Positions 1 through 64,000 of a stretch of DNA of 64,000 nt are shown piece by piece. The position numbers and the translations under genes are program-made. Positions within the stretch are counted from its first letter, which is position 1; each line of letters begins with the position of its first letter. The DNA is taken from assembly GCA_043778225.1 (NCBI GenBank), contig JAYWGM010000094.1, positions 90,267 through 154,266 on the forward strand. Direction: 5' to 3'. This stretch comes from Deinococcales bacterium. GTDB lineage: Bacteria > Deinococcota > Deinococci > Deinococcales > JAAFIG01. The notes under the pieces are model-generated. The model did no database searches. It was not told the DNA's origin and was given only the letters and a program-made list of their open reading frames with translations.

Positions 1-1218
1 CGTTCGATGGGCGAAGTTAAAGCCGAAGGCGCAACCCTGAACCAAATTCTGACGGTTTTACGTTTAGGGGCTTTCTTGAGTGTCATTCTGGTCTTATTTG
101 TGGCAACTCGCTACATCAGGCGGCAAGTGACTGGCTTGACCAGCAGCGCGGCTGGGTTGGCGGTTGGGCATCTGAACCAAGAACTCGGGCGGGTCGGGCA
201 AGACGAAATAGGGCGTTTGACGGCTTCGTTTCACGACATGGTGGCGTATCAGCGTGAAATGGCTGGGGTTGCCAATGCGATTTCTCGAGGTGATTTATCC
301 AAGTCAATCGAACCAAAATCCGAAACCGACGAACTTGGTGTGGCATTTGCGACCATGACCAAAAACTTGCGCGAGTTACTGAGCGCCGTTAATCAAGGCA
401 GTTCAGCCGTGGCGGCGGCTTCGACCCAAATTCTGGCAACTTCGGCACAACAAGCCAGTGGGGTGCATCAGCAAAGTGCGGCGGTGGCACAAACCAGTGC
501 TACCATCGAAGAAGTCCGCAGCAGTTCTGACCAAGCGGTTGGCATTGCGATGTTGGTCTCCGAAAGCGCCGCAAGCGCCTCAGAAGTTGCCACGGCTGGC
601 GTAGAAGCTGCCAACGAAGCCAATCAAGGAATGTCCGAGATTCGCGCTCGAGTCCAGCAGATTGCTGAAAATATTTTGGCGCTTTCGGAACAAACTCAAC
701 AAATTGGCGAAATTATTGCGACCGTCAACGATATTGCTGACCAGAGTAATTTATTGGCGCTGAACGCCGCCATCGAAGCCTCGAGGGCTGGCGACCAAGG
801 CAAAGGTTTTGCGGTGGTTGCCCAAGAAATTCGGCTGCTTTCCGAGCAATCTAAAGGCGCAACTGCCCAAGTCAAATCTATTCTTGGCGAAATCCAGCGT
901 GCCACCAACAGCGCCGTCATGACCACCGAGCAAGGGATTAAAGTCGCCGATGCTGGGGTGGACAGCATTGCCAAGGTGCTGAGTGTGATTGAGGGCTTAC
1001 AAGAAGCGATTCAACACGCTTCGCACAATGCCCAACTGATTTCGGCTTCAGTCCGTCAACACAGTGCTGGCATGGAACAAATCACTGGGGCAATGCAGAG
1101 CATTGGCAATGCCACCAAAGATAATTTATCGGGCGCTCAACACACCCGCGATGCCGCCCAAGAACTAGCGGCACTCTCGAGCCGTTTACGCGGTATGGTA
1201 GAGCAGTACCAGACTTAA
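1..1218 (+). CDS. Methyl-accepting chemotaxis protein (TM-HAMP-HAMP-signalling domain), probably 5'-truncated by the window edge
   Basis: Frame open from base 1; HAMP motifs DEIGRL and DELGVAF; hairpin tip [27 protein letters not shown]. Confidence 0.95.
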
Positions 1219-1309
1219 TGGTAGAGCAGTACCAGACTTAATGGTAGAGCAGTAACAGACTTAATGGTAGTGCAGTAACAGACTTAATGGTAGTGCAGTA
1301 ACAAACCTA
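1195..1309 (+). repeat. Five tandem 23-bp copies of the MCP 3' end
   Basis: Unit ATGGTAGAGCAGTACCAGACTTA starting at 1195, 1218, 1241, 1264, 1287, degenerating distally; no spacers. Confidence 0.95.
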
Positions 1310-1321
1310 GAGGTTAAAGCC

Positions 1322-3868
1322 GTGATTGATACCCACACCCTTGGACTTGAATTTGCCCTGCACCTCGAGGCATTGCAACAAGCCATTGATTTCTCAAGCG
1401 CCCATTTGGCACTGCACCGAGCAAGGGTTGCCGGCAGAGCCTCGGGGCATGAACTTGAGTTGTTTCTAAAAGCCCTCGAGTCAAACACAGCCACAGCGAC
1501 TACACCTTTAGAAACCGTCTGGCTCGAGGCTTGGACAGCCCATGGCTGGCGTGGCATGGCAGCACTTGAAGTGGCAACGCGGCTCGAGTCGTTGCGTGCC
1601 GCAACCGACCCAGACAGCGCCAAACTCGAGCTTCATCGGGCGCGGGTGGCATTGCAAAGTGCCAATACCAACGATGCCCTTGCAGGGTTTTTAGCCCAAC
1701 TCGAGGCTGGGGTATCTGCACCAGCCAATAACCAACAAGCGGCTGCGTGGCTCGAGGCGTACCAGCCACGCGACAGCGCCATACGGCAAATTTTTGATAA
1801 AGAACTCGCCGAGCGCCTTGTGGCACTGCGTCAAGCCAAAGACCCAAAGACCATGCGCCTTGAGTTGCACCGTTTGCGGGTGGCAGCCCGAGTGGTCGAG
1901 GATGCCCTCGAACCACAAATTTTACGTTTGGAGCGTGGCGAAAGCACCACCGTCAGCGACCCACGCCTCAAAGCAGCCCTGCCCGTGACTCGAGCCACCC
2001 CCGAGGTTCGCCCAGAAGATTCTCGACTGGATAAAGCCCCAAGTTTGGTTTCGCAAAGCATCATCCCGCCCGTCCAGACCCGTTCGACCGACAATGCGGC
2101 GACTTTGGATGGTTCGGCTCGAGCCGTTGCCCAGGAGAGCGTCCGTGTTTCGGTGGCGCGTTTGGATTCCTTATTGGCACAAGCGGGCGAACTGACGGTT
2201 GGGCGAATTCGCATCGAAGAACGGCTGCGCGATTTACGCGATTTATTAAGTCGGCGCAACTTGGAGCGTCGTAACTCGAGGCATTCACGCACCCTGCGGC
2301 GGCGTTTACAAAGTTTAGCCGAAGAAAACCGCGATGTCGCTTCGGTGCTGGGTTTACTCGAGACTGGCGAAGAGAGTACAAGGCGGGCGCTTGACCGCCT
2401 TGAGGATGTCTTAAACCGCTTAACTGGCGATTTGGCGCAATTGCGTACCGTCAACACGACCATCGAAGATGAAGTTTTGAGTGTGCGGCTCCTGCCTGCC
2501 GCGATGCTTTTTCCGCCGCTCGAGCGGTTGGTGCGCGACCTTGGTCAGCAACTTGGTAAGCAAGTGCGGCTGATTACTTTGGGTGGCAGCATCGGTATTG
2601 ACCGCAAAATTCTCGAGGGGCTGCGCGATCCCTTAATGCACATGATTCGTAATTCGGTAGACCATGGCTTGGAATTGCCGATTATTCGCCAAGAACTTGG
2701 CAAGCCTACCGAAGGCACAATTACTTTGTCGGTCAACTCGAGTGGTGGCATGGTGACGCTGCTGTTGTCCGATGATGGGGCTGGCATGAACGCGCAAAAA
2801 ATCCTGCAAAAAGCTGAGCAAAAAGGGATTATCCAAAGTGCTGCCAGCTACGACCCAAAACTGGCACTCGACCTGATTTTTGAACCCGGTTTTAGCATGG
2901 CAGCCGCCGTGACCGATGTTTCTGGGCGTGGCGTTGGCATGGACGTGGTGCGGCAAAATATCCGAGCTTTAAGCGGCACGGTTGGGGTTCAAAGTCAAAT
3001 CGGTCAAGGCAGCCATTTTGCAATGCGCGTTCCGGCACAACTCGCCACCGTGCGGGTTTTACTAGCGCGAGTCGGTCACGACACCTTTGCGATTCCAACT
3101 GCCAGCGTTGAACGTACTGGACGGGTCAAAGTCGAGGGGATTCATCAACTCGAGGGGCGCAGTGTGATTATTCTCGAGGGTCGTCCTGTGCCATTGGTCG
3201 AACTTGGTGGGGTCATGGATGTGCCATTTGAAGCTGGCGAGTCTTGGCAGCCTTATTTTATCCTGCGCCGCGACGACGACCGCTTGGCGTGTACTGTCGA
3301 CGCGATGCTTGGCGAACAAGAAGTGGTGGTCAAAAAGTTATCGTACCCGCTCGAGAAATTCGCGCCACTCGAGGGGGCGGCTGTGCTGGGCAGTGGGCAA
3401 CTGGTTTCGATTCTTGCCAGCACCCACTTAATCGAACGTGGCTTGCGCCGCGAAATTCGGGTACGCCGCGAACTCAAACTTGCGCCAACGATTGCGGCTC
3501 GAGTGCCACGAATTATGGTTGTGGACGACAGCATTACCAGCCGAACTTTAGAGCGCAGCATTCTCGAGGCGGCGGGTTTTGAAACCATCACGGCAGTTCA
3601 TGGCGCACAAGCCCTTGATTTTTTACGACGCGGCGAACACGTTGATTTGGTGGTCTCGGATGTCGAAATGCCAGAACTCGATGGCTTTGGGCTGACGGCA
3701 GAAATTCGCCGTGACCCACGCCTAGCGCAAATCCCCGTGATTCTCATTACCAGCCTAAACGCCCCAGAACACAAAGAACGCGGCGCAATGGCTGGCGCAG
3801 ATGCCTATATCGTCAAAGGAGAATTTGACCAAGGGGTCCTGCTCGAGACGATCAATCGGTTGTTATAA
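1322..3868 (+). CDS. cheA: Hybrid chemotaxis histidine kinase CheA (HPT-like, dimerisation, HATPase, CheW, REC)
   Basis: VRVSVARLDSL, LMHMIRNSVDHGLE, DDGAG, SGRGVGMDVV, CheW-like region, C-terminal REC (VVDDS, SDVEMP, YIVK). Confidence 0.95.
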   Translation: MIDTHTLGLEFALHLEALQQAIDFSSAHLALHRARVAGRASGHELELFLKALESNTATATTPLETVWLEAWTAHGWRGMAALEVATRLESLRAATDPDSAKLELHRARVALQSANTNDALAGFLAQLEAGVSAPANNQQAAAWLEAYQPRDSAIRQIFDKELAERLVALRQAKDPKTMRLELHRLRVAARVVEDALEPQILRLERGESTTVSDPRLKAALPVTRATPEVRPEDSRLDKAPSLVSQSIIPPVQTRSTDNAATLDGSARAVAQESVRVSVARLDSLLAQAGELTVGRIRIEERLRDLRDLLSRRNLERRNSRHSRTLRRRLQSLAEENRDVASVLGLLETGEESTRRALDRLEDVLNRLTGDLAQLRTVNTTIEDEVLSVRLLPAAMLFPPLERLVRDLGQQLGKQVRLITLGGSIGIDRKILEGLRDPLMHMIRNSVDHGLELPIIRQELGKPTEGTITLSVNSSGGMVTLLLSDDGAGMNAQKILQKAEQKGIIQSAASYDPKLALDLIFEPGFSMAAAVTDVSGRGVGMDVVRQNIRALSGTVGVQSQIGQGSHFAMRVPAQLATVRVLLARVGHDTFAIPTASVERTGRVKVEGIHQLEGRSVIILEGRPVPLVELGGVMDVPFEAGESWQPYFILRRDDDRLACTVDAMLGEQEVVVKKLSYPLEKFAPLEGAAVLGSGQLVSILASTHLIERGLRREIRVRRELKLAPTIAARVPRIMVVDDSITSRTLERSILEAAGFETITAVHGAQALDFLRRGEHVDLVVSDVEMPELDGFGLTAEIRRDPRLAQIPVILITSLNAPEHKERGAMAGADAYIVKGEFDQGVLLETINRLL

Positions 3869-3931
3869 CTCGAGACGATTAACCGCTTGTTGTAACTCGA
3901 GACGATTAACCGCTTGTTATAACTAGAAACC
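3842..3931 (+). repeat. Three tandem 27-bp copies of the cheA 3' end plus a partial fourth
   Basis: Copies at 3842, 3869 and 3896 all read LETINRLL-stop; CTAGAAACC (LET) at 3923. Confidence 0.95.
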
Positions 3932-4014
3932 ACTCGAGTCATACTCCCTTTGCTTTACTATCCAAAAGTCCATATCTCTTTTCCCTCCTCCTAAGGTACA
4001 CTCCCTAACGCTTT

Positions 4015-5154
4015 ATGCAGCCATCCAATCCCCAAAAACGAATCCGCGTCCTTGTTGTGGATGATTCCAGTGTGCAGCGTCGAATGCTGGTCAGTCTGCT
4101 TGAATTGGATGGTGGTTTTGAAGTCGTTGGGACTGCCAGCAACGGAGCAGAAGCTGTGCCAATGGCATTGCGCTTGCTGCCCGATGTGATTACCATGGAT
4201 TTACGAATGCCGATTATGGATGGTCTGGCTGCTTCTGAAGCCATTATCGAACAAGCCCCAATTCCAATTCTGATGGTCACTTCCAGTGTCTCTAAAGACG
4301 ACCAGCGTTTGGTTGCCAAAGCGATTGCGGCTGGGGTGCTGGCAATTATTGCCAAACCCAACATCCACACCGATACGCACGAGTTTTTAAGGATGGTGCG
4401 TGGTATCTCGAGGGTCAAAGTGATTCGCCGCAAACCACAACCCAGACCAGCCCCAAACGCCCTGTCACGCACCGTCATTGCTGAGCCGATTACGCTGCCC
4501 TTTGAACGGCGGGCAGGCTTGGTGGCGGCTCGACTCAGCCCCGCGATTTTGCCGAGCAGCATCTCAAGGGTCAATGTCATTGGGATTGCCTCGAGTACCG
4601 GTGGTCCGCAAGCCCTCGAGCCACTTTTAACCCGCTTGCCGAGCGATTTTCCTGTACCAATTATTATTGTGCAGCACATTGTCGAGGGTTTTGCTGCCAG
4701 TCTGGTCGAGTGGCTGCGCCCGTTGTGTGCTTTATCAATCGAACTTGCGCCAATTGGACAAGCCGTGCGCCCCGGTATTTGGATTGCTGGCGGCGGTCAT
4801 CATCTGGTGGTGCGCGAAGGACTTTTTCATTCGAGTATGGAAATGCCCGTCTCGGGACAGCGCCCCAGTGGTACGGTGCTGTTTCGCAGTCTGGTGCGCG
4901 AATACCGCAACAATGCAGTCGGTGTGGTTTTATCGGGCATGGGCGACGATGGAGCAGCCGGACTCGAGATGATGCACAAAGCGGGTGCAGCCATCCTTGC
5001 CCAAGACGAAGCCACCAGTGTGATTCACAGTATGCCAAGCAGTGCCATTCGTAAAGGTGTGGTGCATCATGTCATGCCACCGCTCGAGATTGCCAATACT
5101 TTAATCGATTTTGCCAGACGTGCCAGACCAGATTGGCAGCCACCACCGCCTTGA
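4015..5154 (+). CDS. cheB: Chemotaxis response regulator protein-glutamate methylesterase
   Basis: REC (VVDDS, MDLRMP) plus methylesterase triad motifs ASSTGGP, VQH, SGMGDDG. Confidence 0.95.
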   Translation: MQPSNPQKRIRVLVVDDSSVQRRMLVSLLELDGGFEVVGTASNGAEAVPMALRLLPDVITMDLRMPIMDGLAASEAIIEQAPIPILMVTSSVSKDDQRLVAKAIAAGVLAIIAKPNIHTDTHEFLRMVRGISRVKVIRRKPQPRPAPNALSRTVIAEPITLPFERRAGLVAARLSPAILPSSISRVNVIGIASSTGGPQALEPLLTRLPSDFPVPIIIVQHIVEGFAASLVEWLRPLCALSIELAPIGQAVRPGIWIAGGGHHLVVREGLFHSSMEMPVSGQRPSGTVLFRSLVREYRNNAVGVVLSGMGDDGAAGLEMMHKAGAAILAQDEATSVIHSMPSSAIRKGVVHHVMPPLEIANTLIDFARRARPDWQPPPP

Positions 5155-5171
5155 GCCTAGCCAAAGGTACA

Positions 5172-5219
5172 GCGCCAATAAATTGCAATCGATTACACTT
5201 AACCAAAGATTATTGGCGC
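5172..5219 (+). promoter_or_regulatory. Putative promoter with a LacI-type operator upstream of the TctC-like gene
   Basis: TGCAATCGATTACA (5184-5197) overlaps TACACT (5194-5199); enclosed by inverted repeat GCGCCAATAA/TTATTGGCGC. Confidence 0.5.
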
Positions 5220-5250
5220 AGATAAAAAAGAATCTTTTGGGGAGAACAAC

Positions 5251-6213
5251 ATGAAAAAACGTTGGTTATTTGGCGCGGGTTTAGCCGCGCTTGTGGCAGG
5301 ATTGGGTTTCTCGAGCAGCATTGCTCAAGTTCAAGGACTTAAAATTATTGCCCCTGCCGCAGTTGGTGGCGGTTGGGATCAAACGGCTCGAGCCATCAAA
5401 GCGGTACTTGAATCCACCAAGTTGGTAACTGATGTGGATGTGGTCAATGTTCCAGGGGCTGGCGGTACAGTTGGTTTAGGACAGTTTGTTGGCTTAAAAG
5501 GCGACGAAAATACCCTGATGGTCATGGGTTTAGTCATGGTTGGCGCAATCCAGACCAACAACTCCAAAGCCAATCTTGATATGGTCACACCGATTGCCCG
5601 TTTGACTGGCGAATACGAAGTGATTGTTGTTCCAGCCAGCAGCAAAATAGATAACTTAACCGAGTTTTTAGCAGCTTGGAAAGCCAACACTGCTAATTTT
5701 ATTGTGGCAGGTGGTGGGGCTGGTGGCACAGACCATATTGCGGTTGGGTTACTTGCCCAAAGCAGTGGTGTAGACCTAAACCGAATCAATTACCAAGCCT
5801 TTTCGGGTGGTGGCGAAGTGGTGAGCGCCATGCAAGCCAACCAAGTATCGGCTGGAGTCTCGGGATTATCCGAATTTTTACCACTGATTGAATCGGGCAA
5901 GCTGCGTGCCATTGGTCTGACCAGCCCAAAGCGTTTACCAAACGTCAATATCCCGACCTTTAAGGAACAGGGCGTGCGCTTAGAACTTGCCAACTGGCGT
6001 GGTATTGTTGCGCCGCCACGCATCAGCAATGAACGCCGCCGTGAACTGGTCAACATGATGAACCGCTTGAGTGCATCTGACTTATGGCAAAGTATTCTCA
6101 AACAAAAAAGCTGGCTGGATTTATACCAATCGGGCAGCCGTTTTGATGTCTTTTTGAAACTCGAGGATGAAAAAATCACCAACACGCTGCGTGGTATTGG
6201 TGTAATTAAGTAA
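5251..6213 (+). CDS. Tripartite tricarboxylate transporter substrate-binding protein (Bug/TctC family)
   Basis: Signal peptide; PAAVGGGWDQTAR, NVPGAGGTVG, IPTFKEQG, NWRGIVAP. Confidence 0.92.
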   Translation: MKKRWLFGAGLAALVAGLGFSSSIAQVQGLKIIAPAAVGGGWDQTARAIKAVLESTKLVTDVDVVNVPGAGGTVGLGQFVGLKGDENTLMVMGLVMVGAIQTNNSKANLDMVTPIARLTGEYEVIVVPASSKIDNLTEFLAAWKANTANFIVAGGGAGGTDHIAVGLLAQSSGVDLNRINYQAFSGGGEVVSAMQANQVSAGVSGLSEFLPLIESGKLRAIGLTSPKRLPNVNIPTFKEQGVRLELANWRGIVAPPRISNERRRELVNMMNRLSASDLWQSILKQKSWLDLYQSGSRFDVFLKLEDEKITNTLRGIGVIK

Positions 6214-6231
6214 CATCCATCACCACAGCCT

Positions 6232-6306
6232 TGAGGTTGTAGACTATCACCATGCCGTGAGGTTGTAGACTATCACCATGCCGTGAGGTTGTAGACTGTT
6301 GCCATG
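6232..6306 (+). repeat. Three tandem 26-bp copies containing a -10 box and ATG
   Basis: TGAGGTTGTAGACTATCACCATGCCG at 6232 and 6258, variant at 6284; only the last copy supplies the real start codon. Confidence 0.9.
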
Positions 6307-7227
6307 AAGATTATTTTAGACTGCGACCCCGGACACGACGACGCACTGGCAATCATGCTGGCACTCTCCAGCCCTGAACTCGAGGTGCTGGGCATCACGG
6401 TCAGTTATGGCAATGTCGGACTCGAGAACACGCTTAAAAATGCCCTAAAAATTCGTGAATTGTGCGGCTCGAGTGTGCCAGTTTTTGCGGGTGTGCCACT
6501 GCCTTTGGTCTCGAGCCGAATATCAGCCGAATTTGTCCATGGGCGCAGTGGCTTGGATGGTCCAGTGCTGCCCGAACCCACGCGAGGCGCAGAGTCCAGA
6601 CGCGCCGTAGACTTTATTATTGACTCGGTTTTGGAAAATCCACACCAAGTCACGCTTTGCCCAGTTGGTCCAATGACCAATGTCGCTATGGCAATGCGGC
6701 TCGAACCAAAAATTGTGCCGTTAATCCAAAAAATTGTGCTGATGGGTGGCAGCACGGGTTTGGGCAATTGGTCGCCGGCGGCGGAGTTTAATATCCTCTG
6801 CGACCCTCATGCGGCAAAAATTGTTTTTGAATCAGGTTGCGACATCACGATGTTTGGTTTGAATGTCACCCATCAAGCCTTGGCGCTGCCGCAGCATATT
6901 CAAGCCATTCGTGACAATGGCAACCAAACCAGTCTGGTGGCTGCCGAACTGCTCGAGTTCTTTAAGCTGGCGTACCAAACTCGCTATGGCTATGCCGGAC
7001 CTGCGCTGCACGACCCCTGTGTGATTGCTTACCTGATTCGCCCCGAACTTTTTAGGCTCGAGGATTTACACGTGGTCATAGATGACTCGAGCGGTGCGTC
7101 TTTTGGGCGCACCGTGGTGGATGTCTACCGCGTGACCCAAAACCAAGCCAATACCCATGTGGCACTCGAGATAGATGCCGACGGTTATTTTGCCCTGCTG
7201 TCCGAACGTTTAGCAAAACTACCGTAA
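6304..7227 (+). CDS. Inosine/uridine-preferring nucleoside hydrolase
   Basis: DCDPGHDD, GPMTN, AEFNI.CDP, LHDP motifs. Confidence 0.95.
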   Translation: MKIILDCDPGHDDALAIMLALSSPELEVLGITVSYGNVGLENTLKNALKIRELCGSSVPVFAGVPLPLVSSRISAEFVHGRSGLDGPVLPEPTRGAESRRAVDFIIDSVLENPHQVTLCPVGPMTNVAMAMRLEPKIVPLIQKIVLMGGSTGLGNWSPAAEFNILCDPHAAKIVFESGCDITMFGLNVTHQALALPQHIQAIRDNGNQTSLVAAELLEFFKLAYQTRYGYAGPALHDPCVIAYLIRPELFRLEDLHVVIDDSSGASFGRTVVDVYRVTQNQANTHVALEIDADGYFALLSERLAKLP

Positions 7228-7268
7228 TCTATTCCACATAGCCCCTCTCATGCAGTATGGTATTGCAC

Positions 7269-7676
7269 ATGGCGACAAAATCCAACCCCATGACCTCGGT
7301 CGAAGTCAGTGCTGACCCCAGCCTCGAGCAAGTCCGCGATATTTTATTTGGGCAACAGCAGCGCAGTTTTAATAACGATTTATCGGTGCTGGAGGCTCGA
7401 GTTTCGGCACTTGAAAAACGTTCTGAGGACATTGAGCGCGAACTGGCAGCTACTAAAGATGACCTCGAGTCCAAAATTCGTGCCGAAAGCCAACGCCAAG
7501 ACAAAGCCTTAAATGCCGAAGCCAACCGCTTAAATAAGCTGATTGCCTCAGAAGTTGCTGCACTGCAAGCCCAGCATCAGCAGAGTATGGCAGACCTCGA
7601 AGCCCTGCGCCTCAAAGACCGCGCTAAATTGGCTGCCCTGATGGTGGCGCTGGCACAGCAACTCGAGGCGGACTGA
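7269..7676 (+). CDS. Coiled-coil hypothetical protein, first gene of the small-GTPase operon
   Basis: LEQVRDILFG motif then heptad-rich helix; start chosen from TATGGT-N7-ATG. Confidence 0.75.
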   Translation: MATKSNPMTSVEVSADPSLEQVRDILFGQQQRSFNNDLSVLEARVSALEKRSEDIERELAATKDDLESKIRAESQRQDKALNAEANRLNKLIASEVAALQAQHQQSMADLEALRLKDRAKLAALMVALAQQLEAD

Positions 7677-7678
7677 GC

Positions 7679-9022
7679 GTGACCGCCCCTTTGGATAAAA
7701 GCCTGCCAGATGTGTCTTTTGATGCGCTGCGCGAAGTGCTTTTGTCCGAAGAACGCAACCGCCTTGGTTTGGTCGAACATCGGCTCGATGACCCCGAAGT
7801 TCGAGCTACTGAACTTGCCGAAGTGATGAGCGAAGCCATGACTTTGGCGGCAAAAGATGCCCGTTTTGCACGGGTCTTAGCGCCAACCATCGAAAAAGCC
7901 TTGTTTGAATCGGTGCGGGCGAACCCAGAAGGGCTTGCCGATGCCCTTTTTCCAGTCTTGATGCCAACCATTCGGCGTGTCGTCTCGAGTTTAATCGAAC
8001 GCAGTTTTGAAAATTTTAATCGGGTACTCGAGGTTTCGGTTTCGCCGCGCAGCTTTGCTTGGCGGGTTGAATCTTGGCGCACGGGCAGACCATTTTCGGA
8101 AATCGTTTTGTTTCATACCATTCAATACCGAGTCGAACAAGTGCTGCTGATTCACCGCCAAACAGGCTTGTTGCTGACTCAGGTTGGGGTCAATGTCAGT
8201 GCCGAAGCCGATTTGGTCAGTGCGATGCTAACGGCGATTCAAGACTTTGCTCGAGACAGTTTTCAAATGGCAGACGAAAGCATCCGCACTTTTAGAATTG
8301 GTGATTTAACTGTACTGGTCGAAACCTCGCCATATGGCACGGTGGCGGCGGCGGTGCGTGGCACACCACCACTCAAACTGACCGACAACTTAGCGGTGGC
8401 GCTCGAGACGATCGAAATGCGTTTCCCGATTGCTTTAAGCGAATTTGTTGGCGATACCTCGGCTTTTGAAGCCACCAAGCCAATCCTCGAGATGTGTTTG
8501 GCGACTGTCTATATGCAGCCAACGGCGGTGCAAAAACCCAAACCCGCCGCTAATCCAATGGTTCGTTATGCGCTTCCACTGCTAACAGTGGCGCTTTTGG
8601 CTGGGGTGGCATGGTGGGTCTGGAACGCTTACCAAAATAGCCAATGGCAAAGTGCAGTTCAGGCGCTGCGGCTCGAGCCGGGGTTTTTAATCATCGAAGA
8701 TAATCAAAATCGTTTGGTCGGTCTGCGCGATCCCTTAGCTCGAGACCCACAAGTGGTGCTTGATTCTTTGGGCTACCCTGATGTGCCACAAGTCTGGGGT
8801 GAGTATCAATCTCTGGATTCGCAACTGACGATCGAACGCGCTCGGGTGGCACTTGAACCAGCCTCGAGTACCGCCGTTGAATTGCGCGGACAAACCTTGG
8901 TCTTTAGTGGACAAGCCACCGAAGCCTGGGTAAAACGCGCTAAACTAATCGCACGTGGATTAACCGGAATCTCGGGGGTAGACTCGAGAGCCGTGACTTT
9001 GGTGCAAGTGGAGAAGAAATGA
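7679..9022 (+). CDS. Single-pass membrane protein associated with the small GTPase
   Basis: Helical N-terminus, YRVEQVLLIHR..GLL and MLTAIQDF..DSF motifs, one TM helix, GLRDPLA in the external part; overlaps the GTPase start. Confidence 0.75.
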   Translation: MTAPLDKSLPDVSFDALREVLLSEERNRLGLVEHRLDDPEVRATELAEVMSEAMTLAAKDARFARVLAPTIEKALFESVRANPEGLADALFPVLMPTIRRVVSSLIERSFENFNRVLEVSVSPRSFAWRVESWRTGRPFSEIVLFHTIQYRVEQVLLIHRQTGLLLTQVGVNVSAEADLVSAMLTAIQDFARDSFQMADESIRTFRIGDLTVLVETSPYGTVAAAVRGTPPLKLTDNLAVALETIEMRFPIALSEFVGDTSAFEATKPILEMCLATVYMQPTAVQKPKPAANPMVRYALPLLTVALLAGVAWWVWNAYQNSQWQSAVQALRLEPGFLIIEDNQNRLVGLRDPLARDPQVVLDSLGYPDVPQVWGEYQSLDSQLTIERARVALEPASSTAVELRGQTLVFSGQATEAWVKRAKLIARGLTGISGVDSRAVTLVQVEKK

Positions 9023-9531
9023 CTCAAGAAACAATTTTACAATTTAAGATTTGTCTGCTCGGGGGGTCGGCGGTTGGTAAATCGAGTCTGATTGCCCGTT
9101 TTGTCCACAGTATTTACTCGTCGCAGTACCACACCACAGTTGGGGTACGAATCGAAAAAAAGTTGGTGCGTAGCCCCACAGGCACAGCCAACTTGATGAT
9201 TTGGGACATCAACGGCGAAGATGCCTATCAAAAAGTCCAAACGACTTATTTGCGTGGTATGGCGGGCTATTTGTTGGTTGCCGATGGCACACGCGCTCAG
9301 ACGATCGACGAATGCCTTAAACTTCATGCTCGAGCCACCGAAGGGTTTGGCGCATTACCGGCGTATTTACTAATCAATAAATCTGACCTCGAGTCCGAAT
9401 GGCGGGTAGACATGACACAACTTCAATCCCTTGGCATCCAAATCCTCAAAACCAGTGCTTTAAGCGGCGATAATGTCGAAACTGCCTTTACGCAACTGGC
9501 ACAACAAATGCTGCAAAAGGCGCGACCATGA
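9019..9531 (+). CDS. Small Ras/Rab-like GTPase
   Basis: G1 GGSAVGKSS, G2 TTVG, G3 WDING, G4 NKSD, G5 TSA. Confidence 0.93.
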   Translation: MTQETILQFKICLLGGSAVGKSSLIARFVHSIYSSQYHTTVGVRIEKKLVRSPTGTANLMIWDINGEDAYQKVQTTYLRGMAGYLLVADGTRAQTIDECLKLHARATEGFGALPAYLLINKSDLESEWRVDMTQLQSLGIQILKTSALSGDNVETAFTQLAQQMLQKARP

Positions 9532-10745
9532 ACACCGTTGCGACTGTTCCCGCAGAACTCCTTGAAAGCGCTGGTTGGACTGCCTTTGAATGGCTTTTAA
9601 GCGGCGAATTAATTTTGATTACTCGAGCGCCCAAATGGATGCAGTCTTTGATTGTTGGCGGGCAACTCGAAGCCAGTGCCTCACCTTTTTTAGATAACTT
9701 TTTAATTGATGCACGGGTGTTTTGGGCAGAAGAAAAAGTTGGGCGCTTACGCAGTGGCATCTGGCTCGAGCCAAGCGGTGCTGGTACAGAACAAGCCCTC
9801 GAAGCGACAGCCGTTCACAGCCAAGAACGGGCATATTTACTGCTCGAGGTTTTGGGCGGCAAATTTAACGAACAGACCAAAATTTTACAAGCGGCTCGAG
9901 AATCACACCTTGAATCGCAGCATTTGCGCCAAGAAGTGCGCGACCTCAGAGACCAAAGTAAAAGCCTTGAGCGTTCCATGCTCGAGTTGGCTGGCAAGAT
10001 GACCAGCAGCAGCCAAATTCAAGCCGAGGCTTTACTTTACGATGCCAAACGCGCCGCCGAGCGCTCGGAAAAAATTCAGAGTCAATACCTTGCCCAACTC
10101 GCCCATGAACTCCGCACCCCGTTAAGCGTGATTCTATGGATTTCGGACACGCTCGAGAATTCTTCGCTCGACTCCGAGCAACGCCAACAACTGGTTCAAC
10201 TTGAGGATGCCGCCAAGCACTTAAACTTGGTCACGACCGACTTGCTCGATTTCTTTAAGCTCGAGGCTGGCGCACGCCCACCAGTTCGCGCCCTTTTTGA
10301 GCTCGATGAATTTGCCCGTTCTTGTATGCGCGACCTACTCGAGACCGCCAAAGCCAAAGGCATCGAAATGAATGTTCGCGCCCCCGAAAGCCTACCGATT
10401 GCGGCTGACCAACGCCAACTGCGCCAAGTGCTGCACAATTTACTTGCCAATGCGATTAAATTTACCGATGCTGGCGGCAGCATCATCATCGAAGCACTGG
10501 CACTTGGCAGCAACCTCGAGCTTAGGGTCATCGACACAGGCATCGGCATTGCGCCAAGCGATATTCCCAAGCTCTTTATGCCCTTTGGCAAACTCGAGAA
10601 CCCAGAATACAATCCCGACGGCACAGGTTTAGGCTTGGTGATTGCCCAACGGATTGTTGAAGCCCACGGCGGTAGTATTAAAGTCTCGAGCGCTCCGGGC
10701 TTAGGCAGTACCTTTACGGTGATTTTGCCACAGGTGTTAAATTAG
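9528..10745 (+). CDS. Cytoplasmic sensor histidine kinase (HisKA + HATPase)
   Basis: AHELRTPL, QVLHNLLANAIKFT, DTGIGI, GTGLGL; no TM segment. Confidence 0.95.
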   Translation: MNTVATVPAELLESAGWTAFEWLLSGELILITRAPKWMQSLIVGGQLEASASPFLDNFLIDARVFWAEEKVGRLRSGIWLEPSGAGTEQALEATAVHSQERAYLLLEVLGGKFNEQTKILQAARESHLESQHLRQEVRDLRDQSKSLERSMLELAGKMTSSSQIQAEALLYDAKRAAERSEKIQSQYLAQLAHELRTPLSVILWISDTLENSSLDSEQRQQLVQLEDAAKHLNLVTTDLLDFFKLEAGARPPVRALFELDEFARSCMRDLLETAKAKGIEMNVRAPESLPIAADQRQLRQVLHNLLANAIKFTDAGGSIIIEALALGSNLELRVIDTGIGIAPSDIPKLFMPFGKLENPEYNPDGTGLGLVIAQRIVEAHGGSIKVSSAPGLGSTFTVILPQVLN

Positions 10746-10905
10746 CGATTGAAGAAGTTGGCAATTTTATTTTCCAAAGCCCAAGCCTTGTGCGAAAGGC
10801 AAATTCGGATACGCATGGCAAGGGCGAAGGGATTTTACGGCGCATAGTGATTACCTTAAAACCGACAAGCGCGTCTCGAGTTACACTCAGGCAGTCATGG
10901 CGTGA

Positions 10906-11061
10906 CGGTAGCCAACATCAGGGTCTGACACCGAATTAACTTAATCACTCTCGTTTGCCAAAAAACGGCAAACTGTCGTTCTCGCGTTAAACTCGGTATC
11001 GTTAATACTCCCGTTGGTCGGGTAAAGAATCAAAAAGCAATTCTTTACCTTAATTTGGTAT
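10906..11061 (-). other. Structured intergenic element, copy A (small repeat or ncRNA candidate)
   Basis: Hairpin GGTAAAGAAT/ATTCTTTACC, linker CGACCAACGGGAGTA, long stem with apical TTTGCCGTTTTTTG; shares motifs with 57024-57146. Confidence 0.6.
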
Positions 11062-11078
11062 GATGCTACACTGCACTT

Positions 11079-11312
11079 ATGTCGCAAGTTACCACTCGAG
11101 AAGCAGCCCTCGAAGCACTAAAAAGCCTACCTGACGACTCGAGTTTAGACGAAATTATTGAGCGCTTAATTCGGCTCAAGCCTGAAAAAGTGATTCCATA
11201 CCCAGCCGCACAAAAACTTGAACCGCGCCTGCCAACCATTGTGCCACGCAATGGGAAACTGGTCAGCACGGGCATCCGCGAATTACGAGACGAGCGCGAG
11301 AACAATCTGTGA
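11079..11312 (+). CDS. Putative antitoxin (VapB position)
   Basis: 77 aa, leaderless TACACT-N6-ATG, overlaps the PIN toxin start. Confidence 0.7.
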   Translation: MSQVTTREAALEALKSLPDDSSLDEIIERLIRLKPEKVIPYPAAQKLEPRLPTIVPRNGKLVSTGIRELRDERENNL

Positions 11313-11734
11313 ACTTATTCCTCGACTCGAGCGCCCTAGTAAAACTTTATATTCTCGAGCCAGACAGTCAAAAAGTAATAACCGCAGTACGAAATGCCAG
11401 AAAAATATGCGTCAGTACCCTAGCCCTCCCAGAAATCGTCAGTGTATTCACAAGACGCGCCGAAGAAGGAGTTCTCACCAAAGCCGAGGCGCAACAAGCC
11501 TTTGCCGAACTACTGCGCGACTGGGAAAATCTGATTCGCTACCCACTCGAAAATTATATTGCCAAAGAAGCAGGCAGCCTTGCACAATCTCGAGGATTAC
11601 GCGGCGCAGATGCAGTACAACTTGCCACAGCCGCCGTGATAGCTCGAGATGAATGCCATGTTCGGTTACTGGCATTTGACCAGAAATTAAACGAAGCCGC
11701 CAATGGAATCGTGAAGTTGTATGAAGATGAATAG
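11309..11734 (+). CDS. vapC: PIN-domain VapC toxin
   Basis: LFLDSSALVKLY..E, LRGADAVQLATA, AFDQKL. Confidence 0.9.
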   Translation: MNLFLDSSALVKLYILEPDSQKVITAVRNARKICVSTLALPEIVSVFTRRAEEGVLTKAEAQQAFAELLRDWENLIRYPLENYIAKEAGSLAQSRGLRGADAVQLATAAVIARDECHVRLLAFDQKLNEAANGIVKLYEDE

Positions 11735-11797
11735 TCCATTCTCGAGTATCAAATTCAATTGCATTTCAGGCGGTTTGAAAAATTATTATCAGTCACA

Positions 11798-11913
11798 GGG
11801 CGAACACGGGGGTTCGCGCCCTACCTGACGTATTTTCGTGCCAGTATTGTAGGGACAGACCCTTCTTGACCATAAACACGCACCTATCGGGCATGGTCGC
11901 CTGTGTCTGTCCT
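11798..11913. repeat. Pair of GTAG-type REP-like palindromes
   Basis: GGGCGAAC...GTTCGCGCCCTAC (11798-11824) facing GTAGGGACAGAC...GTCTGTCC (11849-11912). Confidence 0.65.
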
Positions 11914-11979
11914 GCCATTCCCACATTTTGGTTGCATTTCCAAAGGCTGCTGTATGCTCGAGCCTTGGCTTTTCATTTC

Positions 11980-12125
11980 TTGCTCGAGAATCACATTTTT
12001 ATCTTCGGAATTACGTTTATTCCAGTTGGCAAGTGTCAGGCTTGTGCGTGGATGACTTTGTTGGTCAATAAAATTCCAATACCAACCATAAAATGAGCAA
12101 GCGCTCGAGCCAATCGTTTCTTGGG
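11980..12125 (-). pseudogene. Detached diverged copy of the photolyase 3' end
   Basis: Translates ETIGSSACSF..WYWNFIDQ..SHPRTSL.LANWNKR...DK..ILEQ, aligning with 55498-55659. Confidence 0.85.
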
Positions 12126-12184
12126 TCATGCCATTAGTGATGTGGCTTGCTGCCAAATAGCCCAAAGTACCGTAAACTCGAGCC

Positions 12185-13291
12185 ATGAAAAGATTTCTGC
12201 TCTTTATTGGTGCGACACTGGTGGCTTGCGCTCCAGCCTCAATGCGTTCGCTCGAGCCATTTGTTGAACGTAAACCCGACCCAATTCTCGACCAAGGCGC
12301 ACATAAAGCCCCAATCGAATGGTGGTACTTAAACGCCCATTTGGTCACAAAAACTGGCACAAAAGGTATTGCCGCCGCTATTTTTCAGGTTTATATCCCA
12401 GACAACACGCCCTATAACCTCGCCAGTCTGTTCCCAAATGCTTTGTTCTTTGGGCATTACAGCATTGTGGATAAACAGAGCGGTCTGTTCCAAAGCAGTG
12501 AGTACAGCACCGTCCCACGGGCGAAACCTGATGTTGCCACAACCGTTGGCTTTGCCGAAACCAGCCGTATGAATGTTGGCTTGGGCGATTGGCGCATGAC
12601 TCGAGAAAGCAACGGCATTTACACCGCCAAATTTGGCATCAAAAACCGCGAGACCGTAGACCTTAAATTACGCCCAACCCGCCCCGAAGCGATTCATGGA
12701 CCCGGCTGGAGCGGCAACCTCGAGACGGGCAGAATGTATTACACCAGTGCCACACGGCTCGAGATTAGCGGCACATACAACGGCGAACCTGTGGGTGGCA
12801 TCGCTTGGCTCGACCATCAATGGGGCGGTGGGCTTGGGGCTGGCGGCGATGGCAGTGCCAGTTCCTCGCCACGTTGGGATTGGATGAGCATGAATCTCGA
12901 GGATGGGCGCGACATTATGCTTTACAGTTTACGCAACGAAAAAGGCGTGGTTTCTGACCGTTTTGCCAGCATTGTTAAACCAGACGGCAGCACCACCGAA
13001 GAACGCAACTTTGAAATGCAGCCTTGGGACTATTGGGAATCGCCAACCAGTGGCGGCAAATACCCTGTGCGCTGGTATGTGCGCCTTAAAGACGGCACAG
13101 TCTTAAACATTAAGCCAGTCGTCAACGCCCAAGAAGTCGAAGCTCGAGCCACGGCGGGCTTTAATTATTACGAAGGCGCAATCAGTATTTCTGGCACAAC
13201 AAGAGGCGTGGGCTACATGGAATTAACGGGCTATACGCCAATGAAGAACCCATTCGCCAATCCGTTCTCGTTTATTGAACCGACCAAATAA
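12185..13291 (+). CDS. Lipocalin-like CrtC/AttH-family lipoprotein
   Basis: Lipobox LVAC; EWWY, WLDHQWG, WDW, YYEG, GYMELTGY. Confidence 0.85.
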   Translation: MKRFLLFIGATLVACAPASMRSLEPFVERKPDPILDQGAHKAPIEWWYLNAHLVTKTGTKGIAAAIFQVYIPDNTPYNLASLFPNALFFGHYSIVDKQSGLFQSSEYSTVPRAKPDVATTVGFAETSRMNVGLGDWRMTRESNGIYTAKFGIKNRETVDLKLRPTRPEAIHGPGWSGNLETGRMYYTSATRLEISGTYNGEPVGGIAWLDHQWGGGLGAGGDGSASSSPRWDWMSMNLEDGRDIMLYSLRNEKGVVSDRFASIVKPDGSTTEERNFEMQPWDYWESPTSGGKYPVRWYVRLKDGTVLNIKPVVNAQEVEARATAGFNYYEGAISISGTTRGVGYMELTGYTPMKNPFANPFSFIEPTK

Positions 13292-13294
13292 ATT

Positions 13295-13975
13295 TTAAGC
13301 TGTGCCGCGTAATCGCTCGATACCCTCGAGAATTAGTTCAAGTCCAATTTCAAATTCGTTGGCATAGGCATAACCTGGTTGGAGAACGTGATGAAATGCC
13401 ATTTCGGTCAGGTATGGGTACTCGTAAGACGGCATTTGAGCCATCATCACGCCAACGACATCTGCGGTATCGTCAGCGTTTTTGAATGGCAAATTGATTT
13501 GAGTCAGCGCAAAGCCGTAAATATAACAGTCCAGCACCGAATAAGCATGGGCTGTGGCAAGCACCGAAAAGCCATTTTCGCGCAGGCAACCAAGCACTGC
13601 ATTGTGATGCTGCATTGTGGCAGCACCCGGCACAGTGCCTGATTCCATGATTCCAACTGCCCAAGGGTGCTTTATCAGGGCTTGGTGCGCCGAGATTGAT
13701 CGGCAGCGCAGGGCGGTTTTCCAGTCATCGTCTCGAGACGGCAAAACTATTTCTGTAAAGACAAGGTTAATCATGCCGTCTTTAAGGTCGTTTTTATTGG
13801 CGACATGGTGATAGATAGACATCGCTTCGACGGATAACTCGACAGCCAGTCTACGCATCGTCAGGGCATGAATTCCTTCTCGGTCGGCGATTTGCACGGC
13901 GGTGAGCAGCACTGTGTCTCGAGTGAGGCGAATGCGTGGTTCGGTGGTTTTTGTGGTTTTGCTTTTGATGCTCAC
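13295..13975 (-). CDS. TetR family transcriptional regulator (TetR_C type)
   Basis: [25 protein letters not shown]-terminal [11 protein letters not shown]; leaderless TAAGAT-N6-GTG. Confidence 0.93.
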
Positions 13976-14029
13976 TTGACAATCTTACAGCGTAAGGCTA
14001 TACTCGGTCAACTACCTTACAGCGTAAGG
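13976..14029 (+). promoter_or_regulatory. Sigma70 promoter with two TetR operators
   Basis: TTGACA-N17-TATACT (13976-14004); palindrome CTTACAGCGTAAG at 13984-13996 and 14016-14028. Confidence 0.85.
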
Positions 14030-14146
14030 CAGATAATTATAGGCAAAAACAAGGCTAAACACAAAGCACCCCGACACTTGGGTGGTTTAGCGATTATTGC
14101 CAAAATATGGCAGGACTTTAGCGTTTGCTTGTGTTAGGAGAAAATT

Positions 14147-15121
14147 ATGAAAGCCATTGTCGCTACAAAATACGGAACACCAGATGTCCTCGAGCTTCAA
14201 GAAATGACAAAACCCACGCCCAAGGATAACGAAGTTTTGATTAAAGTCCTTGCAACTTCGGTCAATGCCGCCGACTGGCATTTGCTGCGCGGCGACCCGT
14301 TTATGATTCGTTTACTGTACGGACTGTTCAGCCCAAAAAATACGATTCTCGGAGCTGATATTGCCGGACAAGTCGAAGCCGTCGGTCAAGATGTCAAGCG
14401 TTTTCAAGTCGGTGATGAGATTTTTGGCGATAATGCCAATGGTGGGTTTGGTGGGTTTGCCGAGTATGTCTGCGTTCAAGCCGATGGATTTGTATTAAAA
14501 CCAAAATCCCTGACTTTTGAGCAAGCCGCAGCCGTGCCAATGGCAGCCGTGACTGCTCTGCAAGGGCTGCGTACACTCGGTCAGATTCAATCAGGACAAA
14601 AAGTTTTAATTCATGGTGCGTCTGGTGGTGTAGGCACATTTGCTGTGCAAATCGCCAAGTCGTTTGACACCCAAGTCACGGCGGTCTGTAGTGCAACAAA
14701 AGTCGAAATGATGCGCTCGCTAGGCGCAGACCATGTGATTGATTACAATCGAGAAGATTTTAGCAAAAACGGTGTGCAGTACGACCTCATCCTAGCTGCC
14801 AACGGAAATCGGTCTATTTATGATTACAAACGGGCATTAAGTCCAAAAGGCATTTATGTGATGACCGGAGGTTCTATGCGGCAAATCATGCAAAGTCTGC
14901 TGCTTGGACCGCTTATTTCAATGACAGGAACACAAAAAATGCTTGGTTTACAAGCCGCTCCAAATCAAAAAGATTTAGCCTTTATCAATCAACTGCTCGA
15001 GACTGGCAAAGTTGTCCCCGTTATGGATCGGAGTTATCCACTAAACCAAGTTCCTGACGCATTGCGATACCTAGAACAAGGACACGCCAAAGGAAAAGTG
15101 GTCATTAGCCTTGCAACATAG
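14147..15121 (+). CDS. NAD(P)-dependent medium-chain dehydrogenase/quinone oxidoreductase
   Basis: SVNAADW, VLIHGASGGVG, GADHVIDY, GHAKGKVV. Confidence 0.93.
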   Translation: MKAIVATKYGTPDVLELQEMTKPTPKDNEVLIKVLATSVNAADWHLLRGDPFMIRLLYGLFSPKNTILGADIAGQVEAVGQDVKRFQVGDEIFGDNANGGFGGFAEYVCVQADGFVLKPKSLTFEQAAAVPMAAVTALQGLRTLGQIQSGQKVLIHGASGGVGTFAVQIAKSFDTQVTAVCSATKVEMMRSLGADHVIDYNREDFSKNGVQYDLILAANGNRSIYDYKRALSPKGIYVMTGGSMRQIMQSLLLGPLISMTGTQKMLGLQAAPNQKDLAFINQLLETGKVVPVMDRSYPLNQVPDALRYLEQGHAKGKVVISLAT

Positions 15122-15391
15122 AGCCTCCGAAAGAATGAATCATCATCGCCAAAACAGGGCGGGTACAAGATCCGCCCCTACAAAAAATCATGTTTTTGAC
15201 CTTGTAGGGCGCGAGCGACCCAAGCGCCCAAGCCCGACAGGTGCTGTTCTAGGGGCAAGAAGCCCGTGAGGTGCTGCTTTCAGGGTCAAGAACCCTTGTG
15301 GTCGCCCTGCTCTTCTGACCAACCAATAAATTGCAAAATTCCCGAGAAATACAGGCTTTTCGGAGGCTCTACAGGCTTTTCGGAGGCTCTA
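15119..15391. mobile_element. 273-bp MITE-like element carrying REP-like palindromes
   Basis: 14-bp TIR TAGAGCCTCCGAAA / TTTCGGAGGCTCTA; 8-bp flanking direct repeat TTGCAACA (15111-15118, 15392-15399). Confidence 0.8.
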
Positions 15392-15431
15392 TTGCAACAT
15401 AAATAAGCCTTGCAACATAAAAAGGAGTGAT

Positions 15432-16097
15432 ATGACCAAAACATCTACACCCAACAAACTCGAGTGGCTGATTCCCGCAGCCCTTATCCTACTGGCTTTA
15501 GTTCCTTCTGGCTCAGGGGTTGTACGGTTACTAGAGCAGAGTAACAGCGCAACCATCATCACCCCCGAGAATCAGCGCTTCTTTGCCAATCCGCTGCCCA
15601 TCGTGGCGCATAGCCTGAGCGGCATTTTGTTCTTGATTTTGGGAGCCTTGCAGTTTGCCCCAAGGTTGCGCCGCCCGAAACCAGGTTGGCACAAAATGTT
15701 CGGGCGGATACTCATCCCCTGCGGGTTGGTCGTGGCGTTTTCGTCTTTGTGGATGATCCACGCTTATGCTCTGCCCAAATACGACGGTGCGCTGGTGTAC
15801 GGAACACGACTGGTATTTAGTGCATGGATGATCCTGACGATTGTGGTGGGGGCTGTTGCCATTTATCGGCGGGATTTTAACAACCACGGAGTTTGGATGA
15901 CTCGAGCCTATGCCGTCGGAGCGGGAGGAAGCACACAGGTATTCACGGCTGCGCCATTGTTTCTCTTCTTTCCCGAACATCTGAATGACTTAACCAGAGC
16001 CATCAGCCTTGGGGCTGGCTGGGTCATCAACTTCGCCGTTGCCGAATGGGTTATCCGGCGCAGACTTCAGTCCAAGCAAAAAGGAGCGACTGCATGA
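15432..16097 (+). CDS. DUF2306-type membrane protein
   Basis: Multiple TM helices; H....G...LG.LQF, WHK..GR, H..WM.RAY. Confidence 0.85.
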   Translation: MTKTSTPNKLEWLIPAALILLALVPSGSGVVRLLEQSNSATIITPENQRFFANPLPIVAHSLSGILFLILGALQFAPRLRRPKPGWHKMFGRILIPCGLVVAFSSLWMIHAYALPKYDGALVYGTRLVFSAWMILTIVVGAVAIYRRDFNNHGVWMTRAYAVGAGGSTQVFTAAPLFLFFPEHLNDLTRAISLGAGWVINFAVAEWVIRRRLQSKQKGATA

Positions 16098-16181
16098 ACC
16101 CAAACCGCTACCAACCCTCGAGCCAAGGAGAACACTCAATAGAATCAAAAAGCCAACACACCACATTTCCTAGAACTGCTT

Positions 16182-17942
16182 TTACAAGGCTTTGAATTGC
16201 TCGAGCCAAGATTTGACAACTGCAAAGCCGCTTTCCCAGAATTTTGGGTCTTTGGTATCTATGCCCAGTTCTGCGAGTAAAACGGCTGGACTGGCTTTGT
16301 TGCCACTGGCAAGAAAACGCTTGTATTTTGGTGCAAACGTGCTTGCTCCCTCGAGTTTATATTGTTGGTACAGCGCCAAGACCAGCAGCATTCCAAAAGC
16401 ATAGGAGTAACAGTAGAAACGGTAGTTCAGGGTGTGCGGAATGCTGCTCCATGCCCAAGCATCGCCGTCGGTAAATTGGACGGCATCGCCATAAATATCT
16501 TTTAGGGTCTCGAGCCAAAGTTCACTAAACCGCGCACTCGAGACGACACCTTTGCCGCGTTCCTCGTGGGCTTTAAGTTCCCATTGCGTAATCTGGACTT
16601 GCCTAAAAAGAGTGCTGGCGGCTTTCTCGAGCAGACCAGCCAATATCTCGCGTTTTTGAGTTGGTGTGGCGGTCTCGAGCAGCACATCGGCAAGCAGCAT
16701 CTCGGCAAAGGTACTGGCGGTTTCAGCAAGGCTGGTGGTGTGACCCGAATTGACGGGTTTTTGAATACGGCTTAACTCGTGGTGTACACCATGTCCGAGT
16801 TCATGCGCCAGCGTAAAGACATCATCTATGCGTTCGTTATAATTGAGTAAAATAAAGGCGGGGTCGTTGGGGTTTGAACCCCAGCAGTACGCGCCGCCAC
16901 GTTTGCCTGCACGCGGCAGGACATCAATCCGCCCATTAAAAAAGTCAGCCGCAAGGTCTTTAATGCTTGGGTCAAGGCGTTCAAAGGCTTTAAGCACAAG
17001 CTCTTTACCTGTGGCATAATCAAAGGTTTCATCCACCGCTTCCAGAGGCGCAAGCACATCAAAACTTGAGAAGTCGGTAATACCGAGTATGTTGGCTTTG
17101 AGCTTAAAGAATTCTTGAATCACGCCGACGTTTTTAGCGGTGGCATCAAAAAGCATCTGTACATCTTCACGGGTAATCCCGTCGTTGATGACCGTAGGCT
17201 CGAGCAAATGCGGATAGCCGCGCAGTTCGAGCGTTTCTTGTTTGTAATCTTGAAAAACGGTATTAAAAATATAACTTAAAACGTGTTCGCGCTCTTCAAA
17301 AGCAGCAAAAAGTGCGGTTGTGGCTTCTCGGCGGATATTTCTATCGGCTCGAGTCCGCAGCGCCCGCACTTGGTCGAGGGTTAAAAGTTTTTCTTGTCCA
17401 TCTATGGTAAAAGGGATTTTAATGTTGCTGCAAATCTCGCCGTACAACTGTACCCAAGCCTGAATACCCGTTAAGTTTTTTTGACGCAATACTTGTTCCT
17501 CGAGTTCAGAGCGCTGATAAGGCATGGATTTACGCGCCTCAGACAAAAAATAAGTGTAATCGGATAATTCTGGGGCAGCCGACCAGGCGCTAAAAACGTC
17601 ATCGGGTAAAGCGGCTAACTCGAGCCACGCAAAAGTGAGGGTATTAGAGATTTTAGCGTGGATACCACGCAACATATCCAGCAAGGCTTTTGCCTCGAGA
17701 TTAGCCGTATCCAAGTCAAAACTCAGTCGGGCAAACCAGACTGGGCGGTTGGCAAGTTTGGAGATGCTATAAAGCTCCTCAAGGGCGGTTAAAGCGGCTG
17801 TCGGCTCGAGGCTCGAGAGTTTACTTTTATAGGCAGTTGCAAAGGCATCAGCACGGCTTTGGGCAGTTTTAAGGTCGGTGTGCAGTTGTGGGTTGGTTAG
17901 GCTCTGGTATAACAACCCAAGATTCCAAGTTAAATCATTCAT
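16182..17942 (-). CDS. M3 family oligoendopeptidase F
   Basis: GKRGGAYC, TLAHELGHGVH, AETASTFAE; start from TACACT-N7-ATG. Confidence 0.93.
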   Translation of the reverse strand: MNDLTWNLGLLYQSLTNPQLHTDLKTAQSRADAFATAYKSKLSSLEPTAALTALEELYSISKLANRPVWFARLSFDLDTANLEAKALLDMLRGIHAKISNTLTFAWLELAALPDDVFSAWSAAPELSDYTYFLSEARKSMPYQRSELEEQVLRQKNLTGIQAWVQLYGEICSNIKIPFTIDGQEKLLTLDQVRALRTRADRNIRREATTALFAAFEEREHVLSYIFNTVFQDYKQETLELRGYPHLLEPTVINDGITREDVQMLFDATAKNVGVIQEFFKLKANILGITDFSSFDVLAPLEAVDETFDYATGKELVLKAFERLDPSIKDLAADFFNGRIDVLPRAGKRGGAYCWGSNPNDPAFILLNYNERIDDVFTLAHELGHGVHHELSRIQKPVNSGHTTSLAETASTFAEMLLADVLLETATPTQKREILAGLLEKAASTLFRQVQITQWELKAHEERGKGVVSSARFSELWLETLKDIYGDAVQFTDGDAWAWSSIPHTLNYRFYCYSYAFGMLLVLALYQQYKLEGASTFAPKYKRFLASGNKASPAVLLAELGIDTKDPKFWESGFAVVKSWLEQFKAL

Positions 17943-18155
17943 GCCCTCGAGTGTACTGATTGTGCAGTGTCGGTGTAGCCCCAATGTGAAAGTTGAACTG
18001 GCTCGAGATACCATCACCAAAGACGTGTACAAGACATTTTGAACTTATTTTGTTGTAATAGAGCATCGCCAAAGCGGATTTTCGAGCAGCAAGCCCTGCA
18101 AGGTTGAGGCGCAAATGTCGTGGTCTTGATAAGCTGTGAAACTCGAGAAGGTTAG

Positions 18156-18234
18156 AGTTTACGCCCAGTTTACACCCACTTTGTATAATCTATTCAGTTT
18201 GCGTTGATTGATGCTTCTAAAAAAGCACCAACGC
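18156..18234 (+). promoter_or_regulatory. Promoter of the lectin-cytolysin operon with an 11-bp direct repeat and a 5'-UTR hairpin
   Basis: AGTTTACGCCC/AGTTTACACCC tandem, TATAAT at 18184-18189, GCGTTG...CAACGC stem downstream. Confidence 0.55.
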
Positions 18235-18274
18235 CACTGCCCTACCTTTGATACCGATGTATAAGGAGATTTCT

Positions 18275-20683
18275 ATGAGGAGAAAGTCGTTCGGATTTAT
18301 TCCAGCCCTGACCGCCGTGAGTCTGGTTGCGCTGATGGTTGCTTCAGCACAAGTCACATTGCAAAAAATTGCTGGCGCAGCCAAAGACATTGCCATTGGC
18401 GCGAATAATCAGATTTGGATTATTGGAACAGACAACACCGCCTACAGCCGCAGCAATAACACTTGGAAAAAACAGAATTCGACGAGTCTAAGCCGAATTG
18501 CTGTAGACCCCCAAGGCAACGCTTGGGCAATTGCTAAGTCTGATAATCGGATTGTGCGTTTTAATAAAAATGCGTGGAGCAATTTTGCAGGGAAAGCCCA
18601 AGATATTGCAATCGGAGCAAACGGCACGGTTTTTAGTGTCAGCCTAACAGGCGATGTCCTGCCGCTTGTTGGCTCGAGTTGGGGCAAGAGTATTGGCAGT
18701 GCTTCACAAGTCGCGGTTGACCCCAAAGGCAACCCGTGGACAGTTGGTGCAAATGGTGAAATCTCGAGGTTCGTGAATGGCAAACCGCAAAGCATTCCTG
18801 GACAAGCCAAAAGCATTGCAATTGCGGCGAACGGCGCGGTTTATGTGCTTGGGGCAGATTTTACTCGAGTTTGGCGTTGGGATGGTGGTACGGGTTGGAA
18901 TGTGGCTGCCTCTGTGCCAGATGCGACTCGAGTGGCGACCGATAAAAGTGGGACGCTGTTTGTGCTCAATAAAAAAGGTGAAATCCAACGGGTTGTGGCT
19001 GCGCCCACGCCACCAGCGCCACCAACCCCAGATGCTCGAGCCAATTTTAATAATCTGGTACTAGGTTTACCCAATTGGGAGGTGTTCTCGCCGACCCTGC
19101 CAGACCAAAACCGTGCGGTTGGTGGCAGTAGCCGTGCGGTGCAAGCTGTGGAGAGAACCGCCTATGACTGCACCACCACACCGTACAGCATCACCGAAAC
19201 TCCTGACAAAATCGTGACCTTTAGCCCCGACGCGAATGTGCTTTGGGCTGGGGCTTTGCTGCAAGGCAAGGGCTATAAACTTGGGATTGGTTCACTCAAA
19301 GAACTGCCGATTCGGCAACGCGCCCCGCTTGGTTTATCGGTCAGTTTACAAACGGCTAATAACAGCGCCACAATTCCCAACCCAGATAACATCAGTGTTG
19401 GGGCTGCCATTGGTAGCATCATCGAAAACGCCGAGCGAAACGGGATTAAACCAGCCACCAGTATAACGTACCTCAAAACCGATAGTTACTCGGCAGAACA
19501 AATTGCTTTGTCGCTTGGTATTTCGGCTAAATACATGGGCAGTTCGGCAAAAGCCACTTTTAACTTTAACCGCAGTGCCAACGAGCGCACCATCACCGCG
19601 ATTTTTAGAGAAACAGCCTTTACGGTTTCAGTGGCAGCGCCGCAAATTGCCTCGAGTTACCTGAGTAACACCTTTAGCCAAGCCGACCTCGATGCCCAAA
19701 TTGCACAGGGGAACATCGGCAGCGATAACATTCCAGTCTATGTCTCGAGTATTACCTATGGACGAATGCTGATGTTTTCTTTAACCTCGACTGCCAGCAC
19801 CCAAGAAATGAGTGCCACTCTGGACGCGCTCTACAAAGGCGGCACGATCGAAGTTGAGGGGAATTTATCGGCGGCGCAGAAAAGAGTTTTGCAGAATTCG
19901 AGAATTAGTGTTGCGACCATCGGTGGGGATTCTGATAATGCACGGCGTTTAATCGCTTCGGGCAGATTAGCCGATTACTTTAGTCAAACCAATTCGCTTA
20001 GCACTTACAAACCCGTTTCTTATGAGATTCGTAATCTTGGCGATGGCAGCATTGCCAAACTCTCCGAAACCAGCAATTACAACGTCACACAGTGCAGTGC
20101 CTTAACCGCCAAAAAAGTTGGTGAGCGCTGGGTCAATGTTATCGATGGGATTTACCTTAATAACGCAGGCGACGGCGAAACGGGCGATATTTATGGTCTT
20201 GGGGTTCTCGAGGGTGCGACTGGTACGATTTTTAATATCTCGGAAAACGCTCCTGTGGTCATGAAAACAGGTTCGGTCTTTGGTGCAAACCGCCAAATTA
20301 CAGTCCCCGGCATCAACACCTTTATAGGCGACGGGCGTTTTGACACCAATAACAATTTTGTGGTCAGAGATTACTTTAATGCCGCTCCAAAAAACCTTGA
20401 TTTTATTGTCTTCTTAGTTGACCGAGACTCGAGGGTGCTTGATGATGATGATGCAATTATTTTCCGAGGCGACAACAACCCGATTATTCTGAGTAACCCA
20501 TTTGGTGGCAGCGACAAATTACAAGCTGTTCGGGTGGACGGTGCGGGCAGAGGCACACCGGGCAGTGCCACGGTCATTTATCGTCAGAAGAAACTCTGTA
20601 ATTTACTTGAAGACCCAATCAGTAAACAAATTGTTGCCGAAGAAAATTGTTTATCGGCTTCGCTTGCCATCAGTCAGCCGTAA
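18275..20683 (+). CDS. Secreted tectonin beta-propeller fused to a thiol-activated (cholesterol-dependent) cytolysin-like domain
   Basis: Sec signal; six DIAIG/IAVDP.G..W repeats; Pro linker; LWAGALLQG, PVYVSSITYGR, ATIGG, PVSY.IRNL. Confidence 0.85.
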   Translation: MRRKSFGFIPALTAVSLVALMVASAQVTLQKIAGAAKDIAIGANNQIWIIGTDNTAYSRSNNTWKKQNSTSLSRIAVDPQGNAWAIAKSDNRIVRFNKNAWSNFAGKAQDIAIGANGTVFSVSLTGDVLPLVGSSWGKSIGSASQVAVDPKGNPWTVGANGEISRFVNGKPQSIPGQAKSIAIAANGAVYVLGADFTRVWRWDGGTGWNVAASVPDATRVATDKSGTLFVLNKKGEIQRVVAAPTPPAPPTPDARANFNNLVLGLPNWEVFSPTLPDQNRAVGGSSRAVQAVERTAYDCTTTPYSITETPDKIVTFSPDANVLWAGALLQGKGYKLGIGSLKELPIRQRAPLGLSVSLQTANNSATIPNPDNISVGAAIGSIIENAERNGIKPATSITYLKTDSYSAEQIALSLGISAKYMGSSAKATFNFNRSANERTITAIFRETAFTVSVAAPQIASSYLSNTFSQADLDAQIAQGNIGSDNIPVYVSSITYGRMLMFSLTSTASTQEMSATLDALYKGGTIEVEGNLSAAQKRVLQNSRISVATIGGDSDNARRLIASGRLADYFSQTNSLSTYKPVSYEIRNLGDGSIAKLSETSNYNVTQCSALTAKKVGERWVNVIDGIYLNNAGDGETGDIYGLGVLEGATGTIFNISENAPVVMKTGSVFGANRQITVPGINTFIGDGRFDTNNNFVVRDYFNAAPKNLDFIVFLVDRDSRVLDDDDAIIFRGDNNPIILSNPFGGSDKLQAVRVDGAGRGTPGSATVIYRQKKLCNLLEDPISKQIVAEENCLSASLAISQP

Positions 20684-20700
20684 AACTCGAGGAGAGGTAC

Positions 20701-21468
20701 ATGAAAAAACAATTTTTTGCTTTGATGTTTGCACTGGTTTGGATGGTGGCATCGGCACAATCTACATTTAGCCCCGTTACGGGTAAAGCCTTTGATATTG
20801 CCATTGGTGCAAATGGCGCGGTTTGGTCAGTTGGTACGAACTTTGTGGTCAATCAATGGAACGGCTCGGGTTGGACGCAAGCCGCAGACCAAGAAGGCAA
20901 ATGGGAATTAAAAGACAAGGTGTGGGTCTGGCAGGAAAGAAAAGACATGATCCGAGTTGCGGTAGACCCACAAGGTAATCCTTGGGCAATAGATAAGAAA
21001 TTCGTGTTGTGGCGCTTGGTGAATAATGTTTGGCAACAAGTTGCTACGAACACAGTATCTGTTGGCTTTGGCGTGAATGGCAGCATTTACCGTACTGACG
21101 TGAAATATGACTTATACCAGTGGAATGGCACAAACTGGGGAACAAGCTTAGATTCAGATGCTGCGGATGTTTTTGTTAGTCCGCAAAGCAACCCTTGGAC
21201 AACCTCGACAAAAGGTCAAATCTCAAGGCTTGTCAATGGCAAATTAGAACGGGTGGCTGGTGAAACGTACAGCCTAGCAATCTCGGCAAATGGCATGGTT
21301 TTTCATGTAGGAGCGGATTACCGCCGAATCTGGCTCTGGACGGGTACTAACTGGGTGAACATTGGCGAAGTGCCAAATGCCAGTCGAATTGCGGCTGACC
21401 CAAGAGGCGCACTCTGGGTGGTTACAAAAGAAGGTGTGATTTACAAAAGTACGCCTTTCACGCCGTAA
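20701..21468 (+). CDS. Secreted stand-alone tectonin beta-propeller lectin
   Basis: RBS GAGGAG, signal peptide, six repeats paralogous to the N-terminus of the upstream gene. Confidence 0.85.
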   Translation: MKKQFFALMFALVWMVASAQSTFSPVTGKAFDIAIGANGAVWSVGTNFVVNQWNGSGWTQAADQEGKWELKDKVWVWQERKDMIRVAVDPQGNPWAIDKKFVLWRLVNNVWQQVATNTVSVGFGVNGSIYRTDVKYDLYQWNGTNWGTSLDSDAADVFVSPQSNPWTTSTKGQISRLVNGKLERVAGETYSLAISANGMVFHVGADYRRIWLWTGTNWVNIGEVPNASRIAADPRGALWVVTKEGVIYKSTPFTP

Positions 21469-21482
21469 ATAAAAACTCGAGT

Positions 21483-21512
21483 AACCTCCAAGAGAATTTA
21501 CTCTTGGAGGTT
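21483..21512. terminator. Hairpin between convergent genes
   Basis: AACCTCCAAGAG/CTCTTGGAGGTT, 12-bp perfect stem. Confidence 0.55.
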
Positions 21513-22874
21513 CTGCACGGTGTAAATCAGCACCAAAATAAAACTTAAAACACTCATCTCAAGACTCGATGCCCCTAAAAAACCCAGCAGTGCCTCGGCA
21601 ACAAAGGTCAGTAATGCGGCGGCTACGCCAAGATTCTGTGTCAGGCTAGGATTCTTTGACCAGCGTTGTAAAGTCTCGAGCAGTACCAAACAAAAAATAG
21701 CCCGTAAACCAAGCAGCAGCGCATCGGGAATCCAAAATGTAGCCATGAGGCTCAAGAGGATAATCAGGCTTGCACCAATGCCAACCCGCCCAAGCAGAAT
21801 GGCTGAGCCTCGCACTGGCACGAGGCTGTTGGGCAGCACCGAACCAACCAGTGGCAAGGCAATAAAACTCAGGATTAAAACTTGGGCGGGTAGCGCAAAG
21901 CCATTTGGCACAACACTCGAGGCAGTCGCAAAAAAAGCCGATAAACCAAGCAGCACAAAAACCCATTGCCCGATGCTCCAACTGGTCATGGCTAGGGCGT
22001 TGCGCCACGCCAAGGCGGCACTTGCGCCATAACCAAGCGGTGGGGCTGGAATCCGCCAGCCTTGACCGCCCGAACTTGTGGCTTTGAGTTGGCGCTGTAA
22101 CCGTTCGCGCATTCCGGGGGCGGGCATGACCTGTTGGAGCATCATTGTGCCAAGCGCCCTAAGTTGTGCCAACACCACCGAATGCTGCAAAAACATCGGC
22201 GGAAAAGTCTCGAGGTAGACTTTTTGCAAGCTCAGCCAACCACTCATCAGCAAAAGGGTCGGAATAATCAGCACCACCAGACTCGAGCTATACAAGCTGG
22301 CTGCCACCCCAAGCCCCAGACCAACATCCAAAACCACCGACAGCAGCCACAACCCAACCAGCCACAGCCTCGAGCCACCAGCGTAAAGCGTCATTTGCCA
22401 AACGACTCGAGCCGTAAAAAGTAATGCCAAACTGAGTGGCGCAAAAGGCAACTCGAGCAAGAAAAAGGTTCGCAGAAAAATCCAGAGTAAGCCACCAAAT
22501 AATCCACCCAGAAAAAATTGCTGCCCGAGTGTTAAAAAAAGTGGATACTCGAGAATTTGTCTTGGCACAGCTGGTCCAATCCCAAGGCGCATCACATCGC
22601 GCTGCGAAATAATCACCATTGGCAACCTTGGGGTGGACAACGCCAGCCACCCAAAATAAAGACTCGAGCTAATTAATGCGCCAAGTTTTAGCCACTCGAG
22701 CGGCAGCGCAGTTTTAAGTGGAATCAAAAGCTGAAACCCAGCAATCAAATACACCACCAGCCAAAACAGCAGCCACGCCACCATGCCCCAACCAAAGGCT
22801 TTTTCGACCCATGTAAAGAACTTTTTCCACGCCCTGAGGGCGGTGGCGCGACGCAAAAAGCCAACCGCATTCAC
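21498..22874 (-). CDS. Polytopic membrane protein, probable ABC exporter permease
   Basis: Many TM helices; coupled to the ABC ATPase. Confidence 0.7.
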   Translation of the reverse strand: MNAVGFLRRATALRAWKKFFTWVEKAFGWGMVAWLLFWLVVYLIAGFQLLIPLKTALPLEWLKLGALISSSLYFGWLALSTPRLPMVIISQRDVMRLGIGPAVPRQILEYPLFLTLGQQFFLGGLFGGLLWIFLRTFFLLELPFAPLSLALLFTARVVWQMTLYAGGSRLWLVGLWLLSVVLDVGLGLGVAASLYSSSLVVLIIPTLLLMSGWLSLQKVYLETFPPMFLQHSVVLAQLRALGTMMLQQVMPAPGMRERLQRQLKATSSGGQGWRIPAPPLGYGASAALAWRNALAMTSWSIGQWVFVLLGLSAFFATASSVVPNGFALPAQVLILSFIALPLVGSVLPNSLVPVRGSAILLGRVGIGASLIILLSLMATFWIPDALLLGLRAIFCLVLLETLQRWSKNPSLTQNLGVAAALLTFVAEALLGFLGASSLEMSVLSFILVLIYTVQNLQE

Positions 22875-23500
22875 TCGAGTAACCGCCCATTCTCGAGTGC
22901 CAGAACACTGGCATTAGAAAAAGGCAAATCCAACTGATGGGCGCTAAAAAGCACACAACCACCCGCTTCGGCTCGAGCTTCTAGGGCTGCACCCAGCGCA
23001 ATTTGGGCATCTTGGTCAAGGGCATTAAAAGGTTCATCGAGCATTAGCAGTGGTGCTTCTAAACCCAGTGCCAAGGATAAGGATAACTTTTGCCGCATTC
23101 CCCTCGAGAATTCCGAAGGCACATCTTTTAAGCGGTTAATCAAAAAAAACTTCTCGAGCCAGCCTTGAATCTGCGCTTCGGCTTGTGGTTGCCCGTACAG
23201 CCGTGCCACAAACTGGGCGTGTTCTAAAATCGTTAAATCCTCGTAGAGCGCAGCTTCGTCTGGCACAAATAAAGTCTGGCGTTTGGCGGCTAAGGTACCC
23301 GGTTTTGCACCACCGACCAGCACCTGCCCGACAAATGGAATCAGCCCAGCAATGGCTCGCAGCAGGGTACTTTTCCCCGCTCCATTGCGCCCCGTAAAAC
23401 GCAACAGCGCACCAGCTTCGACGTTAAAGCCGATTTCCTCGAGAATCTTTGTGCCAGACAGCGCCACGCTTAGGTTCTCGACTTCTAAAACCAGACTCAC
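22871..23500 (-). CDS. ABC transporter ATP-binding protein
   Basis: GRNGAGKST, FSRGMRQK, LMLDEP. Confidence 0.93.
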   Translation of the reverse strand: MSLVLEVENLSVALSGTKILEEIGFNVEAGALLRFTGRNGAGKSTLLRAIAGLIPFVGQVLVGGAKPGTLAAKRQTLFVPDEAALYEDLTILEHAQFVARLYGQPQAEAQIQGWLEKFFLINRLKDVPSEFSRGMRQKLSLSLALGLEAPLLMLDEPFNALDQDAQIALGAALEARAEAGGCVLFSAHQLDLPFSNASVLALENGRLLE

Positions 23501-23979
23501 AGGAGTTGCTTGCCGTTCAGTTTAATTTGCCCATAATGGTACGGCACGTGCGCCACATGGGTCATGATGATGTTCAAAAGTTTGCGCTCACCCATGGGGG
23601 TCAGTACCATCTCCTCGAGTCGTGCCGTATCGGCTTGGGCTAAATCGGTGGCGGCTCGCTCGAGTTGCTGCTTGGTGTAGGCGATAATTTCGGCTTGACT
23701 GCTTTTAAGATTGACTGCCCCAAGCCCAAAAACAGCTTTGGCAAAGTCAGCTTCTTCCCAGCCGAGGTAGGCAAATTTTAAGGAGGTGTCCACATTCTCG
23801 AGTTTGGCTGGCACAAGAATTTGCGCCCAATCGGCGATGTGCAGGGCATTCCATGCGACACTGTTACCGCCACTGGGCAAGTCGGTGTGGAATTTATCTT
23901 CTGGGAATTCTGCCAACGTTTTTAAGAACACTTTGGCGGCTCGAGTCAGCTGTTCGACCAATACAGTTTTTGCATCCAT
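23497..23979 (-). CDS. DinB family protein
   Basis: NSVAWNALHIA and H..YHYGQI. Confidence 0.85.
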   Translation of the reverse strand: MDAKTVLVEQLTRAAKVFLKTLAEFPEDKFHTDLPSGGNSVAWNALHIADWAQILVPAKLENVDTSLKFAYLGWEEADFAKAVFGLGAVNLKSSQAEIIAYTKQQLERAATDLAQADTARLEEMVLTPMGERKLLNIIMTHVAHVPYHYGQIKLNGKQLL

Positions 23980-24023
23980 GCGCTTAGATTAACACGTGAT
24001 TTGGTCTGGGTAACTTAGCACGA

Positions 24024-24986
24024 TTAGATTCCAAAATCCCCAGTAAAATCTCGCCAAACACTGTGAATGTGCGTTCCCGAATTTCTTGAATTATCAAACT
24101 CGAGCAAAAAATCATTGCCTTGTAAGCGGTAATAATGTGCGTTGCGCGGCTCGAAGCTCCCTGCCCAAGCAAAGCGAATACGGCTAAACCCTTTTTGTAA
24201 TCGCTCGAGTAATGGCTGGCTAACCCCTTGAGGGAGTGTTTCAAGATAAGTTCGCACAATCTCGAGCGCTAAGTTTTGTTGGGGGTTAGTTAAAGCCGAC
24301 ATTTCAATCCCAAGAACTGGTAAGGGTTTGACCTGAACAGCATTTTGGGTGATGTGTTGGGTTAAACTTTCTTCTTGAAACACGGCAATCTTTCGTTGTT
24401 CTGGCTTTAAGGAACGCACCAATTCTCGAGCCGCCTCCTCTTCGCGGGGCATGACACGAAGTTTGCTATCGGTTTGGGTGGGTGATGCTCCTAGAAAAAA
24501 TGGTGTCAAAAAAAGGGCTGTGTCTTTGACTGTAAAATGTCTCGAGAGGTGATGACCTTCAAAACGCCAACCCCAAAGAGAACCGCTCGGCGTTCCAAAG
24601 ACCGAAACATAATATAAACCATCGTCTTGCCCAAGCTCAAGTTGCAAGGCAATAATGGCGACTGCTTGTTTGTAACCAGCTTCGGATAAACTTGTACGCA
24701 GCAGTGCCAAGGCAAGCGTGCGGCTTTCGCTACTCATGTCACGCAGCGCCAAGCCATTGCGCGGTACAGCACTCGGGGTTGTCCAATGCCAACGGGTTCG
24801 TTCACTACTGGCAAAAGTAAAACTGGCTTTGTTGCGTTGCGGGTTGCTGAGTGAAGCCAGAAAACGAGTCGCGGCGGTTGCCATATCAACCGCTAAACCC
24901 TGCGTTGTTTGTGCTTTGGTTCCAGACCCTAATAAGGCTGTACTTGCTCCGAGAGCGGCAATTTTAAGAAACGTTTTACGATTCAT
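24024..24986 (-). CDS. DUF3500-type protein with a Tat-like signal
   Basis: NRKTFLK signal; WGWRFEGHHLS, PFFLG, FAWAG, HYYRLQG, HIHSVWRD. Confidence 0.85.
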   Translation of the reverse strand: MNRKTFLKIAALGASTALLGSGTKAQTTQGLAVDMATAATRFLASLSNPQRNKASFTFASSERTRWHWTTPSAVPRNGLALRDMSSESRTLALALLRTSLSEAGYKQAVAIIALQLELGQDDGLYYVSVFGTPSGSLWGWRFEGHHLSRHFTVKDTALFLTPFFLGASPTQTDSKLRVMPREEEAARELVRSLKPEQRKIAVFQEESLTQHITQNAVQVKPLPVLGIEMSALTNPQQNLALEIVRTYLETLPQGVSQPLLERLQKGFSRIRFAWAGSFEPRNAHYYRLQGNDFLLEFDNSRNSGTHIHSVWRDFTGDFGI

Positions 24987-25102
24987 GATTTCCTCCGATT
25001 GCACTAAACGTTAGCAAGCTCGAGTGAATAAATGATGTAGATTATTCACCCGAGATTAGATTTTGCACAGCAAGTTTAATCGTTTAGAATTATCCTATTG
25101 GT

Positions 25103-25618
25103 ATGAAACGTTATTTTTTACTGCTGGTGCTGACCGCCTGCACAAGCACCACCTTACCAGCGCCCGTCACTCCTCCTGATGCTAATGTTCCGCCGCCCAA
25201 CGCCTCGGGTACAAATACAGCCTACTTAGCAGCCATCAATTTGGCTCGGAGCGAGGCTCGAGCCTGTGGTGCAAAAAATTTTGCGGCAACCAATCCATTG
25301 GTCTGGAATACCTTACTCGAGGCAGCCGCCAAAGCCCACAGCGACGATATGCGCGATCGAAATTACTTTGCACATGAAAATCCGGTCGGACCGACGCTGG
25401 CAAAACGCTTACAAACCGTTGGTTATTCTTGGAGTTCTTATGGCGAAAATATCGCGGCTGGCTATCCAAGCCTCGAGGCTGTCATGAAAGGTTGGCTAAA
25501 TAGCCCCGGTCACTGCTCAAATATCATGAATGCAAACTTTACCGAAGTTGCTTTGGTGGTATCCAAAGGTGGAGCATATGGTTCGTACTGGACAATGGAT
25601 TTAGGAAAACCCAAGTGA
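25103..25618 (+). CDS. CAP/SCP-domain lipoprotein
   Basis: Lipobox LTAC; AHSDDM, GENIAAG, WLNSPGHCSNIM. Confidence 0.92.
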   Translation: MKRYFLLLVLTACTSTTLPAPVTPPDANVPPPNASGTNTAYLAAINLARSEARACGAKNFAATNPLVWNTLLEAAAKAHSDDMRDRNYFAHENPVGPTLAKRLQTVGYSWSSYGENIAAGYPSLEAVMKGWLNSPGHCSNIMNANFTEVALVVSKGGAYGSYWTMDLGKPK

Positions 25619-25683
25619 TTCTCGAGAATTTCTGGCATAAAAGCAGCATCCAAACGCACCCAAGGGTTTTGAAATTGTCTAAA

Positions 25684-26271
25684 TCAGCGCAACACACCCT
25701 GTAAAAAAACCCTCGAGATAAGTTCACCGAGGTGGCTGGGCGGTGCAAAATCGGCGGGCAAAGAAATAAAGGCTTGCTTAATACTCGGTTCAAAAACCAA
25801 AGTGGTCAGTAAACCAGCGTACTCGAGTGGGTCGGCTGGGTGCAGCAGTCCTTGCTCGAGTCCAAGCGCAAAAACTTCAGTCACAGCGTAAATAAATGGC
25901 TTGAGTGAATCATCGGCGCTTTGTTCACTCGAGAAACTGCTGGACAGCAGCACCCGAAAAAAACCTTGATTGTGGCTTTGGTACAAAAGCGTTGTTTGAA
26001 CAATGGCTCTGAGTTTATTTTCAAAATCTGGCATGGCTTGTAGGGCTGTCTGGATTTTCTGGGTTAGCTCGAGCAATTTATATTCACGCAAGGCGGCAAT
26101 CAGGCTGGGCTTATCTCGAAAATGCTTGTATAACCCAACTCGAGTTAAGAGCGCCCGTTCGGCAATTTTATCCATTGAAGCACGGCTATACCCATCTTCG
26201 GAAAGCACCGCCAACGCCGCCTCGAGAATTTCTGTTTTGCGTTTTAAGGCACGGCGTTGGGTCAGGGTCAT
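25684..26271 (-). CDS. TetR/AcrR family regulator
   Basis: HTH ASMDKIAERALLTRVGLYKHF. Confidence 0.9.
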   Translation of the reverse strand: MTLTQRRALKRKTEILEAALAVLSEDGYSRASMDKIAERALLTRVGLYKHFRDKPSLIAALREYKLLELTQKIQTALQAMPDFENKLRAIVQTTLLYQSHNQGFFRVLLSSSFSSEQSADDSLKPFIYAVTEVFALGLEQGLLHPADPLEYAGLLTTLVFEPSIKQAFISLPADFAPPSHLGELISRVFLQGVLR

Positions 26272-26289
26272 CAGGGGCGCATTGTAGCA

Positions 26290-27330
26290 TTAGGCTTGAG
26301 CGGTGCTTGGGGTTGCGATTTTTGACTCGAGATAGCCGTTTTCTTTGTACCAAGCCAGTGTATCGCGCAGGGTTTGCTCGAGTGGGCGAAAAGTCACCCC
26401 CAATTCGCGTTCGGCTTTGGCGCTCGAAAGATTATGCAGTGCCAGCATGGTTTGTAGCCCCTCAAATGGCATGGTTGGGCTTTTGTTCTGTAGCCCCGAA
26501 ACAAAGGTATCTACTCGAGCCAAGGTTAAACCTAGCCAGTTTGGTATTTTTGTGGTGGGTGCTTTGATTCCCGAAATTTGCTCGAGTAACGCAAACAATT
26601 CTGTAAACCGCACCAATCGCCCAGCCACAATATATTTTTCGCCATTGCGCCCATGTTCTACTGCCTTAATCATCGCGGTTGCCACATCTCGAGCATCCAC
26701 CGTGCTTGTGCCAGCGTTAATCAGACCGGGAATTTTATTTGCCATAAAATCAAGCAGCAGTTGTCCAGCCGAGGTTGGGGCAGCATCCCTTGGGGCAAAC
26801 ATCCAACCCGGCAGGATGGTCACGATTTTTATGGCTCGAGGGGTGGCTTCTAGCCAGTTTTTTATGGCTATATCGCCTTCGACTTTACTTTTGAAATACA
26901 AATTTTGAGTCTCGGTCGCCATGGGTGTGTTTTCGTCGGCAATGGCATGATTAGCTGGAATACCGACCGAACCGCTCGAGGAAACATGGATAAAGTTTTT
27001 TACCCCGATTTTTTCGGATACCGTAATTAACTCGAGGGTCGCGTCTATGTTAATGCGTTTGAGTTTGCCCCAATGGTCTTGTCCAGCCGAATAATACTCA
27101 CGAAAATAGGCAGCCGTATGAAAAACCGTGTCTATGCCCTCGAGGGCTGAGGTAAAACCAGCTACGTTTTCCATATCACTTTCGATCATCTCGAGCGGCA
27201 AATTGCCAAAGAGTTTTTGCGCTTTTTGTTTGGAGCGCACCAAGGCTATCACTTCCCAACCTTGCTCGAGCAGCCCGCGAACCAAGTTATGACCGAGCAT
27301 TCCTGTGCTACCAGTAACCAGTGCTTTCAT
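26290..27330 (-). CDS. Extended SDR, NAD-dependent epimerase/dihydroflavonol reductase-like
   Basis: VTGSTGMLG, FHTAA, YFKSK. Confidence 0.92.
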   Translation of the reverse strand: MKALVTGSTGMLGHNLVRGLLEQGWEVIALVRSKQKAQKLFGNLPLEMIESDMENVAGFTSALEGIDTVFHTAAYFREYYSAGQDHWGKLKRINIDATLELITVSEKIGVKNFIHVSSSGSVGIPANHAIADENTPMATETQNLYFKSKVEGDIAIKNWLEATPRAIKIVTILPGWMFAPRDAAPTSAGQLLLDFMANKIPGLINAGTSTVDARDVATAMIKAVEHGRNGEKYIVAGRLVRFTELFALLEQISGIKAPTTKIPNWLGLTLARVDTFVSGLQNKSPTMPFEGLQTMLALHNLSSAKAERELGVTFRPLEQTLRDTLAWYKENGYLESKIATPSTAQA

Positions 27331-27367
27331 AATGACCTCTTTTCGGCATAGAACAGTATGCCAACTT

Positions 27368-27403
27368 AGTTTACATTATGTACACTTTTTTAAGATTTGT
27401 CAA
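27368..27403 (-). promoter_or_regulatory. Sigma70 promoter with an overlapping imperfect palindrome (likely TetR operator)
   Basis: TTGACA-N17-CATAAT on the minus strand; AGTTTACA-TTA-TGTACACT at 27368-27386. Confidence 0.65.
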
Positions 27404-27434
27404 TCGTTACAGGCTTGAGTGTATTTTTTGTTGT

Positions 27435-27603
27435 GGCTTGTTCATCTGCCAATGCCGAAAGGCTTGTTCACCTGCCAATGCCGAAAGGCTTGTTCACCTG
27501 CCAATGCCGAAAGGCTTGTTCACCTGCCAATGCCGAAAGGCTTGTTCATCTGCCAATGCCGAAAGGCTTGTTCATCTGCCAATGTCGGAAGGCTTGTTTA
27601 CCT
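27435..27603. repeat. 26-bp tandem repeat, about 6.5 copies, abutting the ruvA stop
   Basis: GGCTTGTTCAYCTGCCAATGCCGAAA at 27435, 27461, 27487, 27513, 27539, 27565, partial at 27591. Confidence 0.95.
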
Positions 27604-28191
27604 CAATTTAGCCAATGACTTACGAATTAAGCCTTCGGCGGTGTCATCTGCGCCACCCTCGAGCAGATTAGCAACCACGGTTCGCACTTGGGCATCGCGG
27701 TAGCCCAAAGAAATTAAGGCTTCGACCGCATCTCTAAATGCCTCATTTTCCGATGGGGCTGGACGCGGTGCGCCCTTGCCAACCGCCAAATGGGCGGGCA
27801 GTTTAGAACTTAGCTCGAGAATCAGCCGCTCGGCAGTTTTTTTGCCCACCCCAGAAACGCTGGCAAGTAACTTCGCGTCTTCTTTCATGATTGCACTGGC
27901 GAGGACATTCGGATTGTAAGTGGACAGGGCTGCTAAGGCAATTCGTGGACCGACTCCAGAAACACTTAAAAGCAGCTTAAAAATTTCTAAAGCATCGGAT
28001 TCGTGGAAACCATATAAACTCCAGCCATCCTCGCGCACAATTAAGCTGGTCTCGAGCCGCACCAGTTGCCCGACTTTACAACGTTCTAAACTTGGGCGTG
28101 GGCAAGAAATCTCGAGACCAATACCACCAACCGCGACAATCGCACTCGAGTCTTTAACCGCCACCACCAGACCTTCGACAAAAGCTATCAT
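27598..28191 (-). CDS. ruvA: Holliday junction branch migration protein RuvA
   Basis: MIAFVEG, VREDG..LYGF, HhH motifs VSGVGPR and VSGVGKKTAERLILEL. Confidence 0.97.
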   Translation of the reverse strand: MIAFVEGLVVAVKDSSAIVAVGGIGLEISCPRPSLERCKVGQLVRLETSLIVREDGWSLYGFHESDALEIFKLLLSVSGVGPRIALAALSTYNPNVLASAIMKEDAKLLASVSGVGKKTAERLILELSSKLPAHLAVGKGAPRPAPSENEAFRDAVEALISLGYRDAQVRTVVANLLEGGADDTAEGLIRKSLAKLR

Positions 28192-28206
28192 GCGCTATTG
28201 TATATT

Positions 28207-29460
28207 TTATCTGAGTTCTTGATAGGCTCGTTCAAACAGTGGGTCGCGCCCAGTTTCAAAAGCTGTATTGACATCATCTCGAGCCTCGATGTCTGGGGTG
28301 ACACGCATCGGGACTCGAGTGCCATCGGGGTTAAGCGTGCGGACATAAGTAATCCCTAAGGCGCTCTGGTCGGCAAGTTGCCAGAATTCGGTGGCGGTGT
28401 CGAGGACACCATAGGTACTTTCGCCAATGACTGTTCCGCGCTTGGCATATTGAATTAGGTATGCCAGCAATTCGCCACAACTGGCGGTTTGGGAATTAAC
28501 CAACACGGTCACTGCGCCTTTCCACGAGGCTGGCTTGGCAATCTCGTAACTGGCTAAATCTTTGGGGTCGTTGCCGATAAACTTACCGCCATCAAAGCCA
28601 ACATTGACTCGAGCCAGACGGGTTTCGTTGATGTTGACGGCTCTGCCAATAAAAGCACTGGCTGCGCCGTAACATTCGGTCTCTTCGCCGCCGCCGTTAT
28701 CGCGCAAATCGATAATTATCGCTTTGGCATTTTGGCTTTGGGCTTGTAGCACCAATTGATGAACCCTTGGGGCGATGTCGTTGCTGCCAATAAAAGTTGG
28801 AATTCGCAAAGCCACCAGACCGGCTGGTGCATTGGGTGGCTGGTACAAAAACGGCAAATTGGTTTTCTCGAGCCGAGTGCGTCGCATCGTGGCTTCAAAA
28901 CGCACTGGGTTAGCTGCATCACCACGTAACACATCGAGCTTGACAGGTTGACTGCTGTTTAGTGCGGTTCGTAAGTCGTCAAAGTTAGTCACTCGAGTGC
29001 CGTTGACGCTAATCACACGGTCAAATGGGCGAATTCCAGCTTTGAAGGCTGGGGAATCTGCCACGATGTCCAGCACTGCAATTTCGTTTCTCGAGTTGGC
29101 ATTGCCAAAACTCAGACCATACAATGGATTGGGATTGGGATTGATGCCCCTAAACTGCGTCAGGATGGTGCGGTAGGTGCTGGGCGATAAATAACTGGTG
29201 TGGTCGTCGCGCATTCCTTGGGCTAGGCGCTCAATAAATGGACGTGCCTCGGCAAATTCACAAGTTTCGGCTTTGGGTTGGCAGCGCTCGAGCAGTTGAG
29301 CCGCCAGACTTTTGGCAAGTTCGTCGGGTTTGACGCTCGAGTACCCGTGGTAATGAAAGCTCATGTAAAAACTGGCTTCACGAAATAATTCGGTGGCTGG
29401 GCTGGCAAGCGAACTCGAGGAAACAAAAAACCCAACCAGAACCGCCCAGATTATTTTCAT
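28207..29460 (-). CDS. S41 family peptidase with PDZ domain
   Basis: Signal peptide, D.HT.YL, PDZ SPAFKAGI, IIDLRDNGGG, TASCGE. Confidence 0.88.
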   Translation of the reverse strand: MKIIWAVLVGFFVSSSSLASPATELFREASFYMSFHYHGYSSVKPDELAKSLAAQLLERCQPKAETCEFAEARPFIERLAQGMRDDHTSYLSPSTYRTILTQFRGINPNPNPLYGLSFGNANSRNEIAVLDIVADSPAFKAGIRPFDRVISVNGTRVTNFDDLRTALNSSQPVKLDVLRGDAANPVRFEATMRRTRLEKTNLPFLYQPPNAPAGLVALRIPTFIGSNDIAPRVHQLVLQAQSQNAKAIIIDLRDNGGGEETECYGAASAFIGRAVNINETRLARVNVGFDGGKFIGNDPKDLASYEIAKPASWKGAVTVLVNSQTASCGELLAYLIQYAKRGTVIGESTYGVLDTATEFWQLADQSALGITYVRTLNPDGTRVPMRVTPDIEARDDVNTAFETGRDPLFERAYQELR

Positions 29461-29509
29461 ACCCTAGTTTGCCAAACAGCCATGAGACAGGGCTTTTAGC
29501 CAGATGAGT

Positions 29510-31066
29510 TTACAAAACCCCAGTCGCCTCGAGCTTACCGTTTTTGACTTCAATAATCACCAATGGGCGGTTTTGAATTGCGCCAGCCTTAAATTGGACA
29601 GGGCTGGTCACACCGGGCGCGGGTTTACTCGAGAAACCATCAAGGGCTTTTTTGACCGCCGCACGACTTGGGCTGCTGCTGCGCTTAATCGCTTCCAAGA
29701 GCGCACGGGTGGCATCGTAGGCTTGCATGGCTCGAGCGTTGGGTGTACCGCCGCCATAACGGCGCTGGAAGGCTTTAACAAATTGGGTGGTGTTGCCAAC
29801 TGTACTGGTGGCGTGAAAAAACGAAAGCATTGTTAAACCTTCGACTGCCGCGCCACCCCCTAGTAGTTCTTGGCTGTAAGCAGCGCTGCCGGTTAGCATT
29901 GGCAGCTTGACCCCTTCGGCTGCCAGTGCTTGGGCAATTCGGGCGCAGTCGGCGGCTGTCCCCGACAAAAAGACCGCATCTGGGCGTGGGTCATCTTGAA
30001 AAATCAGGTAATCGGCGGGTAAACCTTTGGTGGGAAATTCAATTGGCACGGTGCTGATTGAAAGCGCCGCCGCGCCAAGCATAAAGGCATCGGCAAGGCT
30101 TTTGCTGTAGGCATCTTTGGGGTCAAAATAGACGGGGATTCGGGTGTAACCACGCTGTTGGGCAATTTTTAAGAGGGCTTTACCTTGAACACTGCTCGGG
30201 ACAGCCAAGCGGTAGGTATAGCCGCCTTTGTTGGCTAAACGGTCGTCGGTGGCAGCCGGCGCAAGATGCACCAAGCCTTGGGCGTTGTAAATATCAGCCG
30301 CCGAAACCGAGGCGCTCGAGTTGACTGGTCCAATCACGCCCAAGACATCGCTTAAAGCAGCCAAGCTCGAGGCGGCTTTAACTGCCAAAGAACGGTCGTT
30401 TTGGTCGTTGCGGATTTCGACAATCACCCGTGGGTTTTTTAGGGTGGGGTCGCTAAATTCTTGAATTGCCATGTTTGTACCCTGCAAAATCGCTTCGCCT
30501 TGTTGGACACTCGAGCCACTGGTTGGCACGGATAAACCAATTATGATGTTTTTACCACCGAGTTGCTGCGATAGCGCGTTGTTGCGAACCAAACCAATTA
30601 AAGCATCGGTAGGACGAGAATTCAGCCAAGCATCGGCTTTCTCGAGCGCAAGAGCATAGTCGCCAGTCTTATAAACACTGACAATATCGGCACGGTCTGG
30701 GCGTAAATTGGCAAGAATTTCGACATCTGGCGCAGTTAAACTGGCTTCGGGATAGCCACCAGCACTAGGAGTCGTTGGTACGGTTGGGGTGGTTGGCGTA
30801 CTGACCACAGGAGGTGTGGTTGGCGTACTGACCACAGGTGGCGTGGTGATAACTGGGGGAGTTGGAGTCGTCGGGGTTGGAGTTGGTACTGAAGTTGGGG
30901 TTGGCACAGGAGTCGGTGTTGGCACTGGATTATTGACCACTGGCGCTTGGCAGCTACTCGGAATCGCCAAACCGGGCAGTTGGATATTGCAACTCTGGTG
31001 TTGTTGCCAGCCAAAGTAAGCTGCTAGAGCAATCACGATGATTGGGATGAGATTCTGAGGTTTCAT
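29510..31066 (-). CDS. Membrane-anchored branched-chain-amino-acid-type (Peripla_BP_6) ligand-binding protein with Pro/Thr linker
   Basis: N-terminal TM, PT repeats, IGLSVP.SG, VIGP..S, QAYDA. Confidence 0.85.
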   Translation of the reverse strand: MKPQNLIPIIVIALAAYFGWQQHQSCNIQLPGLAIPSSCQAPVVNNPVPTPTPVPTPTSVPTPTPTTPTPPVITTPPVVSTPTTPPVVSTPTTPTVPTTPSAGGYPEASLTAPDVEILANLRPDRADIVSVYKTGDYALALEKADAWLNSRPTDALIGLVRNNALSQQLGGKNIIIGLSVPTSGSSVQQGEAILQGTNMAIQEFSDPTLKNPRVIVEIRNDQNDRSLAVKAASSLAALSDVLGVIGPVNSSASVSAADIYNAQGLVHLAPAATDDRLANKGGYTYRLAVPSSVQGKALLKIAQQRGYTRIPVYFDPKDAYSKSLADAFMLGAAALSISTVPIEFPTKGLPADYLIFQDDPRPDAVFLSGTAADCARIAQALAAEGVKLPMLTGSAAYSQELLGGGAAVEGLTMLSFFHATSTVGNTTQFVKAFQRRYGGGTPNARAMQAYDATRALLEAIKRSSSPSRAAVKKALDGFSSKPAPGVTSPVQFKAGAIQNRPLVIIEVKNGKLEATGVL

Positions 31067-31091
31067 GGGCTTAGTCTACTCGAGAAATGAC

Positions 31092-32552
31092 CTATTTTGC
31101 ATAACCAACAGCTTTGAACTTGCCATTTTCTATAGTAATGGCGACCCATGGGCGGTCATTCATGTCGCCGTTGACATCAAAGCGAATGGAAGAAGTAATG
31201 CCATCTATCGGTTTAGAGCGCAAAGTCTCGAGGGCGAGGCGCATTCCTTCGCCGTTCTCGGGGGTGGCACGCATTCGGCGCATGGCTTCAATCATGGCTC
31301 TGGTGGCATCGTAGGCTTGCATTGCGTTGGCGTTGGGTGTACCGCCACCAAAAAGGTTCTGAAAGCGTTTGGTAAAGCGCACTGAATTTTGGTCGGTCAG
31401 GGTGCTGTGCCAAAAACTGGTCACAATCACCCCGTCTACACTCGAGCCACCTTGGGCAATCAGGTCTTGCCCATACGCGCCGTCGCCCGCGTAGATTGGT
31501 TTATTAAATGGCTTTTCGATTTTGGCGGCGGCTGCCACATCGGCGGTATAGCCCGAAACAAAAATCGCATCCACCGCAAAATTGCCAACTTTGGGTTGAC
31601 TATAGGAATTGAGTTCAAAAGGAATATCGGAAGTGGTTAAGTCTATTTTTTTGGCTTCGGCTTTGAACGTTTGGGCTAAACCTAGCGAATAGGCATCGTT
31701 TTCATCGAACAACACCGCCACACTTTTTGCGCCTCGAGCTTTGACCAGCCGTGCCAGCGCTGCGCCTTGGGTGCTATCGGACGGGGCAACACGGTAAATC
31801 ATTCGTCCAGCATTAGTAATTTTGGGATTGGTGGCGGCTGGGGCAATAATCGGCGTTCCGGGCGTAGCAGCATTATAAATTGGCGCACTGGCAAGCAGTG
31901 TGCTGCTCGAGTACGGTCCGACCACACCCCAAATGTACTCGTCGTTGACCATTTCCGAAGCCACTTGAATTGCCACAGCACGGTCTCCAGCATCGTTTAA
32001 GAAACGCACACTGACTTTGTTCCTAACGGTTTTTTGGTTGCGTACAAAGCCGCCAGCGTCGTTGACTTCTTTGACTGCTAAGTAGACACCCTGCAAAAAT
32101 GCTTCGCCAACCTGACGCAACGAGCCAGTCAATGGTGCAGAAAGACCAATGCGGTAGCTATCGGATTTGGCAAGTTTAATAATCGCTTCTTCGCGCAGTA
32201 AACCCGCCATTGCATCGGTCGGATTTTTACGTCGGTAGGCATCGGCATTGGCAAGTAAGTTCGCCCAATCCTCTTTTTTCTTTAAGTCAAATAAGGCTTT
32301 GAGTTCTGGGCGAACAAATTTAATTGGCTCAATCTCGAGCGAAGTGATGTTGGCGGCAGGTGTAACAGGTGTGGTCGTGGTAATGGGTGTGTTGCTCGAG
32401 GGCGTGTTGTTGGTACTCGAGGGCGTGGGGCTGTTGCTCGAGGTTCTGGTGGGTAAACCGGGTAAACTCAATTGCCCGCGCTGATACAAGGTGTAACCAC
32501 CATAGCCAAGCAGCAGCAGAATAATCAGTGGGAAAATTTGGTTGCTTTTCAT
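31092..32552 (-). CDS. Paralogous membrane-anchored Peripla_BP_6 ligand-binding protein
   Basis: N-terminal TM, S/T/P linker, IGLSAPLTG, VVGPYSS, GGGTPNA.AMQAYDATRA shared with its neighbour. Confidence 0.85.
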   Translation of the reverse strand: MKSNQIFPLIILLLLGYGGYTLYQRGQLSLPGLPTRTSSNSPTPSSTNNTPSSNTPITTTTPVTPAANITSLEIEPIKFVRPELKALFDLKKKEDWANLLANADAYRRKNPTDAMAGLLREEAIIKLAKSDSYRIGLSAPLTGSLRQVGEAFLQGVYLAVKEVNDAGGFVRNQKTVRNKVSVRFLNDAGDRAVAIQVASEMVNDEYIWGVVGPYSSSTLLASAPIYNAATPGTPIIAPAATNPKITNAGRMIYRVAPSDSTQGAALARLVKARGAKSVAVLFDENDAYSLGLAQTFKAEAKKIDLTTSDIPFELNSYSQPKVGNFAVDAIFVSGYTADVAAAAKIEKPFNKPIYAGDGAYGQDLIAQGGSSVDGVIVTSFWHSTLTDQNSVRFTKRFQNLFGGGTPNANAMQAYDATRAMIEAMRRMRATPENGEGMRLALETLRSKPIDGITSSIRFDVNGDMNDRPWVAITIENGKFKAVGYAK

Positions 32553-32555
32553 GGT

Positions 32556-33971
32556 TCATTGTACGCGAGAAATGGCTTTTTGGTTGCAAATCGTGCCAAG
32601 CCGCTTGGCAGCCTCGAGTAAAGTGTTTTCGTCCGAAGCAGCAAAACTCAAGCGCACAAAATGACCGTTGCTTTCGGAAGGAAACCAAGCACTACCGCTC
32701 GAAATTTGCACCCCGACTTGCAAGGCATTTTGGCTAAACTCGAGGTCGTCGTAAGGCACTGGCAACCATAAGCCAAAACCGCCTTTGGGAATTTGTGGCA
32801 CAGGTAAGCCGTGGGTCTCGAGGGCTTGCACCAAACTGTCGCGCTGGCTTTTTAAGTGCTGACGCAAGTTTTTAAGGTGTTTATGCCAAGCTGGGCTGCT
32901 GACCAATTCGATGGCGGTCAGTTGCAGCATTTGCGAAGTGAACATTTCCGAAATTGCCAGTTGGGCGTTTAAGCGTTCGCGCACTGCGCCACGGGCAACA
33001 ATCGCCGCAATTCGCAAACTTGGGGCGCTGGCTTTGGTCAGGCTGCGGATATAAACCACTCGCCCATCGGTGTCATCTAAAATTAGGGGGCGCGGTTGTG
33101 CGCCTTCGAGTGTAAAATCGTGGGCGTAGTCATCCTCGATTAAAAACGCATTAAACTTGGCTGCCACCGCCAAAATGGCTTTGCGTCGTTCAGGGCTAAG
33201 AATTGCTCCAGTCGGATTTTGATGGCTTGGCTGCAAATACACGACTCGCGCACCACTGCTCGAGAAGGCGGCTTCGAGGTGTTCTGGGCGCACCCCATCG
33301 GCATCTGTAGGCACAGGAATGGTCTTGATGCCACTTGAACGCGCCACGGCTAAAGCGCCAAAGTAACTTGGCGACTCGAGAATTATTGCGCCGTTGGCTG
33401 GCACAAGGGCGCGTAAACAGGTGGCAACCGCCGCTTGTCCGCCCGGTGCAATCAGCACGTCCGATGCTCCAAAGTCTGGGCTGAGTTCTCGAGCAAACCA
33501 AAGCCGCAGTGTCTCGAGTCCGGCAGCGGGGCTGCGCGACCACGCTTCTGGGCGGCGCAGGGCGTGCATTGCAGCTTTACTCAGCAGCCCATGCGGTTGC
33601 AAGCGCTCGTCGGGATAGCCACTGCTAAGGTTAAATACATCAGGACGGTGATTGCGTAAAAGCATCTGGGTTTCTTCGCCCAGGGTGGCTCGAGCGCCCA
33701 ACGCCAGCGCTTGCCAAGAGGTGTCTAGGGCTGGACTGATGGTGTTTTCGGCAACATAAGTTCCAGAACCCGGCTTGGTGACAATTCTGCCAGCCAGTAC
33801 CAAATGCTTTAAGCCTCGAGTAACAGTAACAGGAGAAATACGATAACGCTGACTGAGGTCACGGACACTTGGCAAAAGTTGTTGGCTGCTCGAGGCTTGT
33901 AAGTAATCAATCTCAAAACGTGTTAAGAAGCCCTGTTCAGCGTTTGAAGTTGCATTTTCTGAAGTTGCCAT
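32556..33971 (-). CDS. GntR/MocR family PLP-dependent regulator
   Basis: wHTH LPSVRDL...GSGTYV; aminotransferase domain QNPTG, IEDD, SLTK..APSLR. Confidence 0.93.
   Translation of the reverse strand: MATSENATSNAEQGFLTRFEIDYLQASSSQQLLPSVRDLSQRYRISPVTVTRGLKHLVLAGRIVTKPGSGTYVAENTISPALDTSWQALALGARATLGEETQMLLRNHRPDVFNLSSGYPDERLQPHGLLSKAAMHALRRPEAWSRSPAAGLETLRLWFARELSPDFGASDVLIAPGGQAAVATCLRALVPANGAIILESPSYFGALAVARSSGIKTIPVPTDADGVRPEHLEAAFSSSGARVVYLQPSHQNPTGAILSPERRKAILAVAAKFNAFLIEDDYAHDFTLEGAQPRPLILDDTDGRVVYIRSLTKASAPSLRIAAIVARGAVRERLNAQLAISEMFTSQMLQLTAIELVSSPAWHKHLKNLRQHLKSQRDSLVQALETHGLPVPQIPKGGFGLWLPVPYDDLEFSQNALQVGVQISSGSAWFPSESNGHFVRLSFAASDENTLLEAAKRLGTICNQKAISRVQ
32562..32588 (-). promoter_or_regulatory. 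ECF-type promoter candidate
   Basis: TGCAACC-N16-CGTA, 9 nt before the ATG at 32552. Confidence 0.5.
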
Positions 33972-33984
33972 GCTACGATTCTAC

Positions 33985-34911
33985 ATGAAGCCACTAAGTA
34001 ACGCTACTCTTGAAAAACCAGTAACACTACCTAAATCCGCCATCGGTCTCGAGACCCAAGCGGCGCTTTGGGCTTTTCTTGGAGTGTTGAGTTTTTCTTT
34101 GACTTTACCCATGACCCGAATTGCTGCGCCGCTTATGGGTGGTTTTACAGTCGGCATCGGAAGGGCGATTCTGGCGGCGGCTTTGGCTGGTTTGGTCTTG
34201 TATATTCGCCGCGAACGCCTTCCAGAACGCAAGCACTGGCTGGGTCTGGCTTTGGTGGCGCTGGGCTGTGTGTTTGTCTTTCCTGTTTTATCGAGCCTCG
34301 CCTTGCAATTTGTGGACTCGAGCCACGGCAGTGTTTTTAATGGCTTATTGCCAGCCGCCACAGCACTGGTGGCGGTGCTGCTGACCAAGGAACGCCCGCA
34401 CTGGACATTCTGGATTGTTTGCGCGGCGGGTGTACTGGCGGCTGTGCTGTACGGTATCTCGAGAGGGGCTGGACAGTTACAGCTTGGCGATCTTTTGATG
34501 TTAGCCGCCGTTTGTGCTGGCGCAATTGGCTATGTCGAAGGCGGCAGACTGGCTCGAGAAATGGAAGGCTGGCGGGTCATTAGCTGGGCGCTGGTTTTGA
34601 GTCTGCCAGTCTTAATTGCCGTGTTTCCAGTTGCCCTCTCGAGCCACAGTTTTACGCCTACCCCAATGGCTTGGCTGGCATTTATGTATGTTGGTGCATT
34701 CAGTATGTTTCTTGGATTTTTTGCTTGGTACAAAGGGCTGGCTATGGGCAGCATCGCTAAGACCGGACAAGTCCAGTTGGTGCAAACGCCATTAACCTTG
34801 CTCTGGTCTGGTTTATTGTTGGGCGAATATCTTGACCCAATCACCTTGGCGGCTGGTGGATTTATGGTCTTTATTGCCTTGCTAAGCCGTTTTACTCGAG
34901 TCGCCAAATAA
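33985..34911 (+). CDS. EamA/DMT family transporter
   Basis: About 10 TM helices, FSLTLP.TR, GFFAWY.GL..G; divergent from the MocR gene. Confidence 0.92.
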   Translation: MKPLSNATLEKPVTLPKSAIGLETQAALWAFLGVLSFSLTLPMTRIAAPLMGGFTVGIGRAILAAALAGLVLYIRRERLPERKHWLGLALVALGCVFVFPVLSSLALQFVDSSHGSVFNGLLPAATALVAVLLTKERPHWTFWIVCAAGVLAAVLYGISRGAGQLQLGDLLMLAAVCAGAIGYVEGGRLAREMEGWRVISWALVLSLPVLIAVFPVALSSHSFTPTPMAWLAFMYVGAFSMFLGFFAWYKGLAMGSIAKTGQVQLVQTPLTLLWSGLLLGEYLDPITLAAGGFMVFIALLSRFTRVAK

Positions 34912-34915
34912 TTTT

Positions 34916-35239
34916 ATGTACACAGCCGCTTTTATTTACCAAGCTAAAACTTATGACCAAGAGTTTTTTGATTTGAACCAAATCATAGACGAGATTGCCA
35001 AAGCCAACGCTGGTTTTCTTGGTTCAGAATCTTGGGTCTCGAGCGATGGTCTAAGCCGCAACGCGACTTATTACTGGGCGAATCTGGAATCTCTCCAAGA
35101 ATTCTCCAAGCACCCTAAGCATCTCGAGGCAAAACGGCAGTATCAGCGTTGGTACAAGGGCTTTCAGGTGGTGATTTCTGAGGTGATTCGCTCTTATAGC
35201 GACGGTACAATGGCGCACCATAGCCAAAAGGTAGCTTAG
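34916..35239 (+). CDS. Antibiotic-biosynthesis-monooxygenase-like (dimeric alpha/beta barrel) protein
   Basis: GFLG.E, YW..LESL..F..HP.HLEAK...WY. Confidence 0.8.
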   Translation: MYTAAFIYQAKTYDQEFFDLNQIIDEIAKANAGFLGSESWVSSDGLSRNATYYWANLESLQEFSKHPKHLEAKRQYQRWYKGFQVVISEVIRSYSDGTMAHHSQKVA

Positions 35240-35245
35240 ACTAAA

Positions 35246-35878
35246 ATGATGATTGAACTTTCGACCCTTTTGACTTTTATGCTGGCGGTGCTGCTTTTGT
35301 TTTTATCGCCTGGTTCAAATATGTTTTTTGTGCTTTCACACGGTATCGCTCATGGCTCGAGCGGCGGTTTGGCGGCGGGCTTTGGAATTGTGGCTGCCGA
35401 CTTGGTGCTGACTTTTTTGACCGCCACGGGGGTGACTGCCCTGATTGCGGCTTTGCCTGCTTCGTTCGATGTGCTACGGCTGGCTGGGGCGCTTTACCTG
35501 CTTTGGTTAGCCTTTCAGAGCCTCAAATCATCGGGGACACCCAAACTGACCCAAAGCCAAGCCATGCCAAAGCTCGAGATTTTTAGGCGAGCCATGCTCA
35601 ACAGCTTACTGAACCCCAAAGCACTACTTTTTTTTATGCTTTTTTTGCCGCAATTCGCCAACGCTAAAAACGGCAATGTTGGCTGGCAGTTGCTGATTCT
35701 TGGCTTGGTGCTGACTGTTATTTCGATGTTTTTTCATTCGGCACTCGGTATTTTTAGTGGCAGCATCGGGCAACTACTCACCCGTTACCCCAAAGCCGCC
35801 AAAGTCCAAAGCTGGTTTCTGGCAGCCGTGATGATTTTCTTGGCGGCGCGTTTGGTGTTGCTCGAGCGCCCAGCCTAA
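35246..35878 (+). CDS. LysE/RhtB family translocator
   Basis: LSPG, GALYLLWLA, LLNPKALLFF..FLPQF. Confidence 0.93.
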   Translation: MMIELSTLLTFMLAVLLLFLSPGSNMFFVLSHGIAHGSSGGLAAGFGIVAADLVLTFLTATGVTALIAALPASFDVLRLAGALYLLWLAFQSLKSSGTPKLTQSQAMPKLEIFRRAMLNSLLNPKALLFFMLFLPQFANAKNGNVGWQLLILGLVLTVISMFFHSALGIFSGSIGQLLTRYPKAAKVQSWFLAAVMIFLAARLVLLERPA

Positions 35879-35887
35879 AGGAGGTTT

Positions 35888-36292
35888 ATGGTCATCAGCA
35901 CCGATAACAATTTACTCGATACCAACACGATTTTTAAGCTGCTCGAGCATTCGTATTGGGCAAATCAGCGTTCTCGAGCCACAATTTTGAAAAGTTTAGC
36001 GCACTCCCTTAATTTTGGTGTCTACCAAGACCAACAAATGATTGGCTTTGCGCGGGTCGTGACCGATTATGCAGTTTTTGCTTATCTGTGCGATGTTGCG
36101 GTTCTCGAGGCATACCAAGGGCAAGGCGTTGGTAAAGCCTTAATGCACGCCATTCTCGAGCATCCAGAACTTCAAGGAATTCGGCGTTTTATGCTTGCCA
36201 CCAAGGATGCCCATGCTTTATACGCTCAGTTTGGTTTTAGCGCCCTGACAGCCCCAGAAAAGTTTATGGAACGTTTTGACTCGAGCGCCTAG
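35888..36292 (+). CDS. GNAT family N-acetyltransferase
   Basis: SYWA, GFARVVTD, YQGQGVGK, AHALY. Confidence 0.93.
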   Translation: MVISTDNNLLDTNTIFKLLEHSYWANQRSRATILKSLAHSLNFGVYQDQQMIGFARVVTDYAVFAYLCDVAVLEAYQGQGVGKALMHAILEHPELQGIRRFMLATKDAHALYAQFGFSALTAPEKFMERFDSSA

Positions 36293-36321
36293 GGTCTTAA
36301 CTAAGGTACGATAACCAAATT

Positions 36322-37245
36322 GTGAAACGCCTCGTTTATTTGCCAATTTTGCTGCTGTGTGTTGCCCTCGCCCAATCAGAATTTTTATTGCTTGACCACC
36401 ATCAAAAAGGGGTCAATGCAATTGCCTTTTCGCCCGATGGTCAAACCCTTGTGACCGGCAGCGACGACAGCACTGCTCGAGTCTGGAAGGTGGCTAATGG
36501 CGAAATTTTGATGAAACTGAGCGGACATACGGGCTGGGTCTTGGGCGCAGCTATCAATGGCAATGGGATTGTTGCCACCACCGATTCCGAAGGGCGGGTA
36601 GCGCTCTGGGATGTGACCAATAAAAAATTGCTGCGAGTCTGGAGCGCTCACCGTGCTTGGATTCGCTCGGTAGCATTTTCCGACGATGGCACAAAACTGG
36701 TGACTGCCTCGGACGACTTTAGCGCTAAAATCTGGGAAGTCTCGAGTGGCAAACTTTTACGCACCCTAAACGGACACAAAGGCTGGCTGACCAGTGTCTT
36801 GTTGGTTCAAAACCAAGTTGTGACCGCCAGCCAAGATGGCACAGTCCGGTTTTGGAACGCGGTCAGTGGCACAAACACCCGCACCCTCGAGTTGGGCGAA
36901 TGGATTTATAACTTGGCGCTCTCGCCCGACGGCACACGCTTTGCGACCGCCGCCAAAAACGGCATTAGAATCTGGAATCGAATCAGTGGCAGACAACTCG
37001 AGCAAGTTGGCACAGATAAAATCACTTGGTCGGTCGCCTTTAGCCCAGATGGCAAAGAATTAGCGATAGGCAACGACAACGGCAGCATTGACCTCTGGGA
37101 TGCCAAGGGACAAAACAAAAAACGCACCTTGACGGCACACACCAGTTATATCAAAGCCCTGACTTACTCGCCCGACAGCAGCAAACTTGCCTCTGCCAGC
37201 CGCGACGGGATGGCGCGAATCTGGAATATGGCGGCTGAGAAATAG
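36322..37245 (+). CDS. Secreted WD40 repeat protein
   Basis: Signal peptide and about seven GH...FSPDG...S.D...IW repeats. Confidence 0.92.
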   Translation: MKRLVYLPILLLCVALAQSEFLLLDHHQKGVNAIAFSPDGQTLVTGSDDSTARVWKVANGEILMKLSGHTGWVLGAAINGNGIVATTDSEGRVALWDVTNKKLLRVWSAHRAWIRSVAFSDDGTKLVTASDDFSAKIWEVSSGKLLRTLNGHKGWLTSVLLVQNQVVTASQDGTVRFWNAVSGTNTRTLELGEWIYNLALSPDGTRFATAAKNGIRIWNRISGRQLEQVGTDKITWSVAFSPDGKELAIGNDNGSIDLWDAKGQNKKRTLTAHTSYIKALTYSPDSSKLASASRDGMARIWNMAAEK

Positions 37246-37272
37246 AAGTTTCTCGAGTATTTGATTTATCAA

Positions 37273-37887
37273 CTACTGCTCGAGACTTGGTTCATAACAA
37301 GCAAGGATATTGCCCGAGCCTTGCCATGTACGTGTGCCGAGTAGCTTGAGCGATACTGGTGGGCGACCAACAAATAAGGGTGTGCCTTCACCTGCAATCA
37401 GTGGGAAAATGGTGAGGTGTAGTTCGTCTACCAGACCATGAAGCAGCAAATTATTCCAGAGCAGACGACCCATAAAGATAAGGATGTCCTTGCCGTTCTG
37501 CTCTTTGAGCGCTGCAATTTCCTTGGGCGCATCGGCTAATTTGATGATGCGAGTGTTATCCCAAGGGGCAAGTTCGGCTTGGCTTATTTTGTCCGAAATA
37601 ACAATTTTCTCAATCTTGGTCTGAAGTTGGGCTATCTCGAGCCTGATGGCAGTTGCAAGCGGGTCTTTTGGTACATTCAGCCAGTAATCTCTGTTGCCTA
37701 AAAATGATGTGCGCCCACTTAGCAGCAGGGTGTCGGCAGCCCGTAAACGTTCGGCTTGATAGCAATCGAGATTTTGATCGCCTTTATAATCCTTGTGAAA
37801 ATAGTCAAAAAGAGCATTGAGATTTTTGTCTTTGCCTTCGTAATAACCATCCAAGGAAAGAATATTACTCACAATGAGCTTACGCAC
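37273..37887 (-). CDS. Dihydrofolate reductase/RibD C-terminal family protein
   Basis: MRKLIV...SLDGY, GLVDEL.L..FP.I.GEG.PLF. Confidence 0.9.
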
Positions 37888-37905
37888 AGTATTGCTCCTT
37901 TAACT

Positions 37906-38760
37906 TTAGCGCCGTGCAGTTCCACCAAATAAAGCACTGAGCGGAAAAGCAAAGGCTTGTAGCCCCGGCACTTCAAGGCTTGGCGAGCCAGTAATCTGGA
38001 AATCGAAGTTTCCGCCCAGCACGGCTGCCCCTGCCGAAATCGGGTCTATTTGAAAACGGGTGTAGATTACGCCTTTGCCACTGGCTGGAACTGCCCCGCC
38101 AGCTTCGGCTTTGGCAAGGATTCGCCCGCCGACCGTCAAGTTAAGCGGCGCAACCAAACGGTAGCCAATGGGTGCGGGGTTGGTCACTTCAAAGCCCAAA
38201 TCCAGCACTGCGCCACCAATGCCAACCGTTAAACGGGTCAGGTCGCTGCGGAAGGCAAAACTTGGTGGGGTACTGGCAAGGCTTGGGGCTTGGTATGCGC
38301 CTTGGGCAATCACAAATGGACCAAAGCGCGGTCTGCCGAGCGCTCCAGCATCTACGGCAAACGAACCATCCAAGCGATATTCAACTCGAGAACCGGTCGC
38401 AATCTTAAACATACTTTGTAAAGAACTCGGGTCTATCGGAATTATGACATCCACTGGCACATTGCTCGGTACGCCGTTGGCTTTCATGTTAAAACCGAGC
38501 GTGCTACCCGCCGCAACTTTATTGCCATCCAAATACATATCAAATTTCATTTCGGTTAAGCCCAAATCTATCGGATTTGGGTTACGAGCCGTCAAAAGTA
38601 CCCGAATCACCGCTTCGGGGGCAACACCATTTAAGCCGGGCGGATTGAGACGCAGTAAACCAGCCTCACGCATTTCAAACTTGGGGGCTTGTACCAAATT
38701 CGGCACACAACTGACCAAACCCAAGAGCAGAGCCGCCGAAACCAGAGCCGTTTTTTTCAT
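37906..38760 (-). CDS. LEA_2/WHy-domain lipoprotein (two domains)
   Basis: Lipobox LVSC; NPN motif, YRLDG, second domain VTNP; leaderless TAGACT-N7-ATG. Confidence 0.8.
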   Translation of the reverse strand: MKKTALVSAALLLGLVSCVPNLVQAPKFEMREAGLLRLNPPGLNGVAPEAVIRVLLTARNPNPIDLGLTEMKFDMYLDGNKVAAGSTLGFNMKANGVPSNVPVDVIIPIDPSSLQSMFKIATGSRVEYRLDGSFAVDAGALGRPRFGPFVIAQGAYQAPSLASTPPSFAFRSDLTRLTVGIGGAVLDLGFEVTNPAPIGYRLVAPLNLTVGGRILAKAEAGGAVPASGKGVIYTRFQIDPISAGAAVLGGNFDFQITGSPSLEVPGLQAFAFPLSALFGGTARR

Positions 38761-38804
38761 AGGCTTGAGTCTAGCGTATTTTGATGAAAGATGTTTTTTG
38801 GGCA

Positions 38805-39167
38805 TTAAGTTTTTTGTTTTTTCTCGCCCAGAACGTTACTGACCACCGAACTGGCAATCGAAAGCAGCACCGCCGCAATCACCGAAGCCAGAAAACCACC
38901 AGTCTCGAGGGTCGTCAGGGCTGCCACAATACTTAAAACAATGCCATTGACCACAAAGGCAAATAAGCCAAGCGTAACAATTGTAATCGGCAGCGCAAAC
39001 AGTTGCAAAATTGGTTGCAAGACTGCATTTGCGCCCCCCAAAACCATACCCGCGATTAAATACGAGGCTGCCCCACCGCGTTCAAACCAAATCAGGCTGG
39101 GGAAAATTGCACTGACAATCCAGAGGGCTAAAGTGTTGACCAGAATCCGCATGACTAGGTTTCTCAT
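38805..39167 (-). CDS. YvlD-like four-TM membrane protein (phage holin family)
   Basis: N..L.P.L....LP..I.TLGLF.FVVNG. Confidence 0.88.
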   Translation of the reverse strand: MRNLVMRILVNTLALWIVSAIFPSLIWFERGGAASYLIAGMVLGGANAVLQPILQLFALPITIVTLGLFAFVVNGIVLSIVAALTTLETGGFLASVIAAVLLSIASSVVSNVLGEKKQKT

Positions 39168-39592
39168 GATTTTTCCTTTCCAGCGCTTGGCATCATCAGC
39201 CAAGCCACCGCATATGCCGCAATACCAACGCCACCAAAGACCGAAAGCAGCACCGTAGCTGCTCGCACAAGATTGAGGTCGAGCTTATAATACTTGGCAA
39301 TACCAACACAGACCCCAGCCAAAAGGCGATTTTTAACGGGGCGCAACAAGCCATAAACCACAGGCAAAACCTCTGGCTCGAGGTTGGGCGGTACATCTGG
39401 CAGCATAAAAATCGCCACCAAGTACAGCAGTATTGTTAAACCAAATAATTGTGGCAGCAATGCTCCCGAGAGCAGTAAAAATAGCAGCACCGAACGCAAC
39501 AAAAGCGGAGAAACACCACTATACCACGCTAAACCACCGATTACGCCAGCAATCACGCGGTCTTGTTTGAATTTATACCAACGCTTGTTCAT
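39164..39592 (-). CDS. Tandem PspC-domain protein
   Basis: Two PspC motifs, DRVIAGVIGGLA and NRLLAGVCVGIA. Confidence 0.88.
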   Translation of the reverse strand: MNKRWYKFKQDRVIAGVIGGLAWYSGVSPLLLRSVLLFLLLSGALLPQLFGLTILLYLVAIFMLPDVPPNLEPEVLPVVYGLLRPVKNRLLAGVCVGIAKYYKLDLNLVRAATVLLSVFGGVGIAAYAVAWLMMPSAGKEKS

Positions 39593-39601
39593 GACTCTTG
39601 T

Positions 39602-39628
39602 TACGCGATAAATACAACTCGAGTTCCC
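39602..39628 (-). promoter_or_regulatory. ECF-type promoter candidate
   Basis: GGGAACT-N16-CGTA, 9 nt before the pspC-like ATG; no TANNNT at that position. Confidence 0.55.
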
Positions 39629-39633
39629 AAAAG

Positions 39634-40869
39634 CTAAGCATTGGCTAAACGTAGCATCGTCTGTGCCAGCACTTGTACCCCTCGGGCGATGTCTTCGGGG
39701 GCGGCATATTCATCTGGGCGATGCGAAACACCAGCGCGGCAGGGAATAAAAATCATTGCCATTGGTGCAATTCGTGCCATAAATAAAGAATCATGGTATG
39801 CCCTTGAGACCATCTCGAGGTGCGTGAAGCCTAGGTCTGTTACCGAGGCGCGAATCGCCTCGAGAATTTTAGGGTCAGATTGGGCTGGCGGGTCGCTGTT
39901 AATCATTTCGATTTCGGCTTTGATGTTGCGCTGTATTGCTACTTTTTGAATCGTTTTGATCACTTCTTGTACCACTTGGTCACGCCTCGAGCCGTCGGTG
40001 TCGCGGATGTCTATGCCCAAACGCACTTGGCTAGGAATGCTGTTAATCGCGCCCGGATGCACCTCGAGCAGACCCGTTGTTCCGACCGTATCCAGCGCCC
40101 CAGAACCAAGGCTGGCTTGCTCGACCGCCAGCGTAATTTCGGCGGCTGCCAGCAAGGCATCGCGCCGTCCGGGCATCAGCCGTGCGCCTGCATGACCACC
40201 TTCGCCAGTCAGGTGAACAAAAAAACTGGCTGGGGCAGCAATGGCGCTAACCACACCGATTTGCAAATCTTTTTGCTCGAGAAGCGGCGCTTGTTCAATG
40301 TGCAGTTCAACAAAAGCTGTATAATAATTGGCTGGCAAACGCACCGTCTCGAGTGGCGCAGTGTAGCCAACCGCTTCTCGGGCTGCCTCGAGACCGATGC
40401 CGTCCGAATCTTTTAAGGCTCGAACCTGCTCGAGTTCAATCGCCCCACTCAAAAGCCTCGAGCCAAGACAACCCAAACCAAAACGGGTCGGTTCTTCAGA
40501 CGTAAACATCAAGACTTCAAGGCTGCGCTTGTGGCTCAGCCCGCTTTTTTGAATGGCTCGCAGTGCCTCGAGACCACCCATCACGCCAACTGTGCCATCG
40601 TACCTTCCCGAAAACGGGATTGCATCGTTGTGCGAACCTGTGCCGATGGCGGGTAAATCTGGCAGTGTTCCCTCGAGCCGAATGAAGGTATTGCCAAGTG
40701 CATCTTCGCGGTACAACAAGCCCGCCTCAAGTGCTAAGCCTTTAAGCCATGCCCGAGCCTGCATATCTTGCTTTGTCCACAAGACCCGCGTCACGGCTGG
40801 GGCTGGCGCATCCGAGAAAGTGGCTAGTTGCTCGAGTTCGGCAGTCAGTTTTTCTAGGTCAATGTTCAT
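39634..40869 (-). CDS. M20 Zn/Mn hydrolase, probable ureidoglycolate amidohydrolase
   Basis: GSH.D, DG..G, EE..RF, ELHIEQ, GHAG, SRAYHDS. Confidence 0.85.
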   Translation of the reverse strand: MNIDLEKLTAELEQLATFSDAPAPAVTRVLWTKQDMQARAWLKGLALEAGLLYREDALGNTFIRLEGTLPDLPAIGTGSHNDAIPFSGRYDGTVGVMGGLEALRAIQKSGLSHKRSLEVLMFTSEEPTRFGLGCLGSRLLSGAIELEQVRALKDSDGIGLEAAREAVGYTAPLETVRLPANYYTAFVELHIEQAPLLEQKDLQIGVVSAIAAPASFFVHLTGEGGHAGARLMPGRRDALLAAAEITLAVEQASLGSGALDTVGTTGLLEVHPGAINSIPSQVRLGIDIRDTDGSRRDQVVQEVIKTIQKVAIQRNIKAEIEMINSDPPAQSDPKILEAIRASVTDLGFTHLEMVSRAYHDSLFMARIAPMAMIFIPCRAGVSHRPDEYAAPEDIARGVQVLAQTMLRLANA

Positions 40870-41129
40870 CTGTACACCTCACCGTCATTGCGTTTACCAA
40901 CTTTAATAATCAGAATGACCAAAACCTCTTTTTGAATGTCATAGACCACCCGATACTCGCCTTGGTCTAAACGAAAATACCTCGAGCCACGCATTTGCTC
41001 GGAGTCATGTGGGCGAGGATTTTGGGCTAACTCAAGAATTCGTCTTTGGATTTGAAGAAAGTGTTTTTCTGGTAAACGGGCTAAAAATTTTAAGGTTTTT
41101 TTGCCGATTTGCAGCTCATATAAAGTCAT
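40866..41129 (-). CDS. relE: RelE/ParE family toxin
   Basis: 87 aa, basic; NPRP, RL..GEYRVVY.I, VGKR...Y. Confidence 0.9.
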   Translation of the reverse strand: MTLYELQIGKKTLKFLARLPEKHFLQIQRRILELAQNPRPHDSEQMRGSRYFRLDQGEYRVVYDIQKEVLVILIIKVGKRNDGEVYR

Positions 41130-41383
41130 TCATTGACCTCGACTTCACCATTTTGGATGGCTTGTTTTCGGTACTCGGTCAGTTCAGAAAAAGCAACCCA
41201 GTCACTAGGCGCTGTTTCTCGCACAATGCGGTCAGCCTCGAGTCCGTCGAGGTAATCCTCGAAGGCAGCCACATCTTCATCGGGTAAACGTAACAAAACA
41301 AAACGTTCGCCTTGCAGCGAAGTTCCCATTTTAGCTTGCTCGAAAACTTGCTCAAGATTTGTCCCAGCCGCAATCACAGTCAT
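41126..41383 (-). CDS. Putative antitoxin
   Basis: Small acidic protein (FEDYLD) coupled to relE; TACAAT-N6-ATG. Confidence 0.75.
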   Translation of the reverse strand: MTVIAAGTNLEQVFEQAKMGTSLQGERFVLLRLPDEDVAAFEDYLDGLEADRIVRETAPSDWVAFSELTEYRKQAIQNGEVEVNE

Positions 41384-41432
41384 AAGGTCATTGTACGCTA
41401 ATCTTTTTACTCGAGCGAATGCCGATTCCATC

Positions 41433-42173
41433 TTACTCGAGCGAGTGCCGATTCCAATCTTTATAAATCAGATAACTCGAGGCTGTACTGCCCAGCGCCC
41501 CAAACCATTGTGGGCAGAAGGCTGCCATATAGATTACGTCGTTGCTTTGCACCGGATACCAGTCGTCGCCAAGACGGTAAATACCACCACCCGAAAGCAT
41601 CAAAAGCCCGTGTTCCATCACATGGGTCTCGACCAGACTGAGGTGTGCGCCTGACTCGAAGTTCATGATGTTGACTGCAAAATCAAAACTTGGCTCGTCG
41701 GGCAACAAAGTTTGTACCAGCACCCGTGGGTCGTTCAGCACAGGATTTTTAGCCAAGGCTCGAGCATCGGCAATGATTGGCTCGGGGATTTTGGTATTGG
41801 CAATGATGTTGTACGGCTTTTCAAAAACCACGGCTCGCCCGCCATTTTTACTTTCTAAATTGTAATCGGCAGTTGGCGGCAAAAAAGCATAATGACCAAC
41901 TTTTAGCGTATTTTTCTTTTTAGCAATTCTCAGCGAAAATTCGCCCTCGAGAACATAAATTAGGCTCGAGCAACCATCGAGGGCTGGTGCGAAACTCGAA
42001 TTTTTTTGTGCCTCGAGCGTCAGCATCGTAAAGCCAGCCCCAAGCATTGGGTTGATATGCACCACCCGAGTGCCGCCGATGTCGCCCGGAAAAGGCGCAC
42101 GAATAAACGAATCTGGGGTCTGGAGGGCGTGATTGCGCTTGACACTGGTGCGGGTAAAACCAAAATGCTGCAT
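41433..42173 (-). CDS. allE: (S)-ureidoglycine aminohydrolase (bicupin)
   Basis: ETHVMEHGL..L.G.G.YRL, M..FCPQW, YL.YKD.NR. Confidence 0.92.
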   Translation of the reverse strand: MQHFGFTRTSVKRNHALQTPDSFIRAPFPGDIGGTRVVHINPMLGAGFTMLTLEAQKNSSFAPALDGCSSLIYVLEGEFSLRIAKKKNTLKVGHYAFLPPTADYNLESKNGGRAVVFEKPYNIIANTKIPEPIIADARALAKNPVLNDPRVLVQTLLPDEPSFDFAVNIMNFESGAHLSLVETHVMEHGLLMLSGGGIYRLGDDWYPVQSNDVIYMAAFCPQWFGALGSTASSYLIYKDWNRHSLE

Positions 42174-42202
42174 AGGGTATTCTAACCGAAATTTTTGGTA
42201 AC

Positions 42203-42258
42203 ACCCTCTCCCCGTTGCTCGTAAACTCGCAACAAGCCTAGGCGAGTTGGGAGAGGGT
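42203..42258. repeat. Intergenic palindrome
   Basis: ACCCTCTCCC...GGGAGAGGGT with inner AACTCGC/GCGAGTT. Confidence 0.6.
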
Positions 42259-42306
42259 ACAGCGCACAATTCAACATTCTCTAGACTTTGGCTGTAGACT
42301 GGCTTT

Positions 42307-43332
42307 GTGCTGAAAGGCTTTTTAGATGCTGTCTTTAACCTTACCGACCCGCGCCCCAATTATGTCGGCGAGCGTTGCTTACTCGAGAAAAACGTGGTCG
42401 GTGGCTGTGATAAATGTATGCAGGCGTGTCCTCACGAAGCCATCAGCTTAGGTTTTCGCCCAGAGCTTTCTGAGGCGTGTACAGGTTGTGGTTTATGTGT
42501 CCAAGTCTGCCCAAGTGCGGCGCTCGAGTACGATATTCTTAAACCCTTAACGAGCCTCAAAGCCCAAGGCACAACCCATGCTCGAGCCACCAGCACCGAG
42601 CGTCTGCCGTGCAATCTCAAATGCAGCAAAGTGGCTGGCGAAAGCGCCACGATAGATTGCCTTGGGCGCGTCACCCCCGCCATGATTCTGGCTTCAAGTG
42701 CTTGGGGGCAAGATTTAACCTTATTGCGTGGCGATTGCCAAACCTGCAAACTGGGTGGACCGACTGTCCCCGAGAGTTTAGAAAATGTGATTGCGATTGC
42801 TAGAGAGTACAAAAAACACCTCGAGCAACCCGAAATCAGTGTGGCGGTGCTGGTCAGTAGCACCGATTCTGCACCGCGCACTGAAGCTGCTCCAGCCGTC
42901 TCGAGGCGTGGCGCGATGCAAGCCCTCGCCCGCAACACCCGCGACGGCACAGTGCGAATGATTCCCGAAAAAATGATTCCGGGGGTGGACACCAAACTCC
43001 AAGCGCCAAGGATCCCCGAAGAATGGGTTTGGCGCAAAAAAGCCCTGCGCCCAACTCCAAGCCCCGAAGCGCTGCAATACTGGGTGATTCCAAGTATCAA
43101 CGAGGATTGTATTTTTTGTCCAGTCTGCCAAAATGTCTGCCCGACCGAGGCGATAAAACGCGAGCGCGAAATAGACGGGATGTGGAAAATCAACCTCGAG
43201 ACTGCCGCCTGTACAGGTTGTAATGCTTGTGTGGTCAGTTGTCCGCCAAGCGCCATGAAACTCGAGCCAGAAATTCCATTCGAGCAACTCGAGCGAATTT
43301 TGTTGTTGCGCGAGGGTGACGGTTACACTTAA
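42307..43332 (+). CDS. Polyferredoxin (several 4Fe-4S motifs)
   Basis: Four CxxCxxxCP-type motifs, two near each end. Confidence 0.9.
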   Translation: MLKGFLDAVFNLTDPRPNYVGERCLLEKNVVGGCDKCMQACPHEAISLGFRPELSEACTGCGLCVQVCPSAALEYDILKPLTSLKAQGTTHARATSTERLPCNLKCSKVAGESATIDCLGRVTPAMILASSAWGQDLTLLRGDCQTCKLGGPTVPESLENVIAIAREYKKHLEQPEISVAVLVSSTDSAPRTEAAPAVSRRGAMQALARNTRDGTVRMIPEKMIPGVDTKLQAPRIPEEWVWRKKALRPTPSPEALQYWVIPSINEDCIFCPVCQNVCPTEAIKREREIDGMWKINLETAACTGCNACVVSCPPSAMKLEPEIPFEQLERILLLREGDGYT

Positions 43333-43341
43333 ACTACAACC

Positions 43342-43743
43342 ATGACCGCTTTAGAGACCATTCATAACTACTATGCCGCTTTCAACCGCCAAGATGTGAC
43401 GGCAATGCTTGGCTTACTTGCCGAAGACGTGCTGCATGAAATTTCGCAAGGTGGTGCAGAGCGCGGCAAAGACGACTTTCGGGTTTTTCTCGAGCATATG
43501 AATGTCTGTTATGCCGAACAGGTTTTTGAACTCGAGGTGATGGTTTCAAGTACAACTCGGGCGGCGGCAGAATTTAGGCTCGAGGGGACATACTTAAAAA
43601 CCGATGCTGGTTTCCCAGAAGCTCACGGACAAAAATATACCCTTCAGGTTGGGGCTTTTTTTGAATTGCAAAACGGTTTCATTACTCGAGTCAGCAACCA
43701 TTACAACCTCAAATCTTGGCTCGAGCAGGTTGGAAGGTCTTGA
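43342..43743 (+). CDS. Ketosteroid isomerase-related / SnoaL-like (NTF2 fold) protein
   Basis: YY.AFN..D..ML..L..DV.H, RAAAEF...G.YL.TD, I.RV.N.YN. Confidence 0.88.
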   Translation: MTALETIHNYYAAFNRQDVTAMLGLLAEDVLHEISQGGAERGKDDFRVFLEHMNVCYAEQVFELEVMVSSTTRAAAEFRLEGTYLKTDAGFPEAHGQKYTLQVGAFFELQNGFITRVSNHYNLKSWLEQVGRS

Positions 43744-43816
43744 AGCCCAATAAACAAGTTTATCTCGAGTACGACGATAGTTCAGTCTGATTCCGTGATT
43801 AAGCCAAGGGCTGGGG

Positions 43817-44419
43817 TTACAACTCGAGATTCGGATCGGGAAGTAGTGGCTCAATCGTCCCATATAAGGTATCAAATTTGAGAGTGACGGCTGCCTGACG
43901 TTTTTTATGATTATTGAACAAAATATCATGAAAATATTCTTCTAATGAATCTGCAATTTTTGCAGATGTTTCAGCAAATGATTCTCCCCAAGTATGGTCA
44001 AACATATACACCTGACCCTGTGGAGTCAGACAGTCAACATAATCGTAATAGTTTCCATCACCTTCAAACCGAATTTTCCCAAATTCCCAGAAACTTTCTT
44101 GACGAGTTCTTTCGGAATGTTGCACAATATCAAAAGCATAACGCTCTGTGCGAAAAATAGCTCCTTGACGTGTTATTCTTTGTGATTCAACAATCATACT
44201 TATTAAGTTTTCATGTTTTTCTCTGGTACTTTCATTTGGTATACCTATGAAACCTGAAAGAACATCTGGACTCCCATTCCCTATTTCTAGTAATACCCTT
44301 TTTAATACTATTGGCAAGGAAAATCCTAGTAGCTCTTCCGCTTCATTGATTTCAGCAGGAGTTGCGGGTGGACACCAAGGAAATCGTCTTTTGAGTTCAG
44401 AAAAAATTATTTTATCCAT
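43817..44419 (-). CDS. SMI1/KNR4 (SUKH) family protein
   Basis: PAT..EI..AE..LG..LP......L....NG; G.VY..DH; IADSLEEYF; AT-rich. Confidence 0.85.
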   Translation of the reverse strand: MDKIIFSELKRRFPWCPPATPAEINEAEELLGFSLPIVLKRVLLEIGNGSPDVLSGFIGIPNESTREKHENLISMIVESQRITRQGAIFRTERYAFDIVQHSERTRQESFWEFGKIRFEGDGNYYDYVDCLTPQGQVYMFDHTWGESFAETSAKIADSLEEYFHDILFNNHKKRQAAVTLKFDTLYGTIEPLLPDPNLEL

Positions 44420-44443
44420 TTGAGCGAATTATACGGGTATTGT

Positions 44444-46225
44444 TTAGCTTTGCTCATCCGCCCAGAGCCGCCGCATTTCGCTTGACGTAGCCAGCAATTC
44501 CTCGAGTGAACCCATGCCAGAAATCCGCCCATTCTCGAGCAAAATAATTCTTGTGGCGCGTTGCAGTGCTGGGCGGCGATGTGAAACCACCAAACAAGTT
44601 TTGCCGAGGCTCGAGACACGTTCCCAAAGCGTTTGTTCGGTGCGTACATCCAGCGCACTAGAAATATCATCGAAAACCAGTAGACTCGAGTTCTGGGCAA
44701 ACATCCGAGCGGCGGCGGTACGTTGAAGCTGCCCGCCCGATAGTTTAAGCCCGCGCACGCCGACGAGGGTATCGAGGGCGTGTGGCAATTGCTCGAGGTC
44801 GGTTTCTAGCACAGCATTTTGAATCGCAGTTTTCAGGTCGTGGTTTGTGCCAAGCGAAATGTTTTCGTGTACTGTTCCACTGATTAAGGCTGGGACTTGT
44901 GGTGTGTAAGCACTGCGTGGTGGGACAAAAAATTCGGCTGGCTCGAGAATAAGTTTGTCATTCCAGAACAGTTGACCAGACTGGGCTGGCAGTAAACCCA
45001 GCAATGCCCGAAGCAGTGTGGTTTTGCCACTGCCGATGCGTCCGGTAATCACCACGAATTCGCCTTGCTTGAGGGTCAGATTGGCGTTTTGTATGCCTCG
45101 ACCTGAATCTGGGTGTAAGTAGGTTAAGTTCTGAGCAGTCAGGGTCTTTAGGTCATCGTTTGCTTGGCGTATCACTGGCTCGAGTGGGGCTGGGTCACGG
45201 CGCAGTTCGATGTGTTGGCTGGCAACCAAAGCGGATGCGGATGAACCTTGCATAATGCCCAGCATCCTGCCAAATGCCACTCCAGCCCGTTGTACCGTTG
45301 CCATGAAATTGCCAAAGAATTCGGTGTGATGCCCAATTTCCCACAAGTACAGCACAAATAAACTAAATTCGCCCACCGTAAATTCGCCCGAACGCATTTT
45401 GCCACCCACCAGCAGCAGAATTAAGCCAGTACCCAGTGCCACAATGTTACTCGAGAAAACCGTCAGGGCTTGGTTCAGGGCTACGTTTCGCAGCATCGCT
45501 TGTTGCCGATTCTTAGAACGAAGCTCGAGTTGACCTAGAATCGTTTTTTCTGCGCCAGCCACTTGAATCGCTTGGACACTCTGGAAAATTTCGCCAAGCA
45601 GTGAAGTGTAAAAACTGCTTTTTTCTCGAGCCACTTTTTGCAATTTCTCGAGCCGATGCCGTGCTTGGTAACTGATGATCGTGACTGCCACCAGTGGCAA
45701 AAAAACATAAAGGGTCAAAGCTGCATCTATAAAAAGCAAAATGCTAATCGCAATAATCATGTACATTGTTTGCCCAATAATATCCAACGTCCAGTCGCCC
45801 GCATTTTCGGCTTCGTCGGCATCATCGCGCAGGGTATTGAGGGCTTCGCCAACCGTGCTGTTATAGGCTTTTGCCCCCGGCATGGCTAAAATTCGCTGCA
45901 TGATATTTAAGCGCAACACGCCACCCGAGCGAAAACGCCACGGGATATTGGTGGCAATTCCTGCAAAAAGCGTCATCACTTGCAACACCCCAAAAACCAG
46001 CACCAACGCCACCAGCATTTGTACTGTGTAGGGGATTCCATTCCAAATCGGGTTTTCTTTTTGCAGCGCATCAAAAAAAAGTTTGGAAACGTAACCCGGC
46101 ACAAGCGGCAAGGTGTAGATGCCAACCCAGAACACCACATTAAGCGCATACCATCCCTTGGAAAAAGCAATTAAACGCCCGAGGTAGAACCAGACCGAAG
46201 CAGGAGAAGTAGCTGAGGAATTCAT
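44444..46225 (-). CDS. ABC exporter half-transporter (TMD + NBD)
   Basis: Six TM helices, GRIGSGKTT, LSGGQ, VFDD. Confidence 0.93.
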   Translation of the reverse strand: MNSSATSPASVWFYLGRLIAFSKGWYALNVVFWVGIYTLPLVPGYVSKLFFDALQKENPIWNGIPYTVQMLVALVLVFGVLQVMTLFAGIATNIPWRFRSGGVLRLNIMQRILAMPGAKAYNSTVGEALNTLRDDADEAENAGDWTLDIIGQTMYMIIAISILLFIDAALTLYVFLPLVAVTIISYQARHRLEKLQKVAREKSSFYTSLLGEIFQSVQAIQVAGAEKTILGQLELRSKNRQQAMLRNVALNQALTVFSSNIVALGTGLILLLVGGKMRSGEFTVGEFSLFVLYLWEIGHHTEFFGNFMATVQRAGVAFGRMLGIMQGSSASALVASQHIELRRDPAPLEPVIRQANDDLKTLTAQNLTYLHPDSGRGIQNANLTLKQGEFVVITGRIGSGKTTLLRALLGLLPAQSGQLFWNDKLILEPAEFFVPPRSAYTPQVPALISGTVHENISLGTNHDLKTAIQNAVLETDLEQLPHALDTLVGVRGLKLSGGQLQRTAAARMFAQNSSLLVFDDISSALDVRTEQTLWERVSSLGKTCLVVSHRRPALQRATRIILLENGRISGMGSLEELLATSSEMRRLWADEQS

Positions 46226-46242
46226 ACAGGACTCCTTTGGAG

Positions 46243-46328
46243 AGGGTAAAAAGGTGAAAGGTAAAAAAGGTCAAAAGTAAAGCCAGACCTTTTAACCTTT
46301 TGTCCTTTTGCCCTTTTTACCTTGCCCT
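46243..46328. repeat. Short degenerate AAAAGGT repeats followed by their complement
   Basis: Purine-rich 7-9-nt units, then CCTTTT units, forming an imperfect hairpin. Confidence 0.7.
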
Positions 46329-48068
46329 TCACACCATCACCGTTTCCAGTCCGACACGGCGCAATTCGGCGAAACTCGAGCTTGGGTTGTTGGTCAGGTC
46401 TTGTCGCTTGCCAAACTCAAGAATTTTGCCTTGTTGCAATATCAAAATATGGCTGGCGCGTTCAACGGTTTTTAGGCGGTGAGCAATAATAATTGCGGTG
46501 CGGTTCTCGAGCAGTTTATCGAGCGCGGTCTCGAGGCGGTGTTCGGTGGCTGGGTCAAGGCGGGCGGAGGCTTCGTCAAGAATAATCAGTTTGGGGTCGC
46601 GCAGGAAGGCTCGAGACAGCGCCACAAGCTGGGCTTCGCCCGAGGACAGAGAATCGGCAGTCAGAGGCGTTTCTAAGCCGTTTGGTAAGGCGGTGTACCA
46701 ATCGGATAGTCCAAGGGTGTGCAGTGCCTCGAGCAACTTGGTGTCCGAGATGCTGGTATCAAAAAAAGTCAGGTTATCGCGCAGACTGGCTTGGAAGAGT
46801 TGGACATCTTGGGTCACAAGCGCAATACCTGTTCTAAAAGACTCGAGTTGGTATTTTTTGAGGTCGTGACCGCCAATTTTAATTGTGCCGCTTTGTGGGT
46901 CATAAAACCTAAACAAAAGCCTTGCCAATGTGGTTTTTCCACTGCCAGTACGCCCGAGCAAGCCAAGAATGCTGCCAGACTCGAGTTGCAAACTGATGTT
47001 CTCGAGGACTTGTACATTGTCTTCGTAAGCAAAAGAAACTTTTTCCAGATTAACAGCTAAACCACGTGGCGCATTTGGTAACTCGAGTGTGCCATTTTGG
47101 ACATTGGGCGTAAAGTCAAACAATTCTTTAACCCGAGCAATACTGGCTTCAGCGCGTTGTAATTCCTGCATATGATGCCGAAAATTCTCGATGGGTTGCG
47201 CCACCATCCAAGCGTAGTGCATCAGCATATAGACCGCGCCAAGGCTCAGCACACCTTCACGGTACAGGCTCGAGCCAAAGCCGTAGGTCAGGGCATCGGC
47301 AGTTACCCAAAAGATGGTGCTTGCGCCCCAGACAATACTGCCTTTGAGGTTGGCGGTAAAACGCACTTGGAAAAGCGCCCGCATCTCGAGCCTCATGCGG
47401 CGCATTGCCCAAGCGACCGCACCATTGCCGCGAATATCCTCGGTGGCGTTTAAGACCTCGCCCATAAAACCATAAAACTGCGCGGCTTTTTCGCGCTCTT
47501 GTTGCCACGCATTGGCGAACCTCGAGGTCAGGGTTAAAAGGATGATGCCAAAAATCGAATAGACCGTAAATGCCGCCCCAAGCCGCCAATCTTGAATCGT
47601 TAGGGCAACCAGCACCCCAAGCAGCAATAAAAAATTCCCACCAAGGCTGACCACAAAACTCGAGAAGAAACCCGACAAAGCATTAACATCGCCATCTATG
47701 CGTTCAATCATCTCGCCAGGTGGTCTGGACTTATGAAAACCCATGCCCAAATTTAAGGAATGCGCCGCTAAATCGGCACGTAAGGCATTGGTGGCTTGCC
47801 ACGCGACTTCGTTGGAAATATAAGCCGCCAACGCCCGAAAGCCACTCGAGACCAGCGCCGCCACAATAAAAAGCACGGCTAGTAAAGTCAGGTTGCTCGA
47901 GTCAGCCGCATTTTGGGTCGCATCCACGAAGCGCCGTGCAATTTGTGGGTTAAGAATTTGTAGCCCTATCCCAAGCAGTAAAAATAAGCTCATCCACGCG
48001 ACTCGAGAACCCTGCGGAATCAGATAGCGCCGCAGGAGAATCCAGAATTGCGCGATTGGCAGCTTCAT
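46329..48068 (-). CDS. ABC exporter half-transporter (partner subunit)
   Basis: Six TM helices, GRTGSGKTT, LSSGEAQ, ILDEA. Confidence 0.93.
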   Translation of the reverse strand: MKLPIAQFWILLRRYLIPQGSRVAWMSLFLLLGIGLQILNPQIARRFVDATQNAADSSNLTLLAVLFIVAALVSSGFRALAAYISNEVAWQATNALRADLAAHSLNLGMGFHKSRPPGEMIERIDGDVNALSGFFSSFVVSLGGNFLLLLGVLVALTIQDWRLGAAFTVYSIFGIILLTLTSRFANAWQQEREKAAQFYGFMGEVLNATEDIRGNGAVAWAMRRMRLEMRALFQVRFTANLKGSIVWGASTIFWVTADALTYGFGSSLYREGVLSLGAVYMLMHYAWMVAQPIENFRHHMQELQRAEASIARVKELFDFTPNVQNGTLELPNAPRGLAVNLEKVSFAYEDNVQVLENISLQLESGSILGLLGRTGSGKTTLARLLFRFYDPQSGTIKIGGHDLKKYQLESFRTGIALVTQDVQLFQASLRDNLTFFDTSISDTKLLEALHTLGLSDWYTALPNGLETPLTADSLSSGEAQLVALSRAFLRDPKLIILDEASARLDPATEHRLETALDKLLENRTAIIIAHRLKTVERASHILILQQGKILEFGKRQDLTNNPSSSFAELRRVGLETVMV

Positions 48069-48110
48069 GGGTGGCAGTTTAACGAGTTCTCGAGGCTGGC
48101 TGCCTCAGCT

Positions 48111-48539
48111 TTATGGCGTAGTTGCTGCAAGCAACAACGAATCGGCAGGAACAGCAAAAAGCCGTTCGACCCGCAATGCCAATTTTTTACTTATCAGTCG
48201 CTCACCGCGCAGAATACGGCTTAAATGACCCTGATTAACCTCGAGTTGAGCGGCAAATGCTTCTTGGGTTAAATCTTGCGCCTCGGCAAGCGCCCGCAGC
48301 AATTCAAAGCCCGCGATTGGCGACTGAGCCAATTCATCGTGTGCCACTTCCCAATGATGAACGTATTGAGCGGCTAAACGCCACAGACCCTGAAAAGGTT
48401 CGGTTGAAACATCATATTGACGCATCAAATCGCGCATAAATGAAAGCATCTCGAGGTACTGCGCTTCGGTTTGGATTGGGTGTAATTGCGCTTGGTACAA
48501 GGCTTCCCAGTTTTTGGTAATCGTCTCGAGTTGCATCAT
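48111..48539 (-). CDS. higA: HigA antitoxin (C-terminal HTH)
   Basis: PIQTEAQY, LTQ..FA..L...QGHLSRIL.GER.IS. Confidence 0.88.
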   Translation of the reverse strand: MMQLETITKNWEALYQAQLHPIQTEAQYLEMLSFMRDLMRQYDVSTEPFQGLWRLAAQYVHHWEVAHDELAQSPIAGFELLRALAEAQDLTQEAFAAQLEVNQGHLSRILRGERLISKKLALRVERLFAVPADSLLLAATTP

Positions 48540-48847
48540 AATGGTCTACCTTCCTTATTCCAACGGGTGTATTCGGTATGCGTAAAAACAAATAGGATAA
48601 ACAACACACGATACTCAAAATCTATGCGCGTTACGATTCGGTATTTATTGCCCCCGACATCGAAAATAAAAATAATCGTGTCGTCTTTGGCTCGAGCAAT
48701 ATCCACACTTCCAAAGGTCATTTTTAAGGCTGCAAAATGATTTGGGTCAACACTTCGAGCCAATTTGTTCCAGTCGCGCAAAACGCTTTCGGCTTCGGGA
48801 TAAATCATCCAGAATTCGCGTAACGAGCGAAGTGCGATAACATTCAC
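48536..48847 (-). CDS. higB: HigB toxin
   Basis: MNVIA...LREFW, FDVGGNKYRIV..IDF, THTEY. Confidence 0.92.
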   Translation of the reverse strand: MNVIALRSLREFWMIYPEAESVLRDWNKLARSVDPNHFAALKMTFGSVDIARAKDDTIIFIFDVGGNKYRIVTRIDFEYRVLFILFVFTHTEYTRWNKEGRPL

Positions 48848-48890
48848 AACCCAAGAATAGCATAAAAAGCATAATTCAAATCAGACCACG

Positions 48891-49013
48891 TTATGGTGTA
48901 TTTGCTGCAAGGATTTTGTGCATAAAAACAATTTGTGTCTCGGAGTAAGCGGCTCGAGTCAGATTTGTGATGGCATCAGCATCGTTAGAATCGGCTTTTC
49001 TGAAAGTTTTCAT
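48891..49013 (-). pseudogene. Internally deleted GNAT-like remnant (40 aa)
   Basis: N-terminus FRKA...DADAI..LTRAAY joined directly to a C-terminal-like IVFMHKIL; ATGA-coupled to the aminopeptidase. Confidence 0.6.
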
Positions 49014-50263
49014 TGTGGCGTAAACGCCCATTCGCCAGCTTGTAGCAACTCGAGTCTCGAGCCATCTGCCCGAATCCCAACCACTTCCATTTGTGGGCTG
49101 CCAATCATCCAATCCACATGGACTTGGCTGTCGTTTGCGCCGTGTTGGGTCAGTTCTTCTTTGCTCATGGTTGTGCCGCCGTGCAGGGTGTAGGCGTATG
49201 CCCTGCCCATGGCAATATGACAAGCTGCATTTTCGTCAAACAGCGTTTCTTGGAATAAGACCCTACTTTTCGCCACTGGCGAGGACTCGGCAACCAGTGC
49301 AACTTCGCCCAAATGGCTTGCACCTTCGTCGGTCTCGAGCAACTGATGTAGAATGTTCTCGTTGGTGGCTGCGCCTGCCACAACCGCTTTGCCATCCTTA
49401 AAAGTCATGCTAATACCTTCAATAATCTGTCCACTAAACGATAATGGCTTGGTCGAACGCACTGTACCATTGACCCCAAGACGGTGCGGCATGGTAAAAA
49501 CCTCTTCGGTCGGGATATTCGGGACGTACTGAATTGGCATCGGGTGCTTGGGATTGCTGCTGCGACTCGAGCCACCTTCCCAACGGTGCAGTTCGGGTAA
49601 CTGGATGCTTAAATCTGTGCCAGGAGCGTGAAACTCGAGGCGGCGCAAGTTTTGTTGATTTAAGTAATCGCGCCGTGCCTCAAGGTCGGTCAGGTGGGTT
49701 TTCCAAGCAGCTACGGGGTCGGGTTGGTCAGCTCGAGAAGTCATAAAAATGGCATCCCAGAGCTTTTCTAGACCTTCGCTTTCGGGCAAGTGCGGAAAAA
49801 CCCGTTTTGACCAACTTGGCACAGCATAAGCCACAATGCTCCAATTGACTTGTCCAGAACCAAATAACTCGAGGACTTTTTTGCCTCGCATTCCCATGGC
49901 TCGCATCATCGTGCTAACGCGGCTCGAGTCGGCGTGTTCAAAAGCGGCTGGGTCGTTGGCAAGAATGCTGAGGTAGGCATCGCCGCGTTCGGCAGCTGAC
50001 TCCATGGTTTGGTAGCGCAGTTCAGACACTTCGGATAAGTCAGCTTCGGTGCTGTGCAGTAAGCGCTCGAGCGTGGATAAATCATCCATCCAAATGGTGT
50101 CCACCAAACTTGCCCCAGCTTTATAAGCGGCTCTGGCAATCAGGCGCACCAAAGGCGCAGACTCGAGCGGGGCGCGGATGTACAAACGCTGACCGGGATG
50201 GACATTGTTACCGACCCGCACCGCTAAGGTTGCCAAGTTCTCGAGTTTATTTTGGAAATTCAT
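49010..50263 (-). CDS. M29 aminopeptidase (AmpS/AmpT type)
   Basis: PNIPTEEVFT.P, LGEVALV, LFDENAACHIA.G, HVDWMIG; start from TAGACT-N5-ATG. Confidence 0.94.
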   Translation of the reverse strand: MNFQNKLENLATLAVRVGNNVHPGQRLYIRAPLESAPLVRLIARAAYKAGASLVDTIWMDDLSTLERLLHSTEADLSEVSELRYQTMESAAERGDAYLSILANDPAAFEHADSSRVSTMMRAMGMRGKKVLELFGSGQVNWSIVAYAVPSWSKRVFPHLPESEGLEKLWDAIFMTSRADQPDPVAAWKTHLTDLEARRDYLNQQNLRRLEFHAPGTDLSIQLPELHRWEGGSSRSSNPKHPMPIQYVPNIPTEEVFTMPHRLGVNGTVRSTKPLSFSGQIIEGISMTFKDGKAVVAGAATNENILHQLLETDEGASHLGEVALVAESSPVAKSRVLFQETLFDENAACHIAMGRAYAYTLHGGTTMSKEELTQHGANDSQVHVDWMIGSPQMEVVGIRADGSRLELLQAGEWAFTPQ

Positions 50264-50342
50264 AAGGCAGTCTAACGTGCTTTCAAATTGCAAGAAGGTC
50301 GCCAAGCAAAAGCTCTGAGGGTAAGTGGTAGTTGGAGATTTT

Positions 50343-51353
50343 TTATTTGGCAAAATTTTTAAGTACCTCGAGCAAAGCAAAATAAGCTGGTTTTGGTTCA
50401 TAGCTCGAGTCAAATGGCAGTGGCGAACTGCCCGCCCGCCATGAGAAAGCATCGGTAAAACCCCAAGTGATAAAAGCTGTACACTTGACGGCTAAACAGG
50501 TTTTTAGTAAATCACTATAAACCTTGGCTTGGGCTGCCAGACGCTCTGGTTTAGGAGCAGTGCCACTGAGTTGCACATCCACTTCGGTCAGTTGTACCTC
50601 GAGACCTAAATCACGAAAACGCTGATAATTTTCTTGGGTGCGCTGCTGTGTCACATTATAGGTGCTATCTAAGTGAGCTTGGAAACCAACGCCATCTATC
50701 GGTACACCTTGGGCTTTTAATTTTTTGACCATTTCATAGACCGCCGTGGATTTGGTGTTGATGCCATCGGTGTTGTAATCGTTGTAAAAAAGTTTGGCTT
50801 TGGGGTCTGCTTCTCGCGCCCAACGAAAAACATCGGCAATAAAATCTGCACCAAGTAGCTTATAAAACGGCGAAGCCCGATATGTGCCGTCCTCGAGAAT
50901 CGCTTCGTTTAAGACATCCCAAGCAAAGACTTGACCACGAAAATGAGCCGCCACCGTCTGGACGTGTTCTTTAAGGACGGCTCGCATCTCGTTTTTGTCT
51001 TTAATGGTTAAAACCCATGAGGGCAGTTGTTCGTGCCAAACAAGTGTATGACCACGCACGGCTTGTTTATTTTTTGCGGCAAAGGCAATCATTCCATCGG
51101 CAGCATTAAAACTAAATTTGCCGCGCCCCGAAGACAGCGCCGACCATTTCATGATGTTTTCTGCCACAATCATGTTGTACTCTCGAGCCAGCACAATCGC
51201 ATAATCTGGCTCGGTGGTGTCATAAAAAATCGGAGCAACAGCCGCACCCATATACAGACCTCGAGCCTCAGCAAGACTACGCAGGGTTGGCGCTTGGGCG
51301 GCAGTGACGGTTAAACCCAGACAACCAAGCAAGACCAGAAAAAACTTTTTCAT
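50343..51353 (-). CDS. GH10 endo-1,4-beta-xylanase
   Basis: Signal peptide; EN.MKW, RGHTLVWH, WDVLNE, YNDYN, TE.D. Confidence 0.94.
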   Translation of the reverse strand: MKKFFLVLLGCLGLTVTAAQAPTLRSLAEARGLYMGAAVAPIFYDTTEPDYAIVLAREYNMIVAENIMKWSALSSGRGKFSFNAADGMIAFAAKNKQAVRGHTLVWHEQLPSWVLTIKDKNEMRAVLKEHVQTVAAHFRGQVFAWDVLNEAILEDGTYRASPFYKLLGADFIADVFRWAREADPKAKLFYNDYNTDGINTKSTAVYEMVKKLKAQGVPIDGVGFQAHLDSTYNVTQQRTQENYQRFRDLGLEVQLTEVDVQLSGTAPKPERLAAQAKVYSDLLKTCLAVKCTAFITWGFTDAFSWRAGSSPLPFDSSYEPKPAYFALLEVLKNFAK

Positions 51354-51354
51354 T

Positions 51355-52515
51355 TTATGTCCCCTTTGCAAACTCGAGGGCGGCACTGGCTAGTAATTCG
51401 GTGGCAAGCGGCAAGCAGCCTCTATCATCAATGTCAAATTTAGGATGATGATGTGGATACCCCGCGCCACTGCCAACCAAGAAGTAAACCCCCGGCACTC
51501 GAGCCAAAAATTCGGCAACATCATCGCCGCCCATGGTTTGGTTTGGGGTATGAACTTCGGGGACAATGCCAAGGGCAGTTTTGATAAAACGCTCGGTCAG
51601 GGCAAGGTCGTTGACCACTGGTGGCACACCAGTTATCCACTCGAGCCGTGCCGAACCACCAAAGGCAGTGGCGATGCTGGTGCAAAGTGTTTCGATACGA
51701 CTCTGGAGTTTAGTGCGTAATTCGGGGTCAAAGGTTCGCAACGTACAACGAAGCTCGATGCTGTCTGGAATAATGTTGTACGCCCCTTCACCAGCCAGAA
51801 TCGTACAGACCGAAATAACACTCGAGAATTGCGGGTCGGTCTCACGGCTGACAATGGTTTGTAATGCCAGCACAAGCTGCGAGCCAATCACAATTGGGTC
51901 TACACACTGGTGCGGCGAAGCAGCATGACCACCCTTACCTTGAATAAAGACACTAAAGGCATCTGCCGAAGCAAAACTTGCCCCGGCTCGAGCGCCAACC
52001 CAACCGACGGGTTTATCGTTCCAGAGGTGCAAGCCGACCACTGCATCTATGCCAAGCAGTAAATCTGGTTTGTCCTCGAGCATCGCTTTTGCCCCAGACA
52101 CAATTTCCTCGGCAGGCTGAAAAACAAAGCGAAAATTGCCCTCGAGTTCGGCTTGGTGTTTGGCAAAAATACTCGCCACGTGCATCGTAATACTGGCATG
52201 ACCATCATGACCACAAGCGTGCATTGCGCCAGCCTTGAGTGAGGCATATTCTGCGCCCGTCTGCTCAGTAAATGGCAAGGCATCTATGTCGGCGCGAATC
52301 AGCACAGTTTTACCGGGTTTGCCGCCCTGCAAGTCGGCAACCAGACCGGTTTTACCAATGTTGCGCTGCACCGTTAAGCCCAGTTGCTCGAGATGCGCCG
52401 CAATAATCCCACTGGTGCGGACTTCTTCAAAGGCAATTTCGGGATGCTGGTGAAAATCACGGCGCACCGCCACAAGGCTATCGGTTTGGGCGGCAACTTC
52501 GGCTTTTAGGTTCAT
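51355..52515 (-). CDS. M20D amidohydrolase
   Basis: H.HPE..FEE, RAD.DALP, HACGHD.H, FQPAEE, GGHA, HHP.F. Confidence 0.93.
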   Translation of the reverse strand: MNLKAEVAAQTDSLVAVRRDFHQHPEIAFEEVRTSGIIAAHLEQLGLTVQRNIGKTGLVADLQGGKPGKTVLIRADIDALPFTEQTGAEYASLKAGAMHACGHDGHASITMHVASIFAKHQAELEGNFRFVFQPAEEIVSGAKAMLEDKPDLLLGIDAVVGLHLWNDKPVGWVGARAGASFASADAFSVFIQGKGGHAASPHQCVDPIVIGSQLVLALQTIVSRETDPQFSSVISVCTILAGEGAYNIIPDSIELRCTLRTFDPELRTKLQSRIETLCTSIATAFGGSARLEWITGVPPVVNDLALTERFIKTALGIVPEVHTPNQTMGGDDVAEFLARVPGVYFLVGSGAGYPHHHPKFDIDDRGCLPLATELLASAALEFAKGT

Positions 52516-52532
52516 GGCTCGAGTATAACTGT

Positions 52533-53426
52533 TTAGTGCAAGTGCCGTGTGCGCTGTAACTCGAGATAAGCCGTAGGAATCATGGCGAGTTTTTTCTGCC
52601 CCGAAATATGGGCGCGTTTATTGAAATTGTCAAAACCATTGAGCTCGAGCGCCCCAAGAATTGCCTCATAAGATTTAGCAGCCACCGCCACCGCGATTCG
52701 GGCTGGACCGTGCAGATGCGGCAAGCCCTTCCAGCCTTCGCGGTAGAGTTGCCGCGCAATACAATCAAGTTCGCGCATTAAAGCAATATAATTGGGTGTG
52801 ACCCGACGCTGCTCGAGGTCAAAAGCCGTCACGCCATGTTTTGCCATCAGGTCTATCGGCAAGTAAATTCTGCCACGGTCAAGGTCTTCGCCAACATCGC
52901 GCAAGATATTGGTAATCTGCATCGCCATCCCCAGTTTCAGGGCTTGCTCGAGAGTCGCTTGCCCACCATCAAAGCCAGCAATGGGCGTAATCATCCAGCC
53001 GACCACACCAGCCACACGGCGGCAGTAAAGCATCAGTTCTTCGAGCGTTTGGTAGTGGTGGGCAACCAAATCCATCTCGAGACCAAGATAAAGTTCATGA
53101 AAAGGTGCATAAGTAATCGGATATTGACTGGCAGCCCATGCTAAGCCCTGCGCCATTGGGTGGTTGTCTGGTTTTCCTGCTAACGCATTTTCAACTCGAG
53201 TCCGCCATACTTCTAAAGCATCTCGAGCCGCTTGTCCGCTCAGTTCGTCTACGGTATCGTCGCCAATCCGACAAGCCGCATAGACCGACCAGACCGCTTG
53301 ACGCTGCTGCATTGGAAAAAAGCAACTGCCAAAATAAAAGGTCTTGCTGTGGTGCGAAGTGATACCGCGACAATACCCGATTGCCTCTTTGGGCGCAGTT
53401 TTTGATTGGTCTGTGTTGGTCTGCAT
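52533..53426 (-). CDS. crtB: Phytoene synthase
   Basis: HSKTFY, DDTVD, YC.RVAG.VG, Q.TNILRDVGED..RGRIYLP. Confidence 0.92.
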   Translation of the reverse strand: MQTNTDQSKTAPKEAIGYCRGITSHHSKTFYFGSCFFPMQQRQAVWSVYAACRIGDDTVDELSGQAARDALEVWRTRVENALAGKPDNHPMAQGLAWAASQYPITYAPFHELYLGLEMDLVAHHYQTLEELMLYCRRVAGVVGWMITPIAGFDGGQATLEQALKLGMAMQITNILRDVGEDLDRGRIYLPIDLMAKHGVTAFDLEQRRVTPNYIALMRELDCIARQLYREGWKGLPHLHGPARIAVAVAAKSYEAILGALELNGFDNFNKRAHISGQKKLAMIPTAYLELQRTRHLH

Positions 53427-53511
53427 GGCTCTCGTGTAATAGATTAACCCAGCTTGGCTAGACAATATACTGCTTTTGCTTACGATTGCTAAGAACCAAA
53501 TAGGGTAGTCG

Positions 53512-54321
53512 TCAGTATTCGATGGTCGTGAGTTTACTCAGTTCGGTCAGTACCGAAACCGCATCTGGATACCGTGCTGTCGGGTCTTTTTGTAATAAAC
53601 GCATCGCCACCCGATCCAAAACATGGGAAATTCTACCATCGCGCACACTCGAGGGTTCGGGCGGCACAACCTCGAGGTGGGCTTGTAAGACTTCTTGTGG
53701 CTCACCGTCAAATGGGTGTTGGGCGGTAATCCCCCAGTAGAGCATCACCCCAGCACTGTACAAATCTGCGGCTGGCGATAATGGCAAGCCTTGAATGGCT
53801 TCTGGCGAAATATACGCCACTGTGCCGGGCGTGATTCGGTCTCTGAATAATTCCAAAGTCGGACCAGACAAATCGTAGTCAATCAATTTGACCTCGAGTC
53901 CACTGGGCGAGTCCCCCGGCGAAACCACCAAATTCTCGGGCTTAAAATCCCGATGCACCATCCCTTGGCTGTGCATATGCGATAAACCCTCGAGTGCCTG
54001 CGAAAAAACCGCCAGAAACTGGGTTAAACCATGCTGCGAGACATATTCCGAGAAACGCACCCCCGGTGCAAACGGCATTAAAACCCCCGGCTGCCCCTCA
54101 ACCACAATCCGCGCCATGACTGGATTGACATTTTTGTGCCGCAAACGGCTGCCAACCAAATACTCACGGTCGGCTCGAGAAGCCAATTCTGGCGGGAATA
54201 ATTTAACCGCAAAGGGCGCTCCAAACATATCGAATGCCAAATAAACAACGCTCGATGTGCCACGGGCAATCGGGCGCACAATGCGGTATTTATCGAGCAG
54301 CACAGTTCCCGAAATTGCCAT
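53512..54321 (-). CDS. Hanks-type Ser/Thr protein kinase (kinase domain only)
   Basis: AVK, HRDFKPEN, GT..Y.SPE, DLYS.G; DFG replaced by DYD. Confidence 0.9.
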   Translation of the reverse strand: MAISGTVLLDKYRIVRPIARGTSSVVYLAFDMFGAPFAVKLFPPELASRADREYLVGSRLRHKNVNPVMARIVVEGQPGVLMPFAPGVRFSEYVSQHGLTQFLAVFSQALEGLSHMHSQGMVHRDFKPENLVVSPGDSPSGLEVKLIDYDLSGPTLELFRDRITPGTVAYISPEAIQGLPLSPAADLYSAGVMLYWGITAQHPFDGEPQEVLQAHLEVVPPEPSSVRDGRISHVLDRVAMRLLQKDPTARYPDAVSVLTELSKLTTIEY

Positions 54322-54342
54322 TGTCCAACACAATAGCAAAAA

Positions 54343-55371
54343 TCAGCGCACCACAATACGACCATTGCTGGTACGCACCTCGAGAACCGCCATTCCAAAG
54401 CCATTTTTACGGGCTTCAAAACGCTGCTGCTCGAGTTGTACCTCGAATCCGGGCAAATCCACATCAATTGCCGAGTTATTGGTCTGCCCACGAATCGTTA
54501 AGCCACTGCTGGCGCTGATTGTCTCGAGTTGGACTGCGCCATTGCTGCTTTCTAAACTTGAAGTGGTGTTGTTTTGTAAAACAACCTGCTCGAGTTGTAA
54601 ATCAGCGTTGCTCGTCTCGAGCGCCAAGCGCACTTGTGCGCCTTGTGAAACTCGAATTTTGGCATTGCTGGTTTTGGCGCTTATTTCGCCAGATAAGCGC
54701 TCAAGGATAATTTCAGCATTGCTGGTCTCGAGCTTGGCATTTAATTTTCCAGCATCGCGCAACTCAATCCGACCATTGCTGGTTTTGGCAATCAATGTCT
54801 TGACCAGCCCTTCGATACGAATATCGCCATTGCTGCTTTGTAAATTCAAAAATAAATTGGGTGGCACATCCAAGACCATATTGACCCCACTCGAGAAACT
54901 AAAAAATGGACGACGAGCCAACAAGAGTAAGGTTTGTCCACGCTTCTCGAGTGCCACACTTGCGCCACCTTTGCGTTCTAAACGCAGGTCGCCACCTATC
55001 TCTCGGACTTGAATTCGTAGATTGCCGTTAAAGCCACGAATCTCGAGCCGTTGTATTCCAGCCCAATCTATGGACTGCAAATCGCTTGGGTCGTTTCGCA
55101 AACTTGGGCTGAGGGTGCGTGGATTCCAAGCCCCAGCCGTCAGCACCCCACCCGCCAGCGCCACCACTGCCCAGAGAATAGCGGTGTTTGGTTTTAAGCG
55201 CTTGGCTAAGAAAAAACCTGCAATCAGCAAAAGCCAGAGCCACCAGAGTGTGCCAAGTGGCGTGAACAGCAGCGCCAACAAAAATGCACCAAGCGGCAAC
55301 CAAGAAGTGCTTTGATTGATTTGCTCGAGCCAATTTAGGACTCGAGTCTCTCTGGGAAATTCGGGCTTCAT
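54343..55371 (-). CDS. DUF4097 (YvlB/LiaX-like) membrane-anchored beta-repeat protein
   Basis: N-terminal TM helices and repeated TSNG.I motifs. Confidence 0.88.
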   Translation of the reverse strand: MKPEFPRETRVLNWLEQINQSTSWLPLGAFLLALLFTPLGTLWWLWLLLIAGFFLAKRLKPNTAILWAVVALAGGVLTAGAWNPRTLSPSLRNDPSDLQSIDWAGIQRLEIRGFNGNLRIQVREIGGDLRLERKGGASVALEKRGQTLLLLARRPFFSFSSGVNMVLDVPPNLFLNLQSSNGDIRIEGLVKTLIAKTSNGRIELRDAGKLNAKLETSNAEIILERLSGEISAKTSNAKIRVSQGAQVRLALETSNADLQLEQVVLQNNTTSSLESSNGAVQLETISASSGLTIRGQTNNSAIDVDLPGFEVQLEQQRFEARKNGFGMAVLEVRTSNGRIVVR

Positions 55372-55381
55372 GGTGCTAGTC

Positions 55382-55408
55382 TACGAGATTTTATATGAAA
55401 TGGTTGCA
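55382..55408 (-). promoter_or_regulatory. ECF-type promoter candidate
   Basis: TGCAACC-N16-CGTA, 10 nt before the ATG at 55371. Confidence 0.55.
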
Positions 55409-55448
55409 AAGGACACCTAGGCTCATGGTTGCAAAGGACACCTAGGCT
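55400..55448. repeat. 25-bp tandem duplication
   Basis: ATGGTTGCAAAGGACACCTAGGCT at 55400 and 55425. Confidence 0.9.
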
Positions 55449-55467
55449 GATGCTCGAGCTACTGCTG

Positions 55468-56958
55468 TCACTCGAGTTGACTCAAAACCATCGCCGCTTG
55501 CTCGAGAATCGCTTTTTTATCGTCTGTGTGGCGCTTGTTCCAATTGGCAACCATCAGGCTCATGCGTGGATTACTCGAGAGACTGATAAGGTGCTGGTCA
55601 ATAAAATTCCAGTACAAACTGTTAAACGGGCAAGCGCTCGAGCCGATTGTTTCTTTGGGGTTATACACACAGTGTTGGCAGTGATTGCTCATTCGGGCGA
55701 TGTAGCCAGCCCCACTGATGTATGGCTTGGAGGTAAATGTACCACCATCGGCATACTGACTCATACCAATCACGTTGGGCGTAACCACCCAATCAAAGGC
55801 ATCCACAAAACCGAGTAAAAACCAGTCGTTAATTGCCTGCGGACGGATTCCTGCCAACAAGGCAAAATTGCCGAGTACCATCAAGCGTTGGATGTGGTGA
55901 GCATGACCCGTATCCCAGACTTGCTGCACAGCTTGTGAGACACAACGCATTGGGGTCTTGGCATTCCAATAAAAATCGGGCAATACTCGAGTCTGGTTGT
56001 ACTGGTTGGCGGCTCGAAAGTCGGGCATCAGGGTGTCGTAGACATGGTGCATAAATTCGCGCCAGCCAAGTATCTGACGGATAAATCCCTCCAAACTGGG
56101 CAATGGAACTTGACCAAGATACGCCAGCGCCGCTTCACAGACTTCTTGGGGGCTTAATAAGCCAATGTTGATGGCGGGCGAAAGCAGGCTGTGATAAAGC
56201 TGGGTTTCACCGTCTACCATCGCGTCCTCGTAAGCCCCAAAATAATAAAGCCGAAACTCGAGAAAGTGTGCCAAGGCTTCTAGGGCTTGTTCTCGAGTGA
56301 CCGCCCAAGAAAAATTTTCTAAGCTGCCAAAGTGGTCGGGAAAGTGTTCTTCGACAAATTCTTTGGTCTCGAGCGTCAAGCTGTCTGGAGCAAAGTCCAA
56401 TTTTGGTGGGAAAAGATGATTTTTTGGCGGCACTTGGCGGTTTTCGGAGTCAAAATTCCATTGTCCACCAAGCGGCTCTGCCCCGTCCATCAGCCAGCCA
56501 GTCTTGCGCCGCATTTGGCGATAAAAAAATTCCATGCGGTAGGTTTTTTTGCCCTTTGCATAGCTTGCCCAGTCGGCTTGGGAGGACAACCAAAGCGTGT
56601 TTGGCACAACCTTTAATTCTCCGCCCAGATTGGCAACAAGGCTCGAGATTCTTTGGGTCATGCCATATTCGGCACTTTGCATCAACGTTATCACGGCTTT
56701 AGGAAATGCCTCGAGATAGGCTGCCAAGCCAGCTTCAAAACTTGGGAATTGCCCGTAAATAACACAAAAGCCTTTTGCCTCGAGTGCCAGCTTAAAATGG
56801 CGCATGGCGCTTAAAACCATCAATAATTTTTGCTTATGAAATTTAAGATGGCTGCTTCGGGCGGTACTTTCAATCATCAAGACTTGGGTTTGGCTTGGCT
56901 CGAGCTTATCAAAGCGTGCCAGATTTAATTGGTCGCCCAGAACAAAAATATGCTGCAT
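55468..56958 (-). CDS. Cryptochrome/photolyase of the FeS-BCP (bacterial 6-4 photolyase) type
   Basis: LGDQL, HKQK, SAMRHF, GGQWNFD.ENR, EGFIRQILGWRE, HHIQRLM, four Cys (MRC, CQHC, ACPF). Confidence 0.92.
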   Translation of the reverse strand: MQHIFVLGDQLNLARFDKLEPSQTQVLMIESTARSSHLKFHKQKLLMVLSAMRHFKLALEAKGFCVIYGQFPSFEAGLAAYLEAFPKAVITLMQSAEYGMTQRISSLVANLGGELKVVPNTLWLSSQADWASYAKGKKTYRMEFFYRQMRRKTGWLMDGAEPLGGQWNFDSENRQVPPKNHLFPPKLDFAPDSLTLETKEFVEEHFPDHFGSLENFSWAVTREQALEALAHFLEFRLYYFGAYEDAMVDGETQLYHSLLSPAINIGLLSPQEVCEAALAYLGQVPLPSLEGFIRQILGWREFMHHVYDTLMPDFRAANQYNQTRVLPDFYWNAKTPMRCVSQAVQQVWDTGHAHHIQRLMVLGNFALLAGIRPQAINDWFLLGFVDAFDWVVTPNVIGMSQYADGGTFTSKPYISGAGYIARMSNHCQHCVYNPKETIGSSACPFNSLYWNFIDQHLISLSSNPRMSLMVANWNKRHTDDKKAILEQAAMVLSQLE

Positions 56959-57023
56959 GACTCGAGCCTAACGGGTTTTTGGTTTTTTTATTGTAACGCC
57001 ACGACTTTTTTTAAGTACATCCC

Positions 57024-57146
57024 CAAAATGTTTCAGCGTTCTTTGCTGAAACATTTTGCGACTAATAGGAGTAAGGAAAGCGTATCTCACGCCGTAATGA
57101 TAGATTTGCCGTTTTTTGAAAAATCTAAAATGCAGGCGTGAGATAT
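57024..57146 (+). other. Structured intergenic element, copy B
   Basis: 14-bp perfect hairpin, linker CGACTAATAGGAGTA, 11-bp stem TATCTCACGCC/GGCGTGAGATA enclosing TTTGCCGTTTTTTG. Confidence 0.6.
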
Positions 57147-58352
57147 TTAAGGCTCGAGGTTGAGTTGGCGCAATTTTGGGGCATAAAAAGCCGTAGCAGC
57201 CACCACCAAAAGCGTCACAATGCCACCCATCCAAACACTACGGCTTGTGCCGAGTAATTTTGCAGCCACACCACTCTCGAGCGCCCCAAGCTCGTTGCTT
57301 GCGCCAATAAAAATACTCGAGACACTGGCAATTCTGCCGCGCATATGCTCAGGCGACTCTAAACGCACAATACTTTTACGAATCACCATGCTGTAGCCGT
57401 CAAAAACCCCACTAAGCATTAAAGTAAAAAGGGTCAGATAAAAATTGGTGGATAAGGCAAAAACAATCATCGTACAACCAAATGCCGCCACACAAAGCAT
57501 AAAATTGCGCCCAGCATTCTTGCCTGGCGGATGGTGGGCGGCAAACAACATGATACCCAAAGCCCCAACCGATGGCGCTGCCACCAAGAAACCAAAACCA
57601 CTTGCACCAACATTAAGAATTTCGTTGGCAAAAATTGGCAGCAGGGCAATTGCGCCGCCAAATAAAACCGCAAATAAATCAAGTGCCATCGAACCCAGTA
57701 AAATTTGATTGCCGGTCACAAATTTGACCCCTAAGGCAATACTCTCGAGCATCCGTTCGCCTTTGGGTGGAATTGGCTTGGGCTTTTTGGCAATTAAAAA
57801 CACACACAAAAGCGCCACAAAGTACAACCCTGCAATCAATAAAAATGTGTGGCTCGAGCCAAGTGCATCAAAAGCAAAGCCACCCAAGGCAGGACCGACA
57901 ATACCGCAACCAATCCAAGAAGCTGACAGCCAACTCGAAGCCACGATTGTTAGGTGCTTTGGTACAACCTGAGCCTCAAGGGCGGCTAAAGCTGGACTCG
58001 AGAAACCACGCGCAATTCCAATAATAAAGACAATGCTGTACAACGACACCAAACTCGAGTTACCAAATAAAGCAAACAAAACACTGGCTAAAATCATCGT
58101 TAAAGTGGTGACCAGCACAATCCCACGCCGCTCGAGGCGGTCTGCAACAAAGCCACCAATGAGCGCTAAACCAAGGGCTGGAATGGCTTCGACCAAGCCC
58201 AGTAAGCCCAATGCCAAGGGGTCTTTGGCAAGTTGATAGACTTGATAACCAATCACCGCCCCAAGCGCACTAGAAGCCAGCACACTCGAGGCAACCGCAA
58301 ACAACAAGGCTCTGACTTCTGGTAACTCTAAAGGCGCATAAGGTGAACTCAC
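57147..58352 (-). CDS. MFS transporter
   Basis: About 12 TM helices, GG.VADR..RR, LDLFAVLFGG..ALLP, MRGR. Confidence 0.93.
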   Translation of the reverse strand: MSSPYAPLELPEVRALLFAVASSVLASSALGAVIGYQVYQLAKDPLALGLLGLVEAIPALGLALIGGFVADRLERRGIVLVTTLTMILASVLFALFGNSSLVSLYSIVFIIGIARGFSSPALAALEAQVVPKHLTIVASSWLSASWIGCGIVGPALGGFAFDALGSSHTFLLIAGLYFVALLCVFLIAKKPKPIPPKGERMLESIALGVKFVTGNQILLGSMALDLFAVLFGGAIALLPIFANEILNVGASGFGFLVAAPSVGALGIMLFAAHHPPGKNAGRNFMLCVAAFGCTMIVFALSTNFYLTLFTLMLSGVFDGYSMVIRKSIVRLESPEHMRGRIASVSSIFIGASNELGALESGVAAKLLGTSRSVWMGGIVTLLVVAATAFYAPKLRQLNLEP

Positions 58353-58484
58353 GAGTCATATCTTGACATAAGGACACAGGCTCAAGTGCATAAACTTGAC
58401 GAATAGAGAATACCGTGCTACTATTATCGCTATCAGCAGCCGAAAAGGGCTGTTTTTTTATGGCTCAAAACTTTCGGCACAACT

Positions 58485-60374
58485 TTATAGCCCACCAATC
58501 GCCTCGGTGATTTGCTGCTCGAGTTTTTGTTGTTCTTGGATAATGGCTTTGTCTCGAGTATCACGGGCTTGCATGGTGTCTTCGAGTTCCTCGAGTTGTT
58601 TGACCAAGCGTTGACGCAGTTTGGCATCTTGTGGACTGGTCAGGGCGCTGAGGTTTTTGCGGGTGTCGTCCATACGAGCGCGAACTTGACCACGGCTGCT
58701 TTCGTTTTGCTGCAATTCATGGTGTAAATCGGCTATTTTGGCTTGGCGTTCGATAATCCCGCTCAGCGATTTTAGGGCTGCGTCGTTCAATAAGTGCTGC
58801 TCAAAATAATTTTTTAAGCTGTAGCCATCTAATCCACGAATTTCTTGATAACGACTGACACTGCGCTGCTCGAGAATCGTGATTTTGCTGCGTTTTTGGG
58901 CAATGGCTACAAATTTATAACGGGCGAGTTCAAGTGTTTCCTCGAGTGGCTTGGTCTCGAGGCTCGAATTGTACCAACGCGGATGCTCGAGCGTGATAAT
59001 TGCATCGGTCACAAGTTGGCTGGTGGCTTCGTAAGTCGTCTCGAGGTATTCGACCACATCGAGGTACATACTGCCATCGTGGAAATAAATGCGACTGGTG
59101 GTTTCGCGGTTTGTGGTCTGGCAAAGAATGCCGATACCCAGTTCCATTGCAAATGCCAAAATAATGTCTGCCCCACCCGGACTAAATGGCACGACCGCTT
59201 CGCCCGCATAATCGGCATTGTCTAAAATGGTACAAGGTCCGCGCTCGAGGGTTAGACTTTGATTCTTAAAGCGCAAACTGGCACTGGGGTTTTGTCCTGT
59301 TTTTTGTGGATTATAAAGCAGTTCTCGGCTACCCCTGACCTTAAAACCAAGAATCGAAACCATGCCACTTTCGCCGCGTTTGACGGTCACTGGGGTAGCA
59401 ATGTTGTAGGCAAACAACGCTCCTTTGGCTTGCCCCGTGGCTAGGGCTGGAGCGCTTTCCTCAAGGCTTTGCTCGAGCCGTTTGGCGCTCATTTTGCGCG
59501 ACCGTCCGGCTGGGGCTGGGGCTGCCATTGACATGGCAGCCATTGGCGCAGCCGATTCGTAGTCCATGATCGCTTCAAACTCAATTGGGGCAGAGACAGT
59601 ACGGTCTTCGTCGCGCACCACTGGGCGTTCTGGGGTATTGGGGGTGTGCAACTCGTAGCGAAAAGAAACGGGCATTCCAGCCGTTAGGGTTAAAGTCACA
59701 TTCTCGAGGTCTTCTTCGAGCGTGTTATCAAATAAGCCCCAACCTTGGACAAAAATATCTCGAGCTTCGGGGTCATTCTCGACTGCCCTTGCCAACAAAC
59801 GGTACGAGACCCGCCAAGCTGGGGCTGGGGCAATATAAGAAATTTCGACTTGGCTGGGCTTAGAAAGCGTGACTCGAGCAAAAGCCCGTTCGGTATCTTT
59901 GCGCTGTGCCAAAAGCGCAAATTCAAGGTCGGCTTGGGCGCGGCTATCGAGCAGTGCAACTTTGGTGATGTGTGCCAAGGGAATCAGTTCGATTCCGCCC
60001 TCGCTCGAAACCGCCAACAAGGCTCGCTCTAAATGCTTTTCGGATTCGGTTTCTAAGCCAATAATTTCGCCAGTCAGGCTGCGTTCACCAATAAAAATCA
60101 TGGCTCGAGAACCCGCAAAGGCTTGCAGTAAACCAGAAATCGGTGGGTCAAATATAAGCGGCTGACGTTGGGCAGCCCCATTGCGGTCGGGCGGTGTCTC
60201 AAATGCCACACCCAGCACCTGCGAACCATCGGTAATCACCGAGAGGCTTTTGAGTGCGTCATCCATGGCTCGACGCGGAAACTCGAGCGTAAAACTCGAG
60301 TCAGCAAGTCCAGCCCGTTCAAAAAAACCAAGTCCATGCTTGTAAAGCGTCACGCGCCGAATTGGTAAAGTCAT
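58485..60374 (-). CDS. DUF4139-type protein with C-terminal coiled coil
   Basis: V.LYK.G.GFFER, DD.LKSL, P.WR.SYRL, QGW...DN...ED. Confidence 0.8.
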   Translation of the reverse strand: MTLPIRRVTLYKHGLGFFERAGLADSSFTLEFPRRAMDDALKSLSVITDGSQVLGVAFETPPDRNGAAQRQPLIFDPPISGLLQAFAGSRAMIFIGERSLTGEIIGLETESEKHLERALLAVSSEGGIELIPLAHITKVALLDSRAQADLEFALLAQRKDTERAFARVTLSKPSQVEISYIAPAPAWRVSYRLLARAVENDPEARDIFVQGWGLFDNTLEEDLENVTLTLTAGMPVSFRYELHTPNTPERPVVRDEDRTVSAPIEFEAIMDYESAAPMAAMSMAAPAPAGRSRKMSAKRLEQSLEESAPALATGQAKGALFAYNIATPVTVKRGESGMVSILGFKVRGSRELLYNPQKTGQNPSASLRFKNQSLTLERGPCTILDNADYAGEAVVPFSPGGADIILAFAMELGIGILCQTTNRETTSRIYFHDGSMYLDVVEYLETTYEATSQLVTDAIITLEHPRWYNSSLETKPLEETLELARYKFVAIAQKRSKITILEQRSVSRYQEIRGLDGYSLKNYFEQHLLNDAALKSLSGIIERQAKIADLHHELQQNESSRGQVRARMDDTRKNLSALTSPQDAKLRQRLVKQLEELEDTMQARDTRDKAIIQEQQKLEQQITEAIGGL

Positions 60375-60472
60375 GAAAACAGTATAGAGCAAAAGTCAAA
60401 ATGAGTCAGCGCTAAGAAAATAAAGTTATCCAGACGGCACAAATAAACGCCTTAACCCGTTAGCCTCAAGCC

Positions 60473-61426
60473 ATGAATTTACTGGGCTTACACCATATTT
60501 CGGGCATCACTGGCAAAATTGAACAAAACCATGTGTTTTATACCCAGACGCTAGGGATGCGCTTGGTCAAAAAAACCGTCAATCAAGACGATACTCGAGC
60601 TTATCATCTGTTTTATGCCGACCAGCGGGGTTCGCCGGGTTCGGATGTGACTTTTTTTGACTGGGCAAGCGCCGCCCCAGAGCGCTTTGGCAACCACAGC
60701 ATCAGCCGTACTGGACTGCGGGTTAGCTCGAGCGATAGCCTGATGTGGTGGCACGAGCGCCTGAGCAATGCGGGTATCCAAACCAGCCAGCCAATCGAGC
60801 GCCATAACCGTTTAACGCTTGATTTTTCCGACCTCGAGGGACAGCGTTTAAGCCTGATTGCTGACTCGAGTTTGGACAACATTGTGCCTTGGGCAGCCCA
60901 AATTCCAAGCCAACACGCAATTCGTGGTTTGGGCGCGGTCGTGCTGACCGTACCACAAGCCAAACCAACCGCCGAGGTCTTAACCAAAGCCATGAACATG
61001 AAACAAATTGGCGAGTATGCCTCGCCGAATAACGACAAATATGCAGTCTCGGTTTACCAAATGACCCAAGGTGGCAGTGCCACCGAAGTGCATCTGGAAG
61101 TGCGCCCAGATTTGCCACCCGCCAGACCGGGCGCAGGTGGAATGCACCATGTGGCTTTTCGTGTCCCAAACGCTGCTGCCCACGCTGCATGGCTCGAGCG
61201 ACTGAGCAGTTTTGGCATTCGCCACTCGGGCTTGATAGACCGTTACTACTTTAAGGCGGCGTATTTCCGCGAACCCAACGGGATATTGTTTGAAATCTCG
61301 AGCGATGACCCCGGTTTTGCGACCGACGAATCCGAGGATACGCTTGGGCAGCGCCTCGCCCTGCCGCCTTTTCTCGAGAATCGGCGTGAGGAGATCGAAA
61401 AGCACTTAAAGCCACTCGAGTTCTAA
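60473..61426 (+). CDS. Ring-cleaving dioxygenase (VOC/MhqO-like)
   Basis: GLHHI, LVKKTVNQDD..YHLFY, HHVAFR, DRYYF..YFREP.G.LFE. Confidence 0.93.
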   Translation: MNLLGLHHISGITGKIEQNHVFYTQTLGMRLVKKTVNQDDTRAYHLFYADQRGSPGSDVTFFDWASAAPERFGNHSISRTGLRVSSSDSLMWWHERLSNAGIQTSQPIERHNRLTLDFSDLEGQRLSLIADSSLDNIVPWAAQIPSQHAIRGLGAVVLTVPQAKPTAEVLTKAMNMKQIGEYASPNNDKYAVSVYQMTQGGSATEVHLEVRPDLPPARPGAGGMHHVAFRVPNAAAHAAWLERLSSFGIRHSGLIDRYYFKAAYFREPNGILFEISSDDPGFATDESEDTLGQRLALPPFLENRREEIEKHLKPLEF

Positions 61427-61445
61427 GGCTCGAGCAGCCAATTTC

Positions 61446-62543
61446 TTAATCCTCGGCTGGACTTGCCACACTGACCAGTGCATCGCCTTTGCCGCTTCTA
61501 ATCGCATCAAAAACTTTCTTACGCAGTTCTTCCTCGAGTGCTGGACGGGCTTTGATGTACTCGACGACTTTTTCTTTGCCCTGCCCAATGCGTTCGCCGT
61601 TGTAGCTAAACCACGAACCAGCCTTCTCGAGAATTTCAAGGCTCGAAGAAAGGTTCACGAGGTCGTTGAGTTGGTCTATGCCTTTACCAAAGTAAATCTG
61701 AATTTCGACTTCTTTGAAAGGCGGTGCAACTTTGTTTTTGACCACTTTGATTTTAACGTTGTTACCAACTGCATCGTTGCCAATTTTTATCGGTTGCCCA
61801 ATGCGGCGAATATCCAAACGCACACTGGCATAGAATTTTAAGGCTTTGCCACCCGTGGTGGTTTCTGGGTTGCCATACATCACGCCGATTTTTTCGCGGG
61901 TTTGGTTAATAAAAATCATCGTGGTGTTGGATTTATGTAAAATCGCGGTCAGTTTTCGCAGCGCTTGACTCATCAAACGGGCTTGCAGACCGGGCAGGCT
62001 GTCGCCCATTTCGCCTTCGATTTCGGCTCGAGGCACAAGGGCGGCTACTGAATCAATCACAATCATGTCCACTGCACCCGAGCGCACCAAAAGCTCGGCA
62101 ATCTCGAGGGCTTGTTCGCCCGTATCGGGCTGGCTCACCAGCAGTTCGTCGGTATTGACTCCAAGGGCTTTGGCATAGACTGGATCGAGGGCGTGTTCGG
62201 CATCTATAAATGCCACCGTGCCGCCCATTTTTTGGCATTGTGCCGCGATGGTTAGGGTCAGGGTGGTTTTACCGCCCGATTCTGGTCCGTAAATTTCAAT
62301 GATTCGCCCTTGCGGCACGCCGCCTACGCCGAGCGCTAAATCTAGGCTCATGCTGCCAGTCGGAATCACTTCGACTTGCAGCTTGCTCGAGGCATCAAGG
62401 CGCATAATCGCGTTTTTACCAAAGGCTTTTTCGATTTGGCTCATGGCGCTGTCGAGGGCTTTTTTCTTGTGGACAGCAAGTTGGGCGGCGGACATATCGG
62501 AAGTATCTGGTGCGGCTTCTTTTTTCTTGGTATTTGCGGACAT
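61446..62543 (-). CDS. recA: Recombinase A
   Basis: [45 protein letters not shown]. Confidence 0.99.
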
Positions 62544-62609
62544 GATTGTTTTCCTTTTCGGGCGCTGGGCTGCGAGGTTTGGGCTGTAGGGATTGGCGGC
62601 GAGTAATTT

Positions 62610-63839
62610 CTAGGTTTTCATGGCTCTCCAAAGCGCTCCAAGCGCGGCAAAAGCAGCCCGTTCTTTCATCGTGCGGCGGTCTCCAGCCACCACAAGCGTC
62701 TGCTCGAGCATTGTGCCAATTGGCGTAGCAATCGCCACAAAAAGTGTACCGGCGGGCATTGAATCGCCAAAAGTGTTATCGGCTGCGCCCGTGCAAGCTA
62801 AGCCCCAGTCTGCGCCAAACTGTGAACGAGCCAGCAGCGCCAAAGATTGGCTGGTCTCGAGGCTAATAGCACCGTACTGCTCGAGAATTTCAGCTTTAAC
62901 ACCCAAACGAATTTTGGCTTCTTTTGAGTAAGCAACAGTTGCGCCCATAAAAACGTTGCTTGAGCCTTTTGGATTGGATAATTCGTCGGCAATAATGCCA
63001 CCCGAAATACTTTCGATAACCGCCACGGTTTGGTTTTTTTGGCGCAGTTGTTGGAGAATAATCTCGGGCAGGGTTTGGTCATCGTGACCGTAAATAAACC
63101 CCTCGAGTTTTTCTTCTACGGCTTTCTGGCTACTTTGGGCAATCGCTTCGGCGGCTTCTAAGGTATCGGCACTGGCTGCCACACGGACATGAACTCCATC
63201 GCGGCGTGCATATGTGCCAATGCTTGGGTTCTCGAGTTGGGCAAACTCACCTAGACGCTCAGCAAGGTGACTTTCGCCGATGCCCACGGTGCGAAAAGTC
63301 TTAAAGTAAAAACCGCTCTGTGGCAATTCTAAACGGGGCAAAACCTGTTCTGTCCACATCCGTTTCATTTCTCGAGGCGGTCCAGGCATGGCAACAATAA
63401 TCTTTTTGGTATTTGGCACACGCACAAACCAACCGGGGGCTGTACCAACTGGGTTAGCAATGGCTTTGGCACTTTTAGAAACCCAAGCCTGTTTAATGTT
63501 CTGCTCGGGAAAACTGCGCCCTCGAGCCTCAAACCAAGCCCGTAAAGTCGCCAGATATGCTTGGTCTATTACCGCTTCTTCTTGAATGCACGCCAGAATG
63601 CCTTCGCGGGTCAAATCGTCGTCGGTTGGTCCGAGTCCACCGCCCAAAATCACCAAGTCAGACCGCCCCAAGGCTCGAGTAATCGCTTCTTCTAAACGCT
63701 CGAGGTTATCACCGACGGTGGTTTTCCAGTGCATAAAAACGCCGCGATTTTTCAATTCCTGCGCCAAAAAAGCTGCATTAGAATCGGTTATCTCGCCCAT
63801 CAGTAATTCTGTGCCGACACTGATAATTTCTGCTAACAA
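62610..63839 (-). CDS. cinA: CinA (competence/damage-inducible, NMN deamidase-related) protein
   Basis: AEIISVGTELL.G, VGDN, GGLGPT.DD.TRE, GTAPG; TTG start 8 nt after AAGGAG. Confidence 0.93.
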   Translation of the reverse strand: MLAEIISVGTELLMGEITDSNAAFLAQELKNRGVFMHWKTTVGDNLERLEEAITRALGRSDLVILGGGLGPTDDDLTREGILACIQEEAVIDQAYLATLRAWFEARGRSFPEQNIKQAWVSKSAKAIANPVGTAPGWFVRVPNTKKIIVAMPGPPREMKRMWTEQVLPRLELPQSGFYFKTFRTVGIGESHLAERLGEFAQLENPSIGTYARRDGVHVRVAASADTLEAAEAIAQSSQKAVEEKLEGFIYGHDDQTLPEIILQQLRQKNQTVAVIESISGGIIADELSNPKGSSNVFMGATVAYSKEAKIRLGVKAEILEQYGAISLETSQSLALLARSQFGADWGLACTGAADNTFGDSMPAGTLFVAIATPIGTMLEQTLVVAGDRRTMKERAAFAALGALWRAMKT

Positions 63840-63844
63840 CGTAA
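63828..63844 (-). promoter_or_regulatory. RDRM-like 17-bp palindrome (DdrO site) overlapping the cinA start
   Basis: TTACGTTGTTAGCAGAA fits the Deinococcus radiation/desiccation response motif pattern. Confidence 0.75.
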
Positions 63845-63858
63845 TCACTCCTTTTAAT

Positions 63859-63887
63859 TTTATACCAGACAAATGAAGGTTTGTCAA
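63859..63887 (-). promoter_or_regulatory. Sigma70 promoter of cinA-recA
   Basis: TTGACA-N17-TATAAA on the minus strand; contains GACAAA-N6-TTTGTC. Confidence 0.7.
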
Positions 63888-63905
63888 AGTCTAACCCTAA
63901 AAAGG

Positions 63906-64000
63906 TAGGGCAAACGCACCAAGTTGAGCTTGCTGTACCCTAAAGAATGATTATCAATATCATCGAACATTTCAGTACCCTCGAAGACGCTCGTCGTGAC
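63906..64000 (+). mobile_element. Left end of an ISAs1-family IS; transposase starts at 63947 and runs off the window
   Basis: End sequence TAGGGCAAACGCA; N-terminus MIINIIEHFSTLEDARR resembles the ISAs1 HF..L.DPR motif. Confidence 0.7.

Follow-up and report, generated by a model that had tools for sequence, protein, structure and literature searches.

In the genomes studied here, the hexamer CTCGAG qualifies as a true highly iterated palindrome (HIP): the 6-bp word stands alone between random flanks and is introduced and retained by a DNA-level fixation bias in all long-resident DNA. In the window (the whole 64-kb stretch of DNA that was analyzed), CTCGAG occurred 418 times, while 100 dinucleotide-preserving shuffles gave a mean of 9.30 copies (standard deviation, 2.93; maximum, 18). 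None of the 100 shuffles reached 418, and the excess was 45-fold. The original prediction had put about 32 copies in the first 5 kb, with a high density throughout; bases 1 to 5000 held exactly 32. In the 34 Pfam-supported open reading frames of the window (43,197 bp), the word was read as CTC-GAG 162 times, as xCT-CGA-Gxx 53 times, and as xxC-TCG-AGx 72 times. The features of the window are as follows.

1..64000, no strand: CTCGAG palindrome, 418 copies, one per 153 bp, evenly spread (15-33 per 4 kb).
14195..14995, no strand: longest stretch of the window without CTCGAG; flanking sites 807 bp apart; GC 0.47.
17805..17817, no strand: CTCGAG-N-CTCGAG pair, copies 7 bp apart.
57011..57150, no strand: copy of a MITE-like interspersed repeat, about 140 bp, with no CTCGAG within and CTCGAG copies on its flanks.
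61446..62543, minus strand: recA, with 5 CTCGAG copies.

No foreign-looking island was found in the 64-kb window. The 7-bp pair has the closest spacing in the genome, where spacing 7 occurred 123 times and spacing 6, which would generate GAGCTC, did not occur. One of the recA copies falls on a universally conserved Leu-Glu-Ile. This site was also CTCGAG in 4 of the 5 other family genomes compared and in G264, G236, and G021, but not in G013, G237, G020, G133, G030, or G031.

We then analyzed the whole genome (G000; 4.03 Mb in 107 contigs, 48.7% GC, 89% complete). CTCGAG occurred 24,877 times, compared with 931 expected from base composition, which is a 26.7-fold excess and about one copy per 162 bp. 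It was the commonest hexamer of the genome, threefold ahead, and made up 3.7% of the sequence. With a crude open reading frame caller of our own (3,534 genes, 88% coding), coding DNA held 6.17 copies per kb and non-coding DNA 6.16, and the three frames contained 13,132, 4,410, and 4,489 copies. The density was uniform along gene length, and intergenic CTCGAG was 31-fold over the expectation from the composition of intergenic DNA itself. The word therefore lies in all three frames and between genes, as had been predicted, and its likening to the cyanobacterial HIP1 as a bare palindrome that is not driven by protein sequence was borne out.

Codon, dipeptide, or ancestral high-GC usage could also produce CTCGAG incidentally, without any force at the DNA level. 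In favor of this, high-GC relatives carry 2-3.5 copies per kb, in part from preferred CTC and GAG codons, and two of them, G031 and G021, are merely 1.7- to 2.0-fold above their own synonymous shuffle. In the called genes of G000, however, the count was 22,031, compared with 2,351 ± 23 (n = 20) after synonymous codons were shuffled within each gene, a procedure that preserves each protein, and thus all dipeptides, together with the codon usage of the gene. The enrichment thus survived this control with a 9.4-fold excess, and shuffling of codon order left 1,040 copies. The mirror word GAGCTC, which is built from the same codons, had only 24 copies in G000, and CGATCG had 182. In addition, a relative with a GC content of 0.44 (G006) keeps 4.75 copies per kb in a 20-kb sample. 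The equal coding and non-coding density, the synonymous shuffle, the excess in spacers, and the protection of four-fold sites described below rule out the usage explanation, to which we give practically no weight.

The imprint of the word on the proteome was also evident. Leu-Glu was 2.30-fold over-represented in the G000 proteome, compared with 0.96 for Glu-Leu, and CTCGAG encoded 69% of Leu-Glu, 56% of [SPTA]-Arg-[VADEG], and 42% of x-Ser-[SR] peptides. The bias fills most of the synonymous opportunities for CTCGAG and then alters proteins, and about 11,000 surplus Leu-Glu dipeptides have been introduced into the proteome.

The maintenance of existing sites was followed by counting substitutions on the G003 and G005 branches, polarized with G001 or G004. 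Four-fold sites within ancestral CTCGAG were changed in 16 of 257 cases, compared with 936 of 6,232 elsewhere (Fisher p = 2.9e-5), or about 2.4 times less often. For all site classes, the counts were 34 of 1,248 within the word and 2,341 of 41,134 elsewhere (p = 1.3e-6). When G003 was compared with G000, at 79% overall identity, 289 of 368 CTCGAG sites of G003 (78.5%) were in the same place in G000, while the figure for other hexamers was 28.8%. Single-step gains of CTCGAG numbered 4, against about 1.0-1.3 expected, and the G003 clade showed more losses of this single-step kind (18) than gains (4). CTCGAG is actively maintained by a bias that slows the loss of sites and affects the hexamer as a whole, whether the DNA is coding or not. 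It is very probable that a fixation bias toward CTCGAG exists; such a bias alone does not separate drive, biased repair, and selection.

Under direct selection, CTCGAG would bind an abundant nucleoid or chromosome-organizing protein and would be kept by purifying selection. The positional conservation far over background, the equal density in genes and spacers, the evenness along genes, and the persistence of the word over GC contents of 0.44-0.63 are consistent with this idea, and the available text of Xu et al. (2018, PMC5861425) takes similar conservation of HIP1 as selection. However, the spacing of CTCGAG in G000 (107 contigs) was essentially Poisson (CV 1.00), with no periodicity at distances up to 1.2 kb. 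Pairs at short range were depleted, to 0.75 in non-coding DNA and 0.43 genome-wide; being far milder outside coding DNA, this depletion looks mainly like a coding effect. Selection per site over about 25,000 sites is necessarily very weak, and no candidate binding protein was found. We consider direct selection improbable.

The shape of the word was also investigated. From positions -12 to +12, the flanks of CTCGAG in G000 were near random in composition; this, together with the lack of CTCGAG in genuine MITE-like repeats, excluded a REP/MITE-type element. All 18 one-off neighbors, including transversions at positions 1 and 6, were 18- to 190-fold rarer than CTCGAG, a pattern consistent with recognition of the entire hexamer, as opposed to the repair of a single mismatch type. 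Of the 13,793 one-off variants, 6,184 differed at the outer positions, a mild skew. Transition neighbors at the two cytosines were equally common (1,369 and 1,375; 1,387 and 1,327), so that no mark of m5C deamination was seen.

The original prediction had also linked the word to DNA methyltransferases, and this part was not sustained; its alternative of a repair- or recombination-linked signal stands as a hypothesis. G000 is very rich in methylases, with about 24 matches in five Pfam families. However, no methylase ortholog group common to the family was visible in these five families among 19 genomes, whose repertoires are very variable: G010 (91% complete) had no C5 methylase, the single-contig G013 had just 7 methylase matches, none of them N6_N4, and G002 had almost no methylase matches. 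Methylases were compared by orthology, which does not reveal specificity, and non-orthologous methylases with the same specificity may be present across the family. None of the 19 family genomes had the XhoI endonuclease family (PF04555), which was found in 6 of 201 genomes of the order; 5 of the 23 f4 genomes carry it, and f2 has one broken copy. The XhoI-partner methylase of these relatives had no ortholog in G000, where matches reached only 33-43% over 50-74 residues. An XhoI-type restriction target was therefore rejected. A Vsr repair footprint was likewise rejected, since Vsr was not found, G010 has no C5 methylase, and transversion neighbors are as depleted as transition ones.

These results bear on methylation-coupled biased mismatch repair, the ratchet of Elhai, by an orphan CTCGAG methylase. 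A new site would be methylated on the nascent strand and repair would hit the parental strand; errors that create the word would be fixed, errors that destroy it would be reverted, and CTCGAG itself may be functionless. The model, devised for alternate HIPs (Elhai 2015, PMC4390886), predicts bias at every word position and protection of existing sites, both as seen. It also predicts action on all long-replicating DNA, and low-GC methylase genes indeed carry 2.7-5.1 copies per kb; the methylase richness of G000 is a further point in its favor. Against it stand the methylase gaps of G010, G013, and G002 and the missing common group, the XhoI-partner methylase without ortholog, and the absent deamination mark. 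In addition, the model as given in the accessible part of PMC4390886 saturates near one site per kb, six times below the density of CTCGAG. We regard the ratchet as possible but doubtful.

The distribution of the word across relatives was then examined. CTCGAG was high in all 19 genomes of the family (f1), at 4.3-6.8 per kb over GC contents of 0.44-0.63. In the RecA tree, this family is placed next to f3, another family of its order, and the best named RecA relatives of G000 are Trueperaceae MAGs (65-66%). The G000 organism is uncultured, and its DNA was found in assembled contigs of two biofilm runs. Inside family f3, the separate lineage G264 had 7.0 copies per kb and the full proteome imprint, while in its RecA sister G237, at equal GC, the density of 0.3 per kb did not exceed that after shuffling. 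GAGCTC was nearly absent together with the amplification of CTCGAG in family f1 and in G264, and G237 showed neither. Amplification of CTCGAG is a heritable lineage trait, present in 19 family genomes and G264 and absent in G237. The predicted lineage-wide occurrence was thus confirmed. The accompanying remark that the word may already be known in relatives held in that all 19 family genomes have it, but no published report of hyper-abundant CTCGAG was found in the literature searched for the word.

The combination of about 27-fold CTCGAG and near-erased GAGCTC on two separate branches of the RecA tree, f1 and G264, could point to a discrete genome-writing system that can be gained and lost. 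One sequence-specific machinery, possibly independent of methylation, would turn near-matches into CTCGAG chromosome-wide and rewrite about three Leu-Glu per gene. We know of no characterized mechanism that converts near-matches to one word across a chromosome, and we consider such a system unlikely.

DNA without the word was also found in G000. CTCGAG-free gaps longer than 1.5 kb numbered 19 and were mostly of low GC (0.31-0.47), genes longer than 900 bp without any CTCGAG numbered 18 compared with 1.4 expected, and the short repeat families, about 19.6 kb in total, contained no CTCGAG. Foreign DNA is without CTCGAG, and the word is a practical marker that flags imported DNA in these genomes. 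It is conceivable that CTCGAG is a density-dependent self label, such that CTCGAG-dense DNA would be spared while CTCGAG-free phage, plasmid, or imported DNA would be attacked by a defense or degradation system. The word-free islands and mobile repeats fit this idea, as does an extreme restriction pressure in G000: GGCC reaches 0.009 of its expected frequency, and there are fewer than 30 copies of many 6-bp palindromes. However, these islands and repeats persist in the genome, and no candidate effector was found. PF12705 (PDDEXK_1, the AddAB/RecB-type nuclease domain) had no match in G000 (89% complete), while it was present in 11 of 14 control genomes searched. A self label of this kind is very unlikely.

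The most likely mechanism, with a probability of roughly one in three, is that CTCGAG is a recognition tag amplified via natural transformation or homologous recombination. The word would be read by a sequence-specific DNA-handling step in one of these processes, DNA or alleles with CTCGAG would be preferentially taken up or incorporated, and the tag would then spread by molecular drive, as for DUS, USS, and methylated RAATTY in Campylobacter, and as proposed for HIP1 too. Methylated HIP1 is described as boosting transformation more than 100-fold (10.1101/2024.09.10.611283, in the part available), and HIP1 has been proposed as an uptake signal (PMC13756078, likewise). Of the 19 family genomes, 18 encode ComEC (PF03772), the exception being 79% complete; it was also present in Deinococcus and Thermus control genomes. 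Deinococcus and Thermus are competent without, to our knowledge, a known uptake word, and the presence of ComEC therefore discriminates nothing. With no AddAB/RecB-type domain found in G000 (89% complete), a Chi-like reading has no known partner, and a Chi-type recombination signal was rejected. Several points count against the tag: no protein emerged as a candidate reader; the uptake words known so far are longer, non-palindromic, and sparser; short-term protection is just about 2.4-fold, with losses above gains in the G003 clade; and the coupled near-absence of GAGCTC is not predicted.

CTCGAG resembles known uptake words in part. DUS of Neisseriaceae and USS of Pasteurellaceae are likewise family-wide over-represented words spread by a non-protein force in genomes that encode the ComEC import channel, and uptake sequences are described as reshaping peptides and thus proteomes (PMC2817400, as far as available). 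However, CTCGAG is a 6-bp palindrome with random flanks at one per 162 bp, and uptake preference, which is proven for DUS and USS, is a proposal here. DUS and USS have 9-12 bases, are non-palindromic, and occur about once per kb. The short, palindromic-type RAATTY of Campylobacter jejuni tags its own DNA for transformation, and uptake requires its methylated form (available text of PMC10046745); there, a known methylase modifies a word of ordinary frequency and this methylation is the signal, while CTCGAG is itself amplified 27-fold with no methylase assigned. XhoI/PaeR7I-type restriction-modification shares the identical word and occurs in the same order, but none of the 19 family genomes has the endonuclease, G000 has no ortholog of the partner methylase, and restriction normally depletes its own word (0.01-0.2 per kb in genus g7) instead of enriching it.

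The closest likeness is to HIP1 (GCGATCGC) and the alternate HIPs, which are short hyper-abundant palindromes in all frames and spacers (Elhai 2015, PMC4390886; Xu et al. 2018, PMC5861425; both as available). CTCGAG shares with them a many-fold excess, occurrence in every frame and in non-coding DNA, and positional conservation between relatives; like HIP1, it is lineage-wide, scarce in imported DNA, and of unsettled function. HIP1 proper was rejected, since the lineage is not cyanobacterial (its RecA is Trueperaceae-like) and the word is not GCGATCGC or a described alternate. CTCGAG differs in phylum, in word, in length (6 bp versus 8), in its one-off variants, which are only mildly outer-biased, and in the near-erasure of its mirror word. 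It is also far denser, at about 1 per 160 bp versus roughly 1 per kb, and a methylase that goes with it was not found; Elhai reports one per HIP (PMC4390886, in the available text). The portion of Xu et al. available gives HIP1 an over-representation of 15-300-fold and a distribution periodic at 10-90 kb (PMC5861425); for CTCGAG, distances up to 1.2 kb were covered and showed no periodicity.

CTCGAG is thus a second, denser, and independent case of a highly iterated palindrome in another phylum, and it limits the methylase rule by showing that a HIP may endure over GC contents of 0.44-0.63 with no conserved methylase visible. HIP1 has had no accepted explanation for three decades, partly because it was confined to one phylum. 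The amplification in the G264 lineage with a negative sister, G237, is new, and the two form a natural on/off pair at equal GC, one with the full phenotype and the other with none. Together with the 19 positive genomes, this pair turns the question of what writes a HIP into a tractable comparison of gene content.

The window contains 418 copies of the palindrome CTCGAG, compared with 9.30 +/- 2.93 copies (maximum, 18) in 100 dinucleotide-preserving shuffles. An earlier hand count of 32 copies in the first 5 kb was exact on recount, and the claim that the density stays high throughout was borne out across the whole window, which holds 15 to 33 copies per 4 kb with a longest gap of 807 bp. The genome assembly (4.03 Mb in 107 contigs, 89% complete, 48.7% GC) has 24,877 copies where composition predicts 931, and the runners-up in the hexamer ranking are merely overlapping pieces of the same word. 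Since the bases from -12 to +12 around CTCGAG are near random, the unit is the bare hexamer. The exceptions in the flanks are that CCTCGAGG is selectively scarce in the genome, with 243 copies compared with 1,117 to 2,203 for each of the remaining 15 NCTCGAGN words, and that CTCGAG pairs at the spacing that creates GAGCTC number 0 genome-wide.

The spacing of the sites is essentially random (CV, 1.00), with a pair correlation that is flat at ~1.04 from 65 bp to 1.2 kb. Pairs closer than 20 bp are depleted to 0.43 genome-wide; since non-coding DNA shows far less of this depletion (0.75), it looks mainly like a coding effect. Regular spacing was dropped as a mechanistic clue on these grounds. 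A structural role, as is argued for HIP1, the classic highly iterated palindrome of cyanobacteria (PMC5861425), is an improbable explanation of CTCGAG. The 68 tRNA genes of the genome contain 6 CTCGAG sites, versus 1.3 predicted by composition and 32.6 at the genome density. Four of the six CTCGAG-bearing tRNA genes lie in a tRNA array on contig C19 (C19:9937-12769).

Other features of the window are as follows; no Rfam family was found in it.

Window 7-5154, + strand: chemotaxis cluster encoding a methyl-accepting protein, CheB and a CheA-like kinase that also contains fused CheW and receiver domains.
Window 18248-20683, + strand: 811-residue ORF in which a tectonin domain is, unusually, combined with a thiol-activated cytolysin domain.
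Window 63903-64000: final ~97 bases, shared exactly with the ends of several other contigs; a probable overlap in the assembly graph, or a repeat boundary, rather than biology.

The original prediction held that the word occurs in all three reading frames and in intergenic DNA and is not protein-driven. Using a crude ORF caller of our own (3,534 genes, 88% coding), we found 6.17 CTCGAG per kb in genes and 6.16 between genes. Within genes, 13,132 copies lie in the Leu-Glu frame and 4,410 and 4,489 in the other two, and the 34 window ORFs with Pfam support gave a similar picture (162, 53 and 72). The excess persisted under codon and dipeptide control: the genes carry 22,031 copies compared with 2,351 +/- 23 after a within-gene synonymous-codon shuffle, which keeps the proteins and a per-gene codon usage that is itself inflated by CTCGAG. 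Shuffling the codon order left 1,040 copies.

CTCGAG is the spelling of 69% of Leu-Glu, 56% of [SPTA]-Arg-[VADEG] and 42% of x-Ser-[SR] peptides in the genome, so the force that writes the word uses most of what the proteins allow. It then alters the proteins: Leu-Glu is in 2.30-fold excess (19,018 versus 8,261), with Glu-Leu at 0.96. In the spacers (GC, 0.45), the word is 31-fold above their own composition, and in segments of 40-44% GC, its density is 5.35 per kb in non-coding DNA versus 4.22 in genes, the difference that a uniform force opposed by coding constraint would produce.

In 301 surveyed genomes of the Deinococcota, represented here by one order of five coded families, the picture was graded; the tally takes in the unpublished genome G276, on which no claim is based. 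All 19 genomes of the organism's own family (f1, five genera) have 4.3 to 6.8 CTCGAG per kb at GC contents of 0.44 to 0.63 in the stretches read, so the word does not track composition. Elsewhere, many high-GC lineages have 1 to 3.5 per kb, partly from codon use, the comparison genomes G031 and G021 are 1.7- to 2.0-fold over the synonymous shuffle, and the genus g7 avoids the word (mostly 0.01 to 0.2 per kb). Full-text literature searches, which took in few subscription journals, gave no published report on the word.

Outside the family, the full level is seen in just one surveyed genome, G264 of family f3, whose 3.5 Mb contain 24,536 copies. The organism under study was placed by coded groups, a RecA tree and its best named RecA relatives, which are two Trueperaceae MAGs (65-66%); no 16S gene was found in its assembly. 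In the RecA tree, f1 is monophyletic (95/98) with f3 as its sister, and G264 lies within f3 as the sister of G237 (100/100). The high density in G264 is not a binning artefact, because its own recA contig is dense in CTCGAG (29 copies in 4 kb). A 116-kb sample of G264 has 7.26 CTCGAG per kb (8.5-fold over the synonymous shuffle) and 9.0 per kb in spacers, and Leu-Glu is at 2.26-fold, with 82% of it written as CTCGAG. In contrast, 400 kb of G237, of the same GC content (0.50), has 0.26 per kb (0.9-fold of the shuffle), and of the 31 G264 sites that aligned, G237 has CTCGAG at only 1. With f1 and G264 positive and the sister G237 negative, there were either two gains of the trait or repeated losses of it; its behavior is that of a discrete property that is inherited. 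A recent transfer between G264 and the genome under study was rejected, as no segment exceeded 74% identity in the 116 kb sampled. In G237 (C1:20001-420000), Leu-Glu stands at 1.31 observed/expected beside 0.94 for Glu-Leu; as a fossil of a lost iterated palindrome this was too weak, since the Leu-Glu value is 1.01 in the comparison genome G020 but 1.35 to 1.58 in G031 and G021.

The maintenance of the sites was analyzed in the orthologs of the window alone, using MAG consensus sequences of four members of the genus (G003 as the reference, 85.6 kb), with changes polarised with G001 or G004. Identities to G003 (G005, 94%; G001, 92%; G004, 85%; genome under study, 78%) made the tree usable. Four-fold sites changed at 16 of 257 positions inside ancestral CTCGAG, compared with 936 of 6,232 elsewhere (odds ratio, 0.38; p = 2.9e-5). 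The protection was likewise roughly two-fold for other third positions (5/129 versus 604/6,515), first and second positions (10/772 versus 634/25,899) and non-coding positions (3/90 versus 167/2,488), and all classes pooled gave p = 1.3e-6. Across the deeper divergence, the genome under study has CTCGAG at the positions of 289 of the 368 G003 sites (78.5%), versus 28.8% identity for other hexamers (odds ratio, 9). This long-term retention exceeds the prediction from short-branch rates, and the excess is consistent with a tendency of one-off mutants to revert.

The four branches have 27 losses in 608 branch-sites and 13 gains. The single-step gains number 4, all of them transitions, against about 1.0 to 1.3 expected, an excess that is suggestive only; single-step losses number 18, and the surplus of losses over gains runs against a simple equilibrium. 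The clade of G003, G005, G001 and G004 has about 5.2 CTCGAG per kb versus 6.2, and the force may be weaker there. A fixation bias very probably acts in favor of the word.

The word outnumbers each of its 18 one-off neighbors 18- to 190-fold, and these neighbors stand close to their own compositional expectations, at 0.13 to 1.42; the two transversions and the single transition at position 1 lie at 0.84 to 1.39. With all neighbors rare, a bias would be needed at equilibrium at every position and for every type of change. T:G-specific very-short-patch repair fits such a bias badly and was rejected; no Vsr was found in the genome. Transition neighbors at the two cytosines are equal (TTCGAG, 1,369, and CTTGAG, 1,375; CTCGAA, 1,327, and CTCAAG, 1,387), so there is no skew from m5C deamination. 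The main rival explanation, Elhai's methylation-directed repair ratchet (PMC4390886), predicts a bias at all positions of CTCGAG, but its methylase was not found here, and the ratchet saturates at a far lower density than that of CTCGAG; we regard it as rather unlikely.

The proposed link to a methyltransferase was weakened. The genome has ~24 methylase matches over five Pfam families, and most of these genes carry CTCGAG at 2 to 8 per kb, several low-GC ones included. Across these five families in the 19 f1 genomes, repertoires vary widely and no ortholog group common to all was visible. G002 has almost no methylase matches, no C5 methylase was found in G010 (91% complete), and in the single-contig genome G013 the matches are to C5 (one), D12 (two) and gamma-class (four) methylases, with no N6_N4 methylase. 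The XhoI endonuclease family occurs in none of the 19 f1 genomes; f4 has it in 5 of 23 genomes, and f2 has a single broken copy. The conserved neighbor of the endonuclease there is a 340-residue N6_N4 methylase, which when queried in the genome under study gave motif-level similarity only. The absence of a common group, of the XhoI family and of Vsr argues against the link at the level of gene content in incomplete MAGs, where unrelated methylases can have the same specificity.

One methylase is also recorded here.

C65:15245-17197: TaqI-like gamma-class methylase, 650 aa, with a TaqI_C domain.

Similar methylases are present in G010, G001, G003 and G014, and Pfam and NCBIfam matches assign it no specificity. 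The adjoining 264-aa ORF, of no family, has what looks by eye like a D...E-x-K nuclease-type motif.

GAGCTC, the mirror word spelled with the same two codons, has 24 copies in the genome versus 931 by composition and 367 by a Markov model, and 2 in the window. It is almost gone wherever CTCGAG is extreme: 15 of the 18 other f1 genomes have 0 to 25 copies (the exceptions being G002, 114; G012, 161; and G010, 568), and G264 has 30 versus 384 in G237. SacI-type restriction was rejected as the cause of this loss, as RE_SacI occurs in only 6 of the 19 f1 genomes; it is absent from all 8 genomes of the organism's genus (g1), from g3 and g4, and from G264. Other palindromes are avoided too. The window has 0 GGCC, 0 GGCGCC, 0 CTGCAG and 0 TTCGAA; genome-wide, GGCC has 131 copies (0.009 of expectation), GATC stands at 0.13, and ~30 hexamer palindromes have fewer than 50 copies (GGCGCC, 3; GACGTC, GGGCCC and AGGCCT, 1 each). 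The avoided set varies by genus, GGCC and GATC not being avoided in G013 or G010.

Foreign-looking DNA in the genome lacks CTCGAG: the 19 gaps of more than 1.5 kb without the word are mostly of low GC (0.31-0.47). As the cause of the word, a defence-related self label is even less probable than the structural role. Short interspersed repeats are also present in the window.

Window 57011-57150, 58381-58469 and 46243-46329: interspersed repeats of MITE-like type, numerous both in the genome and in members of its genus.

The short interspersed repeat families of the genome contain 0 CTCGAG in about 19.6 kb. The MITE-like copies are 10-25% diverged, for which a rough hand estimate gives only 2 to 7 expected gains; on that estimate, youth can explain most of the lack, and the repeats were set aside as mechanistic evidence. 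In the largest family, 45 of 131 intervals lie at contig ends, and a ~80-bp piece also occurs in G264 at 83-87% identity. Among the matches listed, viral contigs with three close CTCGAG were for the most part phages of high GC, where the word reflects codon usage; the only candidate of intermediate GC among them (L277) has no similarity to the genome and does not avoid GATC.

The cause that we consider most likely, with a probability of roughly one in three, is that CTCGAG may be a tag of self-DNA. This reading draws on parallels to uptake sequences, to methyl-RAATTY in Campylobacter, a precedent for such a tag (PMC10046745), and to recent work on HIP1, which is reported to boost transformation when it is methylated (10.1101/2024.09.10.611283) and for which an uptake-signal role is proposed (PMC13756078). 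ComEC is encoded in 18 of the 19 f1 genomes and likewise in relatives without the CTCGAG excess, and no receptor gene adjoins comEC on its contig of only 4,958 bp. A Chi-like reading was rejected, as the AddAB/RecB-type nuclease domain PDDEXK_1 was not found in the genome (89% complete). The bias toward CTCGAG is a hexamer-specific trait of the lineage; as a self-DNA tag, the word would mark DNA for natural transformation or recombination and would then spread by drive.

Follow-up and report, generated by a model that had tools for sequence, protein, structure and literature searches.

The cheA gene of an uncultured Deinococcales bacterium ends in a stack of three tandem copies of its own last eight codons and stop. 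The stack is no special device of cheA; gene ends in this genome carry many short and harmless tandem duplications of the same kind. The copies differ at silent sites only, and this mostly reflects selection on the single copy that is translated. The best explanation overall, to which we assign a probability of roughly 0.78, is a local tandem duplication followed by the overwriting of the live tail by a diverged allele. The source genome is a metagenome-assembled genome of 4.03 Mb, a bin of 107 contigs. The window is the whole stretch of 64,000 nucleotides analysed here, to which coordinates refer unless a contig is named.

The tandem array at the end of cheA

The array lies within a cheA-cheB operon. 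A cheA-type hybrid histidine kinase gene of 848 aa occupies 1322..3868 (+) in the list of open reading frames, and its last 27 bases are copy 1 of the repeat. The next operon gene, cheB (4015..5154, +), encodes a receiver and a methylesterase (Pfam Response_reg and CheB_methylest) and starts 93 nt downstream of the array. The cheA product matches H-kinase_dim, HATPase_c and CheW, plus Response_reg at residues 731-844 of 848; LETINRLL is therefore the end of the C-terminal receiver domain. The neighbours of cheA are MCP, CheB, a TctC-family protein and a nucleoside hydrolase. Programmed switching of C-terminal cassettes, of the shufflon or silent-cassette type, was rejected, as none of the copies encodes anything but LETINRLL and a stop and the five ORFs scanned with Pfam around the array include no recombinase.

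The copies stand head to tail with no spacer between units. Copy 1 (3842..3868, +) is the live tail and encodes LETINRLL followed by TAA, with the variant ATC AAT CGG ... TTA. Copy 2 (3869..3895, +; ATT AAC CGC ... TTG TAA) and copy 3 (3896..3922, +; ATT AAC CGC ... TTA TAA) are untranslated and in frame, and the reading frame of the ORF at 1322-3868 continues as ...LLETINRLL*LETINRLL*LETINRLL*LETTRV.... Unit positions 12, 15 and 18 set copy 1 apart from the other two (ATC/ATT, AAT/AAC and CGG/CGC), and position 24 sets copy 2 apart from copies 1 and 3 (TTA/TTG); the latter is the one base that separates copies 2 and 3. All four distinct differences are synonymous third-codon-position changes, and every copy opens with CTCGAG and closes with TAA. 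The first-pass annotation had listed three in-frame LETINRLL-stop copies with silent-only differences and CTCGAG starts, and each of these details is borne out exactly. The chance that four of four changes are silent is 0.004 if changes hit the unit at random (of the 72 that are possible, 18 are silent by hand count), and 0.023 under a null that allows the live copy silent changes only.

Tandem Repeats Finder, run on the window, reports the array at 3842-3924 with period 27, 3.1 copies (3.07), 91% matches and a score of 138. The 27-mer has three matches with up to three mismatches in the window, against none in 100 shuffles, and a degenerate form of the unit occurs nowhere else in the 4.03-Mb genome. 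A paralogous source of copies 2 and 3 was rejected, since the tail pattern is present in the genome at the cheA locus only. A partial fourth copy, as proposed, is possible. The flank CTAGAAACC (3923..3931, +) resembles the unit start at 6/9 positions, with mismatches at positions 3, 6 and 9. Six or more matches have a chance of ~0.01, which rises to 0.07 when two initial bases are taken as junction microhomology. Nothing exceeds chance past base 10, bases 10-27 of the flank matching the unit at 5/18 (counted by eye, about chance level). The flank holds a 2-bp junction microhomology and possibly a decayed or seeding partial repeat.

CTCGAG is the commonest hexamer of the genome, with 24,877 copies or one per ~162 bp, including a further one at 3934..3939. 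It stands at the exact start of 3/213 arrays and at the end of 5/213, against 1.3 expected. Crossing over at CTCGAG, as had been proposed for the cheA copies, was rejected, the edge excess being mild at most. Repeat units contain the hexamer at about the rate that its density predicts, by a rough by-eye estimate from the unit list. The situation recalls HIP1-type hyper-abundant palindromes in that the commonest hexamer of the genome opens every cheA copy; in contrast to these, CTCGAG here is background and not the cause of the arrays.

Probable allele history and selection on the live copy

The array is confined to this species among the genomes compared. All six congeners that have cheA carry a single LETINRLL-stop tail, and a seventh congener (57% complete) gave no match for the cheA tail gene. 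A scan of public genome collections found no conspecific genome and returned only the same six congeners; a metagenome scan for further strains or alleles returned one unrelated high-GC contig only. Similarity to the congeners resumes ~57 nt ahead of the cheB start, as judged by eye on the sequences. The codons ATT AAC are present in five of seven relatives, namely the outgroup G013 and four of the six congeners. To judge from these weakly resolved relatives, the dead copies are probably ancestral and the live copy derived, although the gene tree behind this polarity has weak support (83/70 and 81/97). Of eight silent sites in the live copy three have changed, compared with one change in 54 bases of the dead copies (Fisher p=0.0055). 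At equal neutral rates three clustered changes in the live copy are unlikely, which suggests that they arrived together by recombination with a diverged allele; the suggestion draws on four differences and on the assumption of equal neutral rates. A congener ~88% identical, with the same cheA-cheB order, occurs in the same two biofilm samples at roughly half depth, and a donor is therefore plausible.

Comparison with other alleles, as the first-pass annotation had recommended, gave a match of a suggestive kind. Copy 2 equals the single tail of congeners G003 and G005 at 24/24 sense positions (p ~0.03-0.07 from a third-position identity of 0.645), and copy 3 equals the G001 tail at 23/24; the average third-position identity to these congener genomes is 0.58-0.65. 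The stops do not follow the same pattern, as TAA is the stop of dead and live copies alike, TAG that of G003 and G005, and TGA that of G001. A 24/24 match would be unexpected at that p value if the dead copies were merely the old allele of the lineage.

Silent bias extends across the genome. In the genome-wide test that the annotation had recommended, 28/63 difference events between the live and downstream copies are silent, which exceeds the naive 24.5% (p=0.0004). The annotation's premise, that non-coding slippage copies should mutate at random positions, leaves out that one copy of each pair is translated: a live copy contributes half of its divergence from a dead one, and selection lets it keep silent changes only. 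If live copies alone are under selection, ~39% of events should be silent, and 28/63 fits this (p=0.22). The bias is concentrated in differences private to the live copy, which at 51 gene ends spanned by arrays are silent in 10/14 cases (7/11 without cheA). Differences among dead copies are silent in 13/35 cases, close to the 24.5% baseline and slightly richer (p=0.066). Downstream copies therefore need never have been coding. The idea that the copies are relics of allele replacement survives in the form of a live tail overwritten by a diverged allele, for which the clustering of changes (3/8 against 1/54) speaks, while former coding and tail swapping are not needed. The silent fraction among dead copies, together with changes at their stop codons that keep a stop (5/10), leaves room for copies that trade places.

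The preferred reading would run as follows. A 27-bp piece comprising the last eight codons and TAA of cheA would have been duplicated in tandem to three copies, in an ordinary minisatellite-type event with a native unit and a 2-bp junction microhomology. Since the protein is still terminated correctly by copy 1, the duplication was presumably neutral, and copies 2 and 3 would have become spacer between cheA and cheB that is not translated. The 3' end of cheA was most likely then overwritten by homologous recombination with a diverged allele, which brought in the three clustered changes together, and the dead copies would still record the allele that was there before. That the copies differ at silent sites only would follow from where the differences fall, namely in the live copy, in which silent change alone is accepted. 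Behind such events may be a lineage-wide propensity for tandem arrays of 23-27 bp, which would survive mainly between genes and across gene ends.

Other explanations of the stack were weighed against this one. Strain variants stitched together during assembly would be a natural suspicion for a 107-contig metagenome bin from samples that also contain a related organism. However, per-run contigs from two runs, produced by another assembler, reproduce the stack, including each junction between its three copies, with neither a difference nor a gap (X1 record 2, 1274-6261; X2 record 13, 3644-6261). These contigs, of 4,988 and 2,618 nt, have the depth of the main organism, and both runs may be source samples; a further run, X3, contains next to none of the stretch. 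Since the exact array appears in two per-run assemblies, junction words between the variant copies must exist in the reads. G013, a complete single-contig genome of the same family, carries arrays of the same kind. At the level of per-run contigs, the co-assembly artefact that had been named as a refutation is absent, and we regard its probability as negligible. A functional element is very improbable. The extra copies could act as back-up stops after readthrough, all three in-frame TAA stops being followed by C, or could carry a signal, in RNA or DNA, by which cheB expression is adjusted from inside the operon. Yet the array is absent from the six congeners with cheA, no promoter-like or terminator-like site was found in 3600-4200, Rfam gave no match at E up to 1 across 1000-6500, and the region shows no unusual fold (z-score -1.18). 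Moreover, in-frame periods are not enriched among stop-spanning arrays genome-wide (17/62), and units are unique at ~200 unrelated loci.

The resemblance of copies 2 and 3 to congener tails could mean that the cheA tail of another species was attached after the resident one by illegitimate joining and later duplicated, and the congener in the same samples would supply a source. We think this improbable. The p value applies to one comparison where several were possible, the dead copies have the stop of the live copy and not those of G003, G005 or G001, and the downstream spacer of the congeners is wholly absent beside the copies. The same codon states are also the inferred ancestral states, and perfect local copies make up most of the arrays in the genome. 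Somewhat less improbable, though still unlikely, is that copies trade places. Repeated contraction and expansion, by slippage or in-register unequal exchange, would move a downstream copy to the live position, and all copies would be intermittently under purifying selection and stay coding-competent, a tail swapping without dedicated machinery. In-register loss of copy 1 joins the gene to copy 2 at any period, and an orthologous 24-bp array differs in copy number between species and is homogenised within species. Among downstream stop-codon copies 76/82 still read as stop (66 identical, 10 another stop), and of ten independent changes at this position, grouped by hand, five lead to another stop codon. 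The silent excess among dead copies points the same way but is not significant, and no extra constraint is visible, as difference rates are equal at coding-homologous (86/1340), stop (18/246) and never-coding (52/762) unit positions. The sister array at the upstream chemoreceptor (MCP) gene, moreover, has non-silent differences (GAG/GTG, TAC/TAA), a premature stop among them, in its dead copies.

A genome-wide class of short arrays

The genome contains 216 unique-unit tandem arrays with a period of 20-30 bp. By crude longest-ORF gene calls, 62 span a stop, 24 span a start, 39 are intergenic and just 91 lie inside ORFs, although these ORFs cover 92% of the genome. Periods are divisible by 3 in 77/91 in-ORF arrays, compared with 17/62 stop-spanning arrays. 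The in-frame layout of the cheA copies is a by-product of a 27-bp unit that includes the stop, given that so few stop-spanning periods are divisible by 3. Exact arrays number 84 at periods of 23-27 bp, with none at 17-19 bp and none at 31-34 bp, a sharp distribution that is not driven by divisibility by 3. There are 95 exact duplications with at least two copies at periods 20-28. The units are unique sequences at ~200 unrelated loci. The homogenised 24-bp array mentioned above indicates that concerted evolution occurs in such arrays, and the near-identity of copies 2 and 3 at cheA therefore does not date them.

Three sister arrays lie in the window. The MCP array, with 4.7 units of 23 bp, spans the stop of its gene at 1195..1303 (+), 2.6 kb upstream of the cheA array, and per-run contigs break inside it. 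An array of 3.0 units of 26 bp lies between the TctC-family gene and the nucleoside hydrolase gene at 6219..6297 (+; C94:96485-96563), where contigs also break. A third, with 6.5 units of 26 bp, spans the stop of a minus-strand gene at 27435..27603 (-; C94:117701-117869); its live stop is TAA and its six downstream copies all have TGA.

Relatives define a single-copy state for four arrays. The cheA and C24:663 arrays are classical duplications with no non-ancestral core. At the other two, C31:24291 and C64:1092, the core of the unit is absent from relatives and is accompanied by flanking partial repeats, so that non-ancestral cores, 9-12 nt long, exist at two or more loci. No copy of at least 8 nt of the C31 core was found within ~1.3 kb, and a genome-wide 14-mer search for the origin of cores gave chance matches at 99/116 arrays. 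For further arrays the relatives yielded no native state: C72:16220 and C80:19145 lie within hypervariable linkers, C27:33097 and C95:19048 within non-aligning spacers, and C31:18230 at a non-syntenic junction. C26:2266 has matches in only two of five congeners and none over the array region, and C46:11877 has no matches. Two mechanisms were rejected. Duplication of a fixed target would leave a constant remainder of array length modulo period, and the remainders are spread over 0-26. Loss of the flap nuclease as a cause of duplication finds no support, as the genome has one intact PolA frame of 898 aa, in which the 5'-nuclease and polymerase domains are both present.

Known repeat systems and biological meaning

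Tandem repeats that span stop codons are already known in print. In the available text of a study of Yersinia pestis, VNTR loci overlap ORF stop codons (Li et al. 2013, PMC3689786), and the available account of prokaryotic tandem repeats describes a general enrichment just outside genes (PMC12418385). The cheA array has the features of a stop-spanning minisatellite or VNTR: head-to-tail copies, a unit with the native last codons and stop, and single-copy relatives. As far as the former text goes, the Y. pestis loci share with it a head-to-tail unit of 10-60 bp that contains the stop and leaves the protein unchanged by copy number; in contrast to them, the arrays here are far denser (216 in 4 Mb) and have a period of 23-27 bp, as opposed to motifs of mostly 7-21 bp (PMC3689786). 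What lies beyond the published cases, and is unexplained, is the sharp period of 23-27 bp and the presence of some non-ancestral cores. Literature searches on 23-27-bp arrays, and on CTCGAG in Deinococcota, gave no description of the present pattern in the text available.

A second parallel is provided by the Borg elements. The available part of their description reports near-perfect arrays with unique units that arose independently at each locus, in and between genes; the first unit often lies in a gene end, flanking partial repeats are large, an A-rich bias is present and the origin of the middle of the unit is unexplained (10.1101/2022.05.18.492195). To the extent of that account, the present genome is similar in its 216 independent unique-unit arrays, in the divisibility by 3 of most in-ORF periods (77/91) and perhaps in its unit cores, which are absent from relatives at two of the four arrays with a defined single-copy state. 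It differs in that the host is a bacterial chromosome and not an archaeal element, and a gauge of 23-27 bp does not appear in the Borg account as available. We entertain, tentatively and with doubt, the possibility that the cheA stack arose as a by-product of a length-gauged process, specific to this lineage and common to its genus, which would insert or duplicate 23-27 bp at a time and leave a Borg-like core signature.

Taken alone, the cheA stack is harmless and does not change chemotaxis. A dead tail copy is a local snapshot of an earlier allele, and the split between differences private to the live copy and those among dead copies separates selection from mutation without other strains. 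For specialists, the wider pattern is of more interest: the genus shares a gauge of 23-27 bp, seen here in ~200 arrays, and some of these have non-ancestral cores. The pattern parallels the unexplained Borg repeats, but in bacteria, and for at least one member of the lineage (G013) the genome is available complete in one contig. If a length-gauged process does exist, it would imply that repair or replication here uses a distinct mechanism with a molecular ruler, as opposed to ordinary slippage, and the dead gene-tail copies would be dated fossils of earlier alleles with which recombination in uncultured bacteria could be measured.

The cheA tail array and its counterparts in relatives

A 27-bp unit is repeated in tandem (3.07 copies by Tandem Repeats Finder) at positions 3842-3924 of the window. 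With up to three mismatches allowed, the unit matches three times in the window and not once in 100 shuffles of it, and a genome-wide search showed that it is absent from the remainder of the 4.03-Mb genome. The array begins within a cheA-type ORF of 848 amino acids (1322-3868), which encodes H-kinase_dim, HATPase_c and CheW domains and a C-terminal receiver. Since the receiver spans residues 731-844, the LETINRLL of copy 1 (3842-3868), the true end of the ORF, represents its closing residues. Copies 2 (3869-3895) and 3 (3896-3922), referred to here as dead copies, are in frame with cheA and each ends in TAA; cheB starts at 4015. The sequence agrees with the first-pass annotation that the copies differ only silently. 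There are four distinct differences, every one at a silent third position: copy 1 is distinguished from copies 2 and 3 by ATC/ATT, AAT/AAC and CGG/CGC, and copy 2 from copies 1 and 3 by TTA/TTG. The nine bases following copy 3 match the unit start at 6/9 positions, with every third base mismatched, and past base 10 the similarity, counted by eye, is at chance level. The region examined showed neither promoter-like nor terminator-like sites, matched no Rfam family and has no unusual fold.

The array and its flanks are reproduced with 0 differences in separate contigs of two public sequencing runs, X1 (1274-6261) and X2 (3644-6261), and the array is not an artefact of assembly. The two runs are of different samples within a single study, and the bin may derive from them. 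Their contigs break off inside two almost perfect sister arrays (1195-1303 and 6219-6297), as is usual for repeats. Both runs also contain a congener, covered about half as deeply as the main organism (window 3494-4137). Its identity to the window is ~88% over the cheA 3' end and 80% over the cheB start, and its cheA-cheB gap of 96 nt holds a different and shorter spacer.

The cheA end was detected in six of seven congeners, the seventh being 57% complete. All six carry a single LETINRLL-stop, followed by a spacer that is unrelated until ~57 nt before cheB; the array is therefore specific to the window's species. Four of these spacers (L003-L006, from G005, G003, G007 and G001) are filled, from just behind the cheA stop, by a purine-rich run and then its pyrimidine-rich complement, of the GCGAAAGGCAAAG ... 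CCTTCGCCTTTTGCC type. This stretch is absent after the cheA stop in the window's genome (G000) and in G006 and G002. Related AAAGG/CCTTT repeats with a 16-bp period occur at many G000 sites.

Silent differences and the origin of the dead copies

The synonymous fraction was analyzed genome-wide at 51 gene ends crossed by arrays free of gaps, in which 1,340 dead-copy bases are homologous to sense codons. Dead and live copies differ at 86 of these bases; 44 differences are silent and 52 fall at third positions. Counted as events, 10 of 14 are silent where the live copy is unlike all of at least two dead copies (7 of 11 without cheA), 13 of 35 where only some dead copies differ (p=0.066 against the baseline of 24.5% of possible changes), and 5 of 14 in two-copy arrays. 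The overall 28/63 exceeds the baseline (p=0.0004) and is compatible with the ~39% expected if the live copy changes only silently and the dead copies are free to change (p=0.22). Difference rates are similar at coding-homologous (6.4%), stop (7.3%) and never-coding (6.8%) unit positions. Thus, the silent bias is real, and selection on the single translated copy explains it. The proposal that the dead copies were once coding is unneeded, as selection on the live copy accounts for the bias. A sister array in an MCP gene (1195-1303; 23 bp x 4.7, across the stop), inside which the X1 and X2 contigs break, has non-silent changes in its later, dead copies, including a stop (TAC to TAA, GAG to GTG).

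Crossing over at CTCGAG, also proposed at first, is equally dispensable. No other hexamer is as common in the genome as this word, which occurs 24,877 times (every 162 bp on average) and lies exactly at the start of 3/213 arrays and at the end of 5/213, against 1.3 expected. Several other palindromes are nearly absent (GGCGCC 3, GGGCCC 1, GACGTC 1, AGGCCT 1, CTTAAG 8, GTGCAC 9), which suggests heavy restriction-site avoidance beside one hyper-abundant word.

The part of the earlier proposal that stood is that the dead cheA copies preserve an allele since replaced in the live position, which is likely at this locus from the polarity and clustering of the changes. At the two clearest sites, the outgroup G013 and 4/6 congeners have ATT AAC, and only G006 and G002 share the ATC AAT of the live copy; in the gene tree, which is weakly supported, G000 branches outside the other six. 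On these grounds, the ancestral state appears to be that of the dead copies, and the live copy looks derived. The live copy would have changed at 3 of 8 silent sites and the dead copies at 1 of 54 bases (Fisher p=0.0055), a pattern that is unlikely under equal neutral rates in an argument built on four sites in all. All three live-copy changes would arrive at once in a single tract recombined from a diverged allele, and alleles differ mostly at silent sites. A congener at ~12% divergence in the same biofilm offers a possible donor context. All 24 sense positions of copy 2 agree with the G003/G005 tail. Given a third-position identity of 0.645, this is only mildly unexpected (p 0.03-0.07), and copy 2 could alternatively be an imported dead copy. 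However, the dead copies have TAA as the live copy does, and the congeners' spacer is wholly missing. How closely copies 2 and 3 resemble each other gives no date for them, because concerted evolution acts on arrays in this genome. An orthologous in-frame 24-bp array of the GAPVPALG type (G000:C75:22360-22447; L132 in G005; L133 in G001) differs in copy number across three species, with units homogenised within each, a pattern that indicates such evolution.

Period gauge and non-ancestral cores

The window's bin (107 contigs, 89% complete) contains 216 non-overlapping arrays of period 20-30 (Tandem Repeats Finder; at least 2 copies, at least 80% matches), with a unique unit in essentially every case. 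A separate scan for exact duplications of at least two copies revealed a sharp period gauge. There are 84 at 23-27 bp (13, 26, 21, 13 and 11 at successive periods), 10 at 20-22, 4 at 28, 2 at 29-30, and none at 17-19 or 31-34. By crude longest-ORF calls, which cover 92% of the genome, 91 arrays lie within ORFs, 62 across a stop codon, 24 across a start and 39 between genes. Periods are divisible by three in 77/91, 17/62, 7/24 and 12/39 of these, respectively. As only 17/62 stop-spanning periods are divisible by three, the in-frame cheA layout is a one-third chance outcome, and there is no sign of selection for translating the extra copies. Array length modulo period is evenly spread, so most arrays have an A-B-A-B-A form with a large partial copy; this form is not the product of simple slippage between short microhomologies. 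No mechanism for the 23-27-bp gauge was found. Loss of the PolA 5' nuclease was considered and rejected, PolA being intact, 5' nuclease included.

The mode at 24 bp is common to the genus. Sampling of 190 kb from five congeners gave 8 arrays of period 20-30 (period 24 in six), and 180 kb of G013, a complete genome from another genus of the family, gave 4 (period 24 in three). Two genomes from another family of the order gave 3 arrays in 260 kb and no exact duplication at 23-27 bp, where the G000 density predicts 5.4 (p=0.004). The relatives have 8-residue (24-nt) repeats of their own, located in disordered linkers. Independent 7-8-residue repeats are present in the linker of a kinase-like membrane protein in L080 (G007), L082 (G003) and L083 (G001), and the same linker in G000 has VSSVEVTP x3.

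Other repeats are also present in the genome. A dispersed element of ~95 nt at G000:C64:1652-1746 (L085 1153-1247) accounts for ~25 of the 26 G000 matches, and for dozens more among congeners. Identity is 76-97%, the matches frequently lie at the ends of contigs, and the element resembles a small repeat family of the MITE or REP type. A CRISPR array (29-nt repeat, period ~61 nt) occupies G000:C80:1-2600.

At four arrays the single-copy state is defined by relatives. Two, cheA (2-bp overlap) and C24:663 (30-bp unit, 3-bp overlap), are classical duplications of native sequence. The latter (G000:C24:663-725) lies inside an ORF, encodes KTLVRVHGVD x2 close to the N-terminus of a conserved protein and is missing from G003, the sole congener aligning across it; the three positions at which its two copies differ are all silent third positions, as expected with both copies translated. 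In the other two, only A of the A-B-A-B-A layout is ancestral, and a core of 9-12 nt is absent from all aligned congeners. G000:C31:24291-24352 adds (ANLEGVST)x2 to a conserved enzyme; 4/4 relatives have just the 14-nt A part, and its 10-nt core is absent from all four and from the neighbourhood. G000:C64:1092-1157 lies on a stop/start overlap (ATGA); here the relatives carry A and 3 nt more, and the 9-12-nt core is new. A preprint on Borg tandem repeats (10.1101/2022.05.18.492195) describes the same puzzle of flanking partial repeats with a non-ancestral core.

In a Y. pestis study, 10/88 VNTRs had a stop codon inside the unit, with the ORF unaffected by copy number (PMC3689786), and prokaryotic tandem repeats are enriched just outside genes, according to another study (PMC12418385). 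The cheA stack is a further case of the Y. pestis kind, and a stop-spanning tandem repeat is ordinary. No description of gauged 23-27-bp arrays in this lineage was found in the literature at abstract level. What merits following up is how sharply the periods are gauged, together with the cores of non-ancestral sequence.
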